Of a DNA stretch of 64,000 nt, positions 1 to 64,000 are shown one piece after another. A program made the translations under genes and the position numbers. This DNA is from an uncultured Prevotellaceae bacterium. Its GTDB lineage: Bacteria; Bacteroidota; Bacteroidia; Bacteroidales; Bacteroidaceae. The notes under the pieces were generated by a model. The model saw only the letters and a list, made by a program, of their open reading frames with translations, made no database searches and had not been told where the DNA came from. The first letter of the stretch is position 1. Every line of letters starts with the position of its first letter. The stretch is taken from positions 1,801 through 65,800 of the forward strand of contig ONKY01000033.1 in NCBI GenBank assembly GCA_900318585.1, in the 5' to 3' direction.

Positions 1-40
1 CGGTGGACTTGAGTATATCAATGATCTTTGTACGTTTCAT
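1..40 (-). CDS. asnS: Asparagine--tRNA ligase, 5' end only (runs off window)
   Basis: Minus strand reads MKRTKIIDILKST, resembling the Bacteroidales AsnS N-terminus; purB-rluB-asnS order fits. Only 13 codons visible. Confidence 0.6.
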   Translation of the reverse strand, partial: MKRTKIIDILKST

Positions 41-74
41 TTTTCTATATGATTTTGAAGTGAAAGGGCGGAGC

Positions 75-98
75 CCCGGCGGGAAAACCGCCGGGCAC
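75..98 (-). repeat. REP-like hairpin family A, intergenic copy (GTGC-CCGGCGG-TTTTC-CCGCCGG)
   Basis: Perfect 8-bp stem 75-82/88-95 just 3' of rluB; related copies at 1605, 2656, 5989, 6421, 7731, 11153. Confidence 0.85.
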
Positions 99-108
99 TG
101 ACGAGCGA

Positions 109-1554
109 TTACTCGTAAGCACCCATGCGGAGGCGATCGACCTCTTCCTCGGTGAGGTAGCGCCAGTCACCACGGCGGAGGTTTTTCTTCGTGAGTCCGG
201 CGAACTGCACGCGGTCAAGCTTGGTAACGCGGTATCCGAGGGACTCGAAGATGCGGCGTACGATGCGGTTCTTGCCCGAGTGGATCTCGATGCCCACCTG
301 CTTTTTATCGTTGGGGTCGCTATACTGCACGTCGTCGGCATGGATCTCACCGTCCTCCAGTTGTATGCCCTCAGCGATCTGCTGCAGGTCATGGGCCGTA
401 ACGTTCTTATCGAGGTAGACGTGGTAAATCTTCTTCTTGAGATACTTGGGATGAGTGAGTTTCGATGCGAGGTCACCATCGTTTGTCAACAGGAGCACGC
501 CCGTCGTGTTGCGGTCGAGGCGTCCAACGGGATAGATGCGCTCCGGGCAAGCGTTCTTGACAAGATCCATGACCGTCTTGCGCTGCTGCGGGTCGTCGGA
601 AGTGGTGACATAGTCCTTAGGCTTGTTGAGCAGGACATATACCTTTTTCTCCAGCGATACGGTATCCTCGTGGAACTTCACCACGTCGGTGCGCATTACC
701 TTGGTGCCCAATTCAGTGACCACCTCCCCGTTAACGGAGACCACACCAGCAAGAATGAACTCGTCGGCCTCGCGGCGGCTGCATACGCCGGCATTGGCAA
801 GGTACTTGTTCAGACGGATGGGCTCGTTAGGATCATAGTTGACCTCCTTGTACTCAATACGCTTCTTCATGGAATACTTGGCATTGGGATCGTAATCGGC
901 GGTGCGCTGACGCTTGGGGCCGTAGGGTTTCTTGTTGTATGAGCCGACGGGGCTGTATGCGTTGGGCTGACCGTAGGGTCTGCGCTGCTGGCCATAGCCG
1001 CCACGAGGCTGATAGCCGCCCTGCTGCTGGCCGTAGCCGCCACGAGGCTGATGGCCACCCTGCTGGCGGGGCTGATAGCCGCCACGGGGTTGATAGCCAC
1101 TATGCTGCTGGTCGTCGTCGGAGCCTGCACCGTAAGGTTTCTTGGTGTATGGCTTGGCGTAGTTCGAATTGGCATTGTAGCTGGGGCGCTGCTGGCCGTA
1201 GCCGCCACGAGGCTGATAGCCACCCGGCTGGCGAGTCTGGTATCCCCCACCCTGCTGGCCATAAGTGTTACGAGGCCTGTAGGTACGCTGCTGGGGAACA
1301 GCAGACTGCAGCCCGGCACCAAATCCTTCAGGACGGAAGCCGCCCTCGTCATCGTTCTGAGGCTTGTTGTAGGCAGGACGCTCAGCAAAGGGGCGCTGCT
1401 GTCCTGTGTGGATGCGGGGACGCGGGGAGCGCCCGGGCCTGAATTCACGCTGAAAACCGCCTGCAGCACTCTGTGACGCCTGGTAGCCCTCACGGTTGCC
1501 AGTAGTCTGCTCTACAGACATCTCTTCTTTCTTGTTGTCGTTCTCGAAATCCAT
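109..1554 (-). CDS. rluB: 23S rRNA pseudouridine synthase (RluB/RsuA family) with long Q/G/Y/R-rich N-terminal extension
   Basis: S4 domain IRLNKYLANAGVCSRREAD, LNKPKDY, catalytic VGRLDRNTTG, SGKNRIVRR. Confidence 0.9.
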   Translation of the reverse strand: MDFENDNKKEEMSVEQTTGNREGYQASQSAAGGFQREFRPGRSPRPRIHTGQQRPFAERPAYNKPQNDDEGGFRPEGFGAGLQSAVPQQRTYRPRNTYGQQGGGYQTRQPGGYQPRGGYGQQRPSYNANSNYAKPYTKKPYGAGSDDDQQHSGYQPRGGYQPRQQGGHQPRGGYGQQQGGYQPRGGYGQQRRPYGQPNAYSPVGSYNKKPYGPKRQRTADYDPNAKYSMKKRIEYKEVNYDPNEPIRLNKYLANAGVCSRREADEFILAGVVSVNGEVVTELGTKVMRTDVVKFHEDTVSLEKKVYVLLNKPKDYVTTSDDPQQRKTVMDLVKNACPERIYPVGRLDRNTTGVLLLTNDGDLASKLTHPKYLKKKIYHVYLDKNVTAHDLQQIAEGIQLEDGEIHADDVQYSDPNDKKQVGIEIHSGKNRIVRRIFESLGYRVTKLDRVQFAGLTKKNLRRGDWRYLTEEEVDRLRMGAYE

Positions 1555-1604
1555 ATTCTTATAATTTTAATTGTTGAGTCTATATGTTAAGGGGCCGGGG
1601 AATA

Positions 1605-1627
1605 CTGGCGGGCAAACCGCCGGACAC
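1605..1627 (-). repeat. REP-like hairpin family A, intergenic copy
   Basis: Plus strand ctggcgggcaaaccgccggacac, immediately 3' of the purB stop. Confidence 0.85.
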
Positions 1628-1631
1628 ATGC

Positions 1632-3044
1632 CTACATGCCGGTATAGGTGGCCGGCGTGATGGCACGCAGTTCCTCCTTGACGGCATCATTGACGTTGAG
1701 TGTGTCAATGAAGCCGGCTATGCGCTCCGGAGTCATGCGCTCATTGGTGCGCGTGAGCGCTTTGAGCGTCTCGTAGGGGTTGGGGTAGCCCTCTCTGCGG
1801 AGGATAGTCTGTATGCCCTCGGCGACGACCGCCCAGGTATTCTCCAAATCCTCGCGCAGCTTCTCCTCGTTGAGAATGAGCTTGCGCAGTCCCTTGAGAG
1901 TGCTGTGGAAAGCGATGAGGGCGTGGCCCATGGGCACGCCGATGTTGCGCAGAACAGTGCTGTCGGTGAGGTCGCGCTGCAGACGGCTGACAGGCAGTTT
2001 CTGTGCAAGGAAGGCGAGGATGGCATTGGCAATGCCAAGATTGCCCTCGGAGTTCTCGTAGTCGATGGGGTTCACCTTGTGGGGCATGGCACTGGAGCCC
2101 ACCTCTCCTGCCTTGATTTTCTGCTTGAAGTAGTCCATGGAGATATACATCCAGAAATCGCGGTCGAGGTCGATGACGATGGTATGGATACGGCGCATGG
2201 CATCACAGATGGCGGCCAGCCAGTCGTAGTTAGAGATCTGGGTGGTGTACTGCTCGCGCTCCAAGCCGAGCTTCTCGGCAACGAAGCGGTCGCCGAAGTC
2301 GCGCCAGTCGTACTGGGGATAGGCCACGTGGTGTGCGTTGTAGTTGCCGGTGGCACCGCCGAACTTAGCGGTGACGGGGGTATCGCGGAGGGCCCGCAAC
2401 TGCTCCTCGAGACGATAAACATAGACCATCACCTCCTTGCCGAGACGGGTGGGCGATGCGGGCTGGCCGTGGGTCTTGGCGAGCATGGGGATGTTCTTCC
2501 ACTGCTCAGCGTAGTCATGAAGCTGCTCGATGAGCTCTTCGAGGAGGGGGATGTAGACGTCGTGGAGCGCCTCCTTTAAGGAGAGGGGCACGGAGGTGTT
2601 GTTAATATCCTGAGAGGTGAGGCCAAAGTGGATAAACTCCTTGAAAGCAGCGGCTCCGGCGGGCAAACCGCCGGCCACGGACAAGGGAGCCGAGGCGGAC
2701 GGAACAGCGGGCACGGACGAAGCGAGCAAGGCATCGAAGCGCTCCTTGATGAAATATTCGACAGCCTTGACATCATGATTGGTGACGGCCTCAATGTCCT
2801 TCACACGCTGCGCGTCGGCAGGGGTGAAAGTGCGGTAAATGTCACGGAGGGGCTCGAATAGGGAATGGTCGAAATCCTGAAGCTGGGGGAGAGGAAGCTC
2901 GCACAGGGCAATGAAATACTCTATTTCCACACGAACACGGTAACGTATCAGCGCATATTCGGAGAAGTATTCGGCCAACGGCTCGGTCTTTCCTCTGTAA
3001 CGTCCATCAATAGGCGAGATGGCGGTTAATAAGCTTAAATCCAT
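1632..3044 (-). CDS. purB: Adenylosuccinate lyase
   Basis: TAISPIDGRY, TNHDVKAVEY, HFGLTSQD, THGQPA, GSSAMPHKVNPIDYEN signature. Confidence 0.97.
   Translation of the reverse strand: MDLSLLTAISPIDGRYRGKTEPLAEYFSEYALIRYRVRVEIEYFIALCELPLPQLQDFDHSLFEPLRDIYRTFTPADAQRVKDIEAVTNHDVKAVEYFIKERFDALLASSVPAVPSASAPLSVAGGLPAGAAAFKEFIHFGLTSQDINNTSVPLSLKEALHDVYIPLLEELIEQLHDYAEQWKNIPMLAKTHGQPASPTRLGKEVMVYVYRLEEQLRALRDTPVTAKFGGATGNYNAHHVAYPQYDWRDFGDRFVAEKLGLEREQYTTQISNYDWLAAICDAMRRIHTIVIDLDRDFWMYISMDYFKQKIKAGEVGSSAMPHKVNPIDYENSEGNLGIANAILAFLAQKLPVSRLQRDLTDSTVLRNIGVPMGHALIAFHSTLKGLRKLILNEEKLREDLENTWAVVAEGIQTILRREGYPNPYETLKALTRTNERMTPERIAGFIDTLNVNDAVKEELRAITPATYTGM
2656..2678 (-). repeat. REP-like hairpin family A inside purB (codes VAGGLPAG)
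   Basis: GTGG-CCGGCGG-TTTGC-CCGCCGG in frame within a low-complexity insert before KEFIHFGLTSQD. Confidence 0.85.
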
Positions 3045-3218
3045 TTCTTTGTTAATTAAACAGGCGGTATACGAATGGTTACTAAAAAATGGTATATATA
3101 TAGAATTCTAAATATAATATAACAGATATGACGAGTATTTACTTCTTATGAATGATACTTTGTTCCTATACTTAAATCCGCAACCGATGGGGCTGCGGAC
3201 TGAATTGTTTCGTGTTTG

Positions 3219-3293
3219 TGGGCGCTGACGGATTCGAACCGCCGACCCTCTGCTTGTAAGGCAGATGCTCTAAACCAGCTGAGCTAAGCGCCC
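3219..3293 (-). tRNA. tRNA-Val (TAC)
   Basis: Reverse complement GGGCGCTTAGCTCAGCTGG...CTGCC-TTACAA-GCAG...GGTTCGAATCC...GCGCCCA folds as a cloverleaf; anticodon TAC. Confidence 0.97.
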
Positions 3294-3322
3294 TTATGCT
3301 TCCTTTTTCCTGTAAGCGGGTG

Positions 3323-3354
3323 CAAAGGTACGGACTTTTTTTGAAACGACCAAA
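3323..3354 (-). promoter_or_regulatory. Bacteroidota sigma-A promoter for tRNA-Val
   Basis: -7 TACCTTTG (3330-3323) and -33 TTTG (3354-3351). Confidence 0.75.
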
Positions 3355-3446
3355 TTTTTCCGAAACTTTTTTGAGGCGACAGGGTCACTTGTACGTGTTA
3401 GATGTCAAATCAGCTGTTTTTAAGAGGCGGTTTGGGGCGATATGTG

Positions 3447-3790
3447 TTCTACGCGCGCGCATAATATTATAGCTTAATCTGAAAAAACCCCACACTTCCT
3501 ACACTTCCCACACCTAAGCGGGTGTAAGATGTGTAGGAAGTGTGGGATTTTTTCGGGTTTGGCTACATAATACGCGCGCGTATGTGAGAAGGCAAACGGA
3601 CAAATTGTTTGATAATGGCATTGGCAAATCAAGGAAAGAGCAGAAAAAGAAAGAGTTTATGGTTTGGATTTGTCCCAGCGGGTGGGACAAATCCAAACCA
3701 TAGGTTTACGATTCCAAACCACCGATTTACGATTCTAAACCACCGATTTACGATTCTAAACCACTGGTTTACGACGCCAAACCACCGAGC
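3447..3790. repeat. Composite palindromic element, copy 1 (nested inverted-repeat core + conserved 20-mer + hairpin + 21-bp tandem array)
   Basis: 34-bp arms at 3481-3514/3521-3554; aaacggacaaattgtttgat at 3594-3613; 20-bp stem 3658-3702; 21-mers starting 3695, 3716, 3737, 3758, 3779. Same layout at 41785-42223. Confidence 0.85.
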
Positions 3791-3826
3791 TTGGGGGGGG
3801 GAAACGCCAGCGGTCAGTTCAGAGGC

Positions 3827-4252
3827 TTAGAGCTGATAGAGGTCGTTGGCGGCCAGCAGCTCCACCTTCTTCTCGGCGAGCGCCTTCTCACAGGCCTCCA
3901 GGTCGGAGGGACGTATGACGACGTGAGCAACGTTACCGTTGGCGAAGGAGTACATATACTCGATGAAGATGCCGCGCTCAGAGAGATGGCGCAGCACAAC
4001 GGCCAGCGAGCCGCTGACGTTGGGGCAGACGAAACCGATGACGTCGGTGAGCTTCACGGCGAAGTGGGCCTCTTTCAGCACCTGATAGGCGCGGTCGGGG
4101 TCGGACACGATGCAACGGAGGATGCCGAAGTCGGAATTATCGGCAATACTCATGGCAGACAGGTTGATGCCGGCGGCACCCAGTACGTCGGTCACCTCGG
4201 TGAGGCGGCCGGACTTGTTCTCGAGGAAAACGGATAATTGTTTTGCTAGCAT
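3827..4252 (-). CDS. ACT-domain protein (tandem ACT)
   Basis: MLAKQLSVFLENKSGRL...INLSAMSIAD...IEYMYSF; usual partner of paaK. Start placed at ATG 4252. Confidence 0.9.
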   Translation of the reverse strand: MLAKQLSVFLENKSGRLTEVTDVLGAAGINLSAMSIADNSDFGILRCIVSDPDRAYQVLKEAHFAVKLTDVIGFVCPNVSGSLAVVLRHLSERGIFIEYMYSFANGNVAHVVIRPSDLEACEKALAEKKVELLAANDLYQL

Positions 4253-4260
4253 ATTGATCA

Positions 4261-4338
4261 GGTTTTTAGGCTGCGACAGAGTCGCAGCAAACAGGAAATA
4301 TTTACTGGTTTTTAGACTGCGACAGGGCCGCAGCATAC
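4261..4338. repeat. Pair of REP-like hairpins, family B
   Basis: ggtttttaggctgcgacagagtcgcagcaaac (4261-4292) and ggtttttagactgcgacagggccgcagcatac (4307-4338). Confidence 0.75.
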
Positions 4339-4346
4339 GATAATTA

Positions 4347-5645
4347 TTACAATTTACGGTTGTCTATGACGCGGCGGGCCTTGCCCTCGGAGCGCTCAAT
4401 ACCCTTCGGCTCAACGAGACGAATCTTGAAGCCGAGGCCGATGACAGAGCGGAGCTCGCCTTCGAGCTTCTTCTGGAGGCCAACCATGGTGGACATGTCG
4501 TCGGTGAAATACTCCTCCTTGACCTCAACCTTGAGCTCGCTGGTGTCGGTATTGTTGACACGGTCGACGATGAGCAGGAAGTGAGGCTCGAACTCCTTCT
4601 GTTTGAGGATGACATCCTCGATCTGCGAGGGGAATACGTTGACGCCACGGATGATGAGCATATCATCGCAACGGCCGAGGATACGGTCCATACGAACGAG
4701 TGTACGACCGCAGGCGCACTTGTCGTAGTGCAGGGCGGTGAGATCGTGGGTACGATAGCGCAACAGCGGCATACCTTCCTTTGTGAGGTGAGTAAAGGTG
4801 AGCTCGCCAAAGGTGCCCTCGGGAAGGGACTCGCCCGTCTCGGGGTTGAGAATCTCCGGGTAGAAGTAGTCCTCGTTAAGGTGAGTGCCCTTTTGACACT
4901 CGCACTCGTAGCCTACGCCAGGACCGGCAATCTCGGAGAGTCCGTAGATGTCGTATGCCTTGATGCCCAGCGACTCTTCGAGCTTCACACGCATCTTCTC
5001 CGTCCACGGCTCAGCGCCGAAGGCACCAATCTTCAGTTTGAACTCCTCGCGCGGCCAGGGGCACTCGCTGAGGGCTTCGCCGAGGAACATGGCGTAGGAA
5101 GGTGTGCAACAGAGCACGGAGGCGCCGAAATCATGCATCAGCGTTATCTGTTTCTGCGTGTTGCCAGAGGACATGGGGATGACGGAGGCGCCGATGTTCG
5201 TGGCACCGTCGTGGGCGCCGAGGCCGCCGGTAAACAGGCCGTAGCCGTAGGACACCTGGAAGATGTCATCCTTCGTGGCACCATAGGCGGTAAAGGCACG
5301 GGAGATAGACTCCGTCCACATGGCAATGTCCTTGCGCGTATGCAGAACGACGACAGGCTTACCCGTCGTGCCGGAAGAGGCGTGGATACGTACAATCTGC
5401 GACATGGGCACGGCGGCAAGGCCGAAGGGATAGTTGTCGCGGAGGTCTAGTTTGTTTGTGAACGGGAGCTTGACAATGTCGTCAATACTCTTGATGTCGC
5501 CCGGCTCCAAGCCCATCTCCTGGAATTTCTTGCGGTAGAAGGGGGTATTGTGGTAGACATACTCTGCCATCTTGACGAGACGGCGACTTTGGATCTCACG
5601 AAGCTGTTCGCGATCCATGCATTCAATACTTGGGTTCCAAATCAT
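4347..5645 (-). CDS. paaK: Phenylacetate--CoA ligase
   Basis: RIHASSGTTGKP, YGLFTGG, DIYGLSE, RYRTHD, GRCDDMLIIRGVNVFPSQIE. Confidence 0.93.
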   Translation of the reverse strand: MIWNPSIECMDREQLREIQSRRLVKMAEYVYHNTPFYRKKFQEMGLEPGDIKSIDDIVKLPFTNKLDLRDNYPFGLAAVPMSQIVRIHASSGTTGKPVVVLHTRKDIAMWTESISRAFTAYGATKDDIFQVSYGYGLFTGGLGAHDGATNIGASVIPMSSGNTQKQITLMHDFGASVLCCTPSYAMFLGEALSECPWPREEFKLKIGAFGAEPWTEKMRVKLEESLGIKAYDIYGLSEIAGPGVGYECECQKGTHLNEDYFYPEILNPETGESLPEGTFGELTFTHLTKEGMPLLRYRTHDLTALHYDKCACGRTLVRMDRILGRCDDMLIIRGVNVFPSQIEDVILKQKEFEPHFLLIVDRVNNTDTSELKVEVKEEYFTDDMSTMVGLQKKLEGELRSVIGLGFKIRLVEPKGIERSEGKARRVIDNRKL

Positions 5646-5679
5646 AGGTTTTCATCTGTTGGTTTAAGTAAATGCGCCG

Positions 5680-5687
5680 CAAAGGTA
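5680..5687 (-). promoter_or_regulatory. -7 promoter element for paaK-ACT
   Basis: TACCTTTG on minus strand about 35 nt upstream of paaK. Confidence 0.65.
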
Positions 5688-5732
5688 GGCATTTTTTCCG
5701 AAACAGACAAGAAAAACGGGAATTATTTCTGA

Positions 5733-7700
5733 CTATGAGAAAAGACGGTCGATAGATGACTGTGGGAGGATGGAGAGGATGAGATGGCCGTCGGGAGTAT
5801 GGTTAACGTCGGAACAGGCAAAGAGCTGGTTGACCAGCGCCTCCATCTCCTCGTTGGAAAGAACCTGACCGTATGGGATGGCGGCAGAAGTGGCGAGACT
5901 GAGGGCGAGGGTGCGGTGGAGGAGGGACGTAGCGGCAATGCCAACACCTGCGGAGAAGGAGGGAGAAGAGGTGGAAGGGACGGAGATGTCGGCAGGCAAA
6001 CTGCCAGCCACGGACAAAGGGGCGTCGCTATCAACAGCATCAGAGACCATGCGACGGAGAAGGGAGATAGGGTCAAGGCCCTCAATGCCTGCCGGTACAC
6101 CGCCCACGGAGAAGGAACCACCACCGAGGTCGCTGAGATCGAAGCCCATAGCGGTAAGGTCAGGAAGGATACGCTCCATGATGACGGTTTCTGAAGGGGA
6201 GAACTGAAGGATGTCAGGGAAAAGCAGCTTCTGTGTATTGGCGGTATGGGTGCGAAGCTGTTCCAAGTAACGCTCGTAGAGGATGCGGACGTCTGCACGG
6301 TGCTGGTCGATGAGCATGAGGCCGGATTTGACGGCCGTCATGATGTAGCGGCCCTTGTATTGGTAATGGAGGGGAGATTTCTCTTCAGGACAAGGAAGGA
6401 CAGCGGGCGACACGGTAGTTCCGGCGGGAAAACCGCCGGACACGAACGACGAGGAATCGCTAGACGAAGGTGCGGAAGCATCGCCAGACGGTGGCGGGGA
6501 GGCGGGGGTATCGCCGGACACTATGCCCAGACCGTCATAGAGAGCCTGCCAGTCGGCAGGAACGCGGGGCTTGGCGGATGCAGGTGAATCCTGAAGGAAG
6601 GGGTTGTAGGATTCATTATACTGGATGCGAGGAGCCTCGGCAAAAGCGTGTGAAGAGTCGTAGACAGGGATGTCCGGACGTCCTTCAGTATCGAAATCGA
6701 TGGACGGGATCTCGGAGAACCGGCCAATGGCGTCGCGGATGGCGGCTGTGAGGATCTGCCAGATGGCCTGTTCATTCTCGAACTTAATCTCCGTCTTGGT
6801 GGGATGGATATTGACGTCGATGTCTGCAGGGGACACATCGAAATAGACAAGATAAGACACCTGCTCGCCCTCAGGCACCAGGCGTTCATAGGCCGAGAGA
6901 ACGGCCTTGTGGAAATAGGGATGGCGCATGAAACGGCCATTGACGAAGAAAAACTGCCGTGGGTTCTTCTTACGGGCCGACTCAGGCTTGCCGACAAAGC
7001 CGCTGACACGGCAAAGCGCAGTATCAACGGACAAGGGCAGCATTTCTTGGGAGAACGTATGTCCAAAAACGTCGGCTACACGCTGGCGCAGGGAGCCGGG
7101 GCGGAGATTCAGCAGCTCGGCCCCGTTATGATGAAGGGTAAAATGGATATCGGGATATACCAATACGATGCGCTCGAAGGTGAGGAGGATATTGTTAAGT
7201 TCCGTCGAGTTAGATTTCAAGAATTTCCTGCGGGCGGGCACATTGTAGAACAGATTGTCAACGCGGAAGTTACAGCCTACAGGGCAGGAAGCAGGCTCCT
7301 GCGAAACCACACGGGAGGCTGCAAGGCGCAGACGGGTGCCAAACTCGTCGCCAGCAGTGCGGGTGAGCAATTCCACCTGCGAGACAGCGGCAATGGAAGG
7401 AAGGGCCTCGCCACGGAAGCCCATCGTGTGAAGGGCAAAGAGGTCGTCGGCCTGACGGATCTTGGAGGTGGCGTGGCGCTCAAAGGCGAGGCGGGCATCG
7501 GTCTCTGACATGCCCTGGCCATCGTCGATGACCTGAATGGAGGTGCGGCCTGCATCCACAATCAGTACGCCAATGCGGTGGGAACCAGCATCGACAGCAT
7601 TCTCTACCAGTTCCTTGATGACAGACGCGGGACGCTGGATTACTTCGCCTGCGGCTATCTGATTGGCGACGGAATCAGGAAGTAGCTGGATGAGGTCCAT
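5733..7700 (-). CDS. mutL: DNA mismatch repair endonuclease MutL
   Basis: NQIAAGEVIQRPASVIKELVEN, GFRGEAL, DVNIHPTK, IDQHRADVRILYE. Confidence 0.97.
   Translation of the reverse strand: MDLIQLLPDSVANQIAAGEVIQRPASVIKELVENAVDAGSHRIGVLIVDAGRTSIQVIDDGQGMSETDARLAFERHATSKIRQADDLFALHTMGFRGEALPSIAAVSQVELLTRTAGDEFGTRLRLAASRVVSQEPASCPVGCNFRVDNLFYNVPARRKFLKSNSTELNNILLTFERIVLVYPDIHFTLHHNGAELLNLRPGSLRQRVADVFGHTFSQEMLPLSVDTALCRVSGFVGKPESARKKNPRQFFFVNGRFMRHPYFHKAVLSAYERLVPEGEQVSYLVYFDVSPADIDVNIHPTKTEIKFENEQAIWQILTAAIRDAIGRFSEIPSIDFDTEGRPDIPVYDSSHAFAEAPRIQYNESYNPFLQDSPASAKPRVPADWQALYDGLGIVSGDTPASPPPSGDASAPSSSDSSSFVSGGFPAGTTVSPAVLPCPEEKSPLHYQYKGRYIMTAVKSGLMLIDQHRADVRILYERYLEQLRTHTANTQKLLFPDILQFSPSETVIMERILPDLTAMGFDLSDLGGGSFSVGGVPAGIEGLDPISLLRRMVSDAVDSDAPLSVAGSLPADISVPSTSSPSFSAGVGIAATSLLHRTLALSLATSAAIPYGQVLSNEEMEALVNQLFACSDVNHTPDGHLILSILPQSSIDRLFS
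5989..6017 (-). repeat. REP-like hairpin family A inside mutL C-terminal domain (LSVAGSLPAD)
   Basis: Minus strand ttgtccGTGG-CTGGCAG-TTTGC-CTGCCGA; shares its 5' flank with the purB copy. Confidence 0.75.
6421..6450 (-). repeat. REP-like hairpin family A inside mutL linker (FVSGGFPAG)
   Basis: Perfect GTGT-CCGGCGG-TTTTC-CCGCCGG. Confidence 0.85.
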
Positions 7701-9670
7701 GAGTGGGGAATAATAGACAATGCGGAGGTGTCGGTGCGAAAATCACCGGACACGAACGACAGGGAAAAATCGTAGGAAAGAGGAGCGCCGAGAGACTCAA
7801 AGGCAGAAGAATCCTCTGCTGGAACGGTGAGCTCCTCAGCAGGAACGACAGGATCTTCAGCTGGAACAGTGGGATCCTCAGAAGGTAGGGAGGAATCCTC
7901 TGCTGGGACAACGGGTTCCTCAGCAGAGACAGCGGGACTCTCTTTGGAAGGATCTATTGGGGCTGCGGAGGGATCGTCGACAGCGGGGGCATCATCGGGA
8001 GTCCCACTAGGAGCAGTGGAAGCGGGAGGCAGGTCAAGCTGCTGAACGGGAGCGGCACGGCGAGCGACAGGCTTGAGGGCAGCAGAGGCAGCCTTGGGGC
8101 GCCAGTTAAAGATATCATCCTTATCAAGGGGGCGGATGTAGTCAAACCAAGCATAGCCCTCTAAGTGTTTTTTATCAGGAGGAATCTGAGTGAGAGGGTA
8201 CATTGTTCCCTCTGCTGCCGGCATCCAGATACGACTCATCTTACGGTTCTCCATGAACATCCGAAGTTCTGTGGTCTCTGTATAGTTCATGGCGATATAC
8301 GACGAGTCAGCATCATCCTCGGGGTAAAAGATGACACGCACATTATCTATTGCACGCGTCTCGCGAATCTCACCGTCATCAAAGAAGGCAAACATCTCCT
8401 TAGATGACACCTGATTCTGATACATAGTATCTCGCAGTTGCTCAATGGTAAAAGCCTGATTAATCACATGCGCCCGATTTATAACAGAATCCTTCATAAA
8501 CATCTGTATCTCCTCACCCAAGAGTTGTTGGTTCATGTTCCACACGATGGGATCATGGTACATCGTCATACAGGAGTCGAGCTGGTTATAGACAAGGGAA
8601 TCGCATACCGCCTGCAAGTCGACTCGATAAGCCCGCACTTTATTGTAGGCATGAACTTTCCTATAAACGGAATCGGTGTCAATATTGTAAGTAAAAATTT
8701 TGAACGTATCAGCATGCATATAAAGCGTGTCGCGCTGAGAGAAGTCTATGGACACAGCCCGTTGCGTACACATGGCATAGCCCGTACTCTCCTCATACTC
8801 CCCGTAATCACAAAGAAGACGATTTTTGTTGATGGAATCGGTAAAAATTACATTTCTGAATGCTTTGCTCACCCCATTCTTACCCCCATAATAGACGCTG
8901 TCGCCAACCATCATTTTCCCTTCATTCCGCAAAACAGAGCGATCCATCAGGCGCGCCTTTTCGGTCTTTGTATCGTAGTATCCACGTTCTGAATAAATTT
9001 TACTTTTTCCAGAGGTAATATTGGTCGGACCGACAATGTGAGCCACAGACTGACGTGTATCATAATAGAGGGTATCAGAGGTCAGGTAGTAGTCCTCGCC
9101 ACGCATCTTCACGTCGTAATTAAAGACAGCCATTTTCGTCTCCGTATTATACTCTCCCCAGTCGGAGGTCAGCGTGGTGGACTGATCGACAAGCTTTCCG
9201 CCCTCAAAAAAATACGCATTGTTATAGAGGCGGTCAAAGTTGAGGGAGTCCGTATATAGCGTTGTCTTGCGATTTTTTAACACCACATTGTAGCGCGCCT
9301 GAGCCATCTGGTCATCTCCATCATAGTAGGCATAGTCACTAACGAGGGAGAGCGTGTCGCCCTGGTACATACGGACATGGCCGAAAGCCTCGAAGGAATT
9401 AGAAGCTTCGTAGAAATGGGCGCTATCACAGAAGAGCTTAGCCCCTTGATGCATGAATTGCACCTTACCGTTAAGAATCTGTGCGTCGCGGTTCATGTAC
9501 TGGTTATAGTGAAGCACGTCGGCATGGACAAGATAGATGCGTTTGTCCTTGGCAGCTGTCGACTTTGCAGAAGTTCGACGCGGCCGAGGCTTACGATTGG
9601 CAGCATCGACCAGAGGGCTGGTACATAGTGCCAGCAGACAGAACAACAAAAGATAAACCGTCTTCTTCAC
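7655..9670 (-). CDS. OstA/LptA-like periplasmic beta-jellyroll protein with acidic low-complexity C-tail
   Basis: Signal peptide, repeated LFCDSA/LTSDTL/AVCDSL beta motifs; conserved surA-ostA-mutL order; GTG start. Confidence 0.8.
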   Translation of the reverse strand: MKKTVYLLLFCLLALCTSPLVDAANRKPRPRRTSAKSTAAKDKRIYLVHADVLHYNQYMNRDAQILNGKVQFMHQGAKLFCDSAHFYEASNSFEAFGHVRMYQGDTLSLVSDYAYYDGDDQMAQARYNVVLKNRKTTLYTDSLNFDRLYNNAYFFEGGKLVDQSTTLTSDWGEYNTETKMAVFNYDVKMRGEDYYLTSDTLYYDTRQSVAHIVGPTNITSGKSKIYSERGYYDTKTEKARLMDRSVLRNEGKMMVGDSVYYGGKNGVSKAFRNVIFTDSINKNRLLCDYGEYEESTGYAMCTQRAVSIDFSQRDTLYMHADTFKIFTYNIDTDSVYRKVHAYNKVRAYRVDLQAVCDSLVYNQLDSCMTMYHDPIVWNMNQQLLGEEIQMFMKDSVINRAHVINQAFTIEQLRDTMYQNQVSSKEMFAFFDDGEIRETRAIDNVRVIFYPEDDADSSYIAMNYTETTELRMFMENRKMSRIWMPAAEGTMYPLTQIPPDKKHLEGYAWFDYIRPLDKDDIFNWRPKAASAALKPVARRAAPVQQLDLPPASTAPSGTPDDAPAVDDPSAAPIDPSKESPAVSAEEPVVPAEDSSLPSEDPTVPAEDPVVPAEELTVPAEDSSAFESLGAPLSYDFSLSFVSGDFRTDTSALSIIPHSWTSSSYFLIPSPIR
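7731..7760 (-). repeat. REP-like hairpin family A inside OstA-like tail (FVSGDFRTD)
   Basis: gtcgttcGTGT-CCGGTGA-TTTTC-GCACCGA; same gtcgttc flank as the 6421 copy. Confidence 0.7.
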
Positions 9671-9714
9671 CTCTTTACCATTTTTCCTTTTCTGCGTATT
9701 ACCTTTTCACCTGA

Positions 9715-11241
9715 TCACCGCACCCAGCCATCGTACTCATAATGACAGTCGCGGTATTCGGGATTGATGCGTACATAGGTTGCCTTAATCTTATCGACGA
9801 CCCACTGGTGGATGAAATCCTCGCGGCGCTTGCCGAGCACCATATCCTTCAGTACCTGAAAATCCTCTGTAACGGTGGCGCGGTGCCCATCGACACGACT
9901 CTTCAGACGGACGATGGCACAGACTGTCTTGCCACTCTCGTTGATCATCTGGAACGGGGCAGATACCTGACCCACAGTGAGGGTATCCACCATACGAGCC
10001 ACCTCGGCGGGCAGTTCCTGAAGGCGGAATTTCGACGTATTCTTGCCTAACTGCATATTGACGTTGGCCATGAGGCCGTGGTTGCTGCGTGTCTTCTTGT
10101 CGTCGGAGACCAAGGAAACCGCATCCTCAAAGGTGAAATGGTCGGGCACAGTGATGAGCTGTTTGCGAATCTTCTCGGGCACGCGGTCGGCGCGAATATC
10201 TGCTGCCAAAGAGTCCAACCGTCCTAAAGCTACCATAACGGCAGAGTCACTGACTTCCGGTTTTAGGAGAATATGGCGGGCGTTGACCTTGTCGCCACGC
10301 TTGTCGATGAGCTGGATAATATGGTAGCCGTATTCTGTTTCCACAATCTTAGACACCTTCTTCGGGTCAGTCAGATTGAAAGCAACGTTGGCAAACTCAG
10401 GCACCCATCCGGCACGTCCCGTATATCCCAACTCACCGCCATTGCGGGCAGAGCCATCCTGAGAATAGAGGCGGGCTAACGTAGCGAAAGAGGCGTCACC
10501 ACTGTTGATACGGTCGGTGAATTCACGCAGGCGCTCCTTGATGCGGTTGATCTCTGCATCGTCGATACGGGGTGTCAGGGTGATAATCTGAACTTCATAC
10601 TCGGTAGGCACGAAAGGAATACTGTCCTCGGGAAGGTCAGCGAAATAGCGGCGCACCTCAGCGGGTGTCACCTTGATATCCTGCACAAGTTTCTGCTGCA
10701 TCTTCTGGACGAGCATACGGTCGCGCATGTCATCGTGGAGCTCTGCGCGGAGTTGGGTAATGGACTCCTTCTTGTACTCCTCGAGCTTCTCACGGGAGCC
10801 AATCATGTCTACCCAGCGGCTAATCTGATCCTCAACGCCGGCAGAGATGTCGGCCTCAGTCACATCCTTGTCTATACTGTCGATGACCGCCTGATGAAGG
10901 AACAGCTTCTGGACGGCAATCTGCTCCGGGATGGCACAGTCAGGGTCGCCATTGAAGCGGATGCCCTCGGCGGCAGCCTGCATACGCATCTGCTCTACAT
11001 CGGACTTGAGAATCGGTTCGTCTCCAATGACCCAGATAACCTCATCTACGATGGAAGCCTTGTTGAGGGAGACTGCGAGGGAGCTATCAGCAGCGACAGA
11101 GTCGCTGCCTGGGGCAAATACGATGTGAGAGGGTGAAGCAGGCACGGCAGCTCCAGCGGACAAACTGCCGAACACAGACGCTAAGGGAAGAAGAGCAACG
11201 AGTAAGAGAGGAATTATATTCTTTCGCATCATTTCTATCAA
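9715..11241 (-). CDS. SurA-like parvulin peptidyl-prolyl isomerase
   Basis: Signal peptide, IVDEVIWVIGDEPILKSD, FATLARLYSQDGSARNGGELG, ETEYGYHII. Confidence 0.9.
   Translation of the reverse strand: MIEMMRKNIIPLLLVALLPLASVFGSLSAGAAVPASPSHIVFAPGSDSVAADSSLAVSLNKASIVDEVIWVIGDEPILKSDVEQMRMQAAAEGIRFNGDPDCAIPEQIAVQKLFLHQAVIDSIDKDVTEADISAGVEDQISRWVDMIGSREKLEEYKKESITQLRAELHDDMRDRMLVQKMQQKLVQDIKVTPAEVRRYFADLPEDSIPFVPTEYEVQIITLTPRIDDAEINRIKERLREFTDRINSGDASFATLARLYSQDGSARNGGELGYTGRAGWVPEFANVAFNLTDPKKVSKIVETEYGYHIIQLIDKRGDKVNARHILLKPEVSDSAVMVALGRLDSLAADIRADRVPEKIRKQLITVPDHFTFEDAVSLVSDDKKTRSNHGLMANVNMQLGKNTSKFRLQELPAEVARMVDTLTVGQVSAPFQMINESGKTVCAIVRLKSRVDGHRATVTEDFQVLKDMVLGKRREDFIHQWVVDKIKATYVRINPEYRDCHYEYDGWVR
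11153..11175 (-). repeat. Degenerate family A copy in SurA-like N-terminus (VFGSLSAG)
   Basis: GTGT-TCGGCAG-TTTGT-CCGCTGG; four transitions from consensus. Confidence 0.55.
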
Positions 11242-11289
11242 TTGATGGTGAATAACGGTAATCTGGCTATTGACAGTACTGATTTCTGA

Positions 11290-12726
11290 TTATTGATGAT
11301 TATTGACGGTTTTCAGAACATCCGTATTGACGGAGAAGGAGAACTTACGACGAAGGGCGGCCACCCACTCACGCTCCAGCTGCTCCTGATAGTCGGCAAC
11401 AACAAGGCCACGCACGTCGGTATAGTCCTCCGGTCCTTTCTTCAACACCTTTCCATAGACAGCATCAATGGGGTAACCCTCTAAGGAGGTGAAGGTAGTA
11501 TCCTTCTTGAACACTTCGCGATCAATCAGCGCATTATCCCCGCGCTTAAAGATACCTTTCTCCACACGAATACGAATGACAGAGTCAGGATTGAACGTGG
11601 AGCGGAGCACCTCCGGCCATTTGTCGAAAGGCACTTTCTTGATGCTATTCTTGACAGCTTTGACATCTGCCTTATCCTTGACGTGATAGGCAATACCTTT
11701 ATAGCGGGGTTCGTTCCACGCGTACTTCTTTTTGTTCTGACCGAAATAGTTAGCAAGCCCTGCCTCATCCTTTGCGGCACGCTCCCAGACTTCAAGGTTG
11801 CTCACTTCATAGAGGAGCAGCCCCTCGTAGTATTCACGTATCAGGTTCTTCAGCTCATCATCCTTTTCAGAGAACTCTCCAGCCTTCTCCTCCAGGATAT
11901 CGGCGCGAGAGGAACCTGCTGCGGCAGCCAGCGAATCAGCCTTTTGAGTGGCGATATAGTCGCGGAGGCCACGCTGCTCAATAAACTTCAGTATGCTTTC
12001 GCGGTGGTACTCATACGGTTCCAGTTCCTTGCGCCCCTTCATCAGAATGATATGATAGCCATAGGGCGACTGGACGACACCAGACATCTCACCATCTTTC
12101 AGGGCAAAAGCCACATCCTCGAACTCTTTAACCAACTGTCCACGCTGTACGAAAGGCAGCAGTCCGCCCTGAGCAGCAGAGCCCGGATCCTGTGATACCT
12201 TTTTGGCCAACTCGGCAAAGTCTGCACCGCCCTTCAATGCAGTATAGATGGAGTCAATGCGTACCTTGGCAGCCGTCTGTTGCTCAGGCGTGGCCTTCTG
12301 GTCAAGACGCAGGAGGATATGAGCCACTTGAATCAGTCCGTCGGAGCCTATACGATCCTTCGTCTGCTGATAGATATGACGGGCCTCAGCCTCCACGTCT
12401 TCATCATTTACCATGAGGGGAAGCACCTGTTGGTCACGGTACTGTGCAAACTCCTGCTTGAAAGACGTGAGTGTGTCAAGGTGACGGTAAAGGGCCTCGG
12501 CCACCTTGAGCTTATAGTTGATGAAGAGGTCAACGTACTCCTCCACGGTCTTCTTGTCAATGACGCCTTCGGAATTGTTCTTGTTGTAACTATACTCAAA
12601 CTCACTGCGGAGGACTTTCTGACCATTGACAGTCATGACAACAGGATCAGTTTGCGCCACTGCGTGGCTAAATATAAAATAAAAAATAAAAAATAAAGCT
12701 GCGCGTTTTCTTTCCTTATACATCAT
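11290..12726 (-). CDS. Parvulin-type peptidyl-prolyl isomerase
   Basis: VAHILL, FAELAKKVSQDPGSAAQGGLL, QSPYGYHII; signal peptide. Confidence 0.9.
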   Translation of the reverse strand: MMYKERKRAALFFIFYFIFSHAVAQTDPVVMTVNGQKVLRSEFEYSYNKNNSEGVIDKKTVEEYVDLFINYKLKVAEALYRHLDTLTSFKQEFAQYRDQQVLPLMVNDEDVEAEARHIYQQTKDRIGSDGLIQVAHILLRLDQKATPEQQTAAKVRIDSIYTALKGGADFAELAKKVSQDPGSAAQGGLLPFVQRGQLVKEFEDVAFALKDGEMSGVVQSPYGYHIILMKGRKELEPYEYHRESILKFIEQRGLRDYIATQKADSLAAAAGSSRADILEEKAGEFSEKDDELKNLIREYYEGLLLYEVSNLEVWERAAKDEAGLANYFGQNKKKYAWNEPRYKGIAYHVKDKADVKAVKNSIKKVPFDKWPEVLRSTFNPDSVIRIRVEKGIFKRGDNALIDREVFKKDTTFTSLEGYPIDAVYGKVLKKGPEDYTDVRGLVVADYQEQLEREWVAALRRKFSFSVNTDVLKTVNNHQ

Positions 12727-13076
12727 TTTTCTTTGTAGTTTTTATGGACGAAACAATAATCCGAATGATTTCATCAATATCTTTTTTTTAGAGAATCAAA
12801 CATCCTATTATCAATAAACTCTGTTTTATTAAGAATAGTCAACCAATATGAAGTTTCACTTGCCTCTTTCAAAGAAACACTTAGCTTACTTATAAAGTCA
12901 GCCTTGCTCTGTGCATAGATTGCCTCATGGACATTGGCACCAATACTTGTTCCACTTCTTAACAACTGCTTTGACATCACAAACTCTTTCTTTGTTTCGG
13001 CAAGAAACTTGTTACAATTCACAATTCTGATAGCAAACTCAATTGTTTTGTCCACCAAAGCATTGTTTGACACCAT
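12716..13076 (-). pseudogene. Four-helix-bundle protein (23S rRNA IVP-like), +1 frameshift near the C-terminus
   Basis: QLLRSGTSIGANVHEA, SKADFISKL, LKEASETSYWL. Removing one A from the A8 run (12782-12789) restores ...LKKDIDEIIRIIVSSIKTTKKNDV*. AT-rich relative to neighbours. Confidence 0.8.
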
Positions 13077-13108
13077 CTTTTTTATTTATACTTTAGGGCG
13101 AAGCCCGC

Positions 13109-14605
<1,497 letters not shown>

Positions 14606-14624
14606 TTATTTTATTTATTGCGTG

Positions 14625-14632
14625 CAAAGGTA
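14625..14632 (-). promoter_or_regulatory. -7 promoter element for guaB operon
   Basis: TACCTTTG about 30 nt upstream of guaB. Confidence 0.7.
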
Positions 14633-14670
14633 CAAAAAATAAGGTAAAAGAGAAAAGTGAAAAGTGAAAA

Positions 14671-14734
14671 AATTGCTGCCGCCAATTATTTTTAACCACT
14701 CTTCACTTACCTACAGGTATGGCGGCAGCAAATT
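14671..14734. terminator. Long-loop inverted repeat 3' of recQ (possible terminator)
   Basis: ttgctgccgcca ... tggcggcagcaa arms, T-rich on both sides. Confidence 0.5.
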
Positions 14735-14750
14735 CTTTTATTTTCACTCC

Positions 14751-16925
14751 TCAGTTAGCCATGTCCGAGATGAACTTGATGCGCACCAAGCGAATCTCCG
14801 TCTCGTCACCGCCCAGCTCCTGAATGGCCGTCTCAAGGTCGTCGGTGTCAGAGTCGGCAAAGTAGTCGTAAATCTCGTCAATGCGCTCATCATCCATCAC
14901 CTCTTCGAGGAAATAGTCGATATTCAGCTTCGTACCACTGTAGACGATGGCCTCCACCTCGTCGAGCAAATCATCGAAGTCAATGTTCTGTGCTGTGGCA
15001 ATGTCGTCGAGGGCTATTTGGCGGTCAATATTCTGGATAATCTTTACTTTCAGCAGCGACTTCTTAGCCACGGTGCGCACACGCAAGTCGGCCTGGCGGA
15101 CAATGTTGTTCTCGTCGCAATATTTCTTGATAAGATCGATGAACTCCTTAGCGAAAGGTTGCTTCACTTTTCCCTCGCCGACGCCCTGAATACTCTTCAG
15201 TTCCTCAAGGGTGACAGGATAATCAGTAGCCATCTGCTCGATGCTCACATCCTGGAAGATTACATAAGGCGGACGTTCCAGACGCCGTGACACATTCTTA
15301 CGCAGGTCGTAGAGCATGGAGGAGAGCATAGGATCGAGAGCACTCGTCTGTCCTTCGTGCTCCTCGCCGCCACCATCTGCATCAAGGAATTCATTGTCCT
15401 TGACGATCATGAACGACTTTGGCGACTTCAGGAACTTCTTGCCAGCGGAGGTGAGCTTCAGCAGCCCGTAGTTCTCCACTTCCTTCTTCAGGTAGCCGGC
15501 AATCAATGCCTGACGGATGACAGGGTTCCATATCTTCGGATCATCGTCCTCACCAGAACCAAAAGCTTCCAGTTCCTCATGATGATGCGCCACTATCTCG
15601 TCGGTCTCACGGCCACGGATGAAGTCAATGATATAGTCAGAGCGGAAATTCTCCTTGAGCACTTGGATGGCCTCCAAAACGGTGACCAACTGCTGGCTTC
15701 CCTCAATCTTCTCCTTGGGATGCAGGCAGTTGTCGCAGTTGTGGCAGTTTTCTTCCTTGTACTCCTCGCCAAAATAGTGGAGAAGCATCTTGCGACGGCA
15801 GACGCTGGTCTCTGCGTAGGCCGCGGTTTCCTGCAATAGCTGACGGCCTATGTCCTGCTCAGCCACAGGCTTGCCCTCCATGAACTTATCAAGTTTCTGA
15901 AGATCCTTATAACTATAGAACGCCAAGCAAATACCCTCGCGGCCGTCGCGACCTGCGCGACCAGTCTCCTGGTAGTAGCCCTCGAGCGACTTCGGGATGT
16001 CGTAATGAATGACGAAGCGGACGTCGGGTTTGTCAATGCCCATGCCAAAGGCTATAGTGGCCACGATAACATCGATGTCCTGCATGAGGAAAGCATCCTG
16101 CGTCTGCGTACGAGTGCCAGAATCGAGGCCGGCATGGTAGGCCAACGCCTTGATGTCGTTGGCACGTAATATCTCTGCCAGTTCCTCCACCTTTTTGCGG
16201 GAAAGGCAGTAAATGATACCACTCTTCCCAGGATGCTGCTTGATGAAACGGATGATATCCTTGTCCACGTCAGTGGTCTTCGGCCGCACTTCGTAATAGA
16301 GATTCGGGCGGTTGAAGGAGCTTTTGAACTCGTTGGCATCTACCATGCCTAAGTTCTTCTTGATGTCGGTCCGGACCTTGTCAGTGGCCGTAGCTGTCAA
16401 AGCGATGATAGGAGCTTTGCCTATCTCGTTGACGATGGGCCGAATGCGCCGATACTCAGGGCGGAAGTCGTGCCCCCACTCAGAGATACAGTGCGCTTCG
16501 TCGACGGCATAGAAAGAAATCTTTACAGATTTCAGGAACTCCACATTCTCCTCCTTCGTCAGTGACTCTGGCGCCACATAGAGCAGCTTGGTGAGGCCCG
16601 AGCGGATATCAGATTTCACCTGGTCAATAGCAGCCTTGTTGAGCGAGGAGTTCAGGTAATGAGCCGTTCCCTCTTCACTCATGGAACTGATAACGTCCAC
16701 CTGATTCTTCATCAGGGCTATCAGTGGAGAGATGACAATGGCCGTACCGTCCATGAGCAGGGACGGCAGCTGGTAGCAAAGCGACTTGCCGCCACCTGTT
16801 GGCATGAGCACGAACGTATCGTTGCCCTCCAGCACGTTGCGGATAATCGCCTCCTGGTCACCCTTGAATGTGTCGAAACCGAAATACTTCTTCAAGGCTC
16901 CAGTCAGATTTTCGTTTGTTTTCAT
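14751..16925 (-). CDS. recQ: ATP-dependent DNA helicase RecQ
   Basis: MPTGGGKS, VDEAHCISEWGHDFRP, QETGRAGRDG, Zn motif CHNCDNC, HRDC. Start placed at MKTNEN. Confidence 0.97.
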   Translation of the reverse strand: MKTNENLTGALKKYFGFDTFKGDQEAIIRNVLEGNDTFVLMPTGGGKSLCYQLPSLLMDGTAIVISPLIALMKNQVDVISSMSEEGTAHYLNSSLNKAAIDQVKSDIRSGLTKLLYVAPESLTKEENVEFLKSVKISFYAVDEAHCISEWGHDFRPEYRRIRPIVNEIGKAPIIALTATATDKVRTDIKKNLGMVDANEFKSSFNRPNLYYEVRPKTTDVDKDIIRFIKQHPGKSGIIYCLSRKKVEELAEILRANDIKALAYHAGLDSGTRTQTQDAFLMQDIDVIVATIAFGMGIDKPDVRFVIHYDIPKSLEGYYQETGRAGRDGREGICLAFYSYKDLQKLDKFMEGKPVAEQDIGRQLLQETAAYAETSVCRRKMLLHYFGEEYKEENCHNCDNCLHPKEKIEGSQQLVTVLEAIQVLKENFRSDYIIDFIRGRETDEIVAHHHEELEAFGSGEDDDPKIWNPVIRQALIAGYLKKEVENYGLLKLTSAGKKFLKSPKSFMIVKDNEFLDADGGGEEHEGQTSALDPMLSSMLYDLRKNVSRRLERPPYVIFQDVSIEQMATDYPVTLEELKSIQGVGEGKVKQPFAKEFIDLIKKYCDENNIVRQADLRVRTVAKKSLLKVKIIQNIDRQIALDDIATAQNIDFDDLLDEVEAIVYSGTKLNIDYFLEEVMDDERIDEIYDYFADSDTDDLETAIQELGGDETEIRLVRIKFISDMAN

Positions 16926-16959
16926 AGGTCCTTCTTTCAATGTGTATGATATGCGACGG

Positions 16960-18192
16960 CTATGATGCAAGCCGGTCGATATGTGACTTCTCAAACTGAC
17001 GCTGCGCATAGTCAAGCGTCACTTCAAATTTCTTTAACTTTTTCGACGGTATGTCGAACATGGCATCCATCATGATATTTTCAACAATGGAACGCAGGCC
17101 ACGAGCGCCAAGCTTATATTCCACCGCCTTATCAACAATCAGTTTCAACGCCTCTGGAGAGAAAGTCAATTCGACGCCATCCATCTGGAACAGTTTGGCA
17201 AACTGCTTGATAATGGCATTCTTAGGCTCCACAAGGATGCGCTCCAAAGCTGCTCGATCGAGCGGATTCAGATAAGTAAGTACTGGCAGGCGACCAATAA
17301 TTTCAGGAATCAGTCCAAAGGACTTCAAATCCTGCGGAGCAACATATTGCATAAGGTTCTCCTTGTCAATTTTCCTGACATTCTGAACAGAGTTATAGCC
17401 TACAACATGGGTATTCAACCGCTGGGCTATCTTCCGTTCAATACCATCAAAAGCTCCGCCACAAATAAAGAGGATATTACGCGTATCTACATGAATATAC
17501 TCCTGGTCGGGATGCTTACGGCCACCCTTGGGCGGAACATTGACGATGGTACCCTCCAGCAGTTTCAGCAAACCCTGCTGGACACCCTCTCCGCTGACGT
17601 CACGAGTGATGGAAGGATTGTCTGTTTTGCGGGCAATCTTGTCAATCTCGTCAATAAAGACGATACCCCGCTGGGCTGCGTCAACATCATAGTCAGCAAC
17701 CTGAAGCAGACGCGTGAGAATGCTCTCCACGTCCTCGCCCACATAGCCTGCCTCTGTGAATACTGTGGCATCAACAATAGTAAAAGGTACGTCAAGCATA
17801 CGGGCGATAGTGCGGGCCAAGAGAGTCTTACCTGTACCCGTAGAGCCCACCATGATTATGTTAGACTTCTCTATCTCCACACCATTCTTGTCTTCGGGCT
17901 GCTGGAGACGTTTGTAATGGTTATAGACGGCCACTGACAGGTAGCGTTTTGCCTCATCCTGCCCAATGACATATTCGTCCAAATAACTTTTGATTGCCTT
18001 GGGCTTGGGCACGTCTTTCAGTCCTGAACCGTTATTCTTACCAGCATGTTCTTTTTTATTTTCTGTCAGGTTCTCTTTCACGATCTGGTAAGCCTGCTGG
18101 GCACAATCTTCACAGATATAGCCATTGATGCCCGTAATGAGCAGCCGGACCTCCCGTTCACTCCTTCCACAGAAGCTGCATTCCTTTTTCAT
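16960..18192 (-). CDS. clpX: Clp protease ATPase subunit
   Basis: CSFCGR Zn finger, [31 protein letters not shown]. Confidence 0.98.
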
Positions 18193-18239
18193 TCTTCTTT
18201 CTACTTACTTCTATCTTTTCACCCCTCACATCTCACGTT

Positions 18240-18902
18240 CTACTTCTTCACCAGCACCTGGTCAATCATGCCATACTCCTTGGCCTCCTCTGCCGTCATC
18301 CAGTAGTTACGGTCAGAGTCTGCATATACCTTGTCGTAAGGAGTGTGCGAATGGTTGGAAATAATGGTGTAGAGTTCTTTCTTGAACTTCAGAATCTCCT
18401 TGGCCTCAATCTCGATATCGCTGGCCTGACCCTGCACACCGCCCAAGGGTTGATGGATCATCACACGGCTGTGAGGAAGAGCCGATCGCTTGCCCTCCTG
18501 TCCGGCCACGAGCAATACGGCAGCCATCGAGGCGGCCATACCCGTACAGATAGTGGCCACGTCACTAGAGATGAACTGCATGGTGTCGTAGATGCCCAGT
18601 CCGGCAGTGACACTGCCGCCAGGGGAGTTGATATAGATGGAGATATCCTTGCCCGAGTCCACGGAATCAAGGTAAAGCAACTGCGCCTGCAAGGTGTTAG
18701 CCGTATAGTCATCAATCTGCGTACCGAGGAAGATAATGCGGTCCATCATCAAGCGGGAAAAGACATCCATCTGCGTCACGTTCAGCTGACGCTCCTCCAA
18801 AATGTAGGGATTCAGATACTGAGCCTGCGTCTTCAACACGTCGTCGAGCACGAGGCCGTTCATTCCTAAATGCTTGGTAGCATATTTTCTAAAATCGTTC
18901 AT
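18240..18902 (-). CDS. clpP: Clp protease proteolytic subunit
   Basis: DVFSRLMMDRIIFLG, YINSPGG, AASMAA, MIHQP. Confidence 0.98.
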   Translation of the reverse strand: MNDFRKYATKHLGMNGLVLDDVLKTQAQYLNPYILEERQLNVTQMDVFSRLMMDRIIFLGTQIDDYTANTLQAQLLYLDSVDSGKDISIYINSPGGSVTAGLGIYDTMQFISSDVATICTGMAASMAAVLLVAGQEGKRSALPHSRVMIHQPLGGVQGQASDIEIEAKEILKFKKELYTIISNHSHTPYDKVYADSDRNYWMTAEEAKEYGMIDQVLVKK

Positions 18903-18941
18903 TTCTTTCTGTTTATTTATTTTGGTTTTGTCAATAAAAGA

Positions 18942-19012
18942 CTGAGGTTATCGGCCTTTTATCATCAAATGTAGATACAAAGATAATAAAAAAAAACGAT
19001 AACCTCAGCAAA
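18942..19012 (-). promoter_or_regulatory. clpP promoter bracketed by a perfect 12-bp inverted repeat
   Basis: ctgaggttatcg 18942-18953 / cgataacctcag 18997-19008; -7 TATCTTTG 18985-18978; -33 TTTG 19012-19009. Confidence 0.6.
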
Positions 19013-19037
19013 ATGCCGTTATTTTTCAAAAAAATAA

Positions 19038-20396
19038 CTATTTTTCTTGCATTAACTTATTAAAATCTTCCAAAGAAACGCTCTTTTCGGTCAATTTTAT
19101 CACTGACTTGAGTGTTTGCATGAGCTTCAGCTCAACAGCGCGGTCAACAAAATTGTCAATGTTCTCACGCTTCTTCAACTGCTCAGCGGCATAGTTCTCT
19201 AAAACGTCATCGGGCACGTTGCTCATGCCATACTGGGCAAACTGCTGACGGACGATATCCTTGGCAACTGCCTTCACATCGTCATCCTCAATCTTCACCT
19301 GGTTGGCACTGACAAGCTGCTCCTTGATCAAGTGCCATTTCAGCTCACGGATACTGCCGTCAAAGTTTTTCTCTACATAGTCGGCACCACGATCTTGGTT
19401 GTTCAGGAGCATCACTCGCTTCAACAAGGCCTCGGGGAACTTCACGTCGCCCACCTTCTTCTCCAAATAGGCACGCACGTCCTGCAGGAAACGGAAGTCA
19501 CTATTCTGCTGCAGCTGAAGCTTTACAGTATCGGCAATCTTCTGGCGGAACTCTTTCTCGTCCTTGCAGGTGCCCTCGCCAAAGACACGGTCGAACAAGG
19601 TCTGGTTCACCTCGGCGGGTTGGAAGTGGCGGATTTCCGTCACCTGGAAGCTGAAGTCGCTCTCCAAGTCTTTCACCTGCTCCTTATCCACCTTCAGCAG
19701 GGCAGCTACCTCTGCATCATTGTCGGGATAAGCTTTCTTGGGATTGAAGGTGATAATGTCGCCGGGCTTGCAGCCGTCGAACAGCTTGCGTTGGGCCTCG
19801 TCTTTGATATAGGCAGGCATGATCATGCCGCTGTCGGTCGTGATGCCACCCTCCAAAGTGCTACCCTTCTCATCAAGCTGGCGGAGGTCACCGGTAATCG
19901 TGTCGTTACCATTAAACACTTCGGCCTTCTGGAACTCACCGGCCTGCTGGGCATACATCTTTACCTGATCGTCTATGAGTTTGTCGTCTACCTTAATATT
20001 ATAATAGGTAATCTTATCCTTGGCCGTCAGCTCCGCATTCATCTCAGGAGCCACAGCGATGTCGAACATGAAAGTGAAGGGGCCGTCACCAGCCAAGTCC
20101 TGCGGCTGCTGTTTCTCGCTGGCCAAAGGCTCACCCAGCATCTGGATCTTGTTCTCGCGGATATATTCCGTCAGCTTCTCGCCCAAAAGATGGTTAATCT
20201 CGTCCATCTTTACCTGAGTGCCAAACTGGCGCTTAATCATTCCCATCGGAGCAGTGCCAGGACGGAAACCTGGGATGTTGGCACGCTTGCGATAGTTTTT
20301 CAGTGTCTTGTCTACCTTCTCCTGGTAGTCTGCCTGCTCAACGGTAATCGTCATCAGACCGTTGATTTTGTCGGGATTTTCAAATGAGATATTCAT
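19038..20396 (-). CDS. tig: Trigger factor
   Basis: IPGFRPG ribosome-binding motif; tig-clpP-clpX order. Confidence 0.95.
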   Translation of the reverse strand: MNISFENPDKINGLMTITVEQADYQEKVDKTLKNYRKRANIPGFRPGTAPMGMIKRQFGTQVKMDEINHLLGEKLTEYIRENKIQMLGEPLASEKQQPQDLAGDGPFTFMFDIAVAPEMNAELTAKDKITYYNIKVDDKLIDDQVKMYAQQAGEFQKAEVFNGNDTITGDLRQLDEKGSTLEGGITTDSGMIMPAYIKDEAQRKLFDGCKPGDIITFNPKKAYPDNDAEVAALLKVDKEQVKDLESDFSFQVTEIRHFQPAEVNQTLFDRVFGEGTCKDEKEFRQKIADTVKLQLQQNSDFRFLQDVRAYLEKKVGDVKFPEALLKRVMLLNNQDRGADYVEKNFDGSIRELKWHLIKEQLVSANQVKIEDDDVKAVAKDIVRQQFAQYGMSNVPDDVLENYAAEQLKKRENIDNFVDRAVELKLMQTLKSVIKLTEKSVSLEDFNKLMQEK

Positions 20397-20450
20397 CTTT
20401 CTATTTACAATTTACGGATTTGCAATTAACTATTTCTCAAAATTGAGGTG

Positions 20451-20541
20451 CAAAATTACGGATAAATGCTGTAAAAGCCGCAGAATTACCAATTTTTAAC
20501 GCAACAAGACCGCCCGACACGACAAATTTACTGTAAATTTG
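20451..20541. promoter_or_regulatory. Divergent -7 promoter elements for tig and the threonine aldolase operon
   Basis: TAATTTTG (minus, 20458-20451) and TAAATTTG (plus, 20534-20541). Confidence 0.6.
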
Positions 20542-20614
20542 CAAAGAAAATCATAAAACGCAAATAGAAAACCACAAATAGTAAACAGATAAACGTAAAT
20601 CGCGAATACTACAG

Positions 20615-21673
20615 ATGATATCATTTGAATGTGATTATAATAACGGAGCCTGCCGACAGGTACTCGACAACTTAGTGAAATACAACGATACCAAGCCAAC
20701 GCCCTATGGTTTCGACGAGTTTTCGGAGCGTGCCAAGAAGCGCATCCGCGAAGCATGTGGGCTGCCTGATGCGCAGATATTCTTCCTGACAGGCGGCACA
20801 CAGGCCAATGCCACCACCATCGACTCCATGCTCTACCAGTACGAGGGTGTCATCTGTGTGGGCAGCGGCCACATCAACGTCCACGAGGCAGGAGCGGTGG
20901 AGTTTACTGAGCACAAAATCATCACCCTGCCCGACACAGAGGGCAAGATGGAGGCGAAGGTCTTGAACAAGTACTTGGATGACTATATGCACGACGGCAA
21001 CAAGGACCATGCCGTTCATCCAGGCTTGGTTTACATCACTTTCCCCACGGAATTTGGCACGCTCTATACTGCCAAGGAATTAGATGACATCTACCAGGTG
21101 TGCCTACGCTACGAGATTCCGCTGTATATTGACGGTGCACGCTTAGGCTACGGTCTGATGGCAGAGGGGAACGACGTCACCCTACCCTACCTTGCCCGCC
21201 ATTGTGACGTCTTCTATATAGGCGGTACAAAGATTGGCGCCCTCTGCGGTGAAGCCGTAGTGTTCACCAACCGCAAGGCACACAAGCACTTCTTCTCCAT
21301 CCAGAAGCAACACGGGGCAGTCATTGCTAAAGGTGCCCTCATCGGACTGCAGTTTGAGGCACTGTTTACTGACAAGCTCTACTTCCGCCTATCGGAGCAC
21401 GCCATACGGATGGCCATGCGGATGAAACGCATCTTCCAGCAGAAGGGCTACCAGTTCTACATCGATTCGCCTACCAACCAACAGTTTGTTATCATCGACA
21501 ACGAGCAGGTGGAACGCTTAGGGAAGAAAGTGCAGTTCACGCACTTCGGACAGACCGACCACCATCACACCATCTGCCGCTTTGTCACCAGCTGGGCGAC
21601 GACCGAGGAGGAAATCGACGAGTTAGAACAGACATTGGAAATGCAGATAGTAAACAAGGTTCAAAAGAGATAA
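20615..21673 (+). CDS. Low-specificity L-threonine aldolase family PLP enzyme
   Basis: SFECDY, GGTQAN, HINVHEAGA, YIDGARL, FYIGGTK (PLP lysine), RFVTSWAT. Confidence 0.9.
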   Translation: MISFECDYNNGACRQVLDNLVKYNDTKPTPYGFDEFSERAKKRIREACGLPDAQIFFLTGGTQANATTIDSMLYQYEGVICVGSGHINVHEAGAVEFTEHKIITLPDTEGKMEAKVLNKYLDDYMHDGNKDHAVHPGLVYITFPTEFGTLYTAKELDDIYQVCLRYEIPLYIDGARLGYGLMAEGNDVTLPYLARHCDVFYIGGTKIGALCGEAVVFTNRKAHKHFFSIQKQHGAVIAKGALIGLQFEALFTDKLYFRLSEHAIRMAMRMKRIFQQKGYQFYIDSPTNQQFVIIDNEQVERLGKKVQFTHFGQTDHHHTICRFVTSWATTEEEIDELEQTLEMQIVNKVQKR

Positions 21674-21674
21674 A

Positions 21675-23141
21675 GTGGAAGAGAAAGTGGAGGTAAAAAA
21701 GAATGGCGGGAAGAAGGTGCTACTGTTCTACCTTCTTGCCTTCTTGCTCTTTTCCGCCGCCTGCTGGCTGTTCTTCCAATACAAATACCCATGCCACTTC
21801 TTCTATCAGGAGCAGAACCAGCTATTCCTCTTGGACTGGGAGTACGTGAGTTCATATTTCGACAAGCCGGGCGGACTGGCTCGTCTTGGTGGTGACTTCC
21901 TGACACAGTTCTATTATTATCTGTACGCGGGCGCAAGCATCCTCACATTCTGCCTACTCTTGTCTGGCATCCTACTGGGCTGTGCTCTGCGCCGCTTCGG
22001 GCTGAACAGTTACGTTGCACTGGCCATTGCGCTGGCGGTGATCATCTTCTCCGCTGTCTGCCACTTCAACGTGAGCTACCGACTGAGCGAAACGGTTTCC
22101 CTATTTGGATGGACGCTGACGTTATGGCTCGTCTCCCTAATTAGGAACCGGTGGCTCCGGCTGTCTTGCTTGGCAATCATGCTGTTACCAGCCTTCCTGC
22201 TCTTCTCCTATCCACACATCCGCCAACTTCAGCAGCCAAACTTCATCCTTGAGAAGGATTTCGCCATCGATGCGGAGTACCGCTTCAACAACTACGACCA
22301 CGTAGTGAACATGGCTGAAAACGCCGAAGAACTGACTGAGCAGATGCTTTTCTTCTATAACCTGGTGCAGGCGCAGCGGGACCAGCTGCCTGACCACCTG
22401 CTGCGATTCACGCCTAACCAGCTTGGCACATTCTACAAGATAGGGCCGGAGACACCGCGCCTGACCATCATCAACATGAACGAGCTTTACTGGGCCTTGG
22501 GCGATATGACTTTCACCGAGCGTGCCGCCATGATGACCAACGTCTTTGCTTCGCAGAACCGTAACGTCCGAATGATCAAGCGATTGGCAGAGTGTGCCAT
22601 CGTCAGCAAGGACACCGTGGCACAGCAGAAGTTCCTGCGGCTGTTAGAGAAAACGCTCGTTTACCGCCAATGGGCGGCGGATGCTAGGAAGGGACTGTTC
22701 ACCCATCACGATGGGCACCTCTACGCACAGAAAATGCTGTTGGTTCCCCAGCGCGACACCATCACGACCTCAGATAATGCCCACCACATCATGGTACAGC
22801 TGTTGGACCGCAATCCCGACAACCGGATTGCGCTGGACTACATGCTCTGTAGCGACTTGCTGCTGAAGGATATCGAGAGTTTCAAGCGAGACTACGACCG
22901 CTATTGCTTAGACGACAAACGCCCCGTCATGATGAATCGGTGTTTCCAGAAGAGACTCTATCAGGAGGCTCTCTGCATCTGGCTCGCTGGCACGGAAGCA
23001 CCGCAGGAGCAGTGGGAGCGGTACATCCACCTGCCCAAGGTGCTGCAACGCTTCCAGGAGTACAACCAGCAGCGCGGCAGCACTCGTTTCAAGGACACCT
23101 ACTGGTATTATTTTGACAAGATAAAAGCCCCCGAGATATGA
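21675..23141 (+). CDS. DUF6057-like membrane protein
   Basis: YQEQNQLFL, PGGLA..GDFLTQFYY, several TM helices, ends TYWYYF; usually paired with a TolB-like gene. Confidence 0.75.
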   Translation: MEEKVEVKKNGGKKVLLFYLLAFLLFSAACWLFFQYKYPCHFFYQEQNQLFLLDWEYVSSYFDKPGGLARLGGDFLTQFYYYLYAGASILTFCLLLSGILLGCALRRFGLNSYVALAIALAVIIFSAVCHFNVSYRLSETVSLFGWTLTLWLVSLIRNRWLRLSCLAIMLLPAFLLFSYPHIRQLQQPNFILEKDFAIDAEYRFNNYDHVVNMAENAEELTEQMLFFYNLVQAQRDQLPDHLLRFTPNQLGTFYKIGPETPRLTIINMNELYWALGDMTFTERAAMMTNVFASQNRNVRMIKRLAECAIVSKDTVAQQKFLRLLEKTLVYRQWAADARKGLFTHHDGHLYAQKMLLVPQRDTITTSDNAHHIMVQLLDRNPDNRIALDYMLCSDLLLKDIESFKRDYDRYCLDDKRPVMMNRCFQKRLYQEALCIWLAGTEAPQEQWERYIHLPKVLQRFQEYNQQRGSTRFKDTYWYYFDKIKAPEI

Positions 23142-24610
23142 GACGACTGTTATACCTCTTAATTTTTTTTCCTTTCTTCTTCTCCTGTGCGCCTTCTCCT
23201 GAGAACGTGCAGAAGAGTGAAAGCCTGCCGTCCATCTATCCCGACTACATTGGCGTAACCATCCCCGTAAACATTGCTCCGCTAAACTTCCTCGTACGTA
23301 CTGAGGGCTGCGAGGCCATACAGGCAGTTGCGACGAGCAACAGCCAGCACAGCATCGTGGTAAACGCAAGAAGCAACGAGGTGGTCTTCGACATCGACGA
23401 ATGGAAGGTGCTGACCAGCAACGCGGACAGTATTGAAGTGACCGTCACCGTCCTTGTCAACGGCCAGTGGACGGAATACCAGTCCTTCCGCTGGTATGTG
23501 GTGAAAGACACGATAGACCCTTACCTAACCTACCGCCTCATCGAGCCTGACTACGAGATATGGAACAATGTGCAGATCCAGCAGCGCCACGTAGAGAACT
23601 TCGACGTAACAGCCATCGGACACTACGAACAATTGGAAAACCGCTGCATGAACTGCCATACCTACGGCTCACAGAACCCGGAGCTGTCGATGATGTATGT
23701 ACGCGGCCCTGGCGGCGGCGCCATCCTCAACCAGCATGGCACACTACAAAAGCTCAGCATCCCTGGCAGTGTATATTTCGGATTCAGCCCTGACGGACGT
23801 TACATCGTCTACTCTACGAACAACATCTTCCCGGCCTTCCACAGCGTTCCGAAGAAACGTCTGGAAGTGTTCGACTCACAGTCGAACATTTTCGTGGCCG
23901 ACCTTCAGGAGCGCCGCATCCTCTCGTCGCCTTTGCTCAGCGACAGTATGAAATTCGAGACCTTCCCCACCTTCTCGCCCGACGGAAAGTATATCTATTA
24001 CTGCGCTGCCGACAGTGTCTCGCTTCCGCAGGACATCAAAAAGCTGCACTACGCCCTCGTCCGTATCCCCTTCGACGGACAGACCGGCCAGTTCGGCACG
24101 CAGGTGGACACCCTTGTCCATTGTACTGCGATGGCATCGCAGCCAACGGAACAATCTATCAGTCACCCGCGTCTCTCGCCCGACGGCCGCCACCTTCTCT
24201 ATACCGTGGCAGATTACGGTACATTCCCCATTTGGCACCCCGAGGCCGACCTGCGAATGCTTGACCTTGAGACGGGCACAATAGACTCCCTGCAAGTGGT
24301 AAACAGCCAAAAAAGTGATACCTACCACTCCTGGTCATCCAACAGCCGCTGGTTTGTCTTTGCCTCCAAGCGCGACGACGGTCTCTTCGGCAAGCCCTAC
24401 TTCTGCTACGTGGACACGGCGGGCCACGCCCACAAGCCGTTCTGCCTACCACAGCGTCACCCCACGTTCTATGACAACACGCTCAAGTCGTTTAATGCCC
24501 CAGAACTGGGCCGTGGACCCGTATGGTTCGACGCCAAAGACGTAGCCCGTGCCATGAAACAGGAGGCAGTGCGCTTCACAGCCGGCTCCACCGTAAAGAA
24601 TAAAGAATAG
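23138..24610 (+). CDS. TolB/PD40 beta-propeller lipoprotein with CxxCH motif
   Basis: Lipobox FFSC, PSIYPDY..IPVNIAPLNF, RCMNCH, repeated FSPDG, WSSNSRWFVFASKRDDG. Confidence 0.8.
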   Translation: MRRLLYLLIFFPFFFSCAPSPENVQKSESLPSIYPDYIGVTIPVNIAPLNFLVRTEGCEAIQAVATSNSQHSIVVNARSNEVVFDIDEWKVLTSNADSIEVTVTVLVNGQWTEYQSFRWYVVKDTIDPYLTYRLIEPDYEIWNNVQIQQRHVENFDVTAIGHYEQLENRCMNCHTYGSQNPELSMMYVRGPGGGAILNQHGTLQKLSIPGSVYFGFSPDGRYIVYSTNNIFPAFHSVPKKRLEVFDSQSNIFVADLQERRILSSPLLSDSMKFETFPTFSPDGKYIYYCAADSVSLPQDIKKLHYALVRIPFDGQTGQFGTQVDTLVHCTAMASQPTEQSISHPRLSPDGRHLLYTVADYGTFPIWHPEADLRMLDLETGTIDSLQVVNSQKSDTYHSWSSNSRWFVFASKRDDGLFGKPYFCYVDTAGHAHKPFCLPQRHPTFYDNTLKSFNAPELGRGPVWFDAKDVARAMKQEAVRFTAGSTVKNKE

Positions 24611-24643
24611 ATTGATTTTAATAACATAATACAACTACCAATT

Positions 24644-26134
24644 ATGGAACCATTCATGCTTTATGCCATTATCGGTGCAGCCGTCCTGCTGCTCATTCTC
24701 TTTGTGTTCATCTCCTACGTGAAGGCACCGCCCTCATTTGCCTTCATCATCTCAGGTCTTAGTAAGGAACCGCGCGTACTCATCGGTTCCGGCGGTTTCC
24801 GCATTCCCTTCTTAGAACGTCTTGACAAGGTGTACCTCGGACAGATTACCGTTGACATCAAAACCGAGGAGAGCGTACCTACCAACGACTTCATCAACGT
24901 CGATGTGGACGCCGTGGCCAAGATCCGCGTCACACCTAACTCCGAGGGTACTCGCTTGGCCGCCAAGAACTTTCTGAACATGCAGCCGAACGAGATAGCC
25001 GAACAGCTACAGGACTCCCTGCAGGGTAACATGCGTGAGATTATCGGCACACTCGACCTGCGCTCCCTCAACACCGACCGCGATGGATTCTCCGATCAGG
25101 TGATGATGAAAGCCTCGCCCGACATGGCCAAGCTGGGCATCGAGATTATCTCATGTAACATCCAGAACGTCACCGACAAGGAGGGCCTCATCCACGACCT
25201 CGGTGCCGACAACACCGCCAAGATTAAGAAAGACGCCAGCATCAACAGAGCCAATGCCGAGCGCGACGTAAAGATACAGGTGGCACATGCCGACAAGGAT
25301 GCCAACGATGCCCGTGTGGATGCCGACACCGCCATCGCCATTAAGAACAACGACCTGGCCCTGAAGCGCGCCGCCCTGAAGCGTGAGGCCGACACCGCCC
25401 AGGCAGATGCCGATGCCGCCTACGCCATCCAGCAACAGGAGCAGCAGAAGACCATCAACATTAAGACCGTCGAGGCCGAGATCGAGAAGACCAAGCGCGA
25501 GCAAATTCTGTCGAAGGAACAGATTGAGATCAAGCAGAACCAGCTGGCAGCCGAGATTGAGAAGAAAGCCGACGCCGACAAGTACAAAGTGGAGAAGGAT
25601 GCCGCCGCCGACCTGGAGCAGCGTAAACGTGTGGCCGAAGCCCAAAAGTACGAGGCCGAGCAGCGCGCCCTAGCACAGAATGCCGAGTCCGACGCCGTAC
25701 GCTACCGCTTAGAGCAGGAGGCAATAGGTATCAAGGCCAAGGGTGAGGCCGAGGCCTACGCCATCCAGAAGAAAGGTGAGGCAGAAGCTCTGGCCATGGA
25801 CAAGAAGGCCGAGGCCTACAAGAAGTACAACAACGCCGCCGTCATGCAGATGATGATCGAGGTGCTGCCGCAGGTGGTAGAGAACGTGGCCAAGCCCATT
25901 AGTGCCATCAAGGACGTCAATATCTATAGCGGAGATGGCAATGGTATCAGCGCCATGAGTGGCAACGTACCCATCGCTATCAAGCAGGCCTTCGACGTGC
26001 TGAAGTCGGCCACCGGTGTAGACATGGCCGACATCATGCGTGCTGGAACCATCGAGGCTAAGACCACACGGAACGTGAACCTGAACGACCAGGCCCGCGA
26101 TGCCGCCGACCACCTGACCGGCAAGGACTCGTAA
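24644..26134 (+). CDS. Flotillin/SPFH domain protein
   Basis: N-terminal TM, band-7 domain (LQGNMREIIG), AEA-rich coiled coil. Confidence 0.9.
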   Translation: MEPFMLYAIIGAAVLLLILFVFISYVKAPPSFAFIISGLSKEPRVLIGSGGFRIPFLERLDKVYLGQITVDIKTEESVPTNDFINVDVDAVAKIRVTPNSEGTRLAAKNFLNMQPNEIAEQLQDSLQGNMREIIGTLDLRSLNTDRDGFSDQVMMKASPDMAKLGIEIISCNIQNVTDKEGLIHDLGADNTAKIKKDASINRANAERDVKIQVAHADKDANDARVDADTAIAIKNNDLALKRAALKREADTAQADADAAYAIQQQEQQKTINIKTVEAEIEKTKREQILSKEQIEIKQNQLAAEIEKKADADKYKVEKDAAADLEQRKRVAEAQKYEAEQRALAQNAESDAVRYRLEQEAIGIKAKGEAEAYAIQKKGEAEALAMDKKAEAYKKYNNAAVMQMMIEVLPQVVENVAKPISAIKDVNIYSGDGNGISAMSGNVPIAIKQAFDVLKSATGVDMADIMRAGTIEAKTTRNVNLNDQARDAADHLTGKDS

Positions 26135-26220
26135 TTCGTAATTCATCATTCGTAATTCATCATTCGTAATTCATAATTCGTAATTCATAATTCGTAATTC
26201 GTAATTCGTAATTCGTAATC
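26127..26220. repeat. Heptamer tandem array (TAATTCG/TAATTCA variants, about 12 units)
   Basis: Visible tandem repeat filling the flotillin-MATE gap. Confidence 0.9.
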
Positions 26221-26224
26221 CCCC

Positions 26225-27592
26225 GTGTCCGACCTCCTGTCTTATATCCGCGAAGGGCGCACGATGACGCAGAGCGAGAAGCTACGGCTCATCGTGAGCC
26301 TCTCCGTGCCCTCCATCCTGGCACAGATCTCGGCCACGGTCATGTTCTTCATCGACGCATCGATGGTAGGACACCTCGGTGCAAAGGCGTCAGCAGCCAT
26401 CGGTATTGTCGAAACCACAGGCTGGCTGATGGGCGGTCTGGCCTCGGCGGCCAACATGGGTTTCTCCGTGCAGGTGGCACACTTTATCGGCGCCAACGAC
26501 TTTGAGGCCGCCCGTCGTGTGCTGCGTCAGTCGCTCGTCTGCTGCATCGTCTGGGCGGTCATCATCTCGCTGACGGCCGTCATCATCGCTCCGTCACTAC
26601 CCTACTGGATGGGCGGTAGCGAGGAGATAGCCTACGACGCCTCTCGCTATTTCGCCATCTTCGGCGCCTGCGGTATCTTCTTCCAGATGGAGGGGTTGGC
26701 GGGTTCCATGCTGAAGTGCTCGGGCAATATGAAGATACCCTCCGCCCTCAACATCCTCATGTGCTGCATGGACGTAGCGTTCAACTACCTATTCATCTAT
26801 GTACTCAACATGGGTGTGGCAGGTGCTGCTGTCGGAACGGGAATGGCCATGCTGATCACCGCCGGTCTGATGCTCTGGTTCCTACTGGTACGCAGCGACA
26901 TGCTGCGGTTGAAAGGCAGGCCAGGTAGTTTCCGTCCCAAGGCTGACACCGTGCACACCGCTTTCAAAATTGGCGCACCGATGGGGCTGCAGCATGTACT
27001 CATGGGCGGCGCACAGGTGGTGAGCACCATCATCGTGGCACCGCTTGGCACCATTGCCATTGCAGCCCATTCGCTGGCGATCACCGTTGAGAGTCTCTGC
27101 TACATGCCAGGCTTCGGCATAGCGGAAGCCGCCACGACACTCGTCGGACAGGGCATCGGTGCCGGTCAGCGCCTGCTCACCCGCTCGTTTGCCTACATGT
27201 CTGTTGGGCTCGGCATTGCCGTGATGACGCTGATGGGCGTGCTGATGTGGGTGTTCGCCCCCGAATTGATGGGCATCATGTCGCCAGTCGAGTCAATTGT
27301 CTCCTTGGGTGCCGACGTGCTGCGCATCGAAGCATGGGCAGAGCCCATGTTTGCCGCCGCCATTGTCTGCAACGGTGTGTTCCTCGGTGCTGGCGACACT
27401 CTTAAGCCAGCCATCATGAGTCTCGGCTCCATGTGGCTCGTCCGACTGACGCTCGCCGCCGCCCTCGCCTCGCGCTTCGGCCTAAAGGGAGTGTGGACGG
27501 CCATGGCCGTTGAGCTCACCTTCCGCGGTCTCCTCTTCCTCATCCGCCTCCTCCGTGGCAGCTGGCAGAATACGTTGCGGCCTTCGGCCTAA
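26225..27592 (+). CDS. MATE family efflux transporter
   Basis: About 12 TM helices, IDASMVGHLG, GVAGAAVGT, GLKGVW. Confidence 0.92.
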   Translation: MSDLLSYIREGRTMTQSEKLRLIVSLSVPSILAQISATVMFFIDASMVGHLGAKASAAIGIVETTGWLMGGLASAANMGFSVQVAHFIGANDFEAARRVLRQSLVCCIVWAVIISLTAVIIAPSLPYWMGGSEEIAYDASRYFAIFGACGIFFQMEGLAGSMLKCSGNMKIPSALNILMCCMDVAFNYLFIYVLNMGVAGAAVGTGMAMLITAGLMLWFLLVRSDMLRLKGRPGSFRPKADTVHTAFKIGAPMGLQHVLMGGAQVVSTIIVAPLGTIAIAAHSLAITVESLCYMPGFGIAEAATTLVGQGIGAGQRLLTRSFAYMSVGLGIAVMTLMGVLMWVFAPELMGIMSPVESIVSLGADVLRIEAWAEPMFAAAIVCNGVFLGAGDTLKPAIMSLGSMWLVRLTLAAALASRFGLKGVWTAMAVELTFRGLLFLIRLLRGSWQNTLRPSA

Positions 27593-27656
27593 AGAAAAAA
27601 GAAGAAATATAAAAGAAAAAACAAAGAAGAAATAAGAAATCTAAAACTCCATTAAG

Positions 27657-28355
27657 ATGAATACGAAAACTGGAAACCGACAGCTGGCGGGTTTATTACT
27701 AATTCTTTTTTATTTTTTATTTAGCCCCGCAGGGGCGCAGAACCGTGCCGAAGTGCTTCTTGAGACCTCCGAAGGCAACATCCGAATAGCCCTTTACGAC
27801 GAGACACCGCGCCACCGTGACAATTTTCTTAACCTTGTCCACAACCACTTCTACGATTCGCTGCTCTTCCACCGAGTCATTCCCAACTTCATGATTCAAG
27901 GCGGCGACCCCACCAGCCGACGCGCCCAGCCGGGCCAGAGCCTTGGGGAGGGTGACCTTCCCTACACCATCGAGCCAGAATTCCGCCTGCCCGACATCTA
28001 CCACCGCCGAGGTGTAGTGGCTGCCGCCCGCGAGAACGACGACGTGAACCCAGAACAGCGTTCCAGCGCCTGCCAGTTTTACATTGTCTGGGGAAAAACC
28101 TACTCTACCGTAGACATCCAGAAGATGCAGCAACGCCTTGACGAAAGAACCAACCACCGCGTGCAGCTCACACCAGAGCAGATACAAACCTACCGAAAGG
28201 TGGGCGGTTCGCCCCATCTTGACGGCCAATACACCGTCTTCGGCGAAGTGGTAGAGGGTATGGACGTTGTCGACCGCATCCAGCACTACGACACCGACGA
28301 CTACGACCGACCTATCCACGACGTCCGCATCCTCCGTGCCACGGTGGTGAAATAA
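27657..28355 (+). CDS. Cyclophilin-type peptidyl-prolyl isomerase, exported
   Basis: FHRVIPNFMIQGGDP, QFYIV, HLDGQYTVFGEV. Confidence 0.95.
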   Translation: MNTKTGNRQLAGLLLILFYFLFSPAGAQNRAEVLLETSEGNIRIALYDETPRHRDNFLNLVHNHFYDSLLFHRVIPNFMIQGGDPTSRRAQPGQSLGEGDLPYTIEPEFRLPDIYHRRGVVAAARENDDVNPEQRSSACQFYIVWGKTYSTVDIQKMQQRLDERTNHRVQLTPEQIQTYRKVGGSPHLDGQYTVFGEVVEGMDVVDRIQHYDTDDYDRPIHDVRILRATVVK

Positions 28356-28424
28356 TGAATCTTATCGCATTAAAGGTATAACACCAAAGGTGTGACTCCA
28401 AAAGCATAATCAAAGTTGCAATGT

Positions 28425-28459
28425 GAATGGCTTCGCAGCTATGCTCTGCGAAGCCATTC
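28425..28459. terminator. Hairpin between convergent genes
   Basis: 14-bp perfect stem gaatggcttcgcag / ctgcgaagccattc, 7-nt loop. Confidence 0.65.
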
Positions 28460-28516
28460 TACCATGAACTTGTCTTTAACTCGTAAACGCCCCTTCTGAC
28501 AGGTTAGCCGCAGGAG

Positions 28517-30670
28517 CTACTCCTTCATTACCACGTAGTAGGCCATGCCCTGGCTTGTGCGGCGGCTGCGGAACTTGTATTCGGGACGGCTCAGGAAGCT
28601 GCCAATCTTACAGAGTGCGCTGAAGTCCTCCTTGTAGCCGGACTTGAAGCGGGCCTTCATGCGACTGGAGATTTCCTTGAGGGTGAGCCACTGACAGACG
28701 TTCTCGTCGTCGCCGACTTCCGGCCGACGTATCAGGGAGAGGAGCATCTCGCCGATACCGCTGATTTGCTGGTACTGCAGGTTGTGAGTCATTAATTCCT
28801 GTTCCTCCTCCTTGGTGAGCCAATAGCGCTCGCCGTCGGAGATTTCTTTAAGCAACTGGGCGTAGAGCTGGCGATAGTTGACGGGCGTCTCGAAGTCGAT
28901 GCTGCCCTCGACGGTGACGCAGACGAAGCGACGGGAGCCGGAGGGGTCGGTCAGCGGCAAGGGCTCGTTGGTGGTTCCGATGAACGAGGCGTAGCGGCGG
29001 TGTGCGGAATAGGCTGTACCGTAGGGCGGGCGGTACTTCAGGTCGGCGGTGGAGACGAGATACTTCAGCACGATTTGCTGGCGCTGGGTAATCTTGTCGA
29101 ACTCGTCGAGATTGATGAGCGCAAAGGAGGTGAGGCCGAGGTTGAGGTCGGACTCGTTCTTGAAGTTGATGCGGTCGTTGTAGTACTGACGCTGGTCGCG
29201 CGGCAGGAGGATGCGGCAGAAGCTGGACTTGCCGCAGCCCTGACGTCCTATTAATAAAGGTACGAGCGCGTTGCCCGTGAGCTGGCCCTTGCCGAGCCAC
29301 ATGGCTACCATCGAGCGCATCCACAGACGGAAGAGGTACGCCCACTGCTCGTACTGGGTTTTTACACGGAGGGCGAGCGGTGTGACACGGTCCTGCCCGT
29401 CCCATTTGGGCAGGTGATAGAGAAAGTCCTGCATGGGATCATAGAGTTCAATGTCGTTGGAGTTGACGTAGCGGCGAATGTCCTTGTCCCAACACTTGAT
29501 GCCCTGACTGAGTGCGTGCATGGTGATGCTGTTGCGCGCCTCCTCTGTGAGGTCGCGGAAGTCGAAGCCGAGGCCTGTCCTCGGACGGAATTCAGCCACT
29601 CCTCGCATCACGTTCTTGCGCAGTTCGTAGTTCGAGCGTAGGAACACGTCAATCTTCATTGTCAGCAACGTCTCCGGCGGTATGTTCTTCAGCGGACGGA
29701 CAATCTCCTTGCGGCGGCGGTACTGCCGCTCGTGCTCTTCGCGGTAAGCGTTTTCAAATACCTTTCGGACGACATCCTTGTCTTTGCCCATCGAGGTGCT
29801 GAACATAGCCAGTCGCTGTGCCACAGCCATCGGCAGTCCTGTCTCACAGCAGTGGGCTGCCAAACGGGTGAGCAGCAGATGGGTGCGTCCCTCTTCCTCG
29901 GTAATGCCCTCCACCTCGTCGAGTGCCTTCGAGAGGTTATACTCATAGATGAGCTGCAGGGAGTGGTAGCGGTCGTGACCAGGCACCAGTTCGTCGGGCT
30001 CCATATCTGAGGAGTGTACCACGGTGACGGCCTGCTCCACCTCGGCGCAGTCGGTAAGGAAGGGGATTGCCTGGGGATTATAGAAAAGGTTAGGGTCGTA
30101 GCTCATGTAGCAAACACGGTGGAGCAGAGGTTCCAGCTTTTCCACGGAGACGCCCAACTGTGCATTGTATGCCAGTCGCGCCTTCTCGTAGAGGTTCTCG
30201 TGGAAACGATGTACGTCGTCACCCTCGGGCAGACCTCCACCGCCGAGCATATCACCGGTGCAGACGATTTTCACCGAGCGGCTGCTGGCGCCGACAAAGG
30301 CCATCAGCGTATGGAGCATCTGGGCGGCTCCGTCGCGGACGGCGCAGGCCTCGACATAGCCGGGCAGGTCGTTCACCTCCAACATCACCAAGCCTGTATA
30401 AGGCACAAGGCGCAGACGTTTGCGGTTGGTCATCTGAGACGAGAAGCACAGTCGCGGCAGGGGTTTGATCAGTTTTTCCGGTCCTTGAATAGTGCCGTCT
30501 TCCTCACGGGAAAAGCCCCGCAAAGGACACAACTCGCGGACAGCCTCCACCTCCTTCTGATAGTTACCCGAGCGGATCATAGTCGCTACCTCGTCGAGGC
30601 CCACCAGGACGAGCCGCTCCTTCCCCTGGCTGTGCTTCATCAAAGTAATTGTCTTGGTTCCCATATCCAT
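28517..30670 (-). CDS. BT4734/BF3469-like protein with VapE/VirE P-loop ATPase domain
   Basis: N-terminal YTGLVMLEVN..AFVGASSRSVKI..CYMSYDP; LPKWDGQDR; Walker A GRQGCGKS; Walker B LINLDE; FIGTTN; DPSGSRRF. Confidence 0.85.
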   Translation of the reverse strand: MDMGTKTITLMKHSQGKERLVLVGLDEVATMIRSGNYQKEVEAVRELCPLRGFSREEDGTIQGPEKLIKPLPRLCFSSQMTNRKRLRLVPYTGLVMLEVNDLPGYVEACAVRDGAAQMLHTLMAFVGASSRSVKIVCTGDMLGGGGLPEGDDVHRFHENLYEKARLAYNAQLGVSVEKLEPLLHRVCYMSYDPNLFYNPQAIPFLTDCAEVEQAVTVVHSSDMEPDELVPGHDRYHSLQLIYEYNLSKALDEVEGITEEEGRTHLLLTRLAAHCCETGLPMAVAQRLAMFSTSMGKDKDVVRKVFENAYREEHERQYRRRKEIVRPLKNIPPETLLTMKIDVFLRSNYELRKNVMRGVAEFRPRTGLGFDFRDLTEEARNSITMHALSQGIKCWDKDIRRYVNSNDIELYDPMQDFLYHLPKWDGQDRVTPLALRVKTQYEQWAYLFRLWMRSMVAMWLGKGQLTGNALVPLLIGRQGCGKSSFCRILLPRDQRQYYNDRINFKNESDLNLGLTSFALINLDEFDKITQRQQIVLKYLVSTADLKYRPPYGTAYSAHRRYASFIGTTNEPLPLTDPSGSRRFVCVTVEGSIDFETPVNYRQLYAQLLKEISDGERYWLTKEEEQELMTHNLQYQQISGIGEMLLSLIRRPEVGDDENVCQWLTLKEISSRMKARFKSGYKEDFSALCKIGSFLSRPEYKFRSRRTSQGMAYYVVMKE

Positions 30671-30736
30671 TACTAATGTAGGTTTTGCGGTGCAAATATA
30701 CGAAAATAATTTGAAACAAGCAAAGAAATAAACAAG

Positions 30737-31150
30737 AAAAAAACATACATACCTACATGAATTCTTATAATCTATTGGTTAACAAAAAATTAGAAAATGA
30801 AGGTATGACAAATAACCTACACTAAAGATACACAAATTTGAATTGGTACAAAAAGTTTCAAACAAATCTGGAAGTTGAAACTAACAGTATTATCATTCTA
30901 AAACGGTGCATAATAATAATTTCTAGGGGAGAAACAAGTTGTTAAGCATGAAAAAACAAATGATACCCAGGACTTATAATATCTATAAACTAACTTATAA
31001 TCAGATAAATACGACGTAATACTCAAGATTTACACAAACAGATTACAAAATAAATGTAGGATAAAAACAGGGTACACGGCACACATACACAACATAACTA
31101 TTTGTAATACAACAGATTATATCATAAAATGCAGGAATGTAAGATTTTTT
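30737..31150. repeat. AT-rich segment bounded by degenerate 50-bp inverted repeats
   Basis: 30737-30786 vs reverse complement of 31101-31150: about 36/50 identical by eye, no gaps. Flanked by outward promoters at 30693-30700 and 31197-31204. Confidence 0.6.
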
Positions 31151-31229
31151 AAGAAAAAATTTCGTGGAAAAATTTGCACGTATCGAAAATTATAGTTACT
31201 TTTGCAACCGAAAAGAGACCAATAGCCCT

Positions 31230-31670
31230 ATGACGCAACAGGAAAACCCTTTTGGAGACAAAGTCGCCACCTATCTCATCTGCCTCAACGAGCGTTGCGC
31301 CCGCCGAGACAAATGCCTTAGATGGGTTGTCGGGCAGCACGTGACAGGCGAGCAGCCCATCAGCCGCCTGTTCATCAACCCGAAGAACGCTTTGGTGAAA
31401 GAGGGTAAATGTCCGGTATTCAGAAGCGCTAAGCCGCTAAAGATGCCGTTGGGCATGAAGAGTTTCTACCACGATATGCCGAGATGGCAGGAGAAGAGCA
31501 TCAAGGATGCACTAATCGAACGCTTCTCGAGAACAGCCTACTACCGTTACCACAACGGTACCAAACCCATCACTCCAGAAATAGAAAAAGAAATCCGCCG
31601 TACATGTAAGGCGAAGGGCTGGACGAAGCAGATACACTTCGACGGCTATATTGAGGACTACCAGTGGTAA
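31230..31670 (+). CDS. DUF6078-like Cys-containing protein
   Basis: CLNERCARRDKCLR, CPVF, FSRTAYYRYHNG..ITPE, FDGY. Start moved to ATG 31230 because a promoter lies at 31173-31204. Confidence 0.7.
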   Translation: MTQQENPFGDKVATYLICLNERCARRDKCLRWVVGQHVTGEQPISRLFINPKNALVKEGKCPVFRSAKPLKMPLGMKSFYHDMPRWQEKSIKDALIERFSRTAYYRYHNGTKPITPEIEKEIRRTCKAKGWTKQIHFDGYIEDYQW

Positions 31671-31734
31671 GTCCCTCATACACACACTACACGAATAAAT
31701 ACATCTTTCTTTCCTCTGCGGCTTGTCCGCACTT

Positions 31735-31773
31735 TAACTGCCCCGTCCAGCGCTGGCTGACACGGGGCGGTTA
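31735..31773 (+). terminator. Hairpin 3' of DUF6078-like gene
   Basis: taactgccccgt...acggggcggtta stem. Confidence 0.55.
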
Positions 31774-31809
31774 GTAGTTTGCGCGAACCTAATTAATTTA
31801 GCAGAAAAA

Positions 31810-31841
31810 TTTGGAGGTTTGGGGAAAAGTTCGTATATTTG
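31810..31841 (+). promoter_or_regulatory. Sigma-A promoter upstream of Rpn remnant and BACON cassette
   Basis: -33 TTTG 31810-31813, -7 TATATTTG 31834-31841. Confidence 0.7.
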
Positions 31842-31869
31842 CAGCCAATATCTAGTAAAGGAAAGAAAG

Positions 31870-32004
31870 ATGATTGTAGAAAACAAATACGTGCGCTTTG
31901 ACTGGGCCGTGAAGCGGATGCTCCGCGATAAGGCAAACCCCGAAGGTAGGGCCATCATAGCAGAAAGTACCTAGCTGACAGAAAAAGAGATACAAAACCT
32001 GTAA
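31870..32004 (+). pseudogene. Internally deleted Rpn / PD-(D/E)XK nuclease-family transposase gene
   Basis: MIVENKYVRFDWAVKRMLRDKAN (family N-terminus) joined to IIAEST*LTEKEIQNL* (family C-terminal helix, in-frame TAG at 31972). Confidence 0.75.
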
Positions 32005-32062
32005 GAAGCTTGTGCACTTCACCTCCTTATGAACATTAACAAACAAAAAAACTATAAAACCT

Positions 32063-33601
32063 ATGAAGAAAACATTATTGGGCTGGGCAGCAGGACTATG
32101 CTGCATTATCCTGCTAACTGCCTGCCCCAGTGACGACGCGCCAGACATTGAGCTGAGCGTGTCCCCCACCAGTGTGACGCTTGACGCCAACGGAATAGCC
32201 GAAGTCTACGTCACTTCCAACACCACTTGGTCCATCACCTCCAGCGACTCCTGGGTGAAAGCATCACCAGGCAGTGGCAGTGGCAACCAAAAGGTCACCA
32301 TCACTGAGACACAGTCGAACCCCTCCAGTGAGGCACGTAACGCCATCCTGACCATCACCGACAGGACCAACAAGGAGGTGCGCACGGTAAAAGTCATCCA
32401 GACAGGCAAGCAGAGCACGCCTGACAATCCTGATAACCCGCCAGCACAGTCGACGCTGACTGTCTCGCCCACCAGCATGGAGTTCACCTCCTCGGGCGGC
32501 GAGCAGACTGTCAACCTGAAGTCGAATACCTCGTGGAGCGTGACCGAGAAGCCGTTCTGGATCTCCTGCAAAGGAAATGGAAACGGTGACACGAACCTTG
32601 TACTTACTGCAACCGAGAACACTTCTACAGAGAAGCGCACTGGCGTCATCAAGTTTGCCAGCGGCGACGGCAAGGCCGTTGCCAACATCAACGTGAGCCA
32701 GACAGGAGCCACGCCTGCCCTCACCCTCTCCATTGGAGAACTGACCCTGAGTGCTGCCGCTTCTAACAACAATACTTTTATTATTACGTCAAACCTTTCG
32801 TGGACAGTCAGCGATGACGCTTCCTGGCTCAGCTGCGCGCCCACTGAAGGCACAGGCAAGGGCACCGTCACCGTATCGGTCACGGAGAATAAGGAGCAGC
32901 AGTCGCGCTCGGCCACCATCACCGTCCGCGCCGATGACATCACCAAGACCATTACCGTCCGTCAGGACGCAGCTGCCCAGCAGCCCACGCTGACACTCAG
33001 CACGCAGACACTGAGTCTGGCAGCAACCGCCACCAGTGCCTCGTTCAACGTCACGTCAAACACCACGTGGACCATCAGCGACGACGCTTCCTGGCTCAGC
33101 TGTTCACCCTCTGAAGGAACGGGCAACGCCAGCATCAATGTCACCACCAGCGAGAACAAGGACGAGCAGGAGCGCACGGCCACCATCACCGTCCGTGCTG
33201 GCGAGCTGACACAGACCATCACCGTCAAGCAGGACGCTGCCGCCAGCACACCGACGCCAACTCCGACGCTGAACGTCAGCACGACGAGCCTATCGTTCGC
33301 CGCCAGCAACCCCGCGTCGCAGACGTTTACCATCACCTCGAACCAGTCGTGGACAGTCAGCGTCAGCAACGCATGGATTGCCTGCCAGCCCTCTTCCGGC
33401 TCAGGCGACAAAACTGTCACCGTATCAGTGAGCAACAACAACGAGACAAGCCAGCGCCAGGGTACGGTTACCGTACGAGCCGGCGACCTGTCGAAGACCA
33501 TCACTATCCGTCAGGATGCTGCATCAGCTACCGAGAATGAACCCGGCAGCGGCGACAACAACCTGCCGCAGTATAGCCGCAAGAAGAAAAACAACCCCTA
33601 A
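32063..33601 (+). CDS. Multi-BACON-domain lipoprotein (5 modules)
   Basis: Lipobox LTAC-PSDD; repeated SN..W...W..SP..G.G...R.ATIT...I.V.Q modules. Confidence 0.88.
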   Translation: MKKTLLGWAAGLCCIILLTACPSDDAPDIELSVSPTSVTLDANGIAEVYVTSNTTWSITSSDSWVKASPGSGSGNQKVTITETQSNPSSEARNAILTITDRTNKEVRTVKVIQTGKQSTPDNPDNPPAQSTLTVSPTSMEFTSSGGEQTVNLKSNTSWSVTEKPFWISCKGNGNGDTNLVLTATENTSTEKRTGVIKFASGDGKAVANINVSQTGATPALTLSIGELTLSAAASNNNTFIITSNLSWTVSDDASWLSCAPTEGTGKGTVTVSVTENKEQQSRSATITVRADDITKTITVRQDAAAQQPTLTLSTQTLSLAATATSASFNVTSNTTWTISDDASWLSCSPSEGTGNASINVTTSENKDEQERTATITVRAGELTQTITVKQDAAASTPTPTPTLNVSTTSLSFAASNPASQTFTITSNQSWTVSVSNAWIACQPSSGSGDKTVTVSVSNNNETSQRQGTVTVRAGDLSKTITIRQDAASATENEPGSGDNNLPQYSRKKKNNP

Positions 33602-33616
33602 ACACGACGTATCAAA

Positions 33617-36370
33617 ATGAAAAAGTATATTATTCTTTTCGTATTATCACTCGCCAGCACTCTGTCCACGTGGGCAGACAACCTGGTGGCAGCCGGCGGC
33701 GAGCACTACCTCGCCGTCAAGAGCGACGGAACGCTCTGGGCATGGGGAAACAACAATTACGGACAGATAGGCGACGGCAAGTTGGAGACTGCGAAATGTC
33801 CAAAGCCCGTGAAGATCATGTCGAACGTCGTCTCCGTGGCAGCAGGTTTGTACCACTCCCTCGTCATCAAGAACGACGGCACCCTTTGGGCATGGGGACA
33901 GAACAACAACGGACAGTTAGGCGACGGCACCCTTGAAAACCGCTACAAGCCCGTGAAGATCATGGACGGCGTCAAGCAGGTGGCGGCAGGCGACTATCAT
34001 ACCGTCGTCCTGAAAACCGACGGCTCCGTATGGACATGGGGATACAACAGCAAGGGTCAGATAGGCGATGACACCTACGTCACCAAGAACTCCCCCGTGA
34101 AGATCATGGAGGGTGTCAAGCAGATAGGCGCAGGATGCAACTACACCTTCGCCATTGAGAACAACGGTACGCTTTGGGGCTGGGGCCAAAACACCGAAGG
34201 ACAGTTTGGCGACGGCACGAGGCTTAACCGCAGGGCACCACGACAGATAAGAGACGGCGTCAAGTCGGTGGTTGGCGGCGAGTACCACACGCTCTTCCAG
34301 ATGAACGACGAAAGCATCTATGCATCAGGCCGAAACACCTCCGGACAGTTGGGCGACGGCTCGAAGGCACAGACACTCACAGCCAAAAAAATCATGAACG
34401 GCGCCAAGATGATTGCTACAGGACGTGCCCACTCCTTAGCCATCGACAACAGTAGCGTGCTTTATGCATGGGGACTGAACGACGAAGGCCAGATAGGCGA
34501 CGGCTCGAAAAGCGATAAGACAGAGCCGACAAGGATTATGACCAGCGTCAAACAGATGGCAGCCTCCGACTATAATACTATCGCCATGAAGAATGACGGC
34601 ACCGTCTGGGTTTGGGGATGGAACAGGAGCGGACAGTTAGGCGACGGCACAACCGCCTCCAGCACCAAGCCCATAGAGGTGACACTAAGCGACGGACAGG
34701 TCACACCTGACCCGCCTGCCGCCACGAACTACTACATCGTGGGTGGTCCTAACGGCGATTGGGTTGGCACTGCAGCATCTAAGGAGCTGAAATTCAAGCA
34801 CATCGGCAATGATGTCACAGAAGACCCCGTATATTCCATTTCCTTCGACGCTCCAGAGGGCGACTGCTGGTTTGCCATCGGCGACGATGAAGCTTGCGAT
34901 GCCATCACTAACAACGGTGACTGGACAAAATTATACGGTACCACCAAGGGCAATGGTAACAACGGGCTCTCCGGCAAGCTGGACCGCCGCTACAACCTCC
35001 AAGACGACGCCGCGTTCTTAGTGCCCGCCGGCAGCAAAAGCATCAAGGTCACCATCAACATGAAGGAAATGACCTATCTGATTGAACTGACAAGTTTCGG
35101 CAAGGTACAGACCACCGTCGACGGCATCGGCTATCTCGTCGACTTCGACACAAAGACAGCCACCGTCACCCAGGCAAGGGGTACCATGACCAACCGAGTG
35201 ATACCCGAGAGCATCTATTATTACGGTCAAACCTTCACCGTGACAGGTATCGGCGACTATGCCTTCAAGGACTCATCATCGTTCGACTACTCAATCACCG
35301 TTCCTTCCACCGTGACCGAAGTGTCTGCCCACGCTTTCGACGGCATCTGCGCACCGGCACTCATCTGGAAAAGCAACACGAAGCTGCCTGAAAATGCCTT
35401 CGACAACATCGCATGGGAGAGTATGCCCCAAGCCAACTTCCTGCTCTACGTCAACAACCGCAGCATCGCACCTTCAAAGATGAAGAATGTCGTGGCCAAC
35501 GGCAAGGCGGAAAGCATCATACTGACAGAAGGGAGCGTGTTCCACTGCCCGCAGACATTCACCGCTACCAGCATCAGCTATACCCACCGCTTCTCCATGG
35601 AAACGGCTATCGGCTATGCCGGCGGCTGGGAGACCATCGCCCTGCCGTTCGACGTGCAGCAGGTTACCCACGAGTCGAAAGGACAACTGGTGCCCTTCGC
35701 CGCCTACACCAAGGGCAGCGGCAACAAACCCTTCTGGCTCTATGAGCTGGGCTCGGCAGGGTTCGTCCAGGCCTCTACTATCAAGGCCAACACCCCCTAC
35801 CTCATCTCCATGCCTAACAACAGCGCCTATAGCAGTAGTTTCTGCGTCAACGGCAAGGTGACCTTCTCTGCCACAAACACCACCGTGGCTGCCATCCCCC
35901 TGAAGGGCAACGAGCCTGACTACAAGCGTGTGACCTACCAGGGTAAGGAATTCACGCTGATGTATATGTTCAACTCTCGTGAGCGCAACGTTCATGCCAT
36001 CAACTCTGCAACCGACCTCTGGAACCTCACGGATGCCCGTACAGCCGGTAGTGTGTTCATCAGCAATCTGCGTATCATCTATCCCTTCGAGGCCTACTTC
36101 TACTACAACGACCCGACGGGTGCACGCTCCGTCATCGACATCCCCTTTGCCGACAACACCTCCACCGGCATCGACACACCGTTCCGCTCATCGTTCCGCT
36201 CGGCCGAAGGACGCTTGCAAGGCAAGAATGTTCAACGTTCAACGTTCAACGTCTACAGCCTCTCCGGCCAACTCGTTTACTCCGGCAGCGCCGATGACCT
36301 GAACGCATTGAAGCAGCAACTGCCCGCCGGCGTTTACTTGGTAAATGGCAAAAAGATAGTTATTCCTTAA
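33617..36370 (+). CDS. Secreted RCC1-repeat protein with T9SS-type C-terminus
   Basis: Signal peptide; about 7 repeats AAG..H....DGTLWAWG.N..GQLGDG; C-terminal module shared with 37113; ends TGID...GVYLVNGKKIVIP. Confidence 0.88.
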   Translation: MKKYIILFVLSLASTLSTWADNLVAAGGEHYLAVKSDGTLWAWGNNNYGQIGDGKLETAKCPKPVKIMSNVVSVAAGLYHSLVIKNDGTLWAWGQNNNGQLGDGTLENRYKPVKIMDGVKQVAAGDYHTVVLKTDGSVWTWGYNSKGQIGDDTYVTKNSPVKIMEGVKQIGAGCNYTFAIENNGTLWGWGQNTEGQFGDGTRLNRRAPRQIRDGVKSVVGGEYHTLFQMNDESIYASGRNTSGQLGDGSKAQTLTAKKIMNGAKMIATGRAHSLAIDNSSVLYAWGLNDEGQIGDGSKSDKTEPTRIMTSVKQMAASDYNTIAMKNDGTVWVWGWNRSGQLGDGTTASSTKPIEVTLSDGQVTPDPPAATNYYIVGGPNGDWVGTAASKELKFKHIGNDVTEDPVYSISFDAPEGDCWFAIGDDEACDAITNNGDWTKLYGTTKGNGNNGLSGKLDRRYNLQDDAAFLVPAGSKSIKVTINMKEMTYLIELTSFGKVQTTVDGIGYLVDFDTKTATVTQARGTMTNRVIPESIYYYGQTFTVTGIGDYAFKDSSSFDYSITVPSTVTEVSAHAFDGICAPALIWKSNTKLPENAFDNIAWESMPQANFLLYVNNRSIAPSKMKNVVANGKAESIILTEGSVFHCPQTFTATSISYTHRFSMETAIGYAGGWETIALPFDVQQVTHESKGQLVPFAAYTKGSGNKPFWLYELGSAGFVQASTIKANTPYLISMPNNSAYSSSFCVNGKVTFSATNTTVAAIPLKGNEPDYKRVTYQGKEFTLMYMFNSRERNVHAINSATDLWNLTDARTAGSVFISNLRIIYPFEAYFYYNDPTGARSVIDIPFADNTSTGIDTPFRSSFRSAEGRLQGKNVQRSTFNVYSLSGQLVYSGSADDLNALKQQLPAGVYLVNGKKIVIP

Positions 36371-36386
36371 TATATATAACAAACAC

Positions 36387-37094
36387 ATGAAGAAAACCAT
36401 GATAAGCTGGGCAGCAGGACTATGCAGCATAGTCCTGCTGACAGCCTGCCCCAGTGACGACGCGCCAGAGATAGAGCTGAGCGTGTCGCCTACCGAAGTA
36501 ACCTTAGAAAACGGCTCTGCCACCGCACAGATTACATCTAATACCTCATGGACCATCGCACTGAATGACTCCTGGATCAACGTGTCGCCTGCCAGTGGTA
36601 GCGGCAACAAGACAGTCTTCATCACGGAGCTCATGGTGAACCCCTACACCTCACCGCGCAGCACCATGCTGACCATCACCGACAGGACGGGCAGCGTGAC
36701 GCGCTCCGTGAAGGTCAACCAGAAGGCCGGCACACCGAACAATCCTGACAACCCGCCGGTACAGCCGACGCTGACCGTCTCGCCCACCCAGCTGACCCTC
36801 GGTGCCACCGCCTCTAACAACACGACGTTCACCGTCACGTCAAACCAGTCGTGGACGGTCACCGACGATGCCTCCTGGCTCAGCTGCTCTCCCGCTTCGG
36901 GCAGCAACAACGGCACCGTCACCCTTACGGCTACCGAGAACACGGAGCAGCAGGAGCGAACGGCCACCATCACCGTCCGCGCCAGCGACCTGACGCAGAC
37001 CATCTCCGTCCGTCAGGATGCCGCATCCAAGGAAAAACCAGGCAGAAATGACAACAACCTCCCTGGCACGCAGACAGCGAGAGCACTATACTAA
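36387..37094 (+). CDS. Two-BACON-domain lipoprotein, paralog of 32063
   Basis: Near-identical leader WAAGLC.I.LLTACPSDDAP.IELSVSPT. Confidence 0.88.
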   Translation: MKKTMISWAAGLCSIVLLTACPSDDAPEIELSVSPTEVTLENGSATAQITSNTSWTIALNDSWINVSPASGSGNKTVFITELMVNPYTSPRSTMLTITDRTGSVTRSVKVNQKAGTPNNPDNPPVQPTLTVSPTQLTLGATASNNTTFTVTSNQSWTVTDDASWLSCSPASGSNNGTVTLTATENTEQQERTATITVRASDLTQTISVRQDAASKEKPGRNDNNLPGTQTARALY

Positions 37095-37112
37095 CCAAAC
37101 ACCTTCACAGTC

Positions 37113-40100
37113 ATGAAAGCAAAAACCCTACATACCAGCATCCTCGTCACCATCCTCTCGTGGATGGCCGTATTCTCCCTTCCTTCTTTCGCCTACAACG
37201 TAGGAGACCAAATTTTGGCGAAGTCGAAAGAAGGGATTGAATTACGTTTCATAATCACCAGCCTCAGTCCCAAAGAATGTGAAGTTGGTAATTACGGTAG
37301 GGATGTCTCAGGCGTCCTTACCATCCCGGAGAATGTAGAAGGTTTTTCTATAACGAAAATCGCTGATGGTGGTTTCTCAGGATGTAGATATTTAACCTCC
37401 ATTATCATCCCAAAATCTGTAAAAAGCTTTGGTCATTCTGCATTCGATTACTGTTTAAGCTTGACTTCCATCACCATTCCCAATTCAGTGTCAAACATCG
37501 GAGAGTATGCTTTCTACAAATGTATAAGTCTAACCTCTATCGACATTCCAAACTCTGTAACAAGCATTGGAAATTCTGCTTTTTTTAGATGCAGCAACCT
37601 GACATCTGTCACTATTCCTAACTCCGTGACGAGCATCGGGGTAGGTGCCTTTCGACAATGTTTAAGTCTAAAAGAAGTGCGTTCGAAAATCAAGTCACCT
37701 TTCACCATTCGTGAGAGTACTTTTTCTACAGGTTTTTCCTTTGACGAGGAAACTGGTGTTAATGTCGAAGTTCTTTCCTCCGCTACCCTTTATGTTCCCA
37801 AAGGAACAAAAGAGCAATATCTGGCGACTGGAGGCTGGAAGAACTTTAATAAAATTGAGAACCATAATAACATTGTGGAAATTGAATATGAGGCAGCAGG
37901 TAAAATCACTTTCGTTGATCCAGAGGTTAAGAAAATCTGCATACGCAATTGGGACACCAGCTTAGACGGCAAATTATCGGAAACAGAAGCCGCAGCAGTG
38001 AAAGACTTAGGAAACGTATTCTGGAATAATAAAAACATTAAGTCGTTCAACGAACTGCAGTATTTCACAGGACTGAAAGCCATTGGGAAGGAGGCTTTCT
38101 GTATGTGCAGTGGTCTTACCTCCATCACCATCCCTAATTCCGTAACAACACTCGAAGTACAAGCATTCTATTCGTGCAGAGGTCTGACCTCCATCAGCAT
38201 CCCCAACAGCGTGACGAGCATCGAAGGGAATGCTTTCTTAAATTGTACCGGACTGACTTCCGTCACTATTCCCAACTCTGTGACGAGCATTGGAAACGGT
38301 GCTTTCATGGGATGCAGCGGCCTAACATCCGTCGCCATCCCCAACTCCATAACGAGTATAAGAGACGCTGCTTTCAAAGATTGTAGCGGCCTGACCTCCG
38401 TTTACATATCAGATTTGGAAGCGTGGTGTAAAATATCATTTAGTAATGAATACTCAAATCCCCTTTATTATGCACATCATTTGTATTTGAATGGAGAGGA
38501 AATCAAGCAACTGGTTATCCCCAACTCTGTGACGAGCATTGGAAGCATTGCTTTCGGAGGTTGCAGCGCCCTGACCTCCGTCACTATCCCCAACTCCGTG
38601 ACAAACATAGGAAGCTATGCTTTCTATGATTGCAGCGGTCTGACCTCTGTCACCATCCCCAACTCCGTGACGAGCATAGGAGACGGTGTTTTCTTGCGTT
38701 GCGCTGGCCTGACCGCCATCACCATCCCAAACTCCGTAACGAGAATAGAATCCAATGCTTTCAATAGTTGCAGCAGCCTAACCTCCATTACCATCCCCAA
38801 CTCCGTGACGAGCATCGGAAATTATGCTTTTGGAGATTGCAGCAATCTGCAGGAAATTCATTCTTTGATCGAGAAACCATTTGCCATACCTGAGAATGTA
38901 TTCAACACTTACGATGCCACCACCCTTCATGTTCCTGCGGGCACAAAAGCCAAATACCAGGCAACGGAAGGCTGGAAGAACTTTAAGAACATCGTGGAAG
39001 AAGGTGGAGAAACAGCGAAGATCATCACCTTCGCCGATGCCGAGGTGAAGCATCTCTGCGTTCAGAATTGGGATACCAATGGCGACGGTGAACTGTCGGA
39101 GGATGAGGCTGCGGCGGTGACGGATTTAGGAGAGGTGTTCAAGAATAATAAAACCATTAAGACATTCAACGAGCTACAGTATTTCACGGGGCTAACTACC
39201 ATTAGAAGCTATGCTTTCTATTATTGCAGCGGCCTGACCTCCATCACCATCCCCAACTCCGTGACGAGTCTCGGAAGGTCTGCTTTCTACAATTGCAGCA
39301 GCCTGACCTCCGTCACCATCCCCAACTCCGTGACGAGCATAGGAGACTATACTTTCTATAAGTGCAGCGGCCTGACCTCCGTCACCATCCCCAACTCCGT
39401 GACGAGCATCGGAAGGTCTGCTTTCGAAAATTGCAGCGGCCTGACCTCCGTCACCATCCCCAACTCCGTGACGAGCATCGGAAACTCTGCTTTCGAAAAT
39501 TGCAGCGGCCTGACCTCCGTCACCATCCCCAACTCCGTGACGAGCATCAGAAGCTATGCTTTCATAAATTGCAGCGGCCTGACCTCCGTCACCATCCCCA
39601 ACTCCGTGACGAGCATTGGTGGTAATGCTTTCTGGGAATGTGCAGGTATAGCCTCGATTATTGTGGAGGGAGGAAACCCTGCTTACGATTCCCGCAACAA
39701 CTGCAATGCTATCATCAATACTTCCAATAACGAACTGATTACAGGATGTAAGAATACAATCATTCCTAACACCGTGACGAGCATAGGAAGAGTTGCTTTC
39801 TATGGCTGTACCGGCCTGACCTCCATTACAATACCCAACAGCGTGACAAGCATAATAGAAAATGCTTTTGGGGGGTGCAGCGGCTTGCAAGAAGTCCATT
39901 CACTAATAGAGCAACCATTCGCCATTGATGAGAATGTGTTTGACACATACGACACCGCCACCCTGTATGTCCCCAAAGGCACAAAAGCCAAATACCAGGC
40001 AACGGACGGCTGGAAGAACTTCAAGACTATCATGCAGGAGGGAGGCGACCCCGATGATGTCACCCTGACCGCCAATAGCTACACCCGCGAATATGGTGAG

Positions 40101-41807
40101 GAGAATCCGACGTTCGGCTACGAGGTGACGAGCGGCACCATCACGTCAGGACAGCCGACGCTCAGCTGCTCAGCCACAAAGACTTCACCCGTAGGAACCT
40201 ACGACATCGTAATACAGACGGGAACGGTGAGCAACAAGACCGTGAACTTAGTGAAAGGCACGCTGACCATTACCAAGGCGCCACTGACCATCAGCGCAGG
40301 CAGCTACACGAAGGAAGAAGGTCAGGACAACCCGGAATTCACGCTGAACTACACAGGATTCAAGAACGGTGAGACGAAGAGCGTGCTGACCAAGCAGCCC
40401 ACCGTCAGCTGCAACGCCACGAAAGACAGCCCCGTCGGTACCTATACTGTCACCGTCAGCGATGCCGAGGCACAGAACTATCATATAAGTTATGTAAACG
40501 GCTCACTGACCATTACCCCCAAGCCCGTAGTCAGCAAGAACATCACCTTCGCAGATGCCGAAGTGAAGCGAATCTGCGTGCAAAACTGGGATACCAACGG
40601 CGACGGAGAGCTGTCGGAGGCAGAGGCAGCGGCTGTGACCGACTTGGGAACGGTGTTCAAGGACAACAAGGCCATCAGGACATTCCACGAGCTGAAATAC
40701 TTCACCAACCTGAACAGCATCAAAGATTACGCTTTCCAGGGCTGTAGCAACCTGACTGAGATGACCATCCCCGCCACCATCACCTCGGTGGGAGAGAATG
40801 CCTTCAACGATGCGGGTCTGCTGTCGCTCATCTGGGAGAGCAACACCATGCTCACCGCCAAACTGGTGGAGAGGCTGAAGGAAGCACGGCCCAACATCCT
40901 GATCTTCGTAAAAGACGAGGACGTGATGCCCAGCAAGGGCATAGACAACGTGGTGATAAATGGCGTGGCAGAAAGTTTAGTACTGACGGAGAACAGTCCG
41001 TTCCACAGCATCCAGACATTCACCGCCCAAAGTGCCACCTTCTCTCACCGCTTCACGATGGAGACTGGCAAGGGCGCGTCAGCGGGATGGGAGACCATCG
41101 CCCTGCCGTTCGACGTGCAGGTCTACCGTCACGAGTCAAAAGGCGAAGTCGTTCCGTTTGCCAAGTATACGGAGGGAAGCAAGGCCAAACCCTTCTGGCT
41201 CTACAGACTGACCAGCGGCGGCTTCGTGGAAGCGCAGGCAATAGAAGCCAACAAACCCTACCTCATCAGTATGCCGAACAACGCTTCCTACTACGATGAG
41301 GACTGCCTGAACGGCAAAGTGCAGTTCACCGCGAGCAGCGTCACCATCAAGCGGACGGACGAGGCAGAGATGACCAACGTGAGCTATGAGGGCAAGACGC
41401 TGAGGCCCACGTTTGCGGCAGTAGATAGGGGCAGCACCGTCTACGCCATCAACGCCACCGGCGACTTCTCAACTGCCACGGGCGGTGGGACGGCGGGCAG
41501 CCTCTTCGTCAGAGACCTGCGTGCTGTGCGTCCCTTCGAAGCCTACTTCGATAGCGGTTCGGCCAACGCCCGTGAGTTCATCACCATCAACTTCGCCGAT
41601 GAAACGGCTACCGGCATCGACTCAACATTCGACGTTCCACGTTCAATGGTCAATGGTCAACGTTCAATGGTCAATGTTTACAACATGGCTGGCCAACTCG
41701 TCTACTCCGGCAGCACCGAGGGGCTGAACGCAATGAAGCAGCAACTGCCCGCCGGCCTCTACGTGGTGAGCTCGCCCAATGGAGTCTCGCGCGTACGCGC
41801 GTATTAA
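37113..41807 (+). CDS. BspA-like leucine-rich-repeat (LRR_5) surface protein with MBG domains
   Basis: Many CSGLTSVTIPNSVTSIG..AF repeats; three DTNGDGELS-type modules; YTREYGEENP MBG-like domains; C-terminal module shared with 33617. Confidence 0.92.
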   Translation: MKAKTLHTSILVTILSWMAVFSLPSFAYNVGDQILAKSKEGIELRFIITSLSPKECEVGNYGRDVSGVLTIPENVEGFSITKIADGGFSGCRYLTSIIIPKSVKSFGHSAFDYCLSLTSITIPNSVSNIGEYAFYKCISLTSIDIPNSVTSIGNSAFFRCSNLTSVTIPNSVTSIGVGAFRQCLSLKEVRSKIKSPFTIRESTFSTGFSFDEETGVNVEVLSSATLYVPKGTKEQYLATGGWKNFNKIENHNNIVEIEYEAAGKITFVDPEVKKICIRNWDTSLDGKLSETEAAAVKDLGNVFWNNKNIKSFNELQYFTGLKAIGKEAFCMCSGLTSITIPNSVTTLEVQAFYSCRGLTSISIPNSVTSIEGNAFLNCTGLTSVTIPNSVTSIGNGAFMGCSGLTSVAIPNSITSIRDAAFKDCSGLTSVYISDLEAWCKISFSNEYSNPLYYAHHLYLNGEEIKQLVIPNSVTSIGSIAFGGCSALTSVTIPNSVTNIGSYAFYDCSGLTSVTIPNSVTSIGDGVFLRCAGLTAITIPNSVTRIESNAFNSCSSLTSITIPNSVTSIGNYAFGDCSNLQEIHSLIEKPFAIPENVFNTYDATTLHVPAGTKAKYQATEGWKNFKNIVEEGGETAKIITFADAEVKHLCVQNWDTNGDGELSEDEAAAVTDLGEVFKNNKTIKTFNELQYFTGLTTIRSYAFYYCSGLTSITIPNSVTSLGRSAFYNCSSLTSVTIPNSVTSIGDYTFYKCSGLTSVTIPNSVTSIGRSAFENCSGLTSVTIPNSVTSIGNSAFENCSGLTSVTIPNSVTSIRSYAFINCSGLTSVTIPNSVTSIGGNAFWECAGIASIIVEGGNPAYDSRNNCNAIINTSNNELITGCKNTIIPNTVTSIGRVAFYGCTGLTSITIPNSVTSIIENAFGGCSGLQEVHSLIEQPFAIDENVFDTYDTATLYVPKGTKAKYQATDGWKNFKTIMQEGGDPDDVTLTANSYTREYGEENPTFGYEVTSGTITSGQPTLSCSATKTSPVGTYDIVIQTGTVSNKTVNLVKGTLTITKAPLTISAGSYTKEEGQDNPEFTLNYTGFKNGETKSVLTKQPTVSCNATKDSPVGTYTVTVSDAEAQNYHISYVNGSLTITPKPVVSKNITFADAEVKRICVQNWDTNGDGELSEAEAAAVTDLGTVFKDNKAIRTFHELKYFTNLNSIKDYAFQGCSNLTEMTIPATITSVGENAFNDAGLLSLIWESNTMLTAKLVERLKEARPNILIFVKDEDVMPSKGIDNVVINGVAESLVLTENSPFHSIQTFTAQSATFSHRFTMETGKGASAGWETIALPFDVQVYRHESKGEVVPFAKYTEGSKAKPFWLYRLTSGGFVEAQAIEANKPYLISMPNNASYYDEDCLNGKVQFTASSVTIKRTDEAEMTNVSYEGKTLRPTFAAVDRGSTVYAINATGDFSTATGGGTAGSLFVRDLRAVRPFEAYFDSGSANAREFITINFADETATGIDSTFDVPRSMVNGQRSMVNVYNMAGQLVYSGSTEGLNAMKQQLPAGLYVVSSPNGVSRVRAY

Positions 41808-42223
41808 TGAAAGGGAACACGAAAACATCCCACCCATCCTACCCATCCGACACCCGCGTTAGGTGTAGGATGGGTAGGATGGGTGGGATAATTTGTATTA
41901 AACCATAATATTACGCACGCGTGCGCGAGAAAACGGACAAATTGTTTGATTGTGGCCCGGCATTCAGACACAGGTGTTTGATGTTCAGACACAGATGGGG
42001 CGATGCGAAAATCAGTAAAAATCAGCCCAACCCGTCAAATGAGTGTCTCAAAGCAGGAAGTCCGTGACGGTAAACCAGTGTATCAGGAAAAGTCAGAAAG
42101 TTGGTACTTCAGTTTTGTTCCACGGGGTGGAACAATCGTAAACCAGTGGTTTAGGATCGTAAACCACCGATTTAGAATCGTAAACCAGTGGTTTAGAATC
42201 GCAAACCACTGGTTTAGGATTGC
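41785..42223. repeat. Composite palindromic element, copy 2
   Basis: 28-bp arms 41827-41854/41862-41889 (1 mismatch); aaacggacaaattgtttgat 41931-41950; hairpin 42115-42135; 21-mers at 42140, 42161, 42182, 42203. Confidence 0.85.
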
Positions 42224-43026
42224 TCACTCTCCACGAGGTTTGTCAATTGTATGAACTCCGGGATGGAAAGTTGTTCGGGGCGCTTGGTCAGGAAGTCGGC
42301 GTGGGTGACGAATATGGGGGCGTCAGCAGGGAGCAGCTGGCGAAGGGAGACGCGGAGCATCTTGCGACGCTGGCCGAACACGGTCTTGACCACGCGGCGG
42401 AAGAGTTGCTCGTCGCAGCCGAGGTCGGTGACCTGGTTGCGCGTCATGCGGATGACGGCACTCTGCACTTTGGGCGGCGGATTGAAGACGGAGGGTTCGA
42501 CGGTGAAGAGATACTCTACGTCGTAGAATGCCTGAATGAGTACGGAGAGAATGCCATACTGCTTGTTGCCCGGCTGGGAGGCCATGCGCAGCGCCACCTC
42601 ATGCTGGATCATGCCCGTGCAGCAGGGTATCAGGTCCTTATTGTCAAGCATCTTGAAGAATATCTGCGAGGAAATGTCGTAAGGATAGTTGCCCGTCAGG
42701 ACGAACTGCCCGCCGCTGAACAGCTGCGAGAGGTCCATGCGCAGGAAGTCACCCTCGATAATCTGCGGAGCGGCGGCAGCATTTTCCCCCTCAGCAAACT
42801 GCGGGAAATGGGCACGCAGGTAAGATACTGACTCCCGGTCGATTTCCACAACTTTCAGCTGACGCGGTTTCTCCAACAGATACTGGGTCATCACCCCCAT
42901 GCCCGGCCCTACCTCTAACACGGGAAGTTGAGGACAGGCATCCACAGTATCAGCGATGCGGCGGGCGATAGACAGGTCAACAAGGAAATGCTGGCCCAGG
43001 TTTTTCTTCGGTCTTACTTGCTTCAT
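42214..43026 (-). CDS. rsmA: 16S rRNA dimethyladenosine transferase KsgA
   Basis: KKNLGQHFL, LEVGPGMG, VEID, GNYPYDIS, FNPPPKVQSAV, QRRKML. Confidence 0.97.
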   Translation of the reverse strand: MKQVRPKKNLGQHFLVDLSIARRIADTVDACPQLPVLEVGPGMGVMTQYLLEKPRQLKVVEIDRESVSYLRAHFPQFAEGENAAAAPQIIEGDFLRMDLSQLFSGGQFVLTGNYPYDISSQIFFKMLDNKDLIPCCTGMIQHEVALRMASQPGNKQYGILSVLIQAFYDVEYLFTVEPSVFNPPPKVQSAVIRMTRNQVTDLGCDEQLFRRVVKTVFGQRRKMLRVSLRQLLPADAPIFVTHADFLTKRPEQLSIPEFIQLTNLVESEQS

Positions 43027-43031
43027 GGCTA

Positions 43032-43122
43032 CAAAGGTACTATTTCTTTCACTCTTTTTTCATTGGAATTATGATTTTTTAATAAAAATATTTGGAGTTA
43101 TCAACTTTTATTTATACCTTTG
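43032..43122. promoter_or_regulatory. Divergent promoters for rsmA and the kinase cluster
   Basis: Minus TACCTTTG 43039-43032; plus -33 TTTG 43091-43094 and -7 TACCTTTG 43115-43122. Confidence 0.7.
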
Positions 43123-43296
43123 CAAAATCTACTGCAGTCTCTTTTGTAAGAAAAGGAGCAAGCAGCAAAGCAGGAAAAGCGATTCGTACAGCGAACGGAC
43201 ACCTTCGCCGCTTCTGTGTATGCACACCAATCGGAAACAATCATTATCCTGCAAGGGGTGTCGGCGGGAGAAAAAAGCTATAGAGCTTCTAAGAAA

Positions 43297-45021
43297 ATGC
43301 TGAAAGAAGGCCAGATATTCGGAGAAAAGGAGAGGTACATGCTTGTCAGGCTACTTGGCCGCGGCAGCTTTGCTGAGGTTTGGCTGGCTGATGACACTTG
43401 GACAAAGATTCAGGTGGCCATCAAGATCTACGCCCCGGGCACCGGCTTGGACGATGACGGCATCAAGATTTTCACACAGGAATTCTCGATGGTGTTCGAC
43501 ATGAACCACACGAACCTCCTGAAACCCACCTACTTTGACAGCTGGGAACGTCAGCCCTACCTGATTATGCCACTGTGCAAGAATGGCTCTGCCTTCAAAT
43601 ATGTGACCGGCAAGGAACATATCACCGAGAAAGAGGCCTGGAAGATGCTGCACGACGTAGCTGCCGGACTGGCCTACCTGCATAGCAAGAAACCGCCCGT
43701 CATCCATCAGGACATCAAGCCCGACAATATCCTCATCAGCGACGAGGGACGCTACATGATTACCGACTTCGGTATAAGTGCCCGCGCGCGCAACACCATC
43801 CGTGGCGGGGCTCAGGAGCAGAGCGGCGGCACACTGGCCTACATGGGGCCGGAGCGCTTCAGTTCCACGCCAATACCCATCATGGCCAGCGACGTCTGGT
43901 CGTTAGGTGCCATGATGTATGAGATTATGACAGCCGGGAACCCACCCTTCGGCAACTACGGAGGCGTGACCCAGAAGAACGGGGCCGACATCCCCATCAT
44001 GGAAGAAAATTTCTCGGAAGAGCTGAAGAGCATCGTCTACAGCTGTCTGGCCAAGGAGACGTGGGAACGCCCATCGGCACAGGCCATTGAGGAGATGACC
44101 TACAACCACCTGCACGGCATCAACGTAGGCACCGTTCCCCTCACGGGAATGCAAGTAAAGACGGAGCCACAGCCTGCACCGCAGTCGCAATCGCAGCCGC
44201 AGCCTGTTCCCCAGCCACAACCGCAACCAGCGCCCCAGCCGGCATCGCAGCCGACACCGCAGCCAGTACCCCAGCCAAAGCAGGAGCCTGCCCCTAAGGT
44301 GGAACCAAAGCCTGCGAAGCAGCAGAAGCAGAAGCCTCAGCCAGCGCCCAAGGCTGCCCCTCAGCCGGAGCCGCAAGCCCAACAGATAGCGAAGAAGTCG
44401 CAGCCGCTGAATGCAAATCCTGTGGCAGACATCGTGGACAAATTCAAGAAGATGCCGCGTAACCTTCAGATTGGCATCGGTGCCGGCATTGTTGCCCTGT
44501 TGCTGATTATCGGGCTGGTAGCTTTCTGCAGCGGAGGCGGTGACCAGGCAGAGGAGCCGGTCGTTGAGACGTTGGCGCCACAGGTGAATTTGGACTCCAT
44601 TGCCCAGAGCAAGCTAATCATGGCCAATGAGTACGCCCAGAAGGCAGCCGACCACCAGGCTAAATACAGTGAGGAGCTGCTGAACCCTGAGAATGGAAAG
44701 ATAGAGGAATACTACATAGAAGTTATCAATAAGTGCAAGGAATATGATACTGAGGCGGAAGCTGCCGCTGGCTCTGCACTGACGAACGCCAGTCTGGGCA
44801 AGCAGCTGAACGCACTCAAGACAAATGCAGAGAGCCAGCTCTACAGCATCTATGTCATGCTGGAGCAGGACATCAAAGCTTTCACGCAGTTAGGATCAAA
44901 GGAAACGGCTGACCTCTACCAAGAGCGTGCCGACGCCATCCGTCCCTACATTGAGAAACTTATAGAAACAACAACATCCGAAACTAAACAAACAGAACTA
45001 ACAGAACAGACAGAAGAATGA
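43297..45021 (+). CDS. Membrane Ser/Thr kinase 1 (non-RD), PQ-rich linker, TM, helical extracytoplasmic domain
   Basis: GRGSFAEV, VAIK, HQDIKPDN, DFG, YMGPE; TM IGIGAGIVALLLIIGLVAF. Start placed at MLKEG. Confidence 0.92.
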   Translation: MLKEGQIFGEKERYMLVRLLGRGSFAEVWLADDTWTKIQVAIKIYAPGTGLDDDGIKIFTQEFSMVFDMNHTNLLKPTYFDSWERQPYLIMPLCKNGSAFKYVTGKEHITEKEAWKMLHDVAAGLAYLHSKKPPVIHQDIKPDNILISDEGRYMITDFGISARARNTIRGGAQEQSGGTLAYMGPERFSSTPIPIMASDVWSLGAMMYEIMTAGNPPFGNYGGVTQKNGADIPIMEENFSEELKSIVYSCLAKETWERPSAQAIEEMTYNHLHGINVGTVPLTGMQVKTEPQPAPQSQSQPQPVPQPQPQPAPQPASQPTPQPVPQPKQEPAPKVEPKPAKQQKQKPQPAPKAAPQPEPQAQQIAKKSQPLNANPVADIVDKFKKMPRNLQIGIGAGIVALLLIIGLVAFCSGGGDQAEEPVVETLAPQVNLDSIAQSKLIMANEYAQKAADHQAKYSEELLNPENGKIEEYYIEVINKCKEYDTEAEAAAGSALTNASLGKQLNALKTNAESQLYSIYVMLEQDIKAFTQLGSKETADLYQERADAIRPYIEKLIETTTSETKQTELTEQTEE

Positions 45022-45893
45022 GAAGCCTGATCAAGATACTGCTGCTGACTCTCATGCTTTGCCTGACGCCAGCAGCCAACACGTTTGCACAGAGCGCCGC
45101 GTCGAAATACGACGAGGGTGTGGCTCTGTATAACAAAGGGAACTATCAGGGCGCCATCAAACTCTTCAACGAGTCCATGATTCTGAACAAGAGCGCGGCC
45201 AACAAGAAGAAGTGCCAGGCCATGATAGCCAAATGCAACAAAGCCAGCAAAGCCAAGAAAAGTGAAGCGCAGGTCAAGAGCAAGCCTGTCGTCAGCGACA
45301 AGGTGACGCTGGAACGCGACGCAATCTATTTCGACGGACATGCTGCCGGAGCAGAGGTGATTGGCGTGAAGGCAGCAGGAGGATGGAAGGCTGAACTGGA
45401 GCACGAGGCCGACGGTTCCTGGTGCAGTATTGAACCCAAAGACGACGGAAACTTCCTGATTGTCAAGACAACGGCATCCAACCTGACCGTCTACAGGACG
45501 GCTAGCATAAAAGTTATCTCGGACAAGAACAGCCGCGAGGTGAAGAACCTCTTGGTTACCCAGGGGCCGGCAAGGAACGCAACACTCTCTGTCAGCAAAG
45601 AAGAGATCAAGAACATCAACCGCGCAGGCGACGAACAGGTGATTTCCATCAACTGCCAGTCGGACACGTTGCTGGCTGACGGCCGCAACTGGTTCATCAC
45701 AAAGGCGCCGTCATGGGTAAAGTTCCTCTCAACCAAGAAGCTGGGAAGGAAAGAGCGCACGGGCATCACCATGAACGAGCTCTCGATGCAGTTTGAAGCC
45801 AATCCGACCAAGGAAGAGCGAATCGGCTATATCGTCGTCAGAAGCCAAGATGCTGAGCGCCACATCAAGCTCATCCAGAAGAAGGGCAAATAA
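45018..45893 (+). CDS. Exported TPR-like + BACON-like protein
   Basis: Signal peptide, YDEGVALYNKGNYQGAIKLF, two W..W..N....R..I...Q modules. Confidence 0.7.
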   Translation: MRSLIKILLLTLMLCLTPAANTFAQSAASKYDEGVALYNKGNYQGAIKLFNESMILNKSAANKKKCQAMIAKCNKASKAKKSEAQVKSKPVVSDKVTLERDAIYFDGHAAGAEVIGVKAAGGWKAELEHEADGSWCSIEPKDDGNFLIVKTTASNLTVYRTASIKVISDKNSREVKNLLVTQGPARNATLSVSKEEIKNINRAGDEQVISINCQSDTLLADGRNWFITKAPSWVKFLSTKKLGRKERTGITMNELSMQFEANPTKEERIGYIVVRSQDAERHIKLIQKKGK

Positions 45894-45943
45894 GGAATCA
45901 TACTGACAATTATACTAAATACTAATAATAAAACCAAAAGACT

Positions 45944-46969
45944 ATGAGATGCAACAACTGTGGATGGGACAATGATCCAGGTGCCACCACCTGCGTGAAA
46001 TGCGGACACGCCATCCAAGGCGGCGGAGGTTACGCTGCAGATCCGTATCAAGGAGTAAACGTGCCCAACTACGGCGGAGGTGACTCACCACTGCCCAAAG
46101 CTACCGTCATTGGAGCAGCAGGAATGGGTGGAGGAGTACCTGCCATGGGTGGTAATGCACCCTTGCCTAAGGCTACTGTCATCGGAGCAGCCGGAATGGG
46201 CGGAGGAGTGCCTGTCATGGACGGTAACGCCCCACTGCCTAAGGCTACCGTCATCGGAGCAGCCGGAATGGGCGGTATGAGGGAACAGGCCCCACGCCCC
46301 ACTGTCATCGGAGCAGCAGGCGTAGCAGCAGCCCAGATGGCTCAAGCCATGCAAGCTCCCCAGCCGAACGTCGTCCCCGAGGGAACACGTCCCTGCCCAC
46401 AGTGCGGCTATCCTGTCATGAACGAATTCAACAGCTGTCCGAGCTGTGGCGCTCCTATCAATGCTGCTAACAAACCTAAGGAGAAACCCAAGGCCAAGCC
46501 GGCAGGCGTCAAGACGGAAGTGCCCAAGGCCGAGATTGACATAGATGAGAAGGTTACCTGCCAGAAATGCGGCTGCGAAGTACCTATCGACTTCAAGTTC
46601 TGCCCCAAGTGCGGCGAACGCATACACCTGCCGACCATCAGAGTGAAGCGCCACAAGCAAGCTCCGCCTCCTCCTGCTCCGAAATGCTCACTGACCATCA
46701 TTCCTGAGGAAGATGAACAGACTGAGGCAACGAAGAACAGCTACGAGGGAACTACTGTGATGCTGAACCGCGAGAACACAGAGAACTCCAACCGTACCAT
46801 CACCTCGAAGGAACAGGCACAGCTTAGCTACGAAGACGGGAAATGGTTTATCCAGAACAGTAGCGAACTGCACTCAACATACTTGGAGGCTAACCGTCCC
46901 TTGGAGATACAGCCCGGTGATGTCATCCTGTTAGGAGACCGCCGCTTCAAGTTCGAGACAGAGTCATAA
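45944..46969 (+). CDS. Zinc-ribbon (3 double CxxC) + TVIG repeats + degenerate FHA protein
   Basis: CNNC/CVKC, CPQC/CPSC, CQKC/CPKC; C-terminal ..GKWFIQ..IQPGDVILLGD FHA-like fold. Confidence 0.8.
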   Translation: MRCNNCGWDNDPGATTCVKCGHAIQGGGGYAADPYQGVNVPNYGGGDSPLPKATVIGAAGMGGGVPAMGGNAPLPKATVIGAAGMGGGVPVMDGNAPLPKATVIGAAGMGGMREQAPRPTVIGAAGVAAAQMAQAMQAPQPNVVPEGTRPCPQCGYPVMNEFNSCPSCGAPINAANKPKEKPKAKPAGVKTEVPKAEIDIDEKVTCQKCGCEVPIDFKFCPKCGERIHLPTIRVKRHKQAPPPPAPKCSLTIIPEEDEQTEATKNSYEGTTVMLNRENTENSNRTITSKEQAQLSYEDGKWFIQNSSELHSTYLEANRPLEIQPGDVILLGDRRFKFETES

Positions 46970-46987
46970 TTACCACAAACAGGTGCT

Positions 46988-48328
46988 ATGAGCAACTATC
47001 AGGTAGTAGACAGATGCGATTTTCAGCCTGGCCATATCATTGATAACACATATACGGTCAAGAAAACCCTCGGCGAGGGTTCCTTCGGTGTGGTCTATCT
47101 CGTAGAGGACCGCCACCGACTGAAATACGCTCTGAAGCTACTGCGCCTATGGGAGGTACCGGCAGAAATCCGGCAGCCGCTGATGGACCGCTTTGAGATG
47201 GAGTTCAAGACAGGACAGATTCCCTGCGAGAACTTGGTGCAGTCGTTAGCATACGGCACCGTGGGCGGGAATCCGTACATCGTCATGGAGTTCTGCCCCG
47301 GCGGTGACCTTGAGCCATGCTTAGGTCATGTGGACTCCAGGACACCCCGCATCTGCCAGGACATTCTGGTAGGCTTGAGTGCCCTTCATGCTCACGGGAA
47401 AGTACACCGCGACCTGAAACCGGAGAACGTCCTATTCAAGGAGAACGGTGCTGCAGCACTAACCGACTTCGGCATTGCCGGAGACCGGACAAACCGGATG
47501 ACACAGCGGAACATCTTCGGCAAACCCAATCAGATATTCGGCACATACGCCTATATGCCGCCTGAGCAGGTCATCCGTGCCCGTGGAGGCGCCACCGTAT
47601 TGCCGACTACCGATATTTTCTCATTTGGCGTGATGGTCTATCAACTGCTCACCGGCGAACTTCCTTTCGGAACTCTGGAGACCCACAATGACTTGGCAGA
47701 ATACCAGATTCGCGGAAAGAACGGCCAGTGGGATCGCAGCCGACTCATGAACGTACCCAATGCCCATCAATGGACACGACTGATTGAAGGCTGTCTGATT
47801 CCTGACTTCAAGATGCGTCTGCAGAGCGTCAGAGACGTGATACAGATGATTCCTGAAGGTGGCTATGTTCCCGCCCAGAGCAACTACGGCCGACAGCAAG
47901 GCGGATACGCCATGCAGCCGCAGGCCAGCACCCCGCCGCCGCAACTGTATTCCTATCAGCCGCAACAGCAGACGCATGGCTACCAGCTACGGGTGATGCA
48001 GGGAGAGCAGTACGGCCGCACCTACGACCTGAGCCAACTGCTGAGACAAGGACGCCGCGTGATGACCGTAGGCCGCGTGGAAGACAATGCCATTTGCATC
48101 AAGTCGGGCCAGATAGACTACCTGTCACGATACCACTGCACCATAGAAGTGGCCGACGGACACTGGGCCGTGCGTGACGGACAGTGGAGGAGCGACCTCC
48201 GACAATGGAGGAATTCCAGCAATGGCACCTACGTCAATTCCCACCCCGTCCTGCAAAGCGGCTATTACCTACAACCGGGCGACATCATCACTATGGGTGA
48301 TGTAACCCTGAGATTCGAGAATTATTAA
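46988..48328 (+). CDS. Soluble Ser/Thr kinase 2 (RD) fused to FHA
   Basis: GEGSFGVV, HRDLKPEN, DFG, YMPPE; FHA VGR..LSRYH..SSNGTYVN; no TM. Confidence 0.93.
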   Translation: MSNYQVVDRCDFQPGHIIDNTYTVKKTLGEGSFGVVYLVEDRHRLKYALKLLRLWEVPAEIRQPLMDRFEMEFKTGQIPCENLVQSLAYGTVGGNPYIVMEFCPGGDLEPCLGHVDSRTPRICQDILVGLSALHAHGKVHRDLKPENVLFKENGAAALTDFGIAGDRTNRMTQRNIFGKPNQIFGTYAYMPPEQVIRARGGATVLPTTDIFSFGVMVYQLLTGELPFGTLETHNDLAEYQIRGKNGQWDRSRLMNVPNAHQWTRLIEGCLIPDFKMRLQSVRDVIQMIPEGGYVPAQSNYGRQQGGYAMQPQASTPPPQLYSYQPQQQTHGYQLRVMQGEQYGRTYDLSQLLRQGRRVMTVGRVEDNAICIKSGQIDYLSRYHCTIEVADGHWAVRDGQWRSDLRQWRNSSNGTYVNSHPVLQSGYYLQPGDIITMGDVTLRFENY

Positions 48329-48365
48329 AGTACCAATAATTATTAACCCTTTAAAAAGTAACATT

Positions 48366-50192
48366 ATGGCAACACAAAATGGTTACAAGCGCACAGTGGC
48401 CGGCTCTGTAGGAGCAGGCATGGGTGCTATCTTCAACGGTTCAGGACGTACTTACTACATCCTGGAACACAAGACTAACTCTAAGTATCACTCTGCAGGC
48501 GAATCGCAGAAGATCATCATCGACCAGGTGGAACTGGGTCGTGACTCTTCATGTCAGGTACGCTTTGACGAGTCATTTGAAACCGTCAGCCGCAAGCACT
48601 GCGCCATCGTTCGCGACGGTCAGAACTGGCAGCTGGTACACCTTTCCACTTCCAACCCCACGCTGGTGAACGGCCGCCCCATCCAGGGCACATACTACCT
48701 GCAGTCGGGCGATGAGATCCAGCTCTCCGTCAACGGTCCGCGCTTAGGCTTTATCCAGCCGCAAGGCAAGCAGGCCCTCACGTCAAGCATCAAGCTGACC
48801 GAGCGTATGAACCTGTTCCGCCAGCAGGCCCTCCGCCCCTATCGCCGCGCTATCTGGGCATTGTCAGCCCTGTTGCTTCTGGCCATCATCGGCTTCGGAG
48901 CATGGAACTACAAGCTCAGCCTTGACAACAAGGAGCTCCGCCAGGAAATGGCTATGTACCAGTCGAAGCTCGACTCACTCTCGGTAGTCAAGCAGAACTT
49001 GATGCAGGAGGAGCAACAGCTCACCGAACAGTTAGAGTCAGCTCCCGCCGGACAGAAGGAGCAGATCCGTCAGCGCATTGTATACGTCAGGAGCCAGCTC
49101 TCCAACGTAGCTAACGAAGCCAGCCGCTATCAGAAGCAACTGGCTGTTGCACGCCAGACGGCCATCGACAACGGACTGGATGAAGATGAGTTCGACCTGC
49201 GTGACAATACTGGAGGGCCCGGCGTGGTCGATCCAGCACGAGAGGGTGAATCGTCGGCTACCGTCGCCAGCATCGGCGATCCCGACATCAACCACAATGT
49301 GGTAGGTCCCGGCACGGCTGTGGCCGGTGAAGCTGCCGCACAGACGGGAGCCTACAACGACAACCCGACGGCACACGGCGACGCCAGTGGTACCATCCGC
49401 GACTACTACAACCACATCTACTCACTGAAGATCCGCCGTATCAGCGTCGAGCGCGATGGCCGCTCCTTCGATCCGGGTATCTCACTCACCGACGTTATCT
49501 GCGGAACCGCCTTCGTACTGAGCAACGGTACGCTGGTCACCGCACGACAGAACATCGAGCCGTGGATCTTCTGGCGCCAGTTAGGTGGCAGATGGCGTGA
49601 GCTGATGGCCAACTACGTAGCCTTAGGCTTCAAGGTCATCATCGAGTACGATGCTTATAGTACAACAGGTACGGCTCATAAGCTGTCGTTCAACAACCTT
49701 GACTTCTTGGTAGACAGAAGCGGTGACGTCAGCGAGGAGACCGTGGAAATCGTGAAGGAGGTTCGCGCCATCCTGAAGGACAACGGTGTGAAAATCACTT
49801 CCAGCGAGCTGCGCGACCGCCGCATCCGCGTGATTACGCCCAGCTCACAGTGCTTCGCTATCCTGCCTGGCAAGGGCGGCGCAGGTATCCCCTACGACGC
49901 AGGTGCATCGCTCGCCAGCGACGGTGGTACAGAAGTACAGGTGGCAGGATTCAAGAACAATCCCGACATCCACAACCTGTCGAACTATATCAGCTACTTC
50001 AAGTCGAGCACATCACGTGCCGACACACGTAACGGTACCATCGTACTGCAGGATGCCAACCGCAACGCCGGTTATCTGGGCTCGCCTGCATTCTTCAAGG
50101 AGAAGGATGGCTCATACCGCGTGATCGGTGTGATGATTGGCCAGCTCTTTGGCGAAGACCGCCTCGTGCCTATCGCAAGATGTAACAAATAA
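48366..50192 (+). CDS. FHA-TM-coiled coil-inactive trypsin-like domain protein
   Basis: FHA LGRD..VSRKH..NPTLVNG; TM AIWALSALLLLAIIGFGAW; GTAFVLSNGTLVTARQN and GYLGSPAF..VIGV. Confidence 0.8.
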   Translation: MATQNGYKRTVAGSVGAGMGAIFNGSGRTYYILEHKTNSKYHSAGESQKIIIDQVELGRDSSCQVRFDESFETVSRKHCAIVRDGQNWQLVHLSTSNPTLVNGRPIQGTYYLQSGDEIQLSVNGPRLGFIQPQGKQALTSSIKLTERMNLFRQQALRPYRRAIWALSALLLLAIIGFGAWNYKLSLDNKELRQEMAMYQSKLDSLSVVKQNLMQEEQQLTEQLESAPAGQKEQIRQRIVYVRSQLSNVANEASRYQKQLAVARQTAIDNGLDEDEFDLRDNTGGPGVVDPAREGESSATVASIGDPDINHNVVGPGTAVAGEAAAQTGAYNDNPTAHGDASGTIRDYYNHIYSLKIRRISVERDGRSFDPGISLTDVICGTAFVLSNGTLVTARQNIEPWIFWRQLGGRWRELMANYVALGFKVIIEYDAYSTTGTAHKLSFNNLDFLVDRSGDVSEETVEIVKEVRAILKDNGVKITSSELRDRRIRVITPSSQCFAILPGKGGAGIPYDAGASLASDGGTEVQVAGFKNNPDIHNLSNYISYFKSSTSRADTRNGTIVLQDANRNAGYLGSPAFFKEKDGSYRVIGVMIGQLFGEDRLVPIARCNK

Positions 50193-50201
50193 CAGAAAAC
50201 T

Positions 50202-51632
50202 ATGTCAGAAGTGAAATTCAAGCTGGCAGCGGGCACAAATGTAGGACTCATCCGCACTAACAATGAAGACAACTTCGTTGTGTGCCCCGACCTCAGCACA
50301 TCGCAATGGCTCATCCCCCAGGACGGCGAATTCGCCGACCTGGGGCCTTACGGAGCCTTGCTCGTGGTGGCCGACGGCATGGGCGGCGCCAACGCTGGAG
50401 AAGTGGCCTCGGCCATTGCAGTCCAGACCATACAGGAGATATTTGTTCCCAACACATTGAAAAGTATTGTGGGTGACGAGAAAGCCATCCAGAAATTCAT
50501 GTCAGATGTGGTAAAAGCTGCCGACTTGAAGATTCTGAACCGAAGCACCACAGACAGCAACACCCGGGGCATGGGCACAACCGTGGTCATGGCCTGGATA
50601 CTTGGCACCCGTGCCTATGTTTGCTGGTGTGGCGACAGCAGATGCTACGCCTTGAGTCGGCGCAACAATCAGCTGATTCAGGTTTCAAAGGATCATTCCT
50701 ACGTACAGGAACTGGTGGATAGAGGGGAATTGGCTCCAGAATATATGCACGACCACCCGCTGTCAAACGTCATCACCCGCTGCCTGGGTGACACCGAGAA
50801 ACGGGCACAACCTGAGACCCGTGTTTTTGAACTATATGACGGCGACACCATCCTGCTCTGTAGCGACGGTCTTTCCGGCCTGATCTATGATGAACACATT
50901 GCCGCAATCCTCAGTGAGTTTAACGAGCATCCCATGGAATGCAAGAATGAACTGATCTCTGCTGCCCTCAACAATGGAGGGCACGACAATGTGACCGTGG
51001 CTATCTGCACCGTCAAGATGGGTGACGCCAGCATTGCTCCCCACCACCCCGCTACGCCCACGTCTTTCACCACAGAGAAAGAAGAGCTGCGGGCAACAGT
51101 GATTCCCGTTCCCATTGCTGAGCCGGAACATGACATCAAAGAAGAGCCCGTTCCCAGCTCGGCACCAGAAGCAGAGCCAAAGCAAGAAGCAGAGGCGAAG
51201 CCTGAGCCAGAGCAAAAGGCTGAGCCTGCACCAAAAGCAGAAAGCACTCCCAAGCCTGAACCTCAACCTGTCAAGGAAGAGAAAAAGGAAGAAGGCGTGA
51301 AGGACGACAGCAAGGCACAGAAGGCCCCTGACGCTCAAGAGAAAGAGCAGAAAGAGGAAGCCAAAGGAGAAGCTGGGAAAGAGGAGCAGAAAGCAGAACC
51401 TGAAAAGAAGGAACTACAAAAGGAGGAAGAGACGGAAAAGCCAGAACCAGAGCAAGGTGAAAAGACAGAGAGTAAGAAGGAAAAGAGTAAGGTGAAAATC
51501 TTCCTCCTCGTTCTGCTTCTTCTGATCATCGCTGCCGTTTGCTGTATCTATCTGATTCCTGCAGCTGAACCTATCAGACATTTTATTTCAGAATTCATCA
51601 ACAATTTATCCCAAAATCTTAAAAGAAAATGA
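50202..51632 (+). CDS. PP2C/PPM Ser/Thr phosphatase with C-terminal membrane anchor
   Basis: GLIRTNNED, VADGMGG, GDSR, CSDGL, GGHDNVT; E/K/P-rich linker; TM IFLLVLLLLIIAAVCCIYLI. Confidence 0.93.
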   Translation: MSEVKFKLAAGTNVGLIRTNNEDNFVVCPDLSTSQWLIPQDGEFADLGPYGALLVVADGMGGANAGEVASAIAVQTIQEIFVPNTLKSIVGDEKAIQKFMSDVVKAADLKILNRSTTDSNTRGMGTTVVMAWILGTRAYVCWCGDSRCYALSRRNNQLIQVSKDHSYVQELVDRGELAPEYMHDHPLSNVITRCLGDTEKRAQPETRVFELYDGDTILLCSDGLSGLIYDEHIAAILSEFNEHPMECKNELISAALNNGGHDNVTVAICTVKMGDASIAPHHPATPTSFTTEKEELRATVIPVPIAEPEHDIKEEPVPSSAPEAEPKQEAEAKPEPEQKAEPAPKAESTPKPEPQPVKEEKKEEGVKDDSKAQKAPDAQEKEQKEEAKGEAGKEEQKAEPEKKELQKEEETEKPEPEQGEKTESKKEKSKVKIFLLVLLLLIIAAVCCIYLIPAAEPIRHFISEFINNLSQNLKRK

Positions 51633-51901
51633 AAACATTATTTTTTTCTATAGTTGCCATCGCCATGATGGGAATCGCTTCCGTATCATGCGCCAGTCAT
51701 ACAACCTACCGTACCTATGGTGACGCCCCGACATACGAGACATCGGGCACATGGAAGCGCTGCATCGCCTGTGACGGAAAAGGCTCTTGCGCACCCTGTA
51801 AGGGTACTGGACGCATCAGTGGCGACGCCTGCCGCAATTGTAAAGGTTCAGGAAAGTGCCCCACCTGCAAGGGTAACGGCGGCTACTACGTAGACAATTA
51901 A
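51629..51901 (+). CDS. Small lipoprotein with DnaJ-type CxxCxGxG zinc finger (x4)
   Basis: Lipobox SVSC; CIACDGKG, CAPCKGTG, CRNCKGSG, CPTCKGNG. Confidence 0.8.
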   Translation: MKTLFFSIVAIAMMGIASVSCASHTTYRTYGDAPTYETSGTWKRCIACDGKGSCAPCKGTGRISGDACRNCKGSGKCPTCKGNGGYYVDN

Positions 51902-51908
51902 TACACCA

Positions 51909-51947
51909 CTGGTGGGGCGGGAACAAACTTGTTCCCCGCCCCATCAG
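51909..51947 (+). other. Intra-operon GC-rich hairpin
   Basis: ctggtggggcgggaacaa-ac-ttgttccccgccccatcag; no U tract. Confidence 0.6.
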
Positions 51948-51961
51948 GATTCTATTTGAAA

Positions 51962-53479
51962 ATGCAACTCACTGAAGGAACCATTGTCGCTAAGCACTAC
52001 TGCCTGCTGAGGCCCATAGGCCAAGGCAGCTTTGGTGAAGTATGGCTGGCTCACAATGATCTGGCCGATATTGATGTGGCTATCAAGTTCTATGGAGCCT
52101 TAGACTCCCAAGGTCTGGAAGACCTGCGCAATGAGTTCAAGATTGCTTTTCAGCTAAACCATCCAAACCTATTGAGCGTCAGTCATTTTGACGTTGAAGA
52201 CAATTGTCCTTTTCTGGTGATGCCCTACTGTCCGAACGGTTCAGTCAGGAGAAGAGCAGGAAAGATGGAGGAACACGAGATTTGGGAATTCATCCGCGAT
52301 GTCGCCTCCGGCCTCGCATTTCTCCACAGCCAGTATCCGCCCATCGTACATCAGGACATCAAACCAGACAATATCCTCATGGCTGCCGACGGCCGATACG
52401 TCATCTCTGACTTTGGCATCAGCCGCAGCATCCAGACACGCATGAGCCGGACAGCCAACAGCTTCTCCAGTTCTGGAACAATCGCCTACATGGGGCCAGA
52501 ACGGTTCTCGGAAGAACCGCGAACCGTCTTGGCCAGTGACGTATGGGCATTAGGCATGACCATCTACGAAGTAGCGACTGGCGACGTCCTCTGGGGAGGC
52601 ATGGGTGGCTGTGTACAGCTGAACGGAGCACGCATACCCATACTTAGCGGACAATTCTCACAGGAGTTGTCCGAGCTTGTCAAAGCCTGTCTGGACTTAG
52701 AGACTCGGAACCGCCCGACTGCAAAAGACGTGCAGGAGTATGCCAGCGACATGTTAGAGGGAAACATAACCTCCCTTACGCATAGACAGCAGTCGCTTGC
52801 CTACACGCCGACACCGGCTTATATCCCCCGACAAGAATGGGAAGAGACAAACGCTCAGACGCCCTCGCATAACAACTTCAATACCAACAACTACGGTACT
52901 GGCCAAAGCAAGCCAAGTATCAGCACTACTACAGGAAACTCATCGTTATTTCAGTTTCCCAAGATCAACACAGAGCGCATTGCTATTGGTGCAATCATAG
53001 CGCTCGCATGCATTGTCATCGGCGCAGGTATCTATGTATTCATAGATCTTAATAGCAATAATATAGCGGAAAAAACATCGCCAGAGAATACGGTACTAAT
53101 GGAACAACAGAACCAACAATCGACAGCTCCGGAAAAACAAGAGAAAAAACAAACCGACAAGCAGGAACGCCAAAAGAAAAAAAACGCCACACCTGCATCG
53201 GTTATCATATATACGGATGCCCCTGCCGCCAAGGCAACCAAAAAGAGCAAACAGAAAGCCGCTACCGGTAGCACTTTAGAGGATGACCTGCTGTTCAGCA
53301 AATGCAAGACAGTAGCCGACTATAACCTCTACCTGTCAGAATACCCCAACGGGCGCCACCGTGCCCAGGCAAAGGCTGCCATTCAGGAGGTACAACAACA
53401 GTACGACCGCATCAATAATTCCCTGCCTTCAGGCAGCAGAAGACCCCACAAGTCATTAAGAACCCAAACATACCAATAA
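51962..53479 (+). CDS. Membrane Ser/Thr kinase 3 (non-RD)
   Basis: GQGSFGEV, VAIK, HQDIKPDN, DFG, YMGPE; TM IAIGAIIALACIVIGAGIYVFI; YLSEYPNGRH motif. Start placed at MQLTEG. Confidence 0.92.
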   Translation: MQLTEGTIVAKHYCLLRPIGQGSFGEVWLAHNDLADIDVAIKFYGALDSQGLEDLRNEFKIAFQLNHPNLLSVSHFDVEDNCPFLVMPYCPNGSVRRRAGKMEEHEIWEFIRDVASGLAFLHSQYPPIVHQDIKPDNILMAADGRYVISDFGISRSIQTRMSRTANSFSSSGTIAYMGPERFSEEPRTVLASDVWALGMTIYEVATGDVLWGGMGGCVQLNGARIPILSGQFSQELSELVKACLDLETRNRPTAKDVQEYASDMLEGNITSLTHRQQSLAYTPTPAYIPRQEWEETNAQTPSHNNFNTNNYGTGQSKPSISTTTGNSSLFQFPKINTERIAIGAIIALACIVIGAGIYVFIDLNSNNIAEKTSPENTVLMEQQNQQSTAPEKQEKKQTDKQERQKKKNATPASVIIYTDAPAAKATKKSKQKAATGSTLEDDLLFSKCKTVADYNLYLSEYPNGRHRAQAKAAIQEVQQQYDRINNSLPSGSRRPHKSLRTQTYQ

Positions 53480-53488
53480 ACACTAATT

Positions 53489-55168
53489 ATGGAAGAGCTG
53501 TTTTATAATAGATACAGAAAAGAAAAACTCATTGGCCGCGGAGCCTTCAGCGAGGTATGGATGGTGACTGATACGCTCACAGGAGTGACTCAGGCATTGA
53601 AGATATACTCTCCCTCGTCAAAGATGGAAGATGACGGCATAGAGATGATGGTTCATGAGTTTGCCCTCATGGCCAATGTGAACCACCAGAACTTGCTCCA
53701 TCCCCTGTCGTTCGACATCTGTGACAGTCGTCCTTTCCTGGTGTTACCCTTCTGTAAGAACGGAAATATCAACCGCAAGATAGGCAAGTTCACGGAGAAA
53801 GAAGCATGGGAGTTACTGCGGGATACTGCCAATGCGCTGGCCTATCTGCACGCCATGGAACCTCCTGTGATTCATCAGGACATCAAGCCTGCCAACATCC
53901 TGATTTCCGATGACGGCTCATACATGCTGACCGACTTCGGCGTAAGCACCAAAGCCAAGTCCACCATGAGTAGGCTCTCAGCAGAAGACAAATCCCTGCT
54001 GTCGGCTGGCACGCTGTCGTACATGGCTCCAGAGAAGTTCTCATCAAACAATCTGCCCATCATGGCCAACGACATATTCTCGCTCGGCTCTACCGTCTAT
54101 GAGATGCTTACCGGCTACCTTCCCTTCGGCAACGAGGGTGGACTGCTACAGAAAATGGGGGCCGACATTCCTGAGTTACAGGGAGATTACTCTTCTGAAC
54201 TAAAGGAGGTGCTAAAAGAATGTCTGGCCAAGGAGCCGTGGGAACGTCCCTCTGCCAAGGATCTGGCAAAGTTCGCGACTAATATGGTGGAAGGGAAACC
54301 CGTTGACTTCAAGACACAAGACATCACGCCGGAGCCACAGCCTGTAGAACAGCCTGTGCAACAGCCGGAAGCGAAGCCTGCTCCTCAGCAGCCGGAGCCA
54401 CAAGCCATACCACAGATTGAGCCGCAGCCTGGACAACAACCACAGCCTATACAGCCGGAGCCACGACCTATCCAGCAACCTGAGCCGCAGCCAGTGCCAC
54501 AGTTAGAAGAGGAGCAGCCGATTATGACTGGCTATCCCTCTGCACCGTTGTCTTCTGGTGGTTCTGGCAAGAAGATTGCCCTAATAGCAGCCATTGCCAT
54601 CCTGTTGATAGGTGCAGGAGCTGGCCTTTGGTGGTTCTTTAGTAAGGATAAGGCAGAAAAGCCTACAATGGAGATGACTGATACCCAAGAAGACACCTCC
54701 ATTGAAGACGCGACAGGCACGGTAGACCTGATACCAGAAGCGCAAGAGGCTTCGGAGGCTAATCAAGAGGCTTTGGAGGCAGAGCCACTCATTACAGAAG
54801 AAGAGGCTAAGCCTACACCACCTGCCAAGACTACAGAGGAGAAAGTGACCGAGACAAAGCCCAAGAAGGAAGATACGAAAAAGGCAGAATCAGTTAAGCC
54901 GGACAAACAGGAACAGCCTGTCGAACAGCCAAAGCCAAAAGGTGGAAATCTCAGCTACGGCTCGTGGAGTGGAAAAGTTGCCGGTGGCAAGCCTGATGGC
55001 ATCGGAATGCTGACATTCACTTCAGCACACTCCTTCAAATGTGGAAACGGCAAGACGATTACCCCACAAGCCGGTGATAAGCTGACAAATGCCGAATTCG
55101 AGAATGGAATACTTTATCAAGCAACATGGAATAAGAGTAATGGAGCAACAGAAACGATATTACCATAG
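53489..55168 (+). CDS. Membrane Ser/Thr kinase 4 (non-RD)
   Basis: GRGAFSEV, HQDIKPAN, DFG, YMAPE; PQ/E linker; TM; C-terminal WSG...GKPDGIG (MORN-like) domain. Confidence 0.92.
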   Translation: MEELFYNRYRKEKLIGRGAFSEVWMVTDTLTGVTQALKIYSPSSKMEDDGIEMMVHEFALMANVNHQNLLHPLSFDICDSRPFLVLPFCKNGNINRKIGKFTEKEAWELLRDTANALAYLHAMEPPVIHQDIKPANILISDDGSYMLTDFGVSTKAKSTMSRLSAEDKSLLSAGTLSYMAPEKFSSNNLPIMANDIFSLGSTVYEMLTGYLPFGNEGGLLQKMGADIPELQGDYSSELKEVLKECLAKEPWERPSAKDLAKFATNMVEGKPVDFKTQDITPEPQPVEQPVQQPEAKPAPQQPEPQAIPQIEPQPGQQPQPIQPEPRPIQQPEPQPVPQLEEEQPIMTGYPSAPLSSGGSGKKIALIAAIAILLIGAGAGLWWFFSKDKAEKPTMEMTDTQEDTSIEDATGTVDLIPEAQEASEANQEALEAEPLITEEEAKPTPPAKTTEEKVTETKPKKEDTKKAESVKPDKQEQPVEQPKPKGGNLSYGSWSGKVAGGKPDGIGMLTFTSAHSFKCGNGKTITPQAGDKLTNAEFENGILYQATWNKSNGATETILP

Positions 55169-56321
55169 TCTGGCTATCAGGTATCTTATCCTCGTTTGGC
55201 TACTGCTATCAGCGACAGTAGCCAGTGCACAGTATCGTTCATCCCTGCTTGAGAAAGCCGCCTCAGCGTTAGGCATCCAGACAGAGATAGACGAGATGAC
55301 AGCTGGCGACATCTCTGAACTGAGCTGTGACCAAGGAATCAGAGTAATTGTCAGGAAAGATGAGACTGGACAGGTTGTCCACATCGGCCTTCCTCTTTTC
55401 AGTCAGGAGATTCGGCAGCAGCTGCCCTCACCCGTCTACGACTGTCTGGAGTATGCTGCACTTGACCGCCGCCTTCAGCTATCGGAGAACGACCTGCTTA
55501 TCCAGAAGATACGATTCTTCAAAGGTTCCTGGCAAACCGTCTACAACATGGAGGGCACTGACGGCTGTAGCATTAGCGTTGTCAACAATAAGCACTACGT
55601 AGTCACCTGGAAACGCGATGGCGAAGAAGTGGCACAAGTTGTGGTTCCCATGGACTATGAGCTGCTGAATCATTGTAATCGTCGTGAGTTGGAGCTCAGC
55701 TTTGCGCGCAACCTGAAAATCGACAGGTCGTTAGCCCGCCCAGACTTTCATATTAACGAAGAACTTCTTCACAAGTACGGAGATACCGACTTCTATGTCT
55801 TACCTGGTGACACATTCCTGTTAGCATCGCTGAACCGCAACACCTACTACCAGATGAAGACCGTATCCCAGACGGTAGATAACATCACATACGAGGAGGA
55901 ACGCCTCTTTATCCTCATCGACCGTAACCACCCGGGAGAGACACTGGCCAACCTGCTGATCAGTACTGATCCGCAAGTGCCTGACGCATTGATAGAGTTG
56001 GAAATCCAACTAAGCAACTACAACAAGCAAACACTCACCGTATCACTCCGTCAGTTAATGTACTACTGCCAGAGTCAGGGCTGTACGCCCTACTTCACTT
56101 ATGACAACAACGACGGGAATACAGTTTCCGGCTCCCTGCTCATGCGCAACTCCGGAGAGAGATACAATCACCTGATCAATCTTACTTGTAGCACAGACGA
56201 CCTGGTCAGTGATGTTCCTTCATTCAAAGGCAAGGCCTACCTTTTTATTCCCACCGTAGACGCCACAAAGCTATTCGGAAAGGGTGCACTAATGAAATCG
56301 GGTATGAAAATAGAGAAATAA
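55140..56321 (+). CDS. Exported hypothetical protein
   Basis: Signal peptide ending ATVASA-Q; overlaps the kinase 4 stop; exact start uncertain. Confidence 0.7.
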   Translation: MEQQKRYYHSLAIRYLILVWLLLSATVASAQYRSSLLEKAASALGIQTEIDEMTAGDISELSCDQGIRVIVRKDETGQVVHIGLPLFSQEIRQQLPSPVYDCLEYAALDRRLQLSENDLLIQKIRFFKGSWQTVYNMEGTDGCSISVVNNKHYVVTWKRDGEEVAQVVVPMDYELLNHCNRRELELSFARNLKIDRSLARPDFHINEELLHKYGDTDFYVLPGDTFLLASLNRNTYYQMKTVSQTVDNITYEEERLFILIDRNHPGETLANLLISTDPQVPDALIELEIQLSNYNKQTLTVSLRQLMYYCQSQGCTPYFTYDNNDGNTVSGSLLMRNSGERYNHLINLTCSTDDLVSDVPSFKGKAYLFIPTVDATKLFGKGALMKSGMKIEK

Positions 56322-56330
56322 AAAAAGACT

Positions 56331-57386
56331 ATGAGAATCAATTGTTATTATAAGGTTCGCGTAAAAGTGATGGCAATCCTGTTATTACACATTCTTGCCG
56401 TATTACCTTCCCAGGCACAAACTCCGGTGGAAAAGATGAACGAAATAAAGATGTCTACAGGATATATTTGGGACGAGTATACCCATCCTGATGCTGACAC
56501 TGCTACAGTCGGGGCGATGCGTCGTCTGCTACTCTATATCGAAGTGCCTTCTGGTCAGGCATTAGACGTTGAAGACATCAAGCCCAGCACGAAGTTTATC
56601 AAAATCAAACGATCTAACCTGACACGCATTTTTGCATATATTAAAAAGGAAGATGCACAGAAGATTGCAATGGCTGGTCCTGGAAATAAAGGGGCAGCAG
56701 GACAGTCTTCGGCAGTAGAATCACCCAAGACGGAACAAGCATCTGCCGTCAAGGAAGCACCTGTAGAGGAGAAAGCCACAAAGGCTGAGAAGGCTGCTAA
56801 AACAAAAGAAAAGTCCAAGGAAAAGAAAGCAAAGGCCGAAAAGGCTCCAAAGGAAGAAAAAGCACCAAAGGCTGAGAAGGTAAAGGAGTCCCGCAAAGCA
56901 AAGAAGACGAATGCTAAGGAAGCTCCAGTAGATGCCCCGTCGGCACCTGCTGTCCAGGAGACACCCACTGTCCAGGAGGCTCCAGCGACCACTCAGGCTC
57001 CTGCCGCACAAGCGACTCCAGTTACCAAGGAAGCTCCGAAGGTTGTTGAAGCGCCCAAAGTGGTAGAGGCTCCACAGAAGAATTCAAAGGTATTCGCCAT
57101 TGCACAAAAGATCATGGACATCGCTGACTTCTATCAAGTCTACGAATACCTACAGAATAGTCAGAAGAACGGAACCATCGATTCCTTTGGTGCGCCGAAG
57201 AATGCGCCCAACATGGCCGAGTGCAACGTGGCTGTCTTCAAGAAGGGAGCCAAAAGGATTGCCTGCGTGCTTTCCACTTCAGCAAACGGTGAAACAAGAA
57301 GGAATCTGACAACTGGAGAAATTGACAGCATCAGTAATTACCAGGATGGCAACTACACTGCTATCTGGTTCAAGATAAAGGAATAG
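56331..57386 (+). CDS. Exported two-domain hypothetical protein with K/A/E-rich linker
   Basis: Signal peptide ..PSQA-Q; long KAEKAPKE tract. Confidence 0.75.
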   Translation: MRINCYYKVRVKVMAILLLHILAVLPSQAQTPVEKMNEIKMSTGYIWDEYTHPDADTATVGAMRRLLLYIEVPSGQALDVEDIKPSTKFIKIKRSNLTRIFAYIKKEDAQKIAMAGPGNKGAAGQSSAVESPKTEQASAVKEAPVEEKATKAEKAAKTKEKSKEKKAKAEKAPKEEKAPKAEKVKESRKAKKTNAKEAPVDAPSAPAVQETPTVQEAPATTQAPAAQATPVTKEAPKVVEAPKVVEAPQKNSKVFAIAQKIMDIADFYQVYEYLQNSQKNGTIDSFGAPKNAPNMAECNVAVFKKGAKRIACVLSTSANGETRRNLTTGEIDSISNYQDGNYTAIWFKIKE

Positions 57387-57452
57387 AAACACATACCAAG
57401 ATATTGATAACAAGAAATTATTAAAGAAAGAAAAATGAATAATACTATAAGG

Positions 57453-58442
57453 ATGAAGAAACTAGTATTCACATTAACGCTCTTCCTTGCCGCACTTACC
57501 GGACGTGCACAGGAGAATGTAACTTTCCGCATTACTGACGGTATCGCAAATGACGGTCTGAAGACCAGGATAGAACGCAACGTGTCGTCATTGCTTTCCG
57601 AAATCAATCGTGCGTGCAGCGCCAAGCGTGACCTGCAGCTTATCGGCTTTGGCATCACGGAGAATGCTTCCCACTCGCTGAGCCTGCTTTGGAACAACTT
57701 GCATTTCTCCTGCGAAGACCAGCAAATCTATGAGCGTTGCTACACCACCGTCAACGGCTATCAATTCCGTAACATTCCCATTCATATCGAGCCTGTCATC
57801 GAAGGTTATGACGGAGAACTGGAGCGTGAACTGACCATCAGTATCAGCAAGGAAGGAGATATTACTGGCGCCCGTATGGCTATGGCCAGCCACGTCTACA
57901 CCAATATCATCAAGCAGGGCGATGCCGTAGACATGGCTCGGCGTGAAGAGATCCTGAAATTTGTGGAAGACTTCCGCAGCCACTACGACGAGAAGGACAT
58001 ACAGGCCCTGAACCAGGTGTTCAGCGACGAGGCTCTCATCATCACGGGCTCCGTCATCATGAAACGTGACTACAGCGGCGACCAGCCCCAGATGCGCCCA
58101 GAGATTGTCTACCGCACCCAGAACAAGCAGGAGTATCTCTCGCGACTGGCCAAGACGTTTAGGAACAACAAATATATCAAGGTTACATTCGACGACCCAG
58201 AAGTAGTACGTTCGAAGAAAAACCCGAATTTCTTCGGTGTCACCCTTCACCAGCACTGGAAGTCGGACAACTACGAGGATGACGGCTATGTATTCCTCCT
58301 GTGGGAGTTCCACGAGAATGGCGAACCACCCATCATCCACGTCCGTACCTGGCAGCCCGACCGTATGGGCGGTGCTCCCACGCCCAAGGATAAGATTATC
58401 AATATCCTTGACTTCGAGATACCTGCCAAGAAGCGCAGCTAA
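57453..58442 (+). CDS. Exported protein with NTF2-like C-terminal domain
   Basis: Signal peptide; YDEKDIQALNQVFSDEALII, QHWKSDNYEDDGYVFLLW, IHVRTWQP. Confidence 0.65.
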   Translation: MKKLVFTLTLFLAALTGRAQENVTFRITDGIANDGLKTRIERNVSSLLSEINRACSAKRDLQLIGFGITENASHSLSLLWNNLHFSCEDQQIYERCYTTVNGYQFRNIPIHIEPVIEGYDGELERELTISISKEGDITGARMAMASHVYTNIIKQGDAVDMARREEILKFVEDFRSHYDEKDIQALNQVFSDEALIITGSVIMKRDYSGDQPQMRPEIVYRTQNKQEYLSRLAKTFRNNKYIKVTFDDPEVVRSKKNPNFFGVTLHQHWKSDNYEDDGYVFLLWEFHENGEPPIIHVRTWQPDRMGGAPTPKDKIINILDFEIPAKKRS

Positions 58443-58489
58443 AATAGTTAAGACTTACACTGAAAACAAATAATAAAACAATAGTATCT

Positions 58490-59383
58490 ATGGGAAAGAA
58501 TATTAAACTGACAGTACTGATGTGCCTCTTGACGCTCAGCGCTACGGCACAGGAAATCAGCCTCCGTGACCTTCGGCAGGCGCCGCAGTTCATTGCAAGC
58601 AGCGACCAAGTACGCGACTGGGATGACGAGCCGTGTGCCCTGGTTAAGATTCAAGGAGCCAATATCGACAGTATCTCCGGTGCCTTTGAAGTGGTGAAGC
58701 GCTCAGGTGAGACATGGGCCTACATGACGAAAGGCGACAAGAAGCTCACCATCTTCAAGGAAGGCTACCAGCCCCTCCCCGTCCTGTTCGACGACTATGG
58801 CATAGAGGGTTTGCAGAGCAATCGCGTCTATATCATTGCCATCTTTGCCCCGGAGCTGAAGCCCAAGAAGTGGTTCATTGGTATCCATGGCGGAGCCAAC
58901 TTCTCCACGGCGAGCCTGAAGACAGGCTATAGCGATAGTCCTAAAATGGTAACCAACTTCAACGTGGGCGGTACTGCCACTTATAAGTTCTCCGACTTCA
59001 TAGGTGTTACGGCTGGACTGTTCTACTCGGCCAAGGGCTACAAATATGATGACGATAATATTACCGAAGAGAAATGTGACGGTTCATTCCTCGACATCCC
59101 CATCCTGGCCAACCTCTTCTATGACGTTTCCCCGTCGGTGACGCTTCAGGCCATGGCGGGTCCCTACCTCGCCTATTGCATTACCGGAAAGGTCACTTGT
59201 GAGAAACCCTGGCAAGATGATAATTTCAATGATGTCTATTCCAGCTTCGACTATGGCATTCAGGGCGGCATAGGTGCTACCTTCGCCAAGCATTATTCCA
59301 TCAACGCTACCTATCAGTACGGCTTTGGACTCGACAAATACGAGAACCAGACCATCTGTCTGAACTTAGGCTACATCTTCTAA
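58490..59383 (+). CDS. PEGA-like domain + outer-membrane beta-barrel protein
   Basis: LTIFKEGYQP; YSAKGY, FLDIP, GPYLAY, FDYGI; terminal LNLGYIF. Confidence 0.75.
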   Translation: MGKNIKLTVLMCLLTLSATAQEISLRDLRQAPQFIASSDQVRDWDDEPCALVKIQGANIDSISGAFEVVKRSGETWAYMTKGDKKLTIFKEGYQPLPVLFDDYGIEGLQSNRVYIIAIFAPELKPKKWFIGIHGGANFSTASLKTGYSDSPKMVTNFNVGGTATYKFSDFIGVTAGLFYSAKGYKYDDDNITEEKCDGSFLDIPILANLFYDVSPSVTLQAMAGPYLAYCITGKVTCEKPWQDDNFNDVYSSFDYGIQGGIGATFAKHYSINATYQYGFGLDKYENQTICLNLGYIF

Positions 59384-59413
59384 ATTCTGTAACCTTACAA
59401 GAACGATAACACT

Positions 59414-61264
59414 ATGAATATAAGAAATATCATTAACTGGACTTTTGGACTGTGCTTGACTGTCCTCCTGACAGCGTGCCCTTCCGACTCTCCAGACATA
59501 GAACTCAGCGTAGACAAGTCTACCATAGATATTCATCCAGATGGAGGAGAAGTGTCTTTTAATATTACTTCCAATACCCATTGGACTATTAGTATTAATG
59601 GCTCATGGTTTAATTGTTCCAAAACATCAGGAGACCAGAATGAAAGAATCACTATCACTGCCACTGCAAATGACACTGGTAAAGATCGTGAAGCGCTCCT
59701 AACAATCAATGACAAAACGGGTAATGTGTCAAAAACTGTCAAAGTAACCCAAAAAGCTGCGAAAAACAATAATCCTACGACGGAGTCCACGCTCTCTGTA
59801 TCTCCCACAACTTTGGATTTTTCTGCTGACGGCGGAGAGATAACTGTCAATGTAACATCCAACACCAAATGGACTGCACTGGATAGACCAAGCTGGATTA
59901 CCATTAGCAGTACGACTGGCAATGGAGACACCAGCCTGAAACTCACAGCTTCTGCCAACACTTCTACAGACGAACGCAGTGGCAACGTTAAGTTTAGCAC
60001 TGAAGATGGAAAGGTCACTACTACCATTACGGTTCGACAGTCAGGCACATCTGCCTCCCTCTCGCTCTCGAAGGGAGAGCTTAGTTTCTCGTCATCCGCA
60101 TCCAATAACACCACCTTCGACATCACGTCAACCGGTTCCTGGACGGTCACCGACGACGCCTCTTGGCTCTCCTGCTCACCTTCCGAAGGAAAGGGCAACC
60201 AGACCATCACCGTTACGGTAACTGAGAACACTGACCAGCAGGAACGCTCAGCCAAGATTTCCGTCAAGAGTGGAAACATCACCCGCACCATCAATGTACG
60301 CCAGTCGGGTGTTAACGCTTCCCTCTCACTCTCGAAGTCAGAAATCAGCTTCACTGCTGCCGCATCCAACAACACCTTCGACATCACTTCAAACAGCTCT
60401 TGGACGGTCACCGACGACGCCTCTTGGCTGTCCTGTTCACCTACTGAAGGAAAGAACAACCAGACCATCTCCGTTACGGTGTCGGAGAATACCAATAAAG
60501 CAGAGCGTAATGCCACGATTACCGTCAAGTGTGGAAATCTCACCCGTACCATTTCCGTCAAGCAGGCAGCACCCGCCACTCCCGTCAACGACGTGAACAT
60601 TGACAAGGGCGGTTTCGGCAATGACAGTGAGCTACCCAACAACAACGGCGGCAGCACGGAGACCTACTCGTTGAAAGCAAGCACTGCAAGCCTGTCGTTT
60701 ACTGCTGACCCCGCAAGTGGCAAGACCTTCAATATCACAAGTAACGACAGTTGGAGAATCGCTGCAGACTCGTGGATTACCGTCAGCCCCTCCAGTGGCA
60801 GTAATAATGCTACCATTACCGTCAATGTTGCCAACAATCCGAATACAAGCTCGCGTACGGGTACCATTACCATCACAGGTACCCACGCTACGACGTCAGC
60901 CACGGTTACTGTGCAGCAAGCTGGCAAGAGTGTGAACTTCAACGCTACCGTTGCCTCCTCGCTCGACTTCAATTCCGGCGGCGGAACGGGTAGTATCAGC
61001 ATCAGCGGCAACGACTCCTGGACCGTCACCGAGAACGCCTCTTGGCTTAGCTGCTCACCCACTTCCGGCACGGGCAGCGGCACCGTCTATGTGACCGTCA
61101 ATTCCAGAACCGACACAGGCAAACGTACTGCCGACATCGTTGTCAAGGGAACATCCTCTGGCATTACCCGCACCTTCACCGTCACCCAGACCGGTGCTGC
61201 TGTCGACGTGAACATCGACAAGGGAGGTTTTGGCAATGACAAGCAGCTGTCAAGAAAGAAATAA
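59414..61264 (+). CDS. Multi-BACON-domain lipoprotein (6 modules)
   Basis: LLTACPSDSPDIELSV leader; WTVTDDASWLSCSP modules shared with 32063 and 36387. Confidence 0.88.
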   Translation: MNIRNIINWTFGLCLTVLLTACPSDSPDIELSVDKSTIDIHPDGGEVSFNITSNTHWTISINGSWFNCSKTSGDQNERITITATANDTGKDREALLTINDKTGNVSKTVKVTQKAAKNNNPTTESTLSVSPTTLDFSADGGEITVNVTSNTKWTALDRPSWITISSTTGNGDTSLKLTASANTSTDERSGNVKFSTEDGKVTTTITVRQSGTSASLSLSKGELSFSSSASNNTTFDITSTGSWTVTDDASWLSCSPSEGKGNQTITVTVTENTDQQERSAKISVKSGNITRTINVRQSGVNASLSLSKSEISFTAAASNNTFDITSNSSWTVTDDASWLSCSPTEGKNNQTISVTVSENTNKAERNATITVKCGNLTRTISVKQAAPATPVNDVNIDKGGFGNDSELPNNNGGSTETYSLKASTASLSFTADPASGKTFNITSNDSWRIAADSWITVSPSSGSNNATITVNVANNPNTSSRTGTITITGTHATTSATVTVQQAGKSVNFNATVASSLDFNSGGGTGSISISGNDSWTVTENASWLSCSPTSGTGSGTVYVTVNSRTDTGKRTADIVVKGTSSGITRTFTVTQTGAAVDVNIDKGGFGNDKQLSRKK

Positions 61265-61319
61265 GCCCAACAGAGAAGCAATACCATCAATAAGAAACAA
61301 ATAAAAAAACAATCATATT

Positions 61320-62903
61320 ATGACTTACAAGAATTATTTCCACCCAATATGCATGGCCATCCTTTCTACCATGTTCCTCGCCGCCTGCTCCAGCAATGAC
61401 GACAGCCTTGATCAGGCAGCCAATCCTCAGGAGGAAGTATGCATCCTTCACTGGGACGCTCCCGCACCGAGCTTCGAGTCTGACAACCAGACACGCGCCA
61501 CCACAGACTGGGTCAACGGCAGCAAGATCTACATACGCCTCAAGGCAAATAATTCCACTTACCTGCTCGGCGCCACCTATACCAGTGGCTACTGGATTGT
61601 TGACGGCAACGTCAGTGCAGTACCCACCACCGCAACTTCTGCCACAGCAGAAATCTACTATTTCGAGAACCCCGGCAGCGCCACCAGCAGCCGTGTGAAC
61701 CTCAACGAGCAGTCCATCGTCTACTATGGCACAGGCACCTATTCACACCCTGCCGCCGCCGAGTTCTACGTCAACGTCAAAATCAATCCCGTCACCTGGC
61801 GGCTGCGCTTCCTCGGCTCGTCCAGTGCCAATTCCATCTCCTTGGACGGCAGCAACACCGACATTGAGTATTACACCTCCTACGACATCAATGCCGGCAC
61901 ACTCACCAAGGCACAGCGCGACGTGGCACTCACCACTGGCAGCAACAACTACACACCCTACATCTACGGCGTTTTCAAGAACTCCGGCAACAACACTCTG
62001 CGCTACACCACCAGCAACGGCTACTTCTACCGTACCATCAAGTCTTCCGACCTTCAGGTGGCTGGCAGCGGCTACTGCCAGATTCCTACCGCCAGCAACT
62101 ACGCCTCGGCAGGATGGCAGTATGTAGCCAACAGTAGCAGCTCAAATGCAAAGGTAGAACCTGATTTCTTAGTGACATTTACTGATGGAATAGTGACCGA
62201 CTTCAAGGCCAGCAATGATGTGGCATACTGGGATTATATGATTTACAACAAGAATACTGATTCTGATACCGAGATTATCAATTCTTTTAAGGAGGGAGAA
62301 AAGATTCCTGCTGAAGAAGCAGAATATGTTTTCAGAATGATAGATAGCGATTTCTTCTTCCCCAATACCACCTATTATCTCTACACCATTGCCTACGACA
62401 AAAATGGCAATCATGGAGAACTACAGAAAATCACTTTCAAGACAAGAGCAACTACCTTACCTTTAGCTTCAATCACAAGTGTTGTGCCAAGTAGCCAAAA
62501 TGGTACGGCAATATGGGATATTAATATGTCTCTGACTAACAGTGCAACTGGTTTTTATCTTTTTGCCAGTGAAGATAATGTTAATTATAATTATGACTCC
62601 CACCTTATCGCATGGCTTAGCTACTATGGAATCATGAAAGATAATCAAGATTATGCCTATGGTCCTATTGAAGGAGAAGGAGAAGGAGAAGGTTCTTTAC
62701 ATCTGAGACGTAGCGGCTCAGTATTATCAATTGTAACCTGGGCCATCAATTCCAGCGGTACTGTCGGTAACTATAGTGCAGGCTACTATCCCGCCAAGTC
62801 AACAGCCAGAGCAAAGGAGGTCAACTATATACTGAACAACAAAATAGGTATCCCCAAGCCCAATCTCTCCAATTACAAAATTCTCAAGATAGATAACAAA
62901 TAA
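61320..62903 (+). CDS. Fimbrillin-like lipoprotein
   Basis: Lipobox LAAC-SSNDD followed by QTRATTDWVNGSKIYI (TRA..W..G..I pattern of type V pilin-like proteins); YYLYTIAYD FN3-like segment. Confidence 0.6.
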   Translation: MTYKNYFHPICMAILSTMFLAACSSNDDSLDQAANPQEEVCILHWDAPAPSFESDNQTRATTDWVNGSKIYIRLKANNSTYLLGATYTSGYWIVDGNVSAVPTTATSATAEIYYFENPGSATSSRVNLNEQSIVYYGTGTYSHPAAAEFYVNVKINPVTWRLRFLGSSSANSISLDGSNTDIEYYTSYDINAGTLTKAQRDVALTTGSNNYTPYIYGVFKNSGNNTLRYTTSNGYFYRTIKSSDLQVAGSGYCQIPTASNYASAGWQYVANSSSSNAKVEPDFLVTFTDGIVTDFKASNDVAYWDYMIYNKNTDSDTEIINSFKEGEKIPAEEAEYVFRMIDSDFFFPNTTYYLYTIAYDKNGNHGELQKITFKTRATTLPLASITSVVPSSQNGTAIWDINMSLTNSATGFYLFASEDNVNYNYDSHLIAWLSYYGIMKDNQDYAYGPIEGEGEGEGSLHLRRSGSVLSIVTWAINSSGTVGNYSAGYYPAKSTARAKEVNYILNNKIGIPKPNLSNYKILKIDNK

Positions 62904-62911
62904 ATGATTCT

Positions 62912-64000
62912 ATGCGCATAAGCTATCTATTGACTGCGCTATTCTCCATGATGCTGTGCATGCCCACTCAGGGCTATGCACAGCATCGGGATGTCAGCCA
63001 GGCAAGAGCCATTGCCCAACAATTCTGGAACGTTCAGGCAGCGCGCTCTGTTAATGGCAGTGCGCATCAGACTGCTACAATGATGCTCCACGAACAGGCC
63101 TCCAGCCCTTCGCACTACCTTTTTACCCGCACAGCCGCAGACGGTACTACCCTTCCTGGCTTTGTCCTGGTATCGGCCGACGAGTGTATGCCTGCCGTTC
63201 TAGGTTTCTCAAGCGACTGTTCTCTTCCCGCTGGACCACTGCCCGATCATGTCGAGTCCTGGCTACGTGTCTACGATGACATGACGGCCCTTTGCCAGTC
63301 CAGCCCACAGTCGAAAGCAGCCTATGAACAGGCCGCCATCTGGCCTGACGGCGGAGAGGAGGTGGCCCCCCTGCTGGGTGAGATGCAGTGGGATCAAGAC
63401 TCCCCCTACAACCAGTTATGTCCGACAGACGATGAGGGAAAACTCGCCGTCACTGGCTGTGTAGCCACCGCCCTGGCCCAAATCATGCGTATGCACCAAT
63501 GGCCCGTACAGGGCACTGGCTATAAAGAATACTACTGCAGCAGCCTGAATAAGAATGTCTCGTTCGACTTCGACAAGGCCCGCTTTGACTGGGCCAACAT
63601 GCAGGACAAGTACGATGAGGATTACAGCCCGGAGTCGGCCACTGCCGTCGCCCAGCTCATGCAAGCCGTTGGCACAGCCGTCAGCATGAACTACGGCGTA
63701 AACAGCAGCGGCGCCATGAGCAGGGACGCCGTCACCGGCCTTAGCAAATATTTAGGCTACGACGCCGACGTCTACCTTGCCACCCCCAAGGACTACACCG
63801 AACGGCAGTGGCACCGTCTGCTGCAGCAGGAACTGTGGCAGGGGCGTCCCGTCTATTATGCCGGCAATGGCCACGCCTACGTCATCGATGGCATCAAAGT
63901 AGGCGAGGACGAGTTGACCTACTACCACGTCAACTGGGGGTGGAGTGGCAACTTCAACGGTTATTTCCTCCTCCACCTGCTGCGTCCCCACGGCACAGGC
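62912..64000 (+). CDS. C10 family cysteine peptidase (SpeB/interpain-like) with prodomain, 3'-partial
   Basis: Not in ORF track because it has no stop in the window. My translation: MRISYLL.., GFVLVSAD..AVLGFS, QWDQDSPYNQLCP, TGCVATALAQIM, GHAYVIDG, YHVNWGWSG. Confidence 0.92.
   Translation, partial: MRISYLLTALFSMMLCMPTQGYAQHRDVSQARAIAQQFWNVQAARSVNGSAHQTATMMLHEQASSPSHYLFTRTAADGTTLPGFVLVSADECMPAVLGFSSDCSLPAGPLPDHVESWLRVYDDMTALCQSSPQSKAAYEQAAIWPDGGEEVAPLLGEMQWDQDSPYNQLCPTDDEGKLAVTGCVATALAQIMRMHQWPVQGTGYKEYYCSSLNKNVSFDFDKARFDWANMQDKYDEDYSPESATAVAQLMQAVGTAVSMNYGVNSSGAMSRDAVTGLSKYLGYDADVYLATPKDYTERQWHRLLQQELWQGRPVYYAGNGHAYVIDGIKVGEDELTYYHVNWGWSGNFNGYFLLHLLRPHGTG

Follow-up and report, generated by a model that had tools for sequence, protein, structure and literature searches.

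A 24-nucleotide REP-type hairpin family lying mainly inside genes of a rumen Bacteroidales genome, and its likely HUH-Y1 nuclease partner

Palindromic repeats that lie in frame in functional proteins are familiar from the RPEs of Rickettsia, a different lineage from the one considered here, in which the repeats measure ~100–150 bp and for which we know of no partner nuclease. Hairpins in single-stranded DNA (ssDNA) are also recognized by the TnpA enzymes of the IS200/IS605 group (such as IS608 and ISDra2), which have an HUH-Y1 fold. The closest described system, and in particular its subclass 2.4, is that of the REPs and their RAYT enzymes, in which each repeat is a short, GC-rich hairpin whose conserved foot resembles GT(A/G)G, a cognate HUH-Y1 nuclease has this same fold, occasional copies are found in unrelated genes, and enzyme and hairpin appear to covary (Quentin et al. 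2018, PMC6006769; structure 4ER8, the E. coli RAYT bound to REP). The families of GTAG/CGTC REPs are mainly extragenic; the minority of copies that are translated within known proteins, often related to DNA repair or tRNA, are in over half of cases dimers encoding 20–30 aa, and the same study refers to the RPEs of R. conorii as REP-like elements that lie in frame (Di Nocera et al. 2013, PMC3733652). REPs within genes, and REPs within the genes of their own nucleases, have already been published.

The hairpin family that we describe here, from a 176-contig draft genome of a rumen Bacteroidales (herein G000; other G numbers denote relative genomes and C numbers contigs), resembles the REP/RAYT system in its short GC-rich hairpin, a probable nuclease partner of the same fold, copies in unrelated genes and an apparent covariation of enzyme and hairpin; however, where REPs have a long or double foot, its foot is short and single (GTG, followed by a base that is paired), its unit is exactly 24 nt, and 83% of its ~55 copies are intragenic, whereas REPs are extragenic and exceed 100 copies. 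Unlike in the GTAG/CGTC families, most copies are intragenic monomers, and ~80% of these are in sense frame 0; the unit is also far from RPE size. The gene of the proposed partner enzyme lacks a surrounding transposon body, TnpB or left-end/right-end pair, and the hairpins are dispersed singly, in contrast to IS200/IS605 elements. The likeness to Rickettsia RPEs that was drawn in a first-pass annotation of this DNA is an analogy only, and the family that fits is REP/RAYT.

The family unit consists of GTG followed by an 8-bp stem of free sequence, the two complementary arms of which enclose a TTYNC loop, and its 24 nt amount to eight codons. The pattern GTG-N6-GG-TTYNC-CC has 46 matches in G000 versus 4 with a reversed control, and when a pairing test is applied on top of this sequence pattern, 42 of the 46 have at least six of seven stem pairs (~1.6% by chance); these 42 form our high-confidence set. 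In 38 of the 42, the N base after GTG forms an eighth stem pair with base +24, and the unit is therefore 24 and not 23 nt long. Checked against the GT(A/G)G foot of REPs, only 19 of the 42 copies have G at this fourth position, which is paired in 38. The genome holds ~55 copies in total (42–55 well-formed vs. ~4 expected); of 55 well-formed hairpins, 41 have GTG as their foot, 7 have GCG and 5 have GTA. The first-pass annotation had proposed that a single 23-nt element was inserted five times into genes, which does not hold, as stems differ in nearly every copy; a fixed 23-mer with mismatches yields merely three exact cores genome-wide, all of them in the window (the whole stretch of 64,000 nucleotides that was analyzed). 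This definition misses the family, and we therefore adopted the structure-based pattern. A search for an extended flank consensus gave none beyond a weak GTYC(C) immediately 5′ of GTG, and an Rfam search with the hairpins matched no family. The 24-nt unit with its 8-bp stem is a short GC-rich palindrome present in many copies, as a REP is expected to be. We rejected by eye a frameshift or recoding signal, a T-arm or anticodon-arm mimic, an attC site and a DGR target, given the misfit in loop length and sequence and the absence of a stop codon or slippery site.

Most copies are coding: 35 of the 42 high-confidence G000 copies (83%) lie within genes as called by the codon-score model of this analysis, which was used without a gene finder, and 28 of these 35 are on the sense strand in frame 0, such that GTG is a codon; the same sense frame is found in 15 of 21 coding copies of five other species. 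This is a strong bias, though not the invariable strand and frame that had initially been claimed. Host genes include those for MutL, PurB and two apparent aminoacyl-tRNA synthetases, recalling the DNA-repair and tRNA-related hosts of the GTAG/CGTC REPs. Of 23 regions with strong local GC skew in the draft assembly of 176 contigs, 16 have the foot on the C-rich strand, compared with ~53% for long ORFs. The sense-frame translation is Val-x-x-Gly-Phe/Leu/Ser-Pro-x-x, and one could suppose that V-x-x-G-F/L/S-P is a motif at the level of the protein, or a product of chance and codon usage together, with the palindrome being incidental. Most copies do encode a similar peptide, and two of the encoded segments, VNHGFPVI and VFFGSPKE, are conserved in proteins; however, nothing in a peptide requires codons 2–3 to match codons 7–8 as their reverse complement, as the paired state of 42 of 46 matches (vs. 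~1.6% by chance) indicates they do, intergenic and antisense copies exist, and one relative (G008) retains the peptide AVEGSPVD without a hairpin. The pairing statistics lead us to reject this reading, which we regard as scarcely credible.

The window contains four well-formed copies (75, 1604, 2655 and 6420) and three decayed ones (5988, 7730 and 11152), all on the minus strand; exact or near-exact 23-mers begin at 76, 1605, 2656 and 6421, also on the minus strand, where 100 shuffles give an expectation of 0. The copy at 75..98 (GTGC CCGGCGG TTTTC CCGCCGG G; 7/7 pairs; RNA fold −19.1 kcal/mol, z −3.0) is intergenic, 10 nt past the stop of an RluB-like gene, and that at 1604..1627 (6/7 pairs) is intergenic, 4 nt past the purB stop; both are on the sense strand of the gene upstream. 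Minus-strand ORFs cover the other five, in each of which GTG is a Val codon, as first described. The purB gene (adenylosuccinate lyase, 1632..3044) contains a perfect copy at 2655..2678 (V-A-G-G-L-P-A-G; 7/7 pairs), which is part of a loop insert of ~72 nt (2655..2726) absent from relatives. The mutL gene (5733..7700) hosts two: a perfect copy at 6420..6443 in the disordered linker (V-S-G-G-F-P-A-G; 7/7 pairs) and a decayed copy at 5988..6011 in the C-terminal domain (V-A-G-S-L-P-A-D; five Watson–Crick pairs and one G-U), within a G000-specific insert of ~28 aa. On the upstream side, adjoining the mutL start, a decayed copy at 7730..7753 (5/7 pairs, closing pair broken) lies in the G000-specific C-terminal extension of an OstA-like ORF. 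The copy at 11152..11175, in the N-terminal signal region of a SurA-like gene and within a G000-specific insert of ~20 aa, is strongly decayed (four Watson–Crick pairs and two G-U), and its RNA fold is no better than those of shuffles. Three of the five coding copies in the window are decayed; the compensated inner pairs reported in two (GGCAG/CTGCC, CGGTG/CACCG) do exist, in stems whose outer or closing pairs are broken. The shared flank of purB and mutL is borne out: between 2656 and 5989, 10 of 12 nt agree, and this 12-nt leader, common to copies 2655 and 5988, is tied for the top of 2926 pairs. By eye, the ~72-nt PurB insert can be read as two 36-nt units, each with a 12-nt leader followed by a 24-nt hairpin, of which the upstream one is decayed.

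Orthologue alignments place G000-specific inserts around the hairpin copies of the PurB, MutL, OstA-like and SurA-like proteins, which agrees with the original proposal that REP-like hairpins in frame in housekeeping genes add loops to the proteins; surface loops are lengthened or rewritten. PurB has ~22 extra residues relative to 29 relatives and PDB homologues; the alignment to the latter breaks at residues 106–129, and the 29 relatives have FDKIGGLDAYKEF where PurB carries its loop insert. At another site (C148:49554), two species are shorter by exactly eight codons. Several copies elsewhere instead overwrite native sequence and leave the protein unchanged in length or one residue longer, and two (C83:1420, encoding VFFGSPKE, and C77:19365) lie in native conserved sequence of unchanged length. 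Such length changes, together with the left arm of the purB copy in G015 (ATT GGC GG), which is ancestral host sequence, and the single codon phase common to most copies of both orientations, are what one would expect if the hairpins were by-products of enzyme-independent template switching that perfects quasi-palindromes in GC-rich codons. We nevertheless judge this very improbable, as it explains neither the constant TTYNC loop and unpaired GTG foot (41 of 55) nor the restriction to certain species, and the relation of hairpins to enzymes described below also falls outside it.

Across 150 genomes from 35 genera of the family, pattern counts are at chance level, and raised counts occur only in some species of the genus (10–24 matches in 12 of 200 genomes). 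Hairpins at the same codon position persist between species just 70–75% identical in protein sequence, and copies at orthologous sites have 95.9% of cells paired, with two-sided changes in five of seven pairs, which none of 500 shuffles equals. Some of these two-sided changes cost an amino-acid substitution: at C100:20819, three different perfect stems occur among four species, with V/I and D/N substitutions, and motif-poor G008 has the same peptide (AVEGSPVD) and no hairpin. Stem pairing is thus maintained, as the first-pass annotation supposed. Among same-species strains ~99% identical (four runs), we found no gain or loss of a copy in positions 1–12000 of the window and two SNPs within copies, namely a C>T change in one strain at position 92, a stem base of copy 75..98, and one at position 2675, at the N base; a metagenome scan with PurB returned no same-species contigs, the nearest being 84% identical.

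These observations could be read to mean that the hairpins are host cis-elements under selection, serving as mRNA or ssDNA sites that a domesticated HUH-DprA protein binds or processes (with a role, for example, in mRNA stability, replication restart or repair), and that they arise and persist in place. The same-codon hairpins compensated even by amino-acid substitution, the copies in native conserved sequence without length change (C83:1420, C77:19365), the lack of copy polymorphism in the four strain runs, the intergenic copies directly past stop codons, and a sense-strand bias that fits a role at the RNA level are all consistent with such elements. However, stems and loops are more alike within a genome than between orthologous copies: G267 has CCAGCGG at both sites, and in G341 (C258) three tandem and four intragenic copies have a single stem sequence, CCCAGCGG, throughout. 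Since this within-genome sharing exceeds orthologous sharing, the selection on the hairpin that had been proposed is indistinguishable from re-copying or conversion between copies. Tandem arrays, leader-sharing copies, the exact eight-codon filled/empty difference at one site, the decay of many copies and the patchy distribution in the genus likewise speak against elements that stay in place. Stem sharing, arrays, the eight-codon difference, decay and patchiness therefore favor copying over site-by-site selection, and we consider host cis-elements unlikely as the principal explanation, although they are compatible with the copying that we favor.

A candidate for the enzyme responsible is P0003, a 435-aa protein encoded on another contig (C127:129–1433 of G000) with the motifs YHITLHV, MPEHLHVLI and YIKGNP; among 35 diverse family members, conservation of H84, H86, Y229 and N233 is 90% or higher. 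In structural alignments of its model (pLDDT 85), the N-terminal HUH-Y1 domain matches 4ER8_A (Z 13.0, 137 aligned residues), 2A6O (Z 11.5, rmsd 2.5 Å) and the TnpA enzymes of IS608 and ISDra2 (Z ~11, rmsd 2.5 Å over ~105 residues), Foldseek assigns the IS200/RAYT fold with a probability of 1.0, and C-terminal residues 240–435 match DprA (4LJK, Z 10.5; 3UQZ, Z 10.0) and ShosA (8ZVA, Z 11.9). The model suggests that P0003 joins a RAYT/TnpA-REP-type HUH-Y1 nuclease to a DprA-like domain. We take this protein to be the likely partner of the hairpins. The insertion site of TnpA-REP subclass 2.4 matches that of P0003, which has the motifs EHLH and YIKGNP, not NH[IFV]H and YIxNNP (PMC6006769), and the RAYT literature that we searched makes no mention of a DprA-like C-terminal domain. 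P0003 has no match in Pfam (including PF01797, with which a genome search missed it) and scores 21.8 bits against NCBIfam NF047646 (REP_Tyr_transpos), under the cut-off of 80. The Pfam Y1_Tnp genes were considered as partners and rejected: they occur in motif-rich and motif-poor genomes alike, and none is flanked by the motif. The Y1_Tnp search of G000 gave one sub-threshold match, on C158.

A RAYT-type gene associated with the motif had been suggested as a thing to look for, and the P0003 gene indeed carries hairpins: an in-frame array at C127 513–700, between the HUH and Tyr motifs, and a further copy at 1197 encoding the conserved VNHGFPVI. Homologues have an inverted hairpin pair at the array position, and the G267 orthologue has four copies within or beside the gene. 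A member of the P0003 family is found in all 13 genomes with at least 10 matches, versus 78 of 201 overall, although G338, G248 and G357 have few exact-pattern copies despite close P0003 orthologues. A loop variant, GG-TTTTG-CC, has 33 matches in G315 and 30 in G313 versus 2–3 in four other genomes, and of these six genomes only the two enriched ones have a second enzyme subfamily, with the TTTTG variant in its linker; G000 has no well-formed copy of this variant. Template switching would leave unexplained both the tracking of the enzyme subfamily by the loop variant and the near absence of the motif where the enzyme family is absent.

We therefore consider it probable that this is a REP-type hairpin family partnered with an HUH-Y1 ssDNA nuclease of the RAYT/TnpA-REP kind that bears a DprA-like fusion. 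The enzyme would recognize the folded hairpin on one DNA strand via its loop and unpaired GTG foot, and would cut and rejoin single-stranded DNA such that copies are made or refreshed elsewhere, often landing close by and sometimes with a ~12-nt leader; in-gene copies may add or overwrite surface loops and later decay to low-complexity inserts rich in Ala, Ser, Pro and Gly. As the unit is eight codons and reads as a small turn in the sense frame, copies would survive inside genes. We infer the catalysis, the direction of copying and the reason for the sense-strand preference; the signs of copying are one eight-codon difference between species, one tandem/local locus with a common stem and two copies sharing a leader. 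Against this reading, the four strain runs gave no transposition event, length changes of 0 or +1 residue differ from the prediction of simple 24-nt insertion, the copy number and genic location are unlike those of classical REPs, P0003 is below curated cut-offs, and the three genomes named above are hairpin-poor despite their orthologues. A more speculative mechanism, which we think decidedly unlikely, is that the nuclease releases or exposes hairpin single strands and the DprA-like domain passes them to RecA for short-patch conversion of look-alikes. If so, hairpins would be "written" over native codons at constant length, copies within a genome would be kept alike by concerted evolution, and the surface loops of housekeeping proteins would be steadily remodeled in a fixed reading frame.

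The family offers a clean, countable REP-type element that lives mainly inside genes, spans eight codons and prefers one frame, and for which protein sequence sometimes changes to keep the DNA or RNA stem paired. It bears on the origin of low-complexity loops in core enzymes from repeats, on whether REP/RAYT pairs act as parasites or have been domesticated, and on the role that a DprA-like domain plays when joined to an HUH nuclease. The correspondence of loop variants (TTYNC vs. TTTTG) to enzyme subfamilies constitutes a natural specificity swap for experiments.

The minus strand carries the 23-nt core described in the first-pass annotation at window positions 76, 1605, 2656 and 6421, whereas shuffled sequences are expected to hold none. 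Across the source genome (3.12 Mb in 176 contigs) exact cores number just three, and the family is not one fixed sequence. A structure-based search showed that stem sequences vary in nearly all copies while complementarity stays: the pattern GTG-N6-GG-TTYNC-CC has 46 matches in this genome versus 4 with a reversed control, and 42 of the 46 pair at ≥6 of 7 stem positions. In 38 of these 42 copies the base following the GTG foot has its partner at +24, and pairing extends to the next position in just 2. The unit is thus 24 nt, or eight codons, long: GTG stays unpaired and is followed by an 8-bp stem whose two arms enclose a loop of 5 nt. Of the 55 well-formed hairpins, 41 have GTG as the foot, 7 have GCG and 5 have GTA; the flank consensus is weak (GTYC(C) alone), and Rfam contains no family matching the hairpins.

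The same genome holds further hairpin families: TATTCCA-gcctg-TGGAATA (17 copies, many at contig ends), CCCTCCC-ttgta-GGGAGGG (17), CCTCCCC/CCCCCTC-ctgta (16), TATTCCA-ccccg-TGGAATA (11, one near window 42116) and GCnGCGA-ctctg-TCGCnGC (8, two of them in the window at about 4270 and about 11090). A 21-nt tandem repeat at window 3692-3788 (4.6 copies, unit TCCAAACCACCGATTTACGAT) has a ...GATTTACGAT end that, by eye, is similar to the sequence actggtttacgat flanking hairpins of the TATTCCA-ccccg-TGGAATA family. Sequence around and past the tRNA-Val (TAC) gene at 3218-3293 on the minus strand (3215-3372 and 3489-3580) has matches at dozens of sites across related genomes and may represent the tRNA plus a dispersed repeat.

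The minus-strand ORFs of the hairpin-bearing region encode an RluB-like protein, PurB, MutL, an OstA-like protein and a SurA-like protein. Copies 76 and 1605 are sense-strand, on the minus strand, 10 and 4 nt past stop codons, respectively; the five copies reported as intragenic all proved to be in frame, their GTG encoding Val. Three of them, at 5989, 7731 and 11153, are decayed, with 5, 5 and 4 of the 7 stem positions forming Watson-Crick pairs, and that at 11153 folds no better than shuffles. Alignment to relatives bore out the suggestion that host proteins gain sequence at these places: PurB is longer by about 22 residues between VEYFIKERF and KEFIHFG than PDB homologues and 29 relatives, in which the loop is IGGLDAY, and Ala/Ser/Pro/Val-rich inserts specific to the source genome surround the copies in the MutL linker and C-terminal domain, the OstA-like C-terminus and the SurA-like N-terminus. 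In the PurB insert two units of 36 nt can be made out by eye, each with a leader of 12 nt ahead of a 24-nt hairpin, the upstream unit being decayed; the leader also precedes MutL copy 5989 (10/12 nt). On our reading of these sequences, the low-complexity inserts would be decayed hairpin arrays. The RluB-like gene (109-1554, minus strand) carries a 39-nt tandem repeat at 984-1111 encoding a Gly/Tyr/Gln/Arg/Pro-rich N-terminal tail, the length of which differs between species.

Copies were assigned to genes by a codon-score model, for which long ORFs served as the training set. Sense frame 0, in which the foot GTG is read as a codon, accounts for 28 of the 42 copies; 4 are coding and antisense with CAC in frame, 3 occupy the remaining coding frames, and 7 are intergenic or uncertain, two of the uncertain ones belonging to the array of the likely partner enzyme gene described below. 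The same frame recurs in 15 of 21 coding copies across six related genomes (G015, G220, G267, G300, G356 and G361). Blind placement in a bacterial genome would itself give a coding share close to the ~83% seen here, so the peculiarity lies in the absence of coding-DNA avoidance together with the frame bias. When the consensus is read in all six frames, the two remaining sense frames yield Trp/Cys-containing or Arg-rich peptides, whereas two of the antisense frames seem innocuous; how well the peptide is tolerated could thus account for the frame bias, but would leave the strand preference unexplained.

In 150 genomes from 35 genera of the family the motif is no commoner than chance would give, while 12 of 200 other genomes of the genus have 10-24 matches. 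Six species (protein identity 70-75%) were compared in detail. At C148:49554 the source genome has the stem CCGGCGG, and G267 and G015 share CCAGCGG/CCGCTGA, a compensated pair; G268 is of equal length without the hairpin, and G008 and G220 are shorter by exactly 8 codons. At C148:60638 the stem is CCGACGG in the source genome and CCAGCGG/CCGCTGG in G267 (two compensated pairs), G015 and G008 being shorter by 5 codons. At C100:20819 the stem is perfect in four species and takes three forms (TCGATGG, TCGACGG and TTGATGG), and the peptides change with them (V-D...I-D, V-D...V-D and V-D...I-N); G008 keeps AVEGSPVD, the hairpin being absent. A pair is flipped between the source genome and G268 at C55:9657, where the motif-poor G008 has a different small palindrome, ACCGGA-ATA-TCCGGT. 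The purB loop reads GTG A TTGGCGG TTTCC CCGCCAA in G015, with one extra codon only, and CTGAACGG-CTTCC-CCGTTCAG in a rumen contig of another species. Length differences to orthologues are zero at C141:2549, C58:24701 and C83:1420. Contig C258 of G341 looks like a local burst of copies, with three tandem hairpins (119-222, 40-nt period) directly past a gene's stop codon and four same-stem copies inside that gene (1054-2720).

Across 14 aligned copies 95.9% of cells are paired and 5 of 7 pairs have changed on both sides; none of 500 shuffles reaches this pairing, and slid registers pair at ≤55%. Stems and loops are, however, common to different sites within one genome (CCAGCGG at two sites in G267, loop TTTAC at three in the source genome), so re-copying or conversion between copies explains the compensated stems as well as site-wise selection does. 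In four public rumen or bovine-gut runs, strains of the same species have retained all the copies, with two SNPs as the sole differences within copies and no excision or insertion event seen. These strains also differ by an 84-nt presence/absence indel at window 7805-7890, not a hairpin copy, within 21/42-nt tandem repeats (PVVPAEDSS-like) of a C-terminal extension of the OstA-like ORF that is specific to the source genome and overlaps the mutL start.

A RAYT-type gene, which the annotation proposed to look for, was found and carries the motif: near the beginning of contig C127, a 435-aa ORF (P0003; C127:129-1433) holds a cluster of three copies and has the motifs YHITLHV and MPEHLHVLI, an in-frame hairpin array of 27-nt period and the motif YIKGNP. 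Curated HMMs do not recognize P0003. In its AlphaFold model (pLDDT 85, disorder confined to the array), the N-terminal domain matches the E. coli REP nuclease bound to a REP hairpin (4ER8; Z 13.0) and the IS608 and ISDra2 TnpA (Z about 11), and residues 240-435 match DprA and ShosA (Z 10-12). Clustering at 50% leaves >1300 representatives of the family; a variable low-complexity insert is common to all aligned members and always in the same place, where homologues carry an inverted hairpin pair, and the copy encoding VNHGFPVI falls in a part of the DprA-like domain that is conserved. We infer catalysis by P0003, its strand choice and any role of that domain. The orthologues in G268, G015 and G267 each have one in-frame stop (TGA or TAG) as reported by the genome search; they may be pseudogenes, or the stops may arise artefactually where the search reads across the repeat array.

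A member of the enzyme family is present in 13 of 13 genomes with ≥10 motif matches versus 78 of 201 overall, a contrast whose significance is overstated because those genomes are kin. A stronger test comes from the enzyme linker hairpin of G315, which has the loop TTTTG. The pattern GT-N7-GG-TTTTG-CC has 33 matches in G315 and 30 in G313, which encodes a paralogue (on contig C72) with the variant in its linker; G357, G338, G248 and G008 have 2-3 each (chance level), and the source genome has 2, neither a well-formed hairpin. The loop variant thus tracks the enzyme subfamily.

REPs within genes, often DNA-repair genes, have already been described (PMC3733652), REPs in the genes of their own nucleases are on record as well, and we found no mention of DprA in the RAYT literature searched. 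The hairpins, with P0003 as their likely enzyme, are a real REP/RAYT-type system, marked out by its eight-codon unit, a sense frame-0 bias replicated across species, paired changes at orthologous coding sites, a DprA-like fusion and a loop variant matched to enzyme subfamily.

Follow-up and report, generated by a model that had tools for sequence, protein, structure and literature searches.

A phosphothreonine signalling cassette possibly coupled to an envelope-spanning protein module in a rumen Prevotella

Actinobacteria such as Mycobacterium and Corynebacterium have an operon, the fhaA-fhaB-pstP-rodA-pbpA-pknA-pknB cluster, that encodes several Hanks kinases along with a PP2C phosphatase anchored in the membrane and one soluble and one membrane FHA protein; its receptor kinases bear extracytoplasmic sensor domains. 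In the PpkA-PppA-Fha1 pathway of P. aeruginosa, too, a PP2C and an FHA protein work with a membrane kinase; periplasmic and outer-membrane (OM) accessory proteins (TagQRST) pass a signal from the envelope to this kinase, which gates a trans-envelope machine, the type VI secretion system (T6SS). Operons centred on FtsZl1 (Pfam Tubulin_2) have been predicted to be membrane-remodelling systems; Ser/Thr kinases are often reported in them, OmpA-like OM proteins in several genomes, and FHA and Do-protease neighbours as single cases in Planctomycetes (Makarova & Koonin, 2010, PMC2875224). Sets of tubulin, vWA, GTPase and kinase-PP2C genes have been proposed as "conflict systems" (Kaur et al., 2020, PMC7159879). 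The Bacteroidales kinase/FHA/PP2C/S1-protease cassette and the locus presented here were found described nowhere in the literature searched, and to that extent an earlier sequence-only reading was right to call the system undescribed.

The window, i.e., the whole stretch of DNA that was analysed, comprises 64,000 nucleotides of contig ONKY01000033.1 of a rumen Prevotella. ORF calls and Pfam searches gave 18 genes on the contig (g01-g18, Table 1), all on the plus strand, with intergenic gaps of at most 60 nt and four overlapping gene pairs. Sixteen are inside the window, in agreement with the sequence-only reading of at least 16 co-oriented, closely packed genes behind one promoter; past 64000, g16 runs on to a length of 726 aa and is followed by g17 and g18, so that the number becomes 18, and a convergent terminator closes the operon after g18. 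The motif at 43115 is the sole intergenic copy of TAnnTTTG between 42900 and 67900; none occurs between operon genes, and the next copy (67924) is 3' of g18. An RNA-library contig begins at 43174, near the motif (weak), and bovine metatranscriptome contigs span g01/g02, g03/g04, g05/g06, g06/g07, and g09/g10, a weak, contig-level signal with possible DNA carry-over. Because of the short gaps, the four overlaps, the single promoter motif, the terminator and the bridging RNA contigs, we take g01-g18 to be a single long operon and one transcription unit, as part of the tentative reading given below. Three modules build the locus: A (g01-g09), the Bacteroidales kinase/FHA/PP2C/S1-protease cassette; B (STK4 ectodomain and g10-g13), NTF2-like periplasmic proteins and an OM barrel; and C (g14-g18), BACON lipoproteins, a possibly fimbrillin-like lipoprotein and a C10 peptidase. 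Exported proteins adjoin each receptor kinase (g01 with g02, g08 with g07, and g09 with g10-g13). None of the operon genes encodes an output domain, be it for DNA binding or as an enzyme effector.

Table 1. Features of the operon, with window coordinates unless stated otherwise
Feature	Position	Strand	Description and evidence
Promoter motif TAccTTTG	43115..43122	+	Bacteroidetes-type -7; ~175 nt 5' of g01
g01 (STK1)	43297..45021	+	Non-RD (HQD) Hanks receptor kinase; Pkinase E 1.3e-46
g02	45018..45893	+	Exported TPR + BACON protein; BACON E 5e-11, TPR_2, signal peptide
g03	45944..46969	+	Cytoplasmic scaffold; three Zn ribbons (Zn_Ribbon_1, DZR), C-terminal degenerate FHA-like domain
g04	46988..48328	+	Soluble RD (HRD) Hanks kinase + canonical FHA; Pkinase 2.3e-38, FHA 6e-13, no TM
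g05	48366..50192	+	FHA, TM, coiled coil, periplasmic HtrA-fold S1-like domain; FHA 1.3e-15
g06	50202..51632	+	PP2C phosphatase; PP2C_2 5.3e-18, PP2C 3.5e-13; C-terminal TM anchor
g07	51629..51901	+	Lipoprotein, 90 aa; lipobox; DnaJ-type CxxCxGxG zinc-finger repeats
g08 (STK3)	51962..53479	+	Non-RD (HQD) receptor kinase; Pkinase 8.9e-42, TM
g09 (STK4)	53489..55168	+	Non-RD receptor kinase; Pkinase 4.7e-45, TM
g10	55140..56321	+	Exported, tandem NTF2-like domains; AlphaFold model pLDDT 90; NTF2-like/SnoaL/Lumazine_bd_2 fold matches
g11	56331..57386	+	Exported, conserved ends, low-complexity middle; signal peptide
g12	57435..58442	+	Exported, C-terminal NTF2-like domain; weak Cds6_C NTF2-like match
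g13	58490..59383	+	OM beta-barrel; OMP_b-brl_2 8.6e-19
g14	59414..61264	+	Lipoprotein, six BACON domains; BACON 8.7e-65, lipobox
g15	61320..62903	+	Lipoprotein, 527 aa; Atlas feature match Mfa_like_1, 0.90 (lead only)
g16	62912, through 64000 to contig position 66892	+	Secreted C10 cysteine peptidase, 726 aa
g17	Beyond window, after g16	+	Lipoprotein, three BACON domains
g18	Beyond window, after g17	+	Lipoprotein, 281 aa; paralogue of g15 N-terminal half, 34% identity

Four of the five Hanks kinase domains in the genome are encoded in the operon: three membrane-bound kinases, which are non-RD, and one soluble RD kinase fused to an FHA domain (g01, g08, g09; g04). Three TM kinases and a soluble kinase-FHA had indeed been read from the sequence. 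The catalytic Lys and DFG are kept in these kinases, with HQD in three and HRD in one, and the three receptor kinases carry unrelated small ectodomains. STK1, whose call of 574 aa equals the public gene call and in which K, HQD and DFG are all present, combines a Pro/Gln-rich linker and a single TM with a ~150-aa helical ectodomain; the small ectodomain of g08 has a TPR-like C-terminal motif; and the periplasmic part of g09 consists of a low-complexity linker and a MORN-like C-terminal domain of ~75 aa, the counterpart of this kinase in one diverged locus (L082) being split in two genes. The best-conserved core gene is g04, with 33-73% identity across families. Three FHA proteins had been claimed; the domains of g04 and g05 are good, but that of g03, the proposed Zn-ribbon-FHA scaffold, is degenerate: it scores 18.3 bits, below the cut-off of 20.7, and SxxH and NG are lost in the alignment. 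A tandem repeat in g03 (46079-46275, period 72 bp) encodes (K/R)(A/P)TVIGAAG four times, and this motif was counted in g03 orthologues as well. The start of g02 overlaps the g01 stop, and its synteny is kept in nine Prevotella loci.

The membrane PP2C and the Zn-finger lipoprotein of the earlier reading were both recovered by Pfam, TM, lipobox and Cys-repeat evidence. In g06, a Glu/Lys/Pro-rich linker of ~150 aa is present, the TM occupies residues 433-451, and RTNNED and VADGMGG motifs are visible. The lipoprotein g07 gave weak Pfam matches to DnaJ_CXXCXGXG and DUF7895 and is syntenic in the Prevotella loci, L034, L081, and L082; since acidic residues are absent after its lipid Cys, it probably faces the periplasm. 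The FHA-TM-pseudoprotease assignment of g05 is likewise upheld: when aligned with active distant homologues, TARQN replaces TARH and GYLGSP replaces GNSGGP, and Foldseek with the g05 model matched the FHA domain to OdhI/GarA (TMt 0.86) and the protease domain to HtrA2/Deg5/HTRA1 (E about 1e-5). The protease domain has lost its His and Ser and is catalytically dead. By strict sequence motifs, both residues are kept in 92 of 141 longer representatives of the family.

Module B contains three of the four exported proteins that had been proposed (g02, g10, g11, g12), all of which are confirmed. The start of g10 overlaps the g09 stop by 29 nt, and g10 gave zero matches in Pfam, PADLOC and PDB sequence searches. 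Homologues of g11 are located between those of g10 and g12 in L057, L058, L059, L062, L064, L065, L081, L082, and contig C77, the last being a second g10-g12 copy in this genome headed by LytTR and FHA proteins. For g12, Atlas clusters named "NTF2 family protein" score 0.98, and its homologues occur in about a third (62/200) of the sampled genomes of family Bacteroidaceae. For g13, predicted earlier as a PEGA-OM barrel, the barrel stands but Pfam gave no PEGA call; its N-terminal ~100 aa are common to large PEGA/CarboxypepD_reg/Lcl_C proteins closing FtsZl1-headed modules (L059_03 residues 17-123, E 2e-7; also L058_09/10/13). Usually g10-g12 are found without kinases, behind an FtsZl1-like GTPase: in 7 of 10 inspected g12-marker loci, the module is headed by an FtsZl1/Tubulin_2-GYF GTPase and a bitopic protein with an STK4-type ectodomain. 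This domain is carried there by bitopic Zn-ribbon proteins encoded just upstream of g10, and the STK4 ectodomain matches L058_05, L059_09, L061_10, L062_04, and L065_10 with E from 1e-5 to 1e-14; the likeness covers ~75 residues of MORN-like type, and repeats of this kind could arise more than once by convergence. No FtsZl1 gene was found in the present genome by tblastn.

In module C, the BACON lipoproteins and the C10 peptidase were identified by Pfam as anticipated, g16 showing Peptidase_C10 (2.3e-64) and an I69, Spi-like propeptide (Inhibitor_I69, 5.4e-13). Acidic residues follow the lipid Cys of g14, which is therefore probably surface-exposed. The lipoprotein g15 has no match in Pfam or PDB; it is a lipoprotein as claimed, and the language-model lead makes it only possibly fimbrillin (Mfa)-like. 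Its family is sparse (10/200 genomes). Similar BACON-lipoprotein cassettes lie just upstream of the operon (32063-41807). As the g14-g18 set is unique to this species and such cassettes also occur upstream, g14-g18 could be mere neighbours.

Co-conservation of the kinase, FHA and PP2C genes was borne out by a gene-neighbourhood check: the synteny of g01-g09 is kept in 10 rumen Prevotella loci, and a deeper core (Zn-ribbon protein, STK-FHA, FHA-TM-S1, PP2C, and TM kinases) is present in at least five Bacteroidales families, while being rare (1/24 in the genus and 6/400 in the order). The core with g10-g13 and BACON recurs in two diverged loci, L081 and L082 (g05 identity 71% and 41%, respectively; g13 identity 48-50%). 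BACON lipoproteins come after g13 in both, and in L082 a peptidase again follows them and the locus ends in Peptidase_M6. The core and g10/g12 are also present in L060, whose kinase bears an STK4-type ectodomain, and share one contig, ~4 kb apart, in L010. Of the envelope genes, g10-g14 are co-conserved with the core in L081 and L082, but g15-g18 as a set are found in this species only; the identical contigs L031/L032 extend just into g14. In most sister Prevotella loci, an OM barrel and a WG-repeat protein stand in place of g10-g18 (in 9/10, a WG-repeat protein and then trmD follow the last kinase), and the earlier idea of a self-contained system fails on this point, the 16-18 genes not being invariant. 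From lineage to lineage, the ectodomain of the last kinase changes along with the exported genes that follow it, being Sel1/TPR-like in sister lineages with the WG-repeat protein. Since most core-bearing Prevotella have no g10-g13 and most g10-g12 modules have no kinases, the coupling is facultative. The chromosomal site also differs (ksgA here, ligA/trmD in sister loci), and a VapE-like primase gene is located 13 kb upstream of the cluster.

We tentatively suggest, as a reading that may well prove wrong, that a resident Bacteroidales phosphothreonine signalling cassette is coupled to an envelope-spanning protein module within this long operon, and that the cassette stands where an FtsZl1-type tubulin-like GTPase drives the same envelope module in most other Bacteroidaceae. 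The link of STK4 to the envelope is proposed because its ectodomain is homologous to the bitopic head protein of FtsZl1 modules and co-varies with the downstream genes. Each receptor kinase would sense the state of the exported proteins that partner it, in the case of STK4 a periplasmic assembly of g10-g12 that would reach the OM barrel, the surface BACON lipoproteins and the C10 peptidase. The kinases may phosphorylate Thr sites on g03 and on one another; g04 and g05 would read these marks through their FHA domains, g06 would reset them, and g05, acting as a peptide binder without catalysis, would relay the state through the inner membrane. The output would be post-translational control of envelope or surface remodelling, and may extend to the FHA/LytTR proteins heading the second g10-g12 copy. 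A trans-envelope phospho-signalling unit, as proposed earlier, is plausible, but one self-contained circuit is not supported, and neither sensing of contact or damage nor a defence output has direct support. A kinase cassette joined to an envelope set run elsewhere by a tubulin-like GTPase suggests a new route of trans-envelope signalling.

The locus could instead be an accidental composite, in which a self-sufficient kinase/FHA/PP2C unit with a possibly distant target is read through into unrelated cassettes (g10-g18) inserted downstream. The replacement of the post-kinase genes in nine of ten sister loci, the frequency of g12 homologues in the family against the rarity of the core, the sparse g15 family and the upstream BACON cassettes all fit this explanation, but we hold it to be rather unlikely: core, g10-g13 and BACON recur together even in the strongly diverged L082, the head protein of g10-g12 modules that stand alone resembles the STK4 ectodomain, which also varies with the module downstream, and the overlapping g09/g10 junction is bridged by RNA-library contigs.

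A conflict or defence system is improbable. Here a patchy, diversifying sensor array, with variable ectodomains and a pseudo-enzyme decoy, would sense, at the envelope, an attack by phages or competitors and trigger protection; the patchy distribution, the chromosomal site unlike that of sister loci, the ectodomains swapped among orthologues, the upstream primase gene and an otherwise FtsZl1-driven partner module, tubulin-containing GTPase systems being read as conflict systems (PMC7159879), would suit it. However, a PADLOC check for known systems matched none, giving generic kinase-domain matches alone (mad6, PD-T4-6), while the other 14 proteins had no match; the operon has no recognisable toxic effector, sister loci are flanked by housekeeping genes, and no integrase or other mobile-element gene is directly beside the cluster. 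Very improbable, and largely refuted for this genome, is a role in controlling the cell wall or division in the manner of PknB/PstP/FhaA-FhaB, or as a Thr-phosphorylation switch for a secretion system such as T6SS. The writer/reader/eraser parts list is the same, down to the PP2C and the FHA protein in the membrane, and the g05 FHA domain has weak NCBIfam matches to FhaB/FipA and TagH, but these are far under the cut-offs (28.8 vs 125; 23 vs 120) and a housekeeping role is at odds with how rare the cassette is. As stated earlier, T6SS, vWA, TerY and division genes are lacking; a PASTA domain and SEDS/PBP and division genes are absent from the 80-kb contig, and TssR_VWA and VipB were not found in the genome (85% complete), VipB alone carrying weight since the TssR_VWA model matched no control genome either.

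The Prevotella locus departs from the actinobacterial cluster in having neither PASTA domains nor RodA/PbpA and in being accessory, not universal; it also has a kinase fused to FHA, a scaffold with Zn ribbons, a (pseudo)protease of the FHA-TM-S1 type and, further downstream, envelope genes. Unlike the P. aeruginosa pathway, it has kinases without a vWA ectodomain in a genome without detected T6SS genes, and its partners are NTF2-like proteins, an OM barrel, BACON lipoproteins and a peptidase. Bacteroidaceae FtsZl1-GYF operons share with it the downstream genes (g10-g12 and proteins with the g13 N-terminal domain) and the STK4-type ectodomain on the bitopic partner of FtsZl1, whereas here the FtsZl1 gene and a vWA protein are lacking and the kinase cassette replaces the GTPase head. 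In the Bacteroidales cassettes of L020, L021, L022, L078, and L080, both the core and its gene order recur: Zn-ribbon protein, kinase-FHA, FHA-TM-Trypsin_2 and PP2C, together with receptor kinases whose ectodomains vary. In contrast to those other branches, the Prevotella branch has a dead protease and four kinases, has no MotA/ExbB-like, coiled-coil or c20 genes, and carries, in a subclade, the NTF2/OM-barrel/BACON/peptidase module.

The gene cluster recognised by the sequence-only reading, with at least 16 co-oriented genes behind one promoter, has been confirmed, and most of its parts have been upheld by Pfam. The window belongs to an 82-kb contig of a rumen Prevotella-type genome. Sixteen co-oriented genes (g01-g16) are found within the window and, when the reading is continued past position 64000 as had been advised, the operon extends to g18, giving 18 genes in all with gaps of at most 60 nt and four overlapping gene pairs. 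For convenience, the operon is divided into module A (g01-g09, the kinase/FHA/PP2C/S1-protease core), module B (the ectodomain of the receptor kinase STK4, which is encoded by g09, and g10-g13) and module C (g14-g18). Intergenic Bacteroidetes -7 motifs (TAnnTTTG) are present only before g01 and after g18, and a GC-rich hairpin and a T-tract are located 3' of g18. The upstream flank is ksgA on the opposite strand. On the downstream side come a small outer-membrane (OM) barrel gene, again in opposite orientation, and a Plug/DUF4249 pair together with asd and an RND efflux operon. The identical locus, letter for letter, is found on other public assemblies, and public gene calls match those made here. 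A sigma-70 and terminator scan gave counts no better than those for shuffled sequence and was set aside. Positions of the features are listed in the table.

Positions of the operon and of related features in the window and in other sequences
Feature	Sequence	Positions	Strand
Island-like region with primase gene	window	28517-41807	minus (primase gene)
-7 motif before g01	window	43115	
Start of the operon (g01)	window	43297	plus
Tandem repeat in g03	window	46079-46275	
Inverted repeat in g07/g08 gap	window	51914-51942	
N-terminal half of g15	window	61320-62150	plus
Start of g16, which crosses the window end	window	62912	plus
g18	L002 (same contig past the window)	5417-6262	
-7 motif after g18	same contig past the window	67924	
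Fifth kinase domain and FHA gene	contig C32 of the same genome	~8000-14700	minus
Second g10-g11-g12 copy	contig C77 of the same genome (L083)	3929-9745	minus
Split STK4 equivalent	L082	8319-10029	
Coiled-coil TM and MotA/ExbB-like genes	L020	4772-6432	

Contigs of bovine metatranscriptomes (four libraries from one study) cover much of g01-g12 and span the junctions g01/g02, g03/g04, g05/g06, g06/g07 and g09/g10. These RNA-library sequences, which are contigs and not reads, have low depth and possible DNA carry-over, lend weak support to transcription and to co-transcription over the junction of modules A and B. Most of g13-g16 has no RNA contigs in the four libraries, a lack of cover that does not equal silence. 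In the g07/g08 gap, there is a near-perfect GC-rich inverted repeat (GGGGCGGGAACAA..TTGTTCCCCGCCCC) with no T-tract behind it; RNA processing or attenuation may take place there, or it may be a REP-like element inserted into the operon. Just upstream of ksgA and the operon, an island-like region has a VapE-like/BT4734-type primase gene, a DUF6078 gene and then two cassettes, each composed of a BACON lipoprotein and a large RCC1 or BspA-type LRR protein.

Pkinase domains have been assigned by Pfam to g01, g04, g08 and g09, and the catalytic Lys and DFG are kept in all four. The receptor kinases g01, g08 and g09 have HQD (non-RD) and one transmembrane (TM) segment each, and the kinase-FHA protein g04 has HRD and no TM segment. 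Three FHA proteins had been claimed; the domain has been confirmed by Pfam in g04 and g05, but that of the Zn-ribbon scaffold g03 is degenerate, with a score under the Pfam cut-off and with SxxH and NG missing. The Zn ribbons of g03 are supported by Pfam, and an LT(I/L)IPE(E/D) motif directly before its FHA-like domain is kept in nearly all Prevotella orthologues, being better conserved than the (K/R)(A/P)TVIGAAG motif. The latter has been amplified to four copies here within a 72-bp tandem repeat (2.7 copies). As candidate FHA docking sites these repeats were set aside, since among 13 other g03 homologues inspected the motif occurs in three only, with one or two copies each. The PP2C encoded by g06 (Pfam) is tail-anchored with a long acidic linker ahead of the anchor, g07 is a lipoprotein with DnaJ-type CxxCxGxG repeats, and BACON domains are found by Pfam in g02, g14 and g17. 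Five good Hanks kinase domains are present in the genome, four in the operon and one on contig C32, in a 1014-aa ORF that forms a separate kinase/FHA locus with an FHA gene (206-aa ORF) some 6 kb away.

Among the surface genes, g16 has Peptidase_C10 and an I69 propeptide (Pfam), and the description of g15 as fimbrillin-like is to be taken as a lead only. In Bacteroides, acidic residues after the lipid Cys are a surface-exposure signal. Such residues are found right behind the lipid Cys in g14, g15, g17 and g18, and g07 is without them. The N-terminal half of g15 has a paralogue in g18 (34% identity), and in three other genera (G475:C40, G519:C26 and G552:C129) ORFs with an NTF2 domain like that of g12 have g15-like lipoproteins nearby.

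The signature protein of module A is g05, in which a TM segment and a long coiled coil connect an FHA domain to a periplasmic domain. In its structural model, the N-terminal domain matches the FHA domains of OdhI/GarA and the C-terminal domain matches HtrA-family proteases. In alignment, distant homologues have TARH, a conserved Asp and GNSGGP, and the present protein has TARQN and GYLGSP; the catalytic His-Asp-Ser triad of the cassette's periplasmic S1 domain is thus lost in g05 with the fold retained. A profile search for this FHA-TM-S1 protein gave 402 clusters (50% identity) at E below 1e-30. When a strict pattern is applied to the 141 best longer members, both catalytic motifs are kept in 92 and both are missing from 26. 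Since these 26 are mostly of the long Prevotella-type form, this form is a derived pseudoprotease branch.

The order g01-g09 is shared by ten rumen Prevotella loci. A deeper core, consisting of the Zn-ribbon protein, kinase-FHA, FHA-TM-S1, PP2C and one to four receptor kinases, is found in other Bacteroidales families and in metagenomic contigs; the receptor-kinase ectodomains vary (FGE-sulfatase, BACON and YARHG), and some branches add a MotA/ExbB-like protein, a coiled-coil protein and extra FHA proteins. The adjacent, co-oriented set of Zn-ribbon, kinase-FHA, FHA-TM-S1, PP2C and TM kinase genes is present here in synteny with the compared loci L010-L022, L033, L034, L060, L078 and L080-L082. 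Among species representatives, the cassette is rare: it has been found in one of 24 sampled from the genus and in 6 of 400 from the order, spread over five families, and a search with the g05 N-terminus in 400 further Bacteroidota genomes, sampled phylum-wide and nearly all outside Bacteroidales, gave no member. Its position after ksgA differs from that in most sister loci, several of which lie between ligA and trmD, and the cassette has therefore moved. Literature searches for Bacteroides or Bacteroidetes with FHA, PP2C and kinase gave general surveys only, with no paper describing the cassette. In active-protease branches (L020, L021 and L079), genes for a coiled-coil TM protein and a MotA/ExbB-like protein directly precede the FHA-TM-S1 gene, which suggests a proton-motive-force-coupled step that is absent from the Prevotella branch. 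In two metagenome contigs (L034 and L035), another branch of the core has behind it genes for a 1050-aa protein, a 532-aa OM barrel, three small proteins and two TssR-like vWA proteins, and the series is closed by an ABC ATPase/FtsX permease pair, a further OM barrel and a GDSL lipase; such a set represents a third type of envelope module joined to this core.

Module B has a wider distribution. The g10 protein has tandem NTF2-like domains (model, pLDDT 90), an NTF2-like domain is also found at the C-terminal end of g12, and g10-g12 have no family assignment; g13 is an OM beta-barrel by Pfam, which did not confirm the PEGA domain formerly ascribed to it. PDB sequence searches with g10, g11 and g15 gave nothing usable. 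In a sample of 200 genomes from the family, 62 (roughly a third) have homologues of g12, which are far commoner than the kinase core. In seven of ten inspected loci of the g10-g12 type, all from other Bacteroidaceae (L057, L058, L059, L061, L062, L064 and L065), one gene order is conserved: genes for a protein of about 206 aa, for a Tubulin_2 (FtsZl1) and GYF_2 protein of some 1030 aa and for a bitopic protein come first, and the g10, g11 and g12 homologues follow. The bitopic protein begins with a Zn ribbon, crosses the membrane once and, after a low-complexity linker, ends in a MORN-like domain of roughly 75 aa. Several of these operons end with large exported proteins, which have PEGA/CarboxypepD_reg/Lcl_C domains in L059 and share the N-terminal domain of g13 in L058 and L059. 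The periplasmic end of STK4 is homologous to the MORN-like domain of the bitopic protein, and in L060, from another genus, the kinase preceding the g10/g12 homologues also has this domain. A tblastn search with the Tubulin_2-GYF protein of L059 found no FtsZl1/Tubulin_2 gene in the present genome, and no operon gene has a Tubulin_2 match. The genome has a second g10-g11-g12 copy (g12 41-45% identical) on contig C77, headed by genes for a LytTR DNA-binding protein (123 aa), an FHA-TM-Zn-ribbon protein (224 aa), a 256-aa protein and a Zn-ribbon protein with weak FHA (327 aa), and the same LytTR/FHA head precedes the g10-g12 homologues of L010. The NTF2-type module therefore occurs behind three heads, namely FtsZl1-GYF, a receptor kinase and FHA/LytTR proteins.

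Two observations argue that modules A and B may form one system in a subclade. One is that the closest g10 homologues (48-51% identical) are located in loci laid out like the window: L081 has g01-g07, g09-g13 and a 4xBACON lipoprotein, and L082 has g03-g07, a split STK4, g10-g13, two BACON proteins and a Peptidase_M6, another peptidase family in the place occupied by C10 here. Since the FHA-TM protein of L082 is only 41% identical to g05, the arrangement has outlasted considerable divergence. In L082, two genes stand in for STK4, one encoding a tail-anchored kinase of 356 aa and the other a TM-MORN-like protein of 206 aa, and the ectodomain can therefore work as a separate polypeptide. The other observation comes from sister Prevotella, in which the place of g09 is taken by a kinase with a Sel1/TPR-like ectodomain and the gene behind it, in some loci separated from it by an OM-barrel gene, encodes an exported WG-repeat protein, indicating that the ectodomain changes together with neighbouring exported genes. 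Against this unity, most core-bearing loci, including most sisters, are without g10-g13, most g10-g12 modules are without kinases, and g15-g18 as a set are found only here; the coupling is thus facultative and modular. A complex prediction for the STK4 ectodomain with g10 and g12 gave a score of 0.07, which bears neither for nor against binding. The earlier interpretation as a self-contained trans-envelope circuit is therefore partly supported, by the g01-g09 synteny and the recurrence of A and B together in a subclade, but not as an invariant set.

From the parts and topology observed, the single promoter motif, the co-conservation pattern, the domain sharing and the lost catalytic residues, a mechanism may be proposed. 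Each non-RD receptor kinase would read its adjacent exported partners, and signals would converge on the RD kinase-FHA g04 and the scaffold g03, with PP2C resetting the phospho-marks. The pseudoprotease g05 may connect the pThr state of the cytoplasm with a peptide-binding domain in the periplasm. The circuit would act on the envelope/surface module itself, since domains for DNA binding or of classical effectors are absent from the operon. We further put forward, as a tentative idea that we consider rather unlikely, that g10-g13, the surface BACON lipoproteins and the secreted peptidase compose a previously unrecognised trans-envelope apparatus of Bacteroidales, with periplasmic NTF2-like proteins, an OM barrel and an interchangeable cytoplasmic driver: the tubulin-like FtsZl1 GTPase in most genomes, Hanks kinase/FHA/PP2C here and FHA/LytTR in a third form. 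If this is true, phosphothreonine signalling and a cytomotive GTPase are alternative engines of one envelope-remodelling or surface-display machine.

Bacteroidales dominate gut and rumen communities, and Ser/Thr kinase signalling there is almost unstudied. The locus provides a concrete parts list for a multi-kinase hub and a natural experiment, with active and dead protease branches and with kinase ectodomains swapped in step with exported neighbours. Because the domain-fusion link joins the FtsZl1 partner module to a kinase, it also offers a first hint at the targets of the FtsZl1-type tubulin homologues in Bacteroidaceae. Should the coupling prove real, it would be a new route for sensing or remodelling the outer surface, relevant to host, diet and phage interactions.

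Comparison with known systems can be made as follows. The PknB/PstP/FhaA-FhaB cell-wall cluster has Hanks kinases, a membrane PP2C and FHA proteins in one operon, as found here by Pfam and TM prediction, but differs in its PASTA sensors and adjacent SEDS/PBP genes; no Pfam match to PASTA, FTSW_RODA_SPOVE or transpeptidase (rodA/pbpA-type) was found on the 18 genes or their neighbours. In the T6SS threonine phosphorylation pathway, kinase, PP2C and FHA (TagH/Fha1) are linked to T6SS core genes, a linkage that is not seen here; the VI_FHA model TIGR03354 gave only 23 bits against a cut-off of 120. Neither PF05943 VipB nor PF20782 TssR_VWA matched the genome, which is 85% complete, and only the VipB search is informative since the TssR_VWA model matched no control genome; the earlier statement that the window has no T6SS genes agrees with this search. 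A T6SS link through the TssR-like gene after the core in L034 was rejected, as the extended L035 has the TssR-like vWA pair with ABC/FtsX, an OM barrel and a lipase. PADLOC (PADLOC-DB 2.0), proposed earlier as a check for known systems, gave generic kinase-domain models on the four kinases, a weak PDC-M21C match on the PP2C and no match for the other 13 operon proteins, and no known anti-phage defence system was found. FtsZl1 operons were predicted in 2010 to be membrane-remodelling systems, often with vWA proteins and Ser/Thr kinases, and with OmpA-like proteins in several genomes (PMC2875224). A literature search found no experimental follow-up on FtsZl1, and the Tubulin_2-GYF/NTF2-like operon of Bacteroidaceae appears to be unstudied. 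The FtsZl1 operons of this family have in common with the present locus the downstream g10-g12 homologues and a protein with the STK4-type ectodomain. The kind of the locus, kinase/FHA/PP2C signalling, is known, and what is new is the exchange of modules by which envelope modules of the FtsZl1 type are linked to phosphothreonine signalling.
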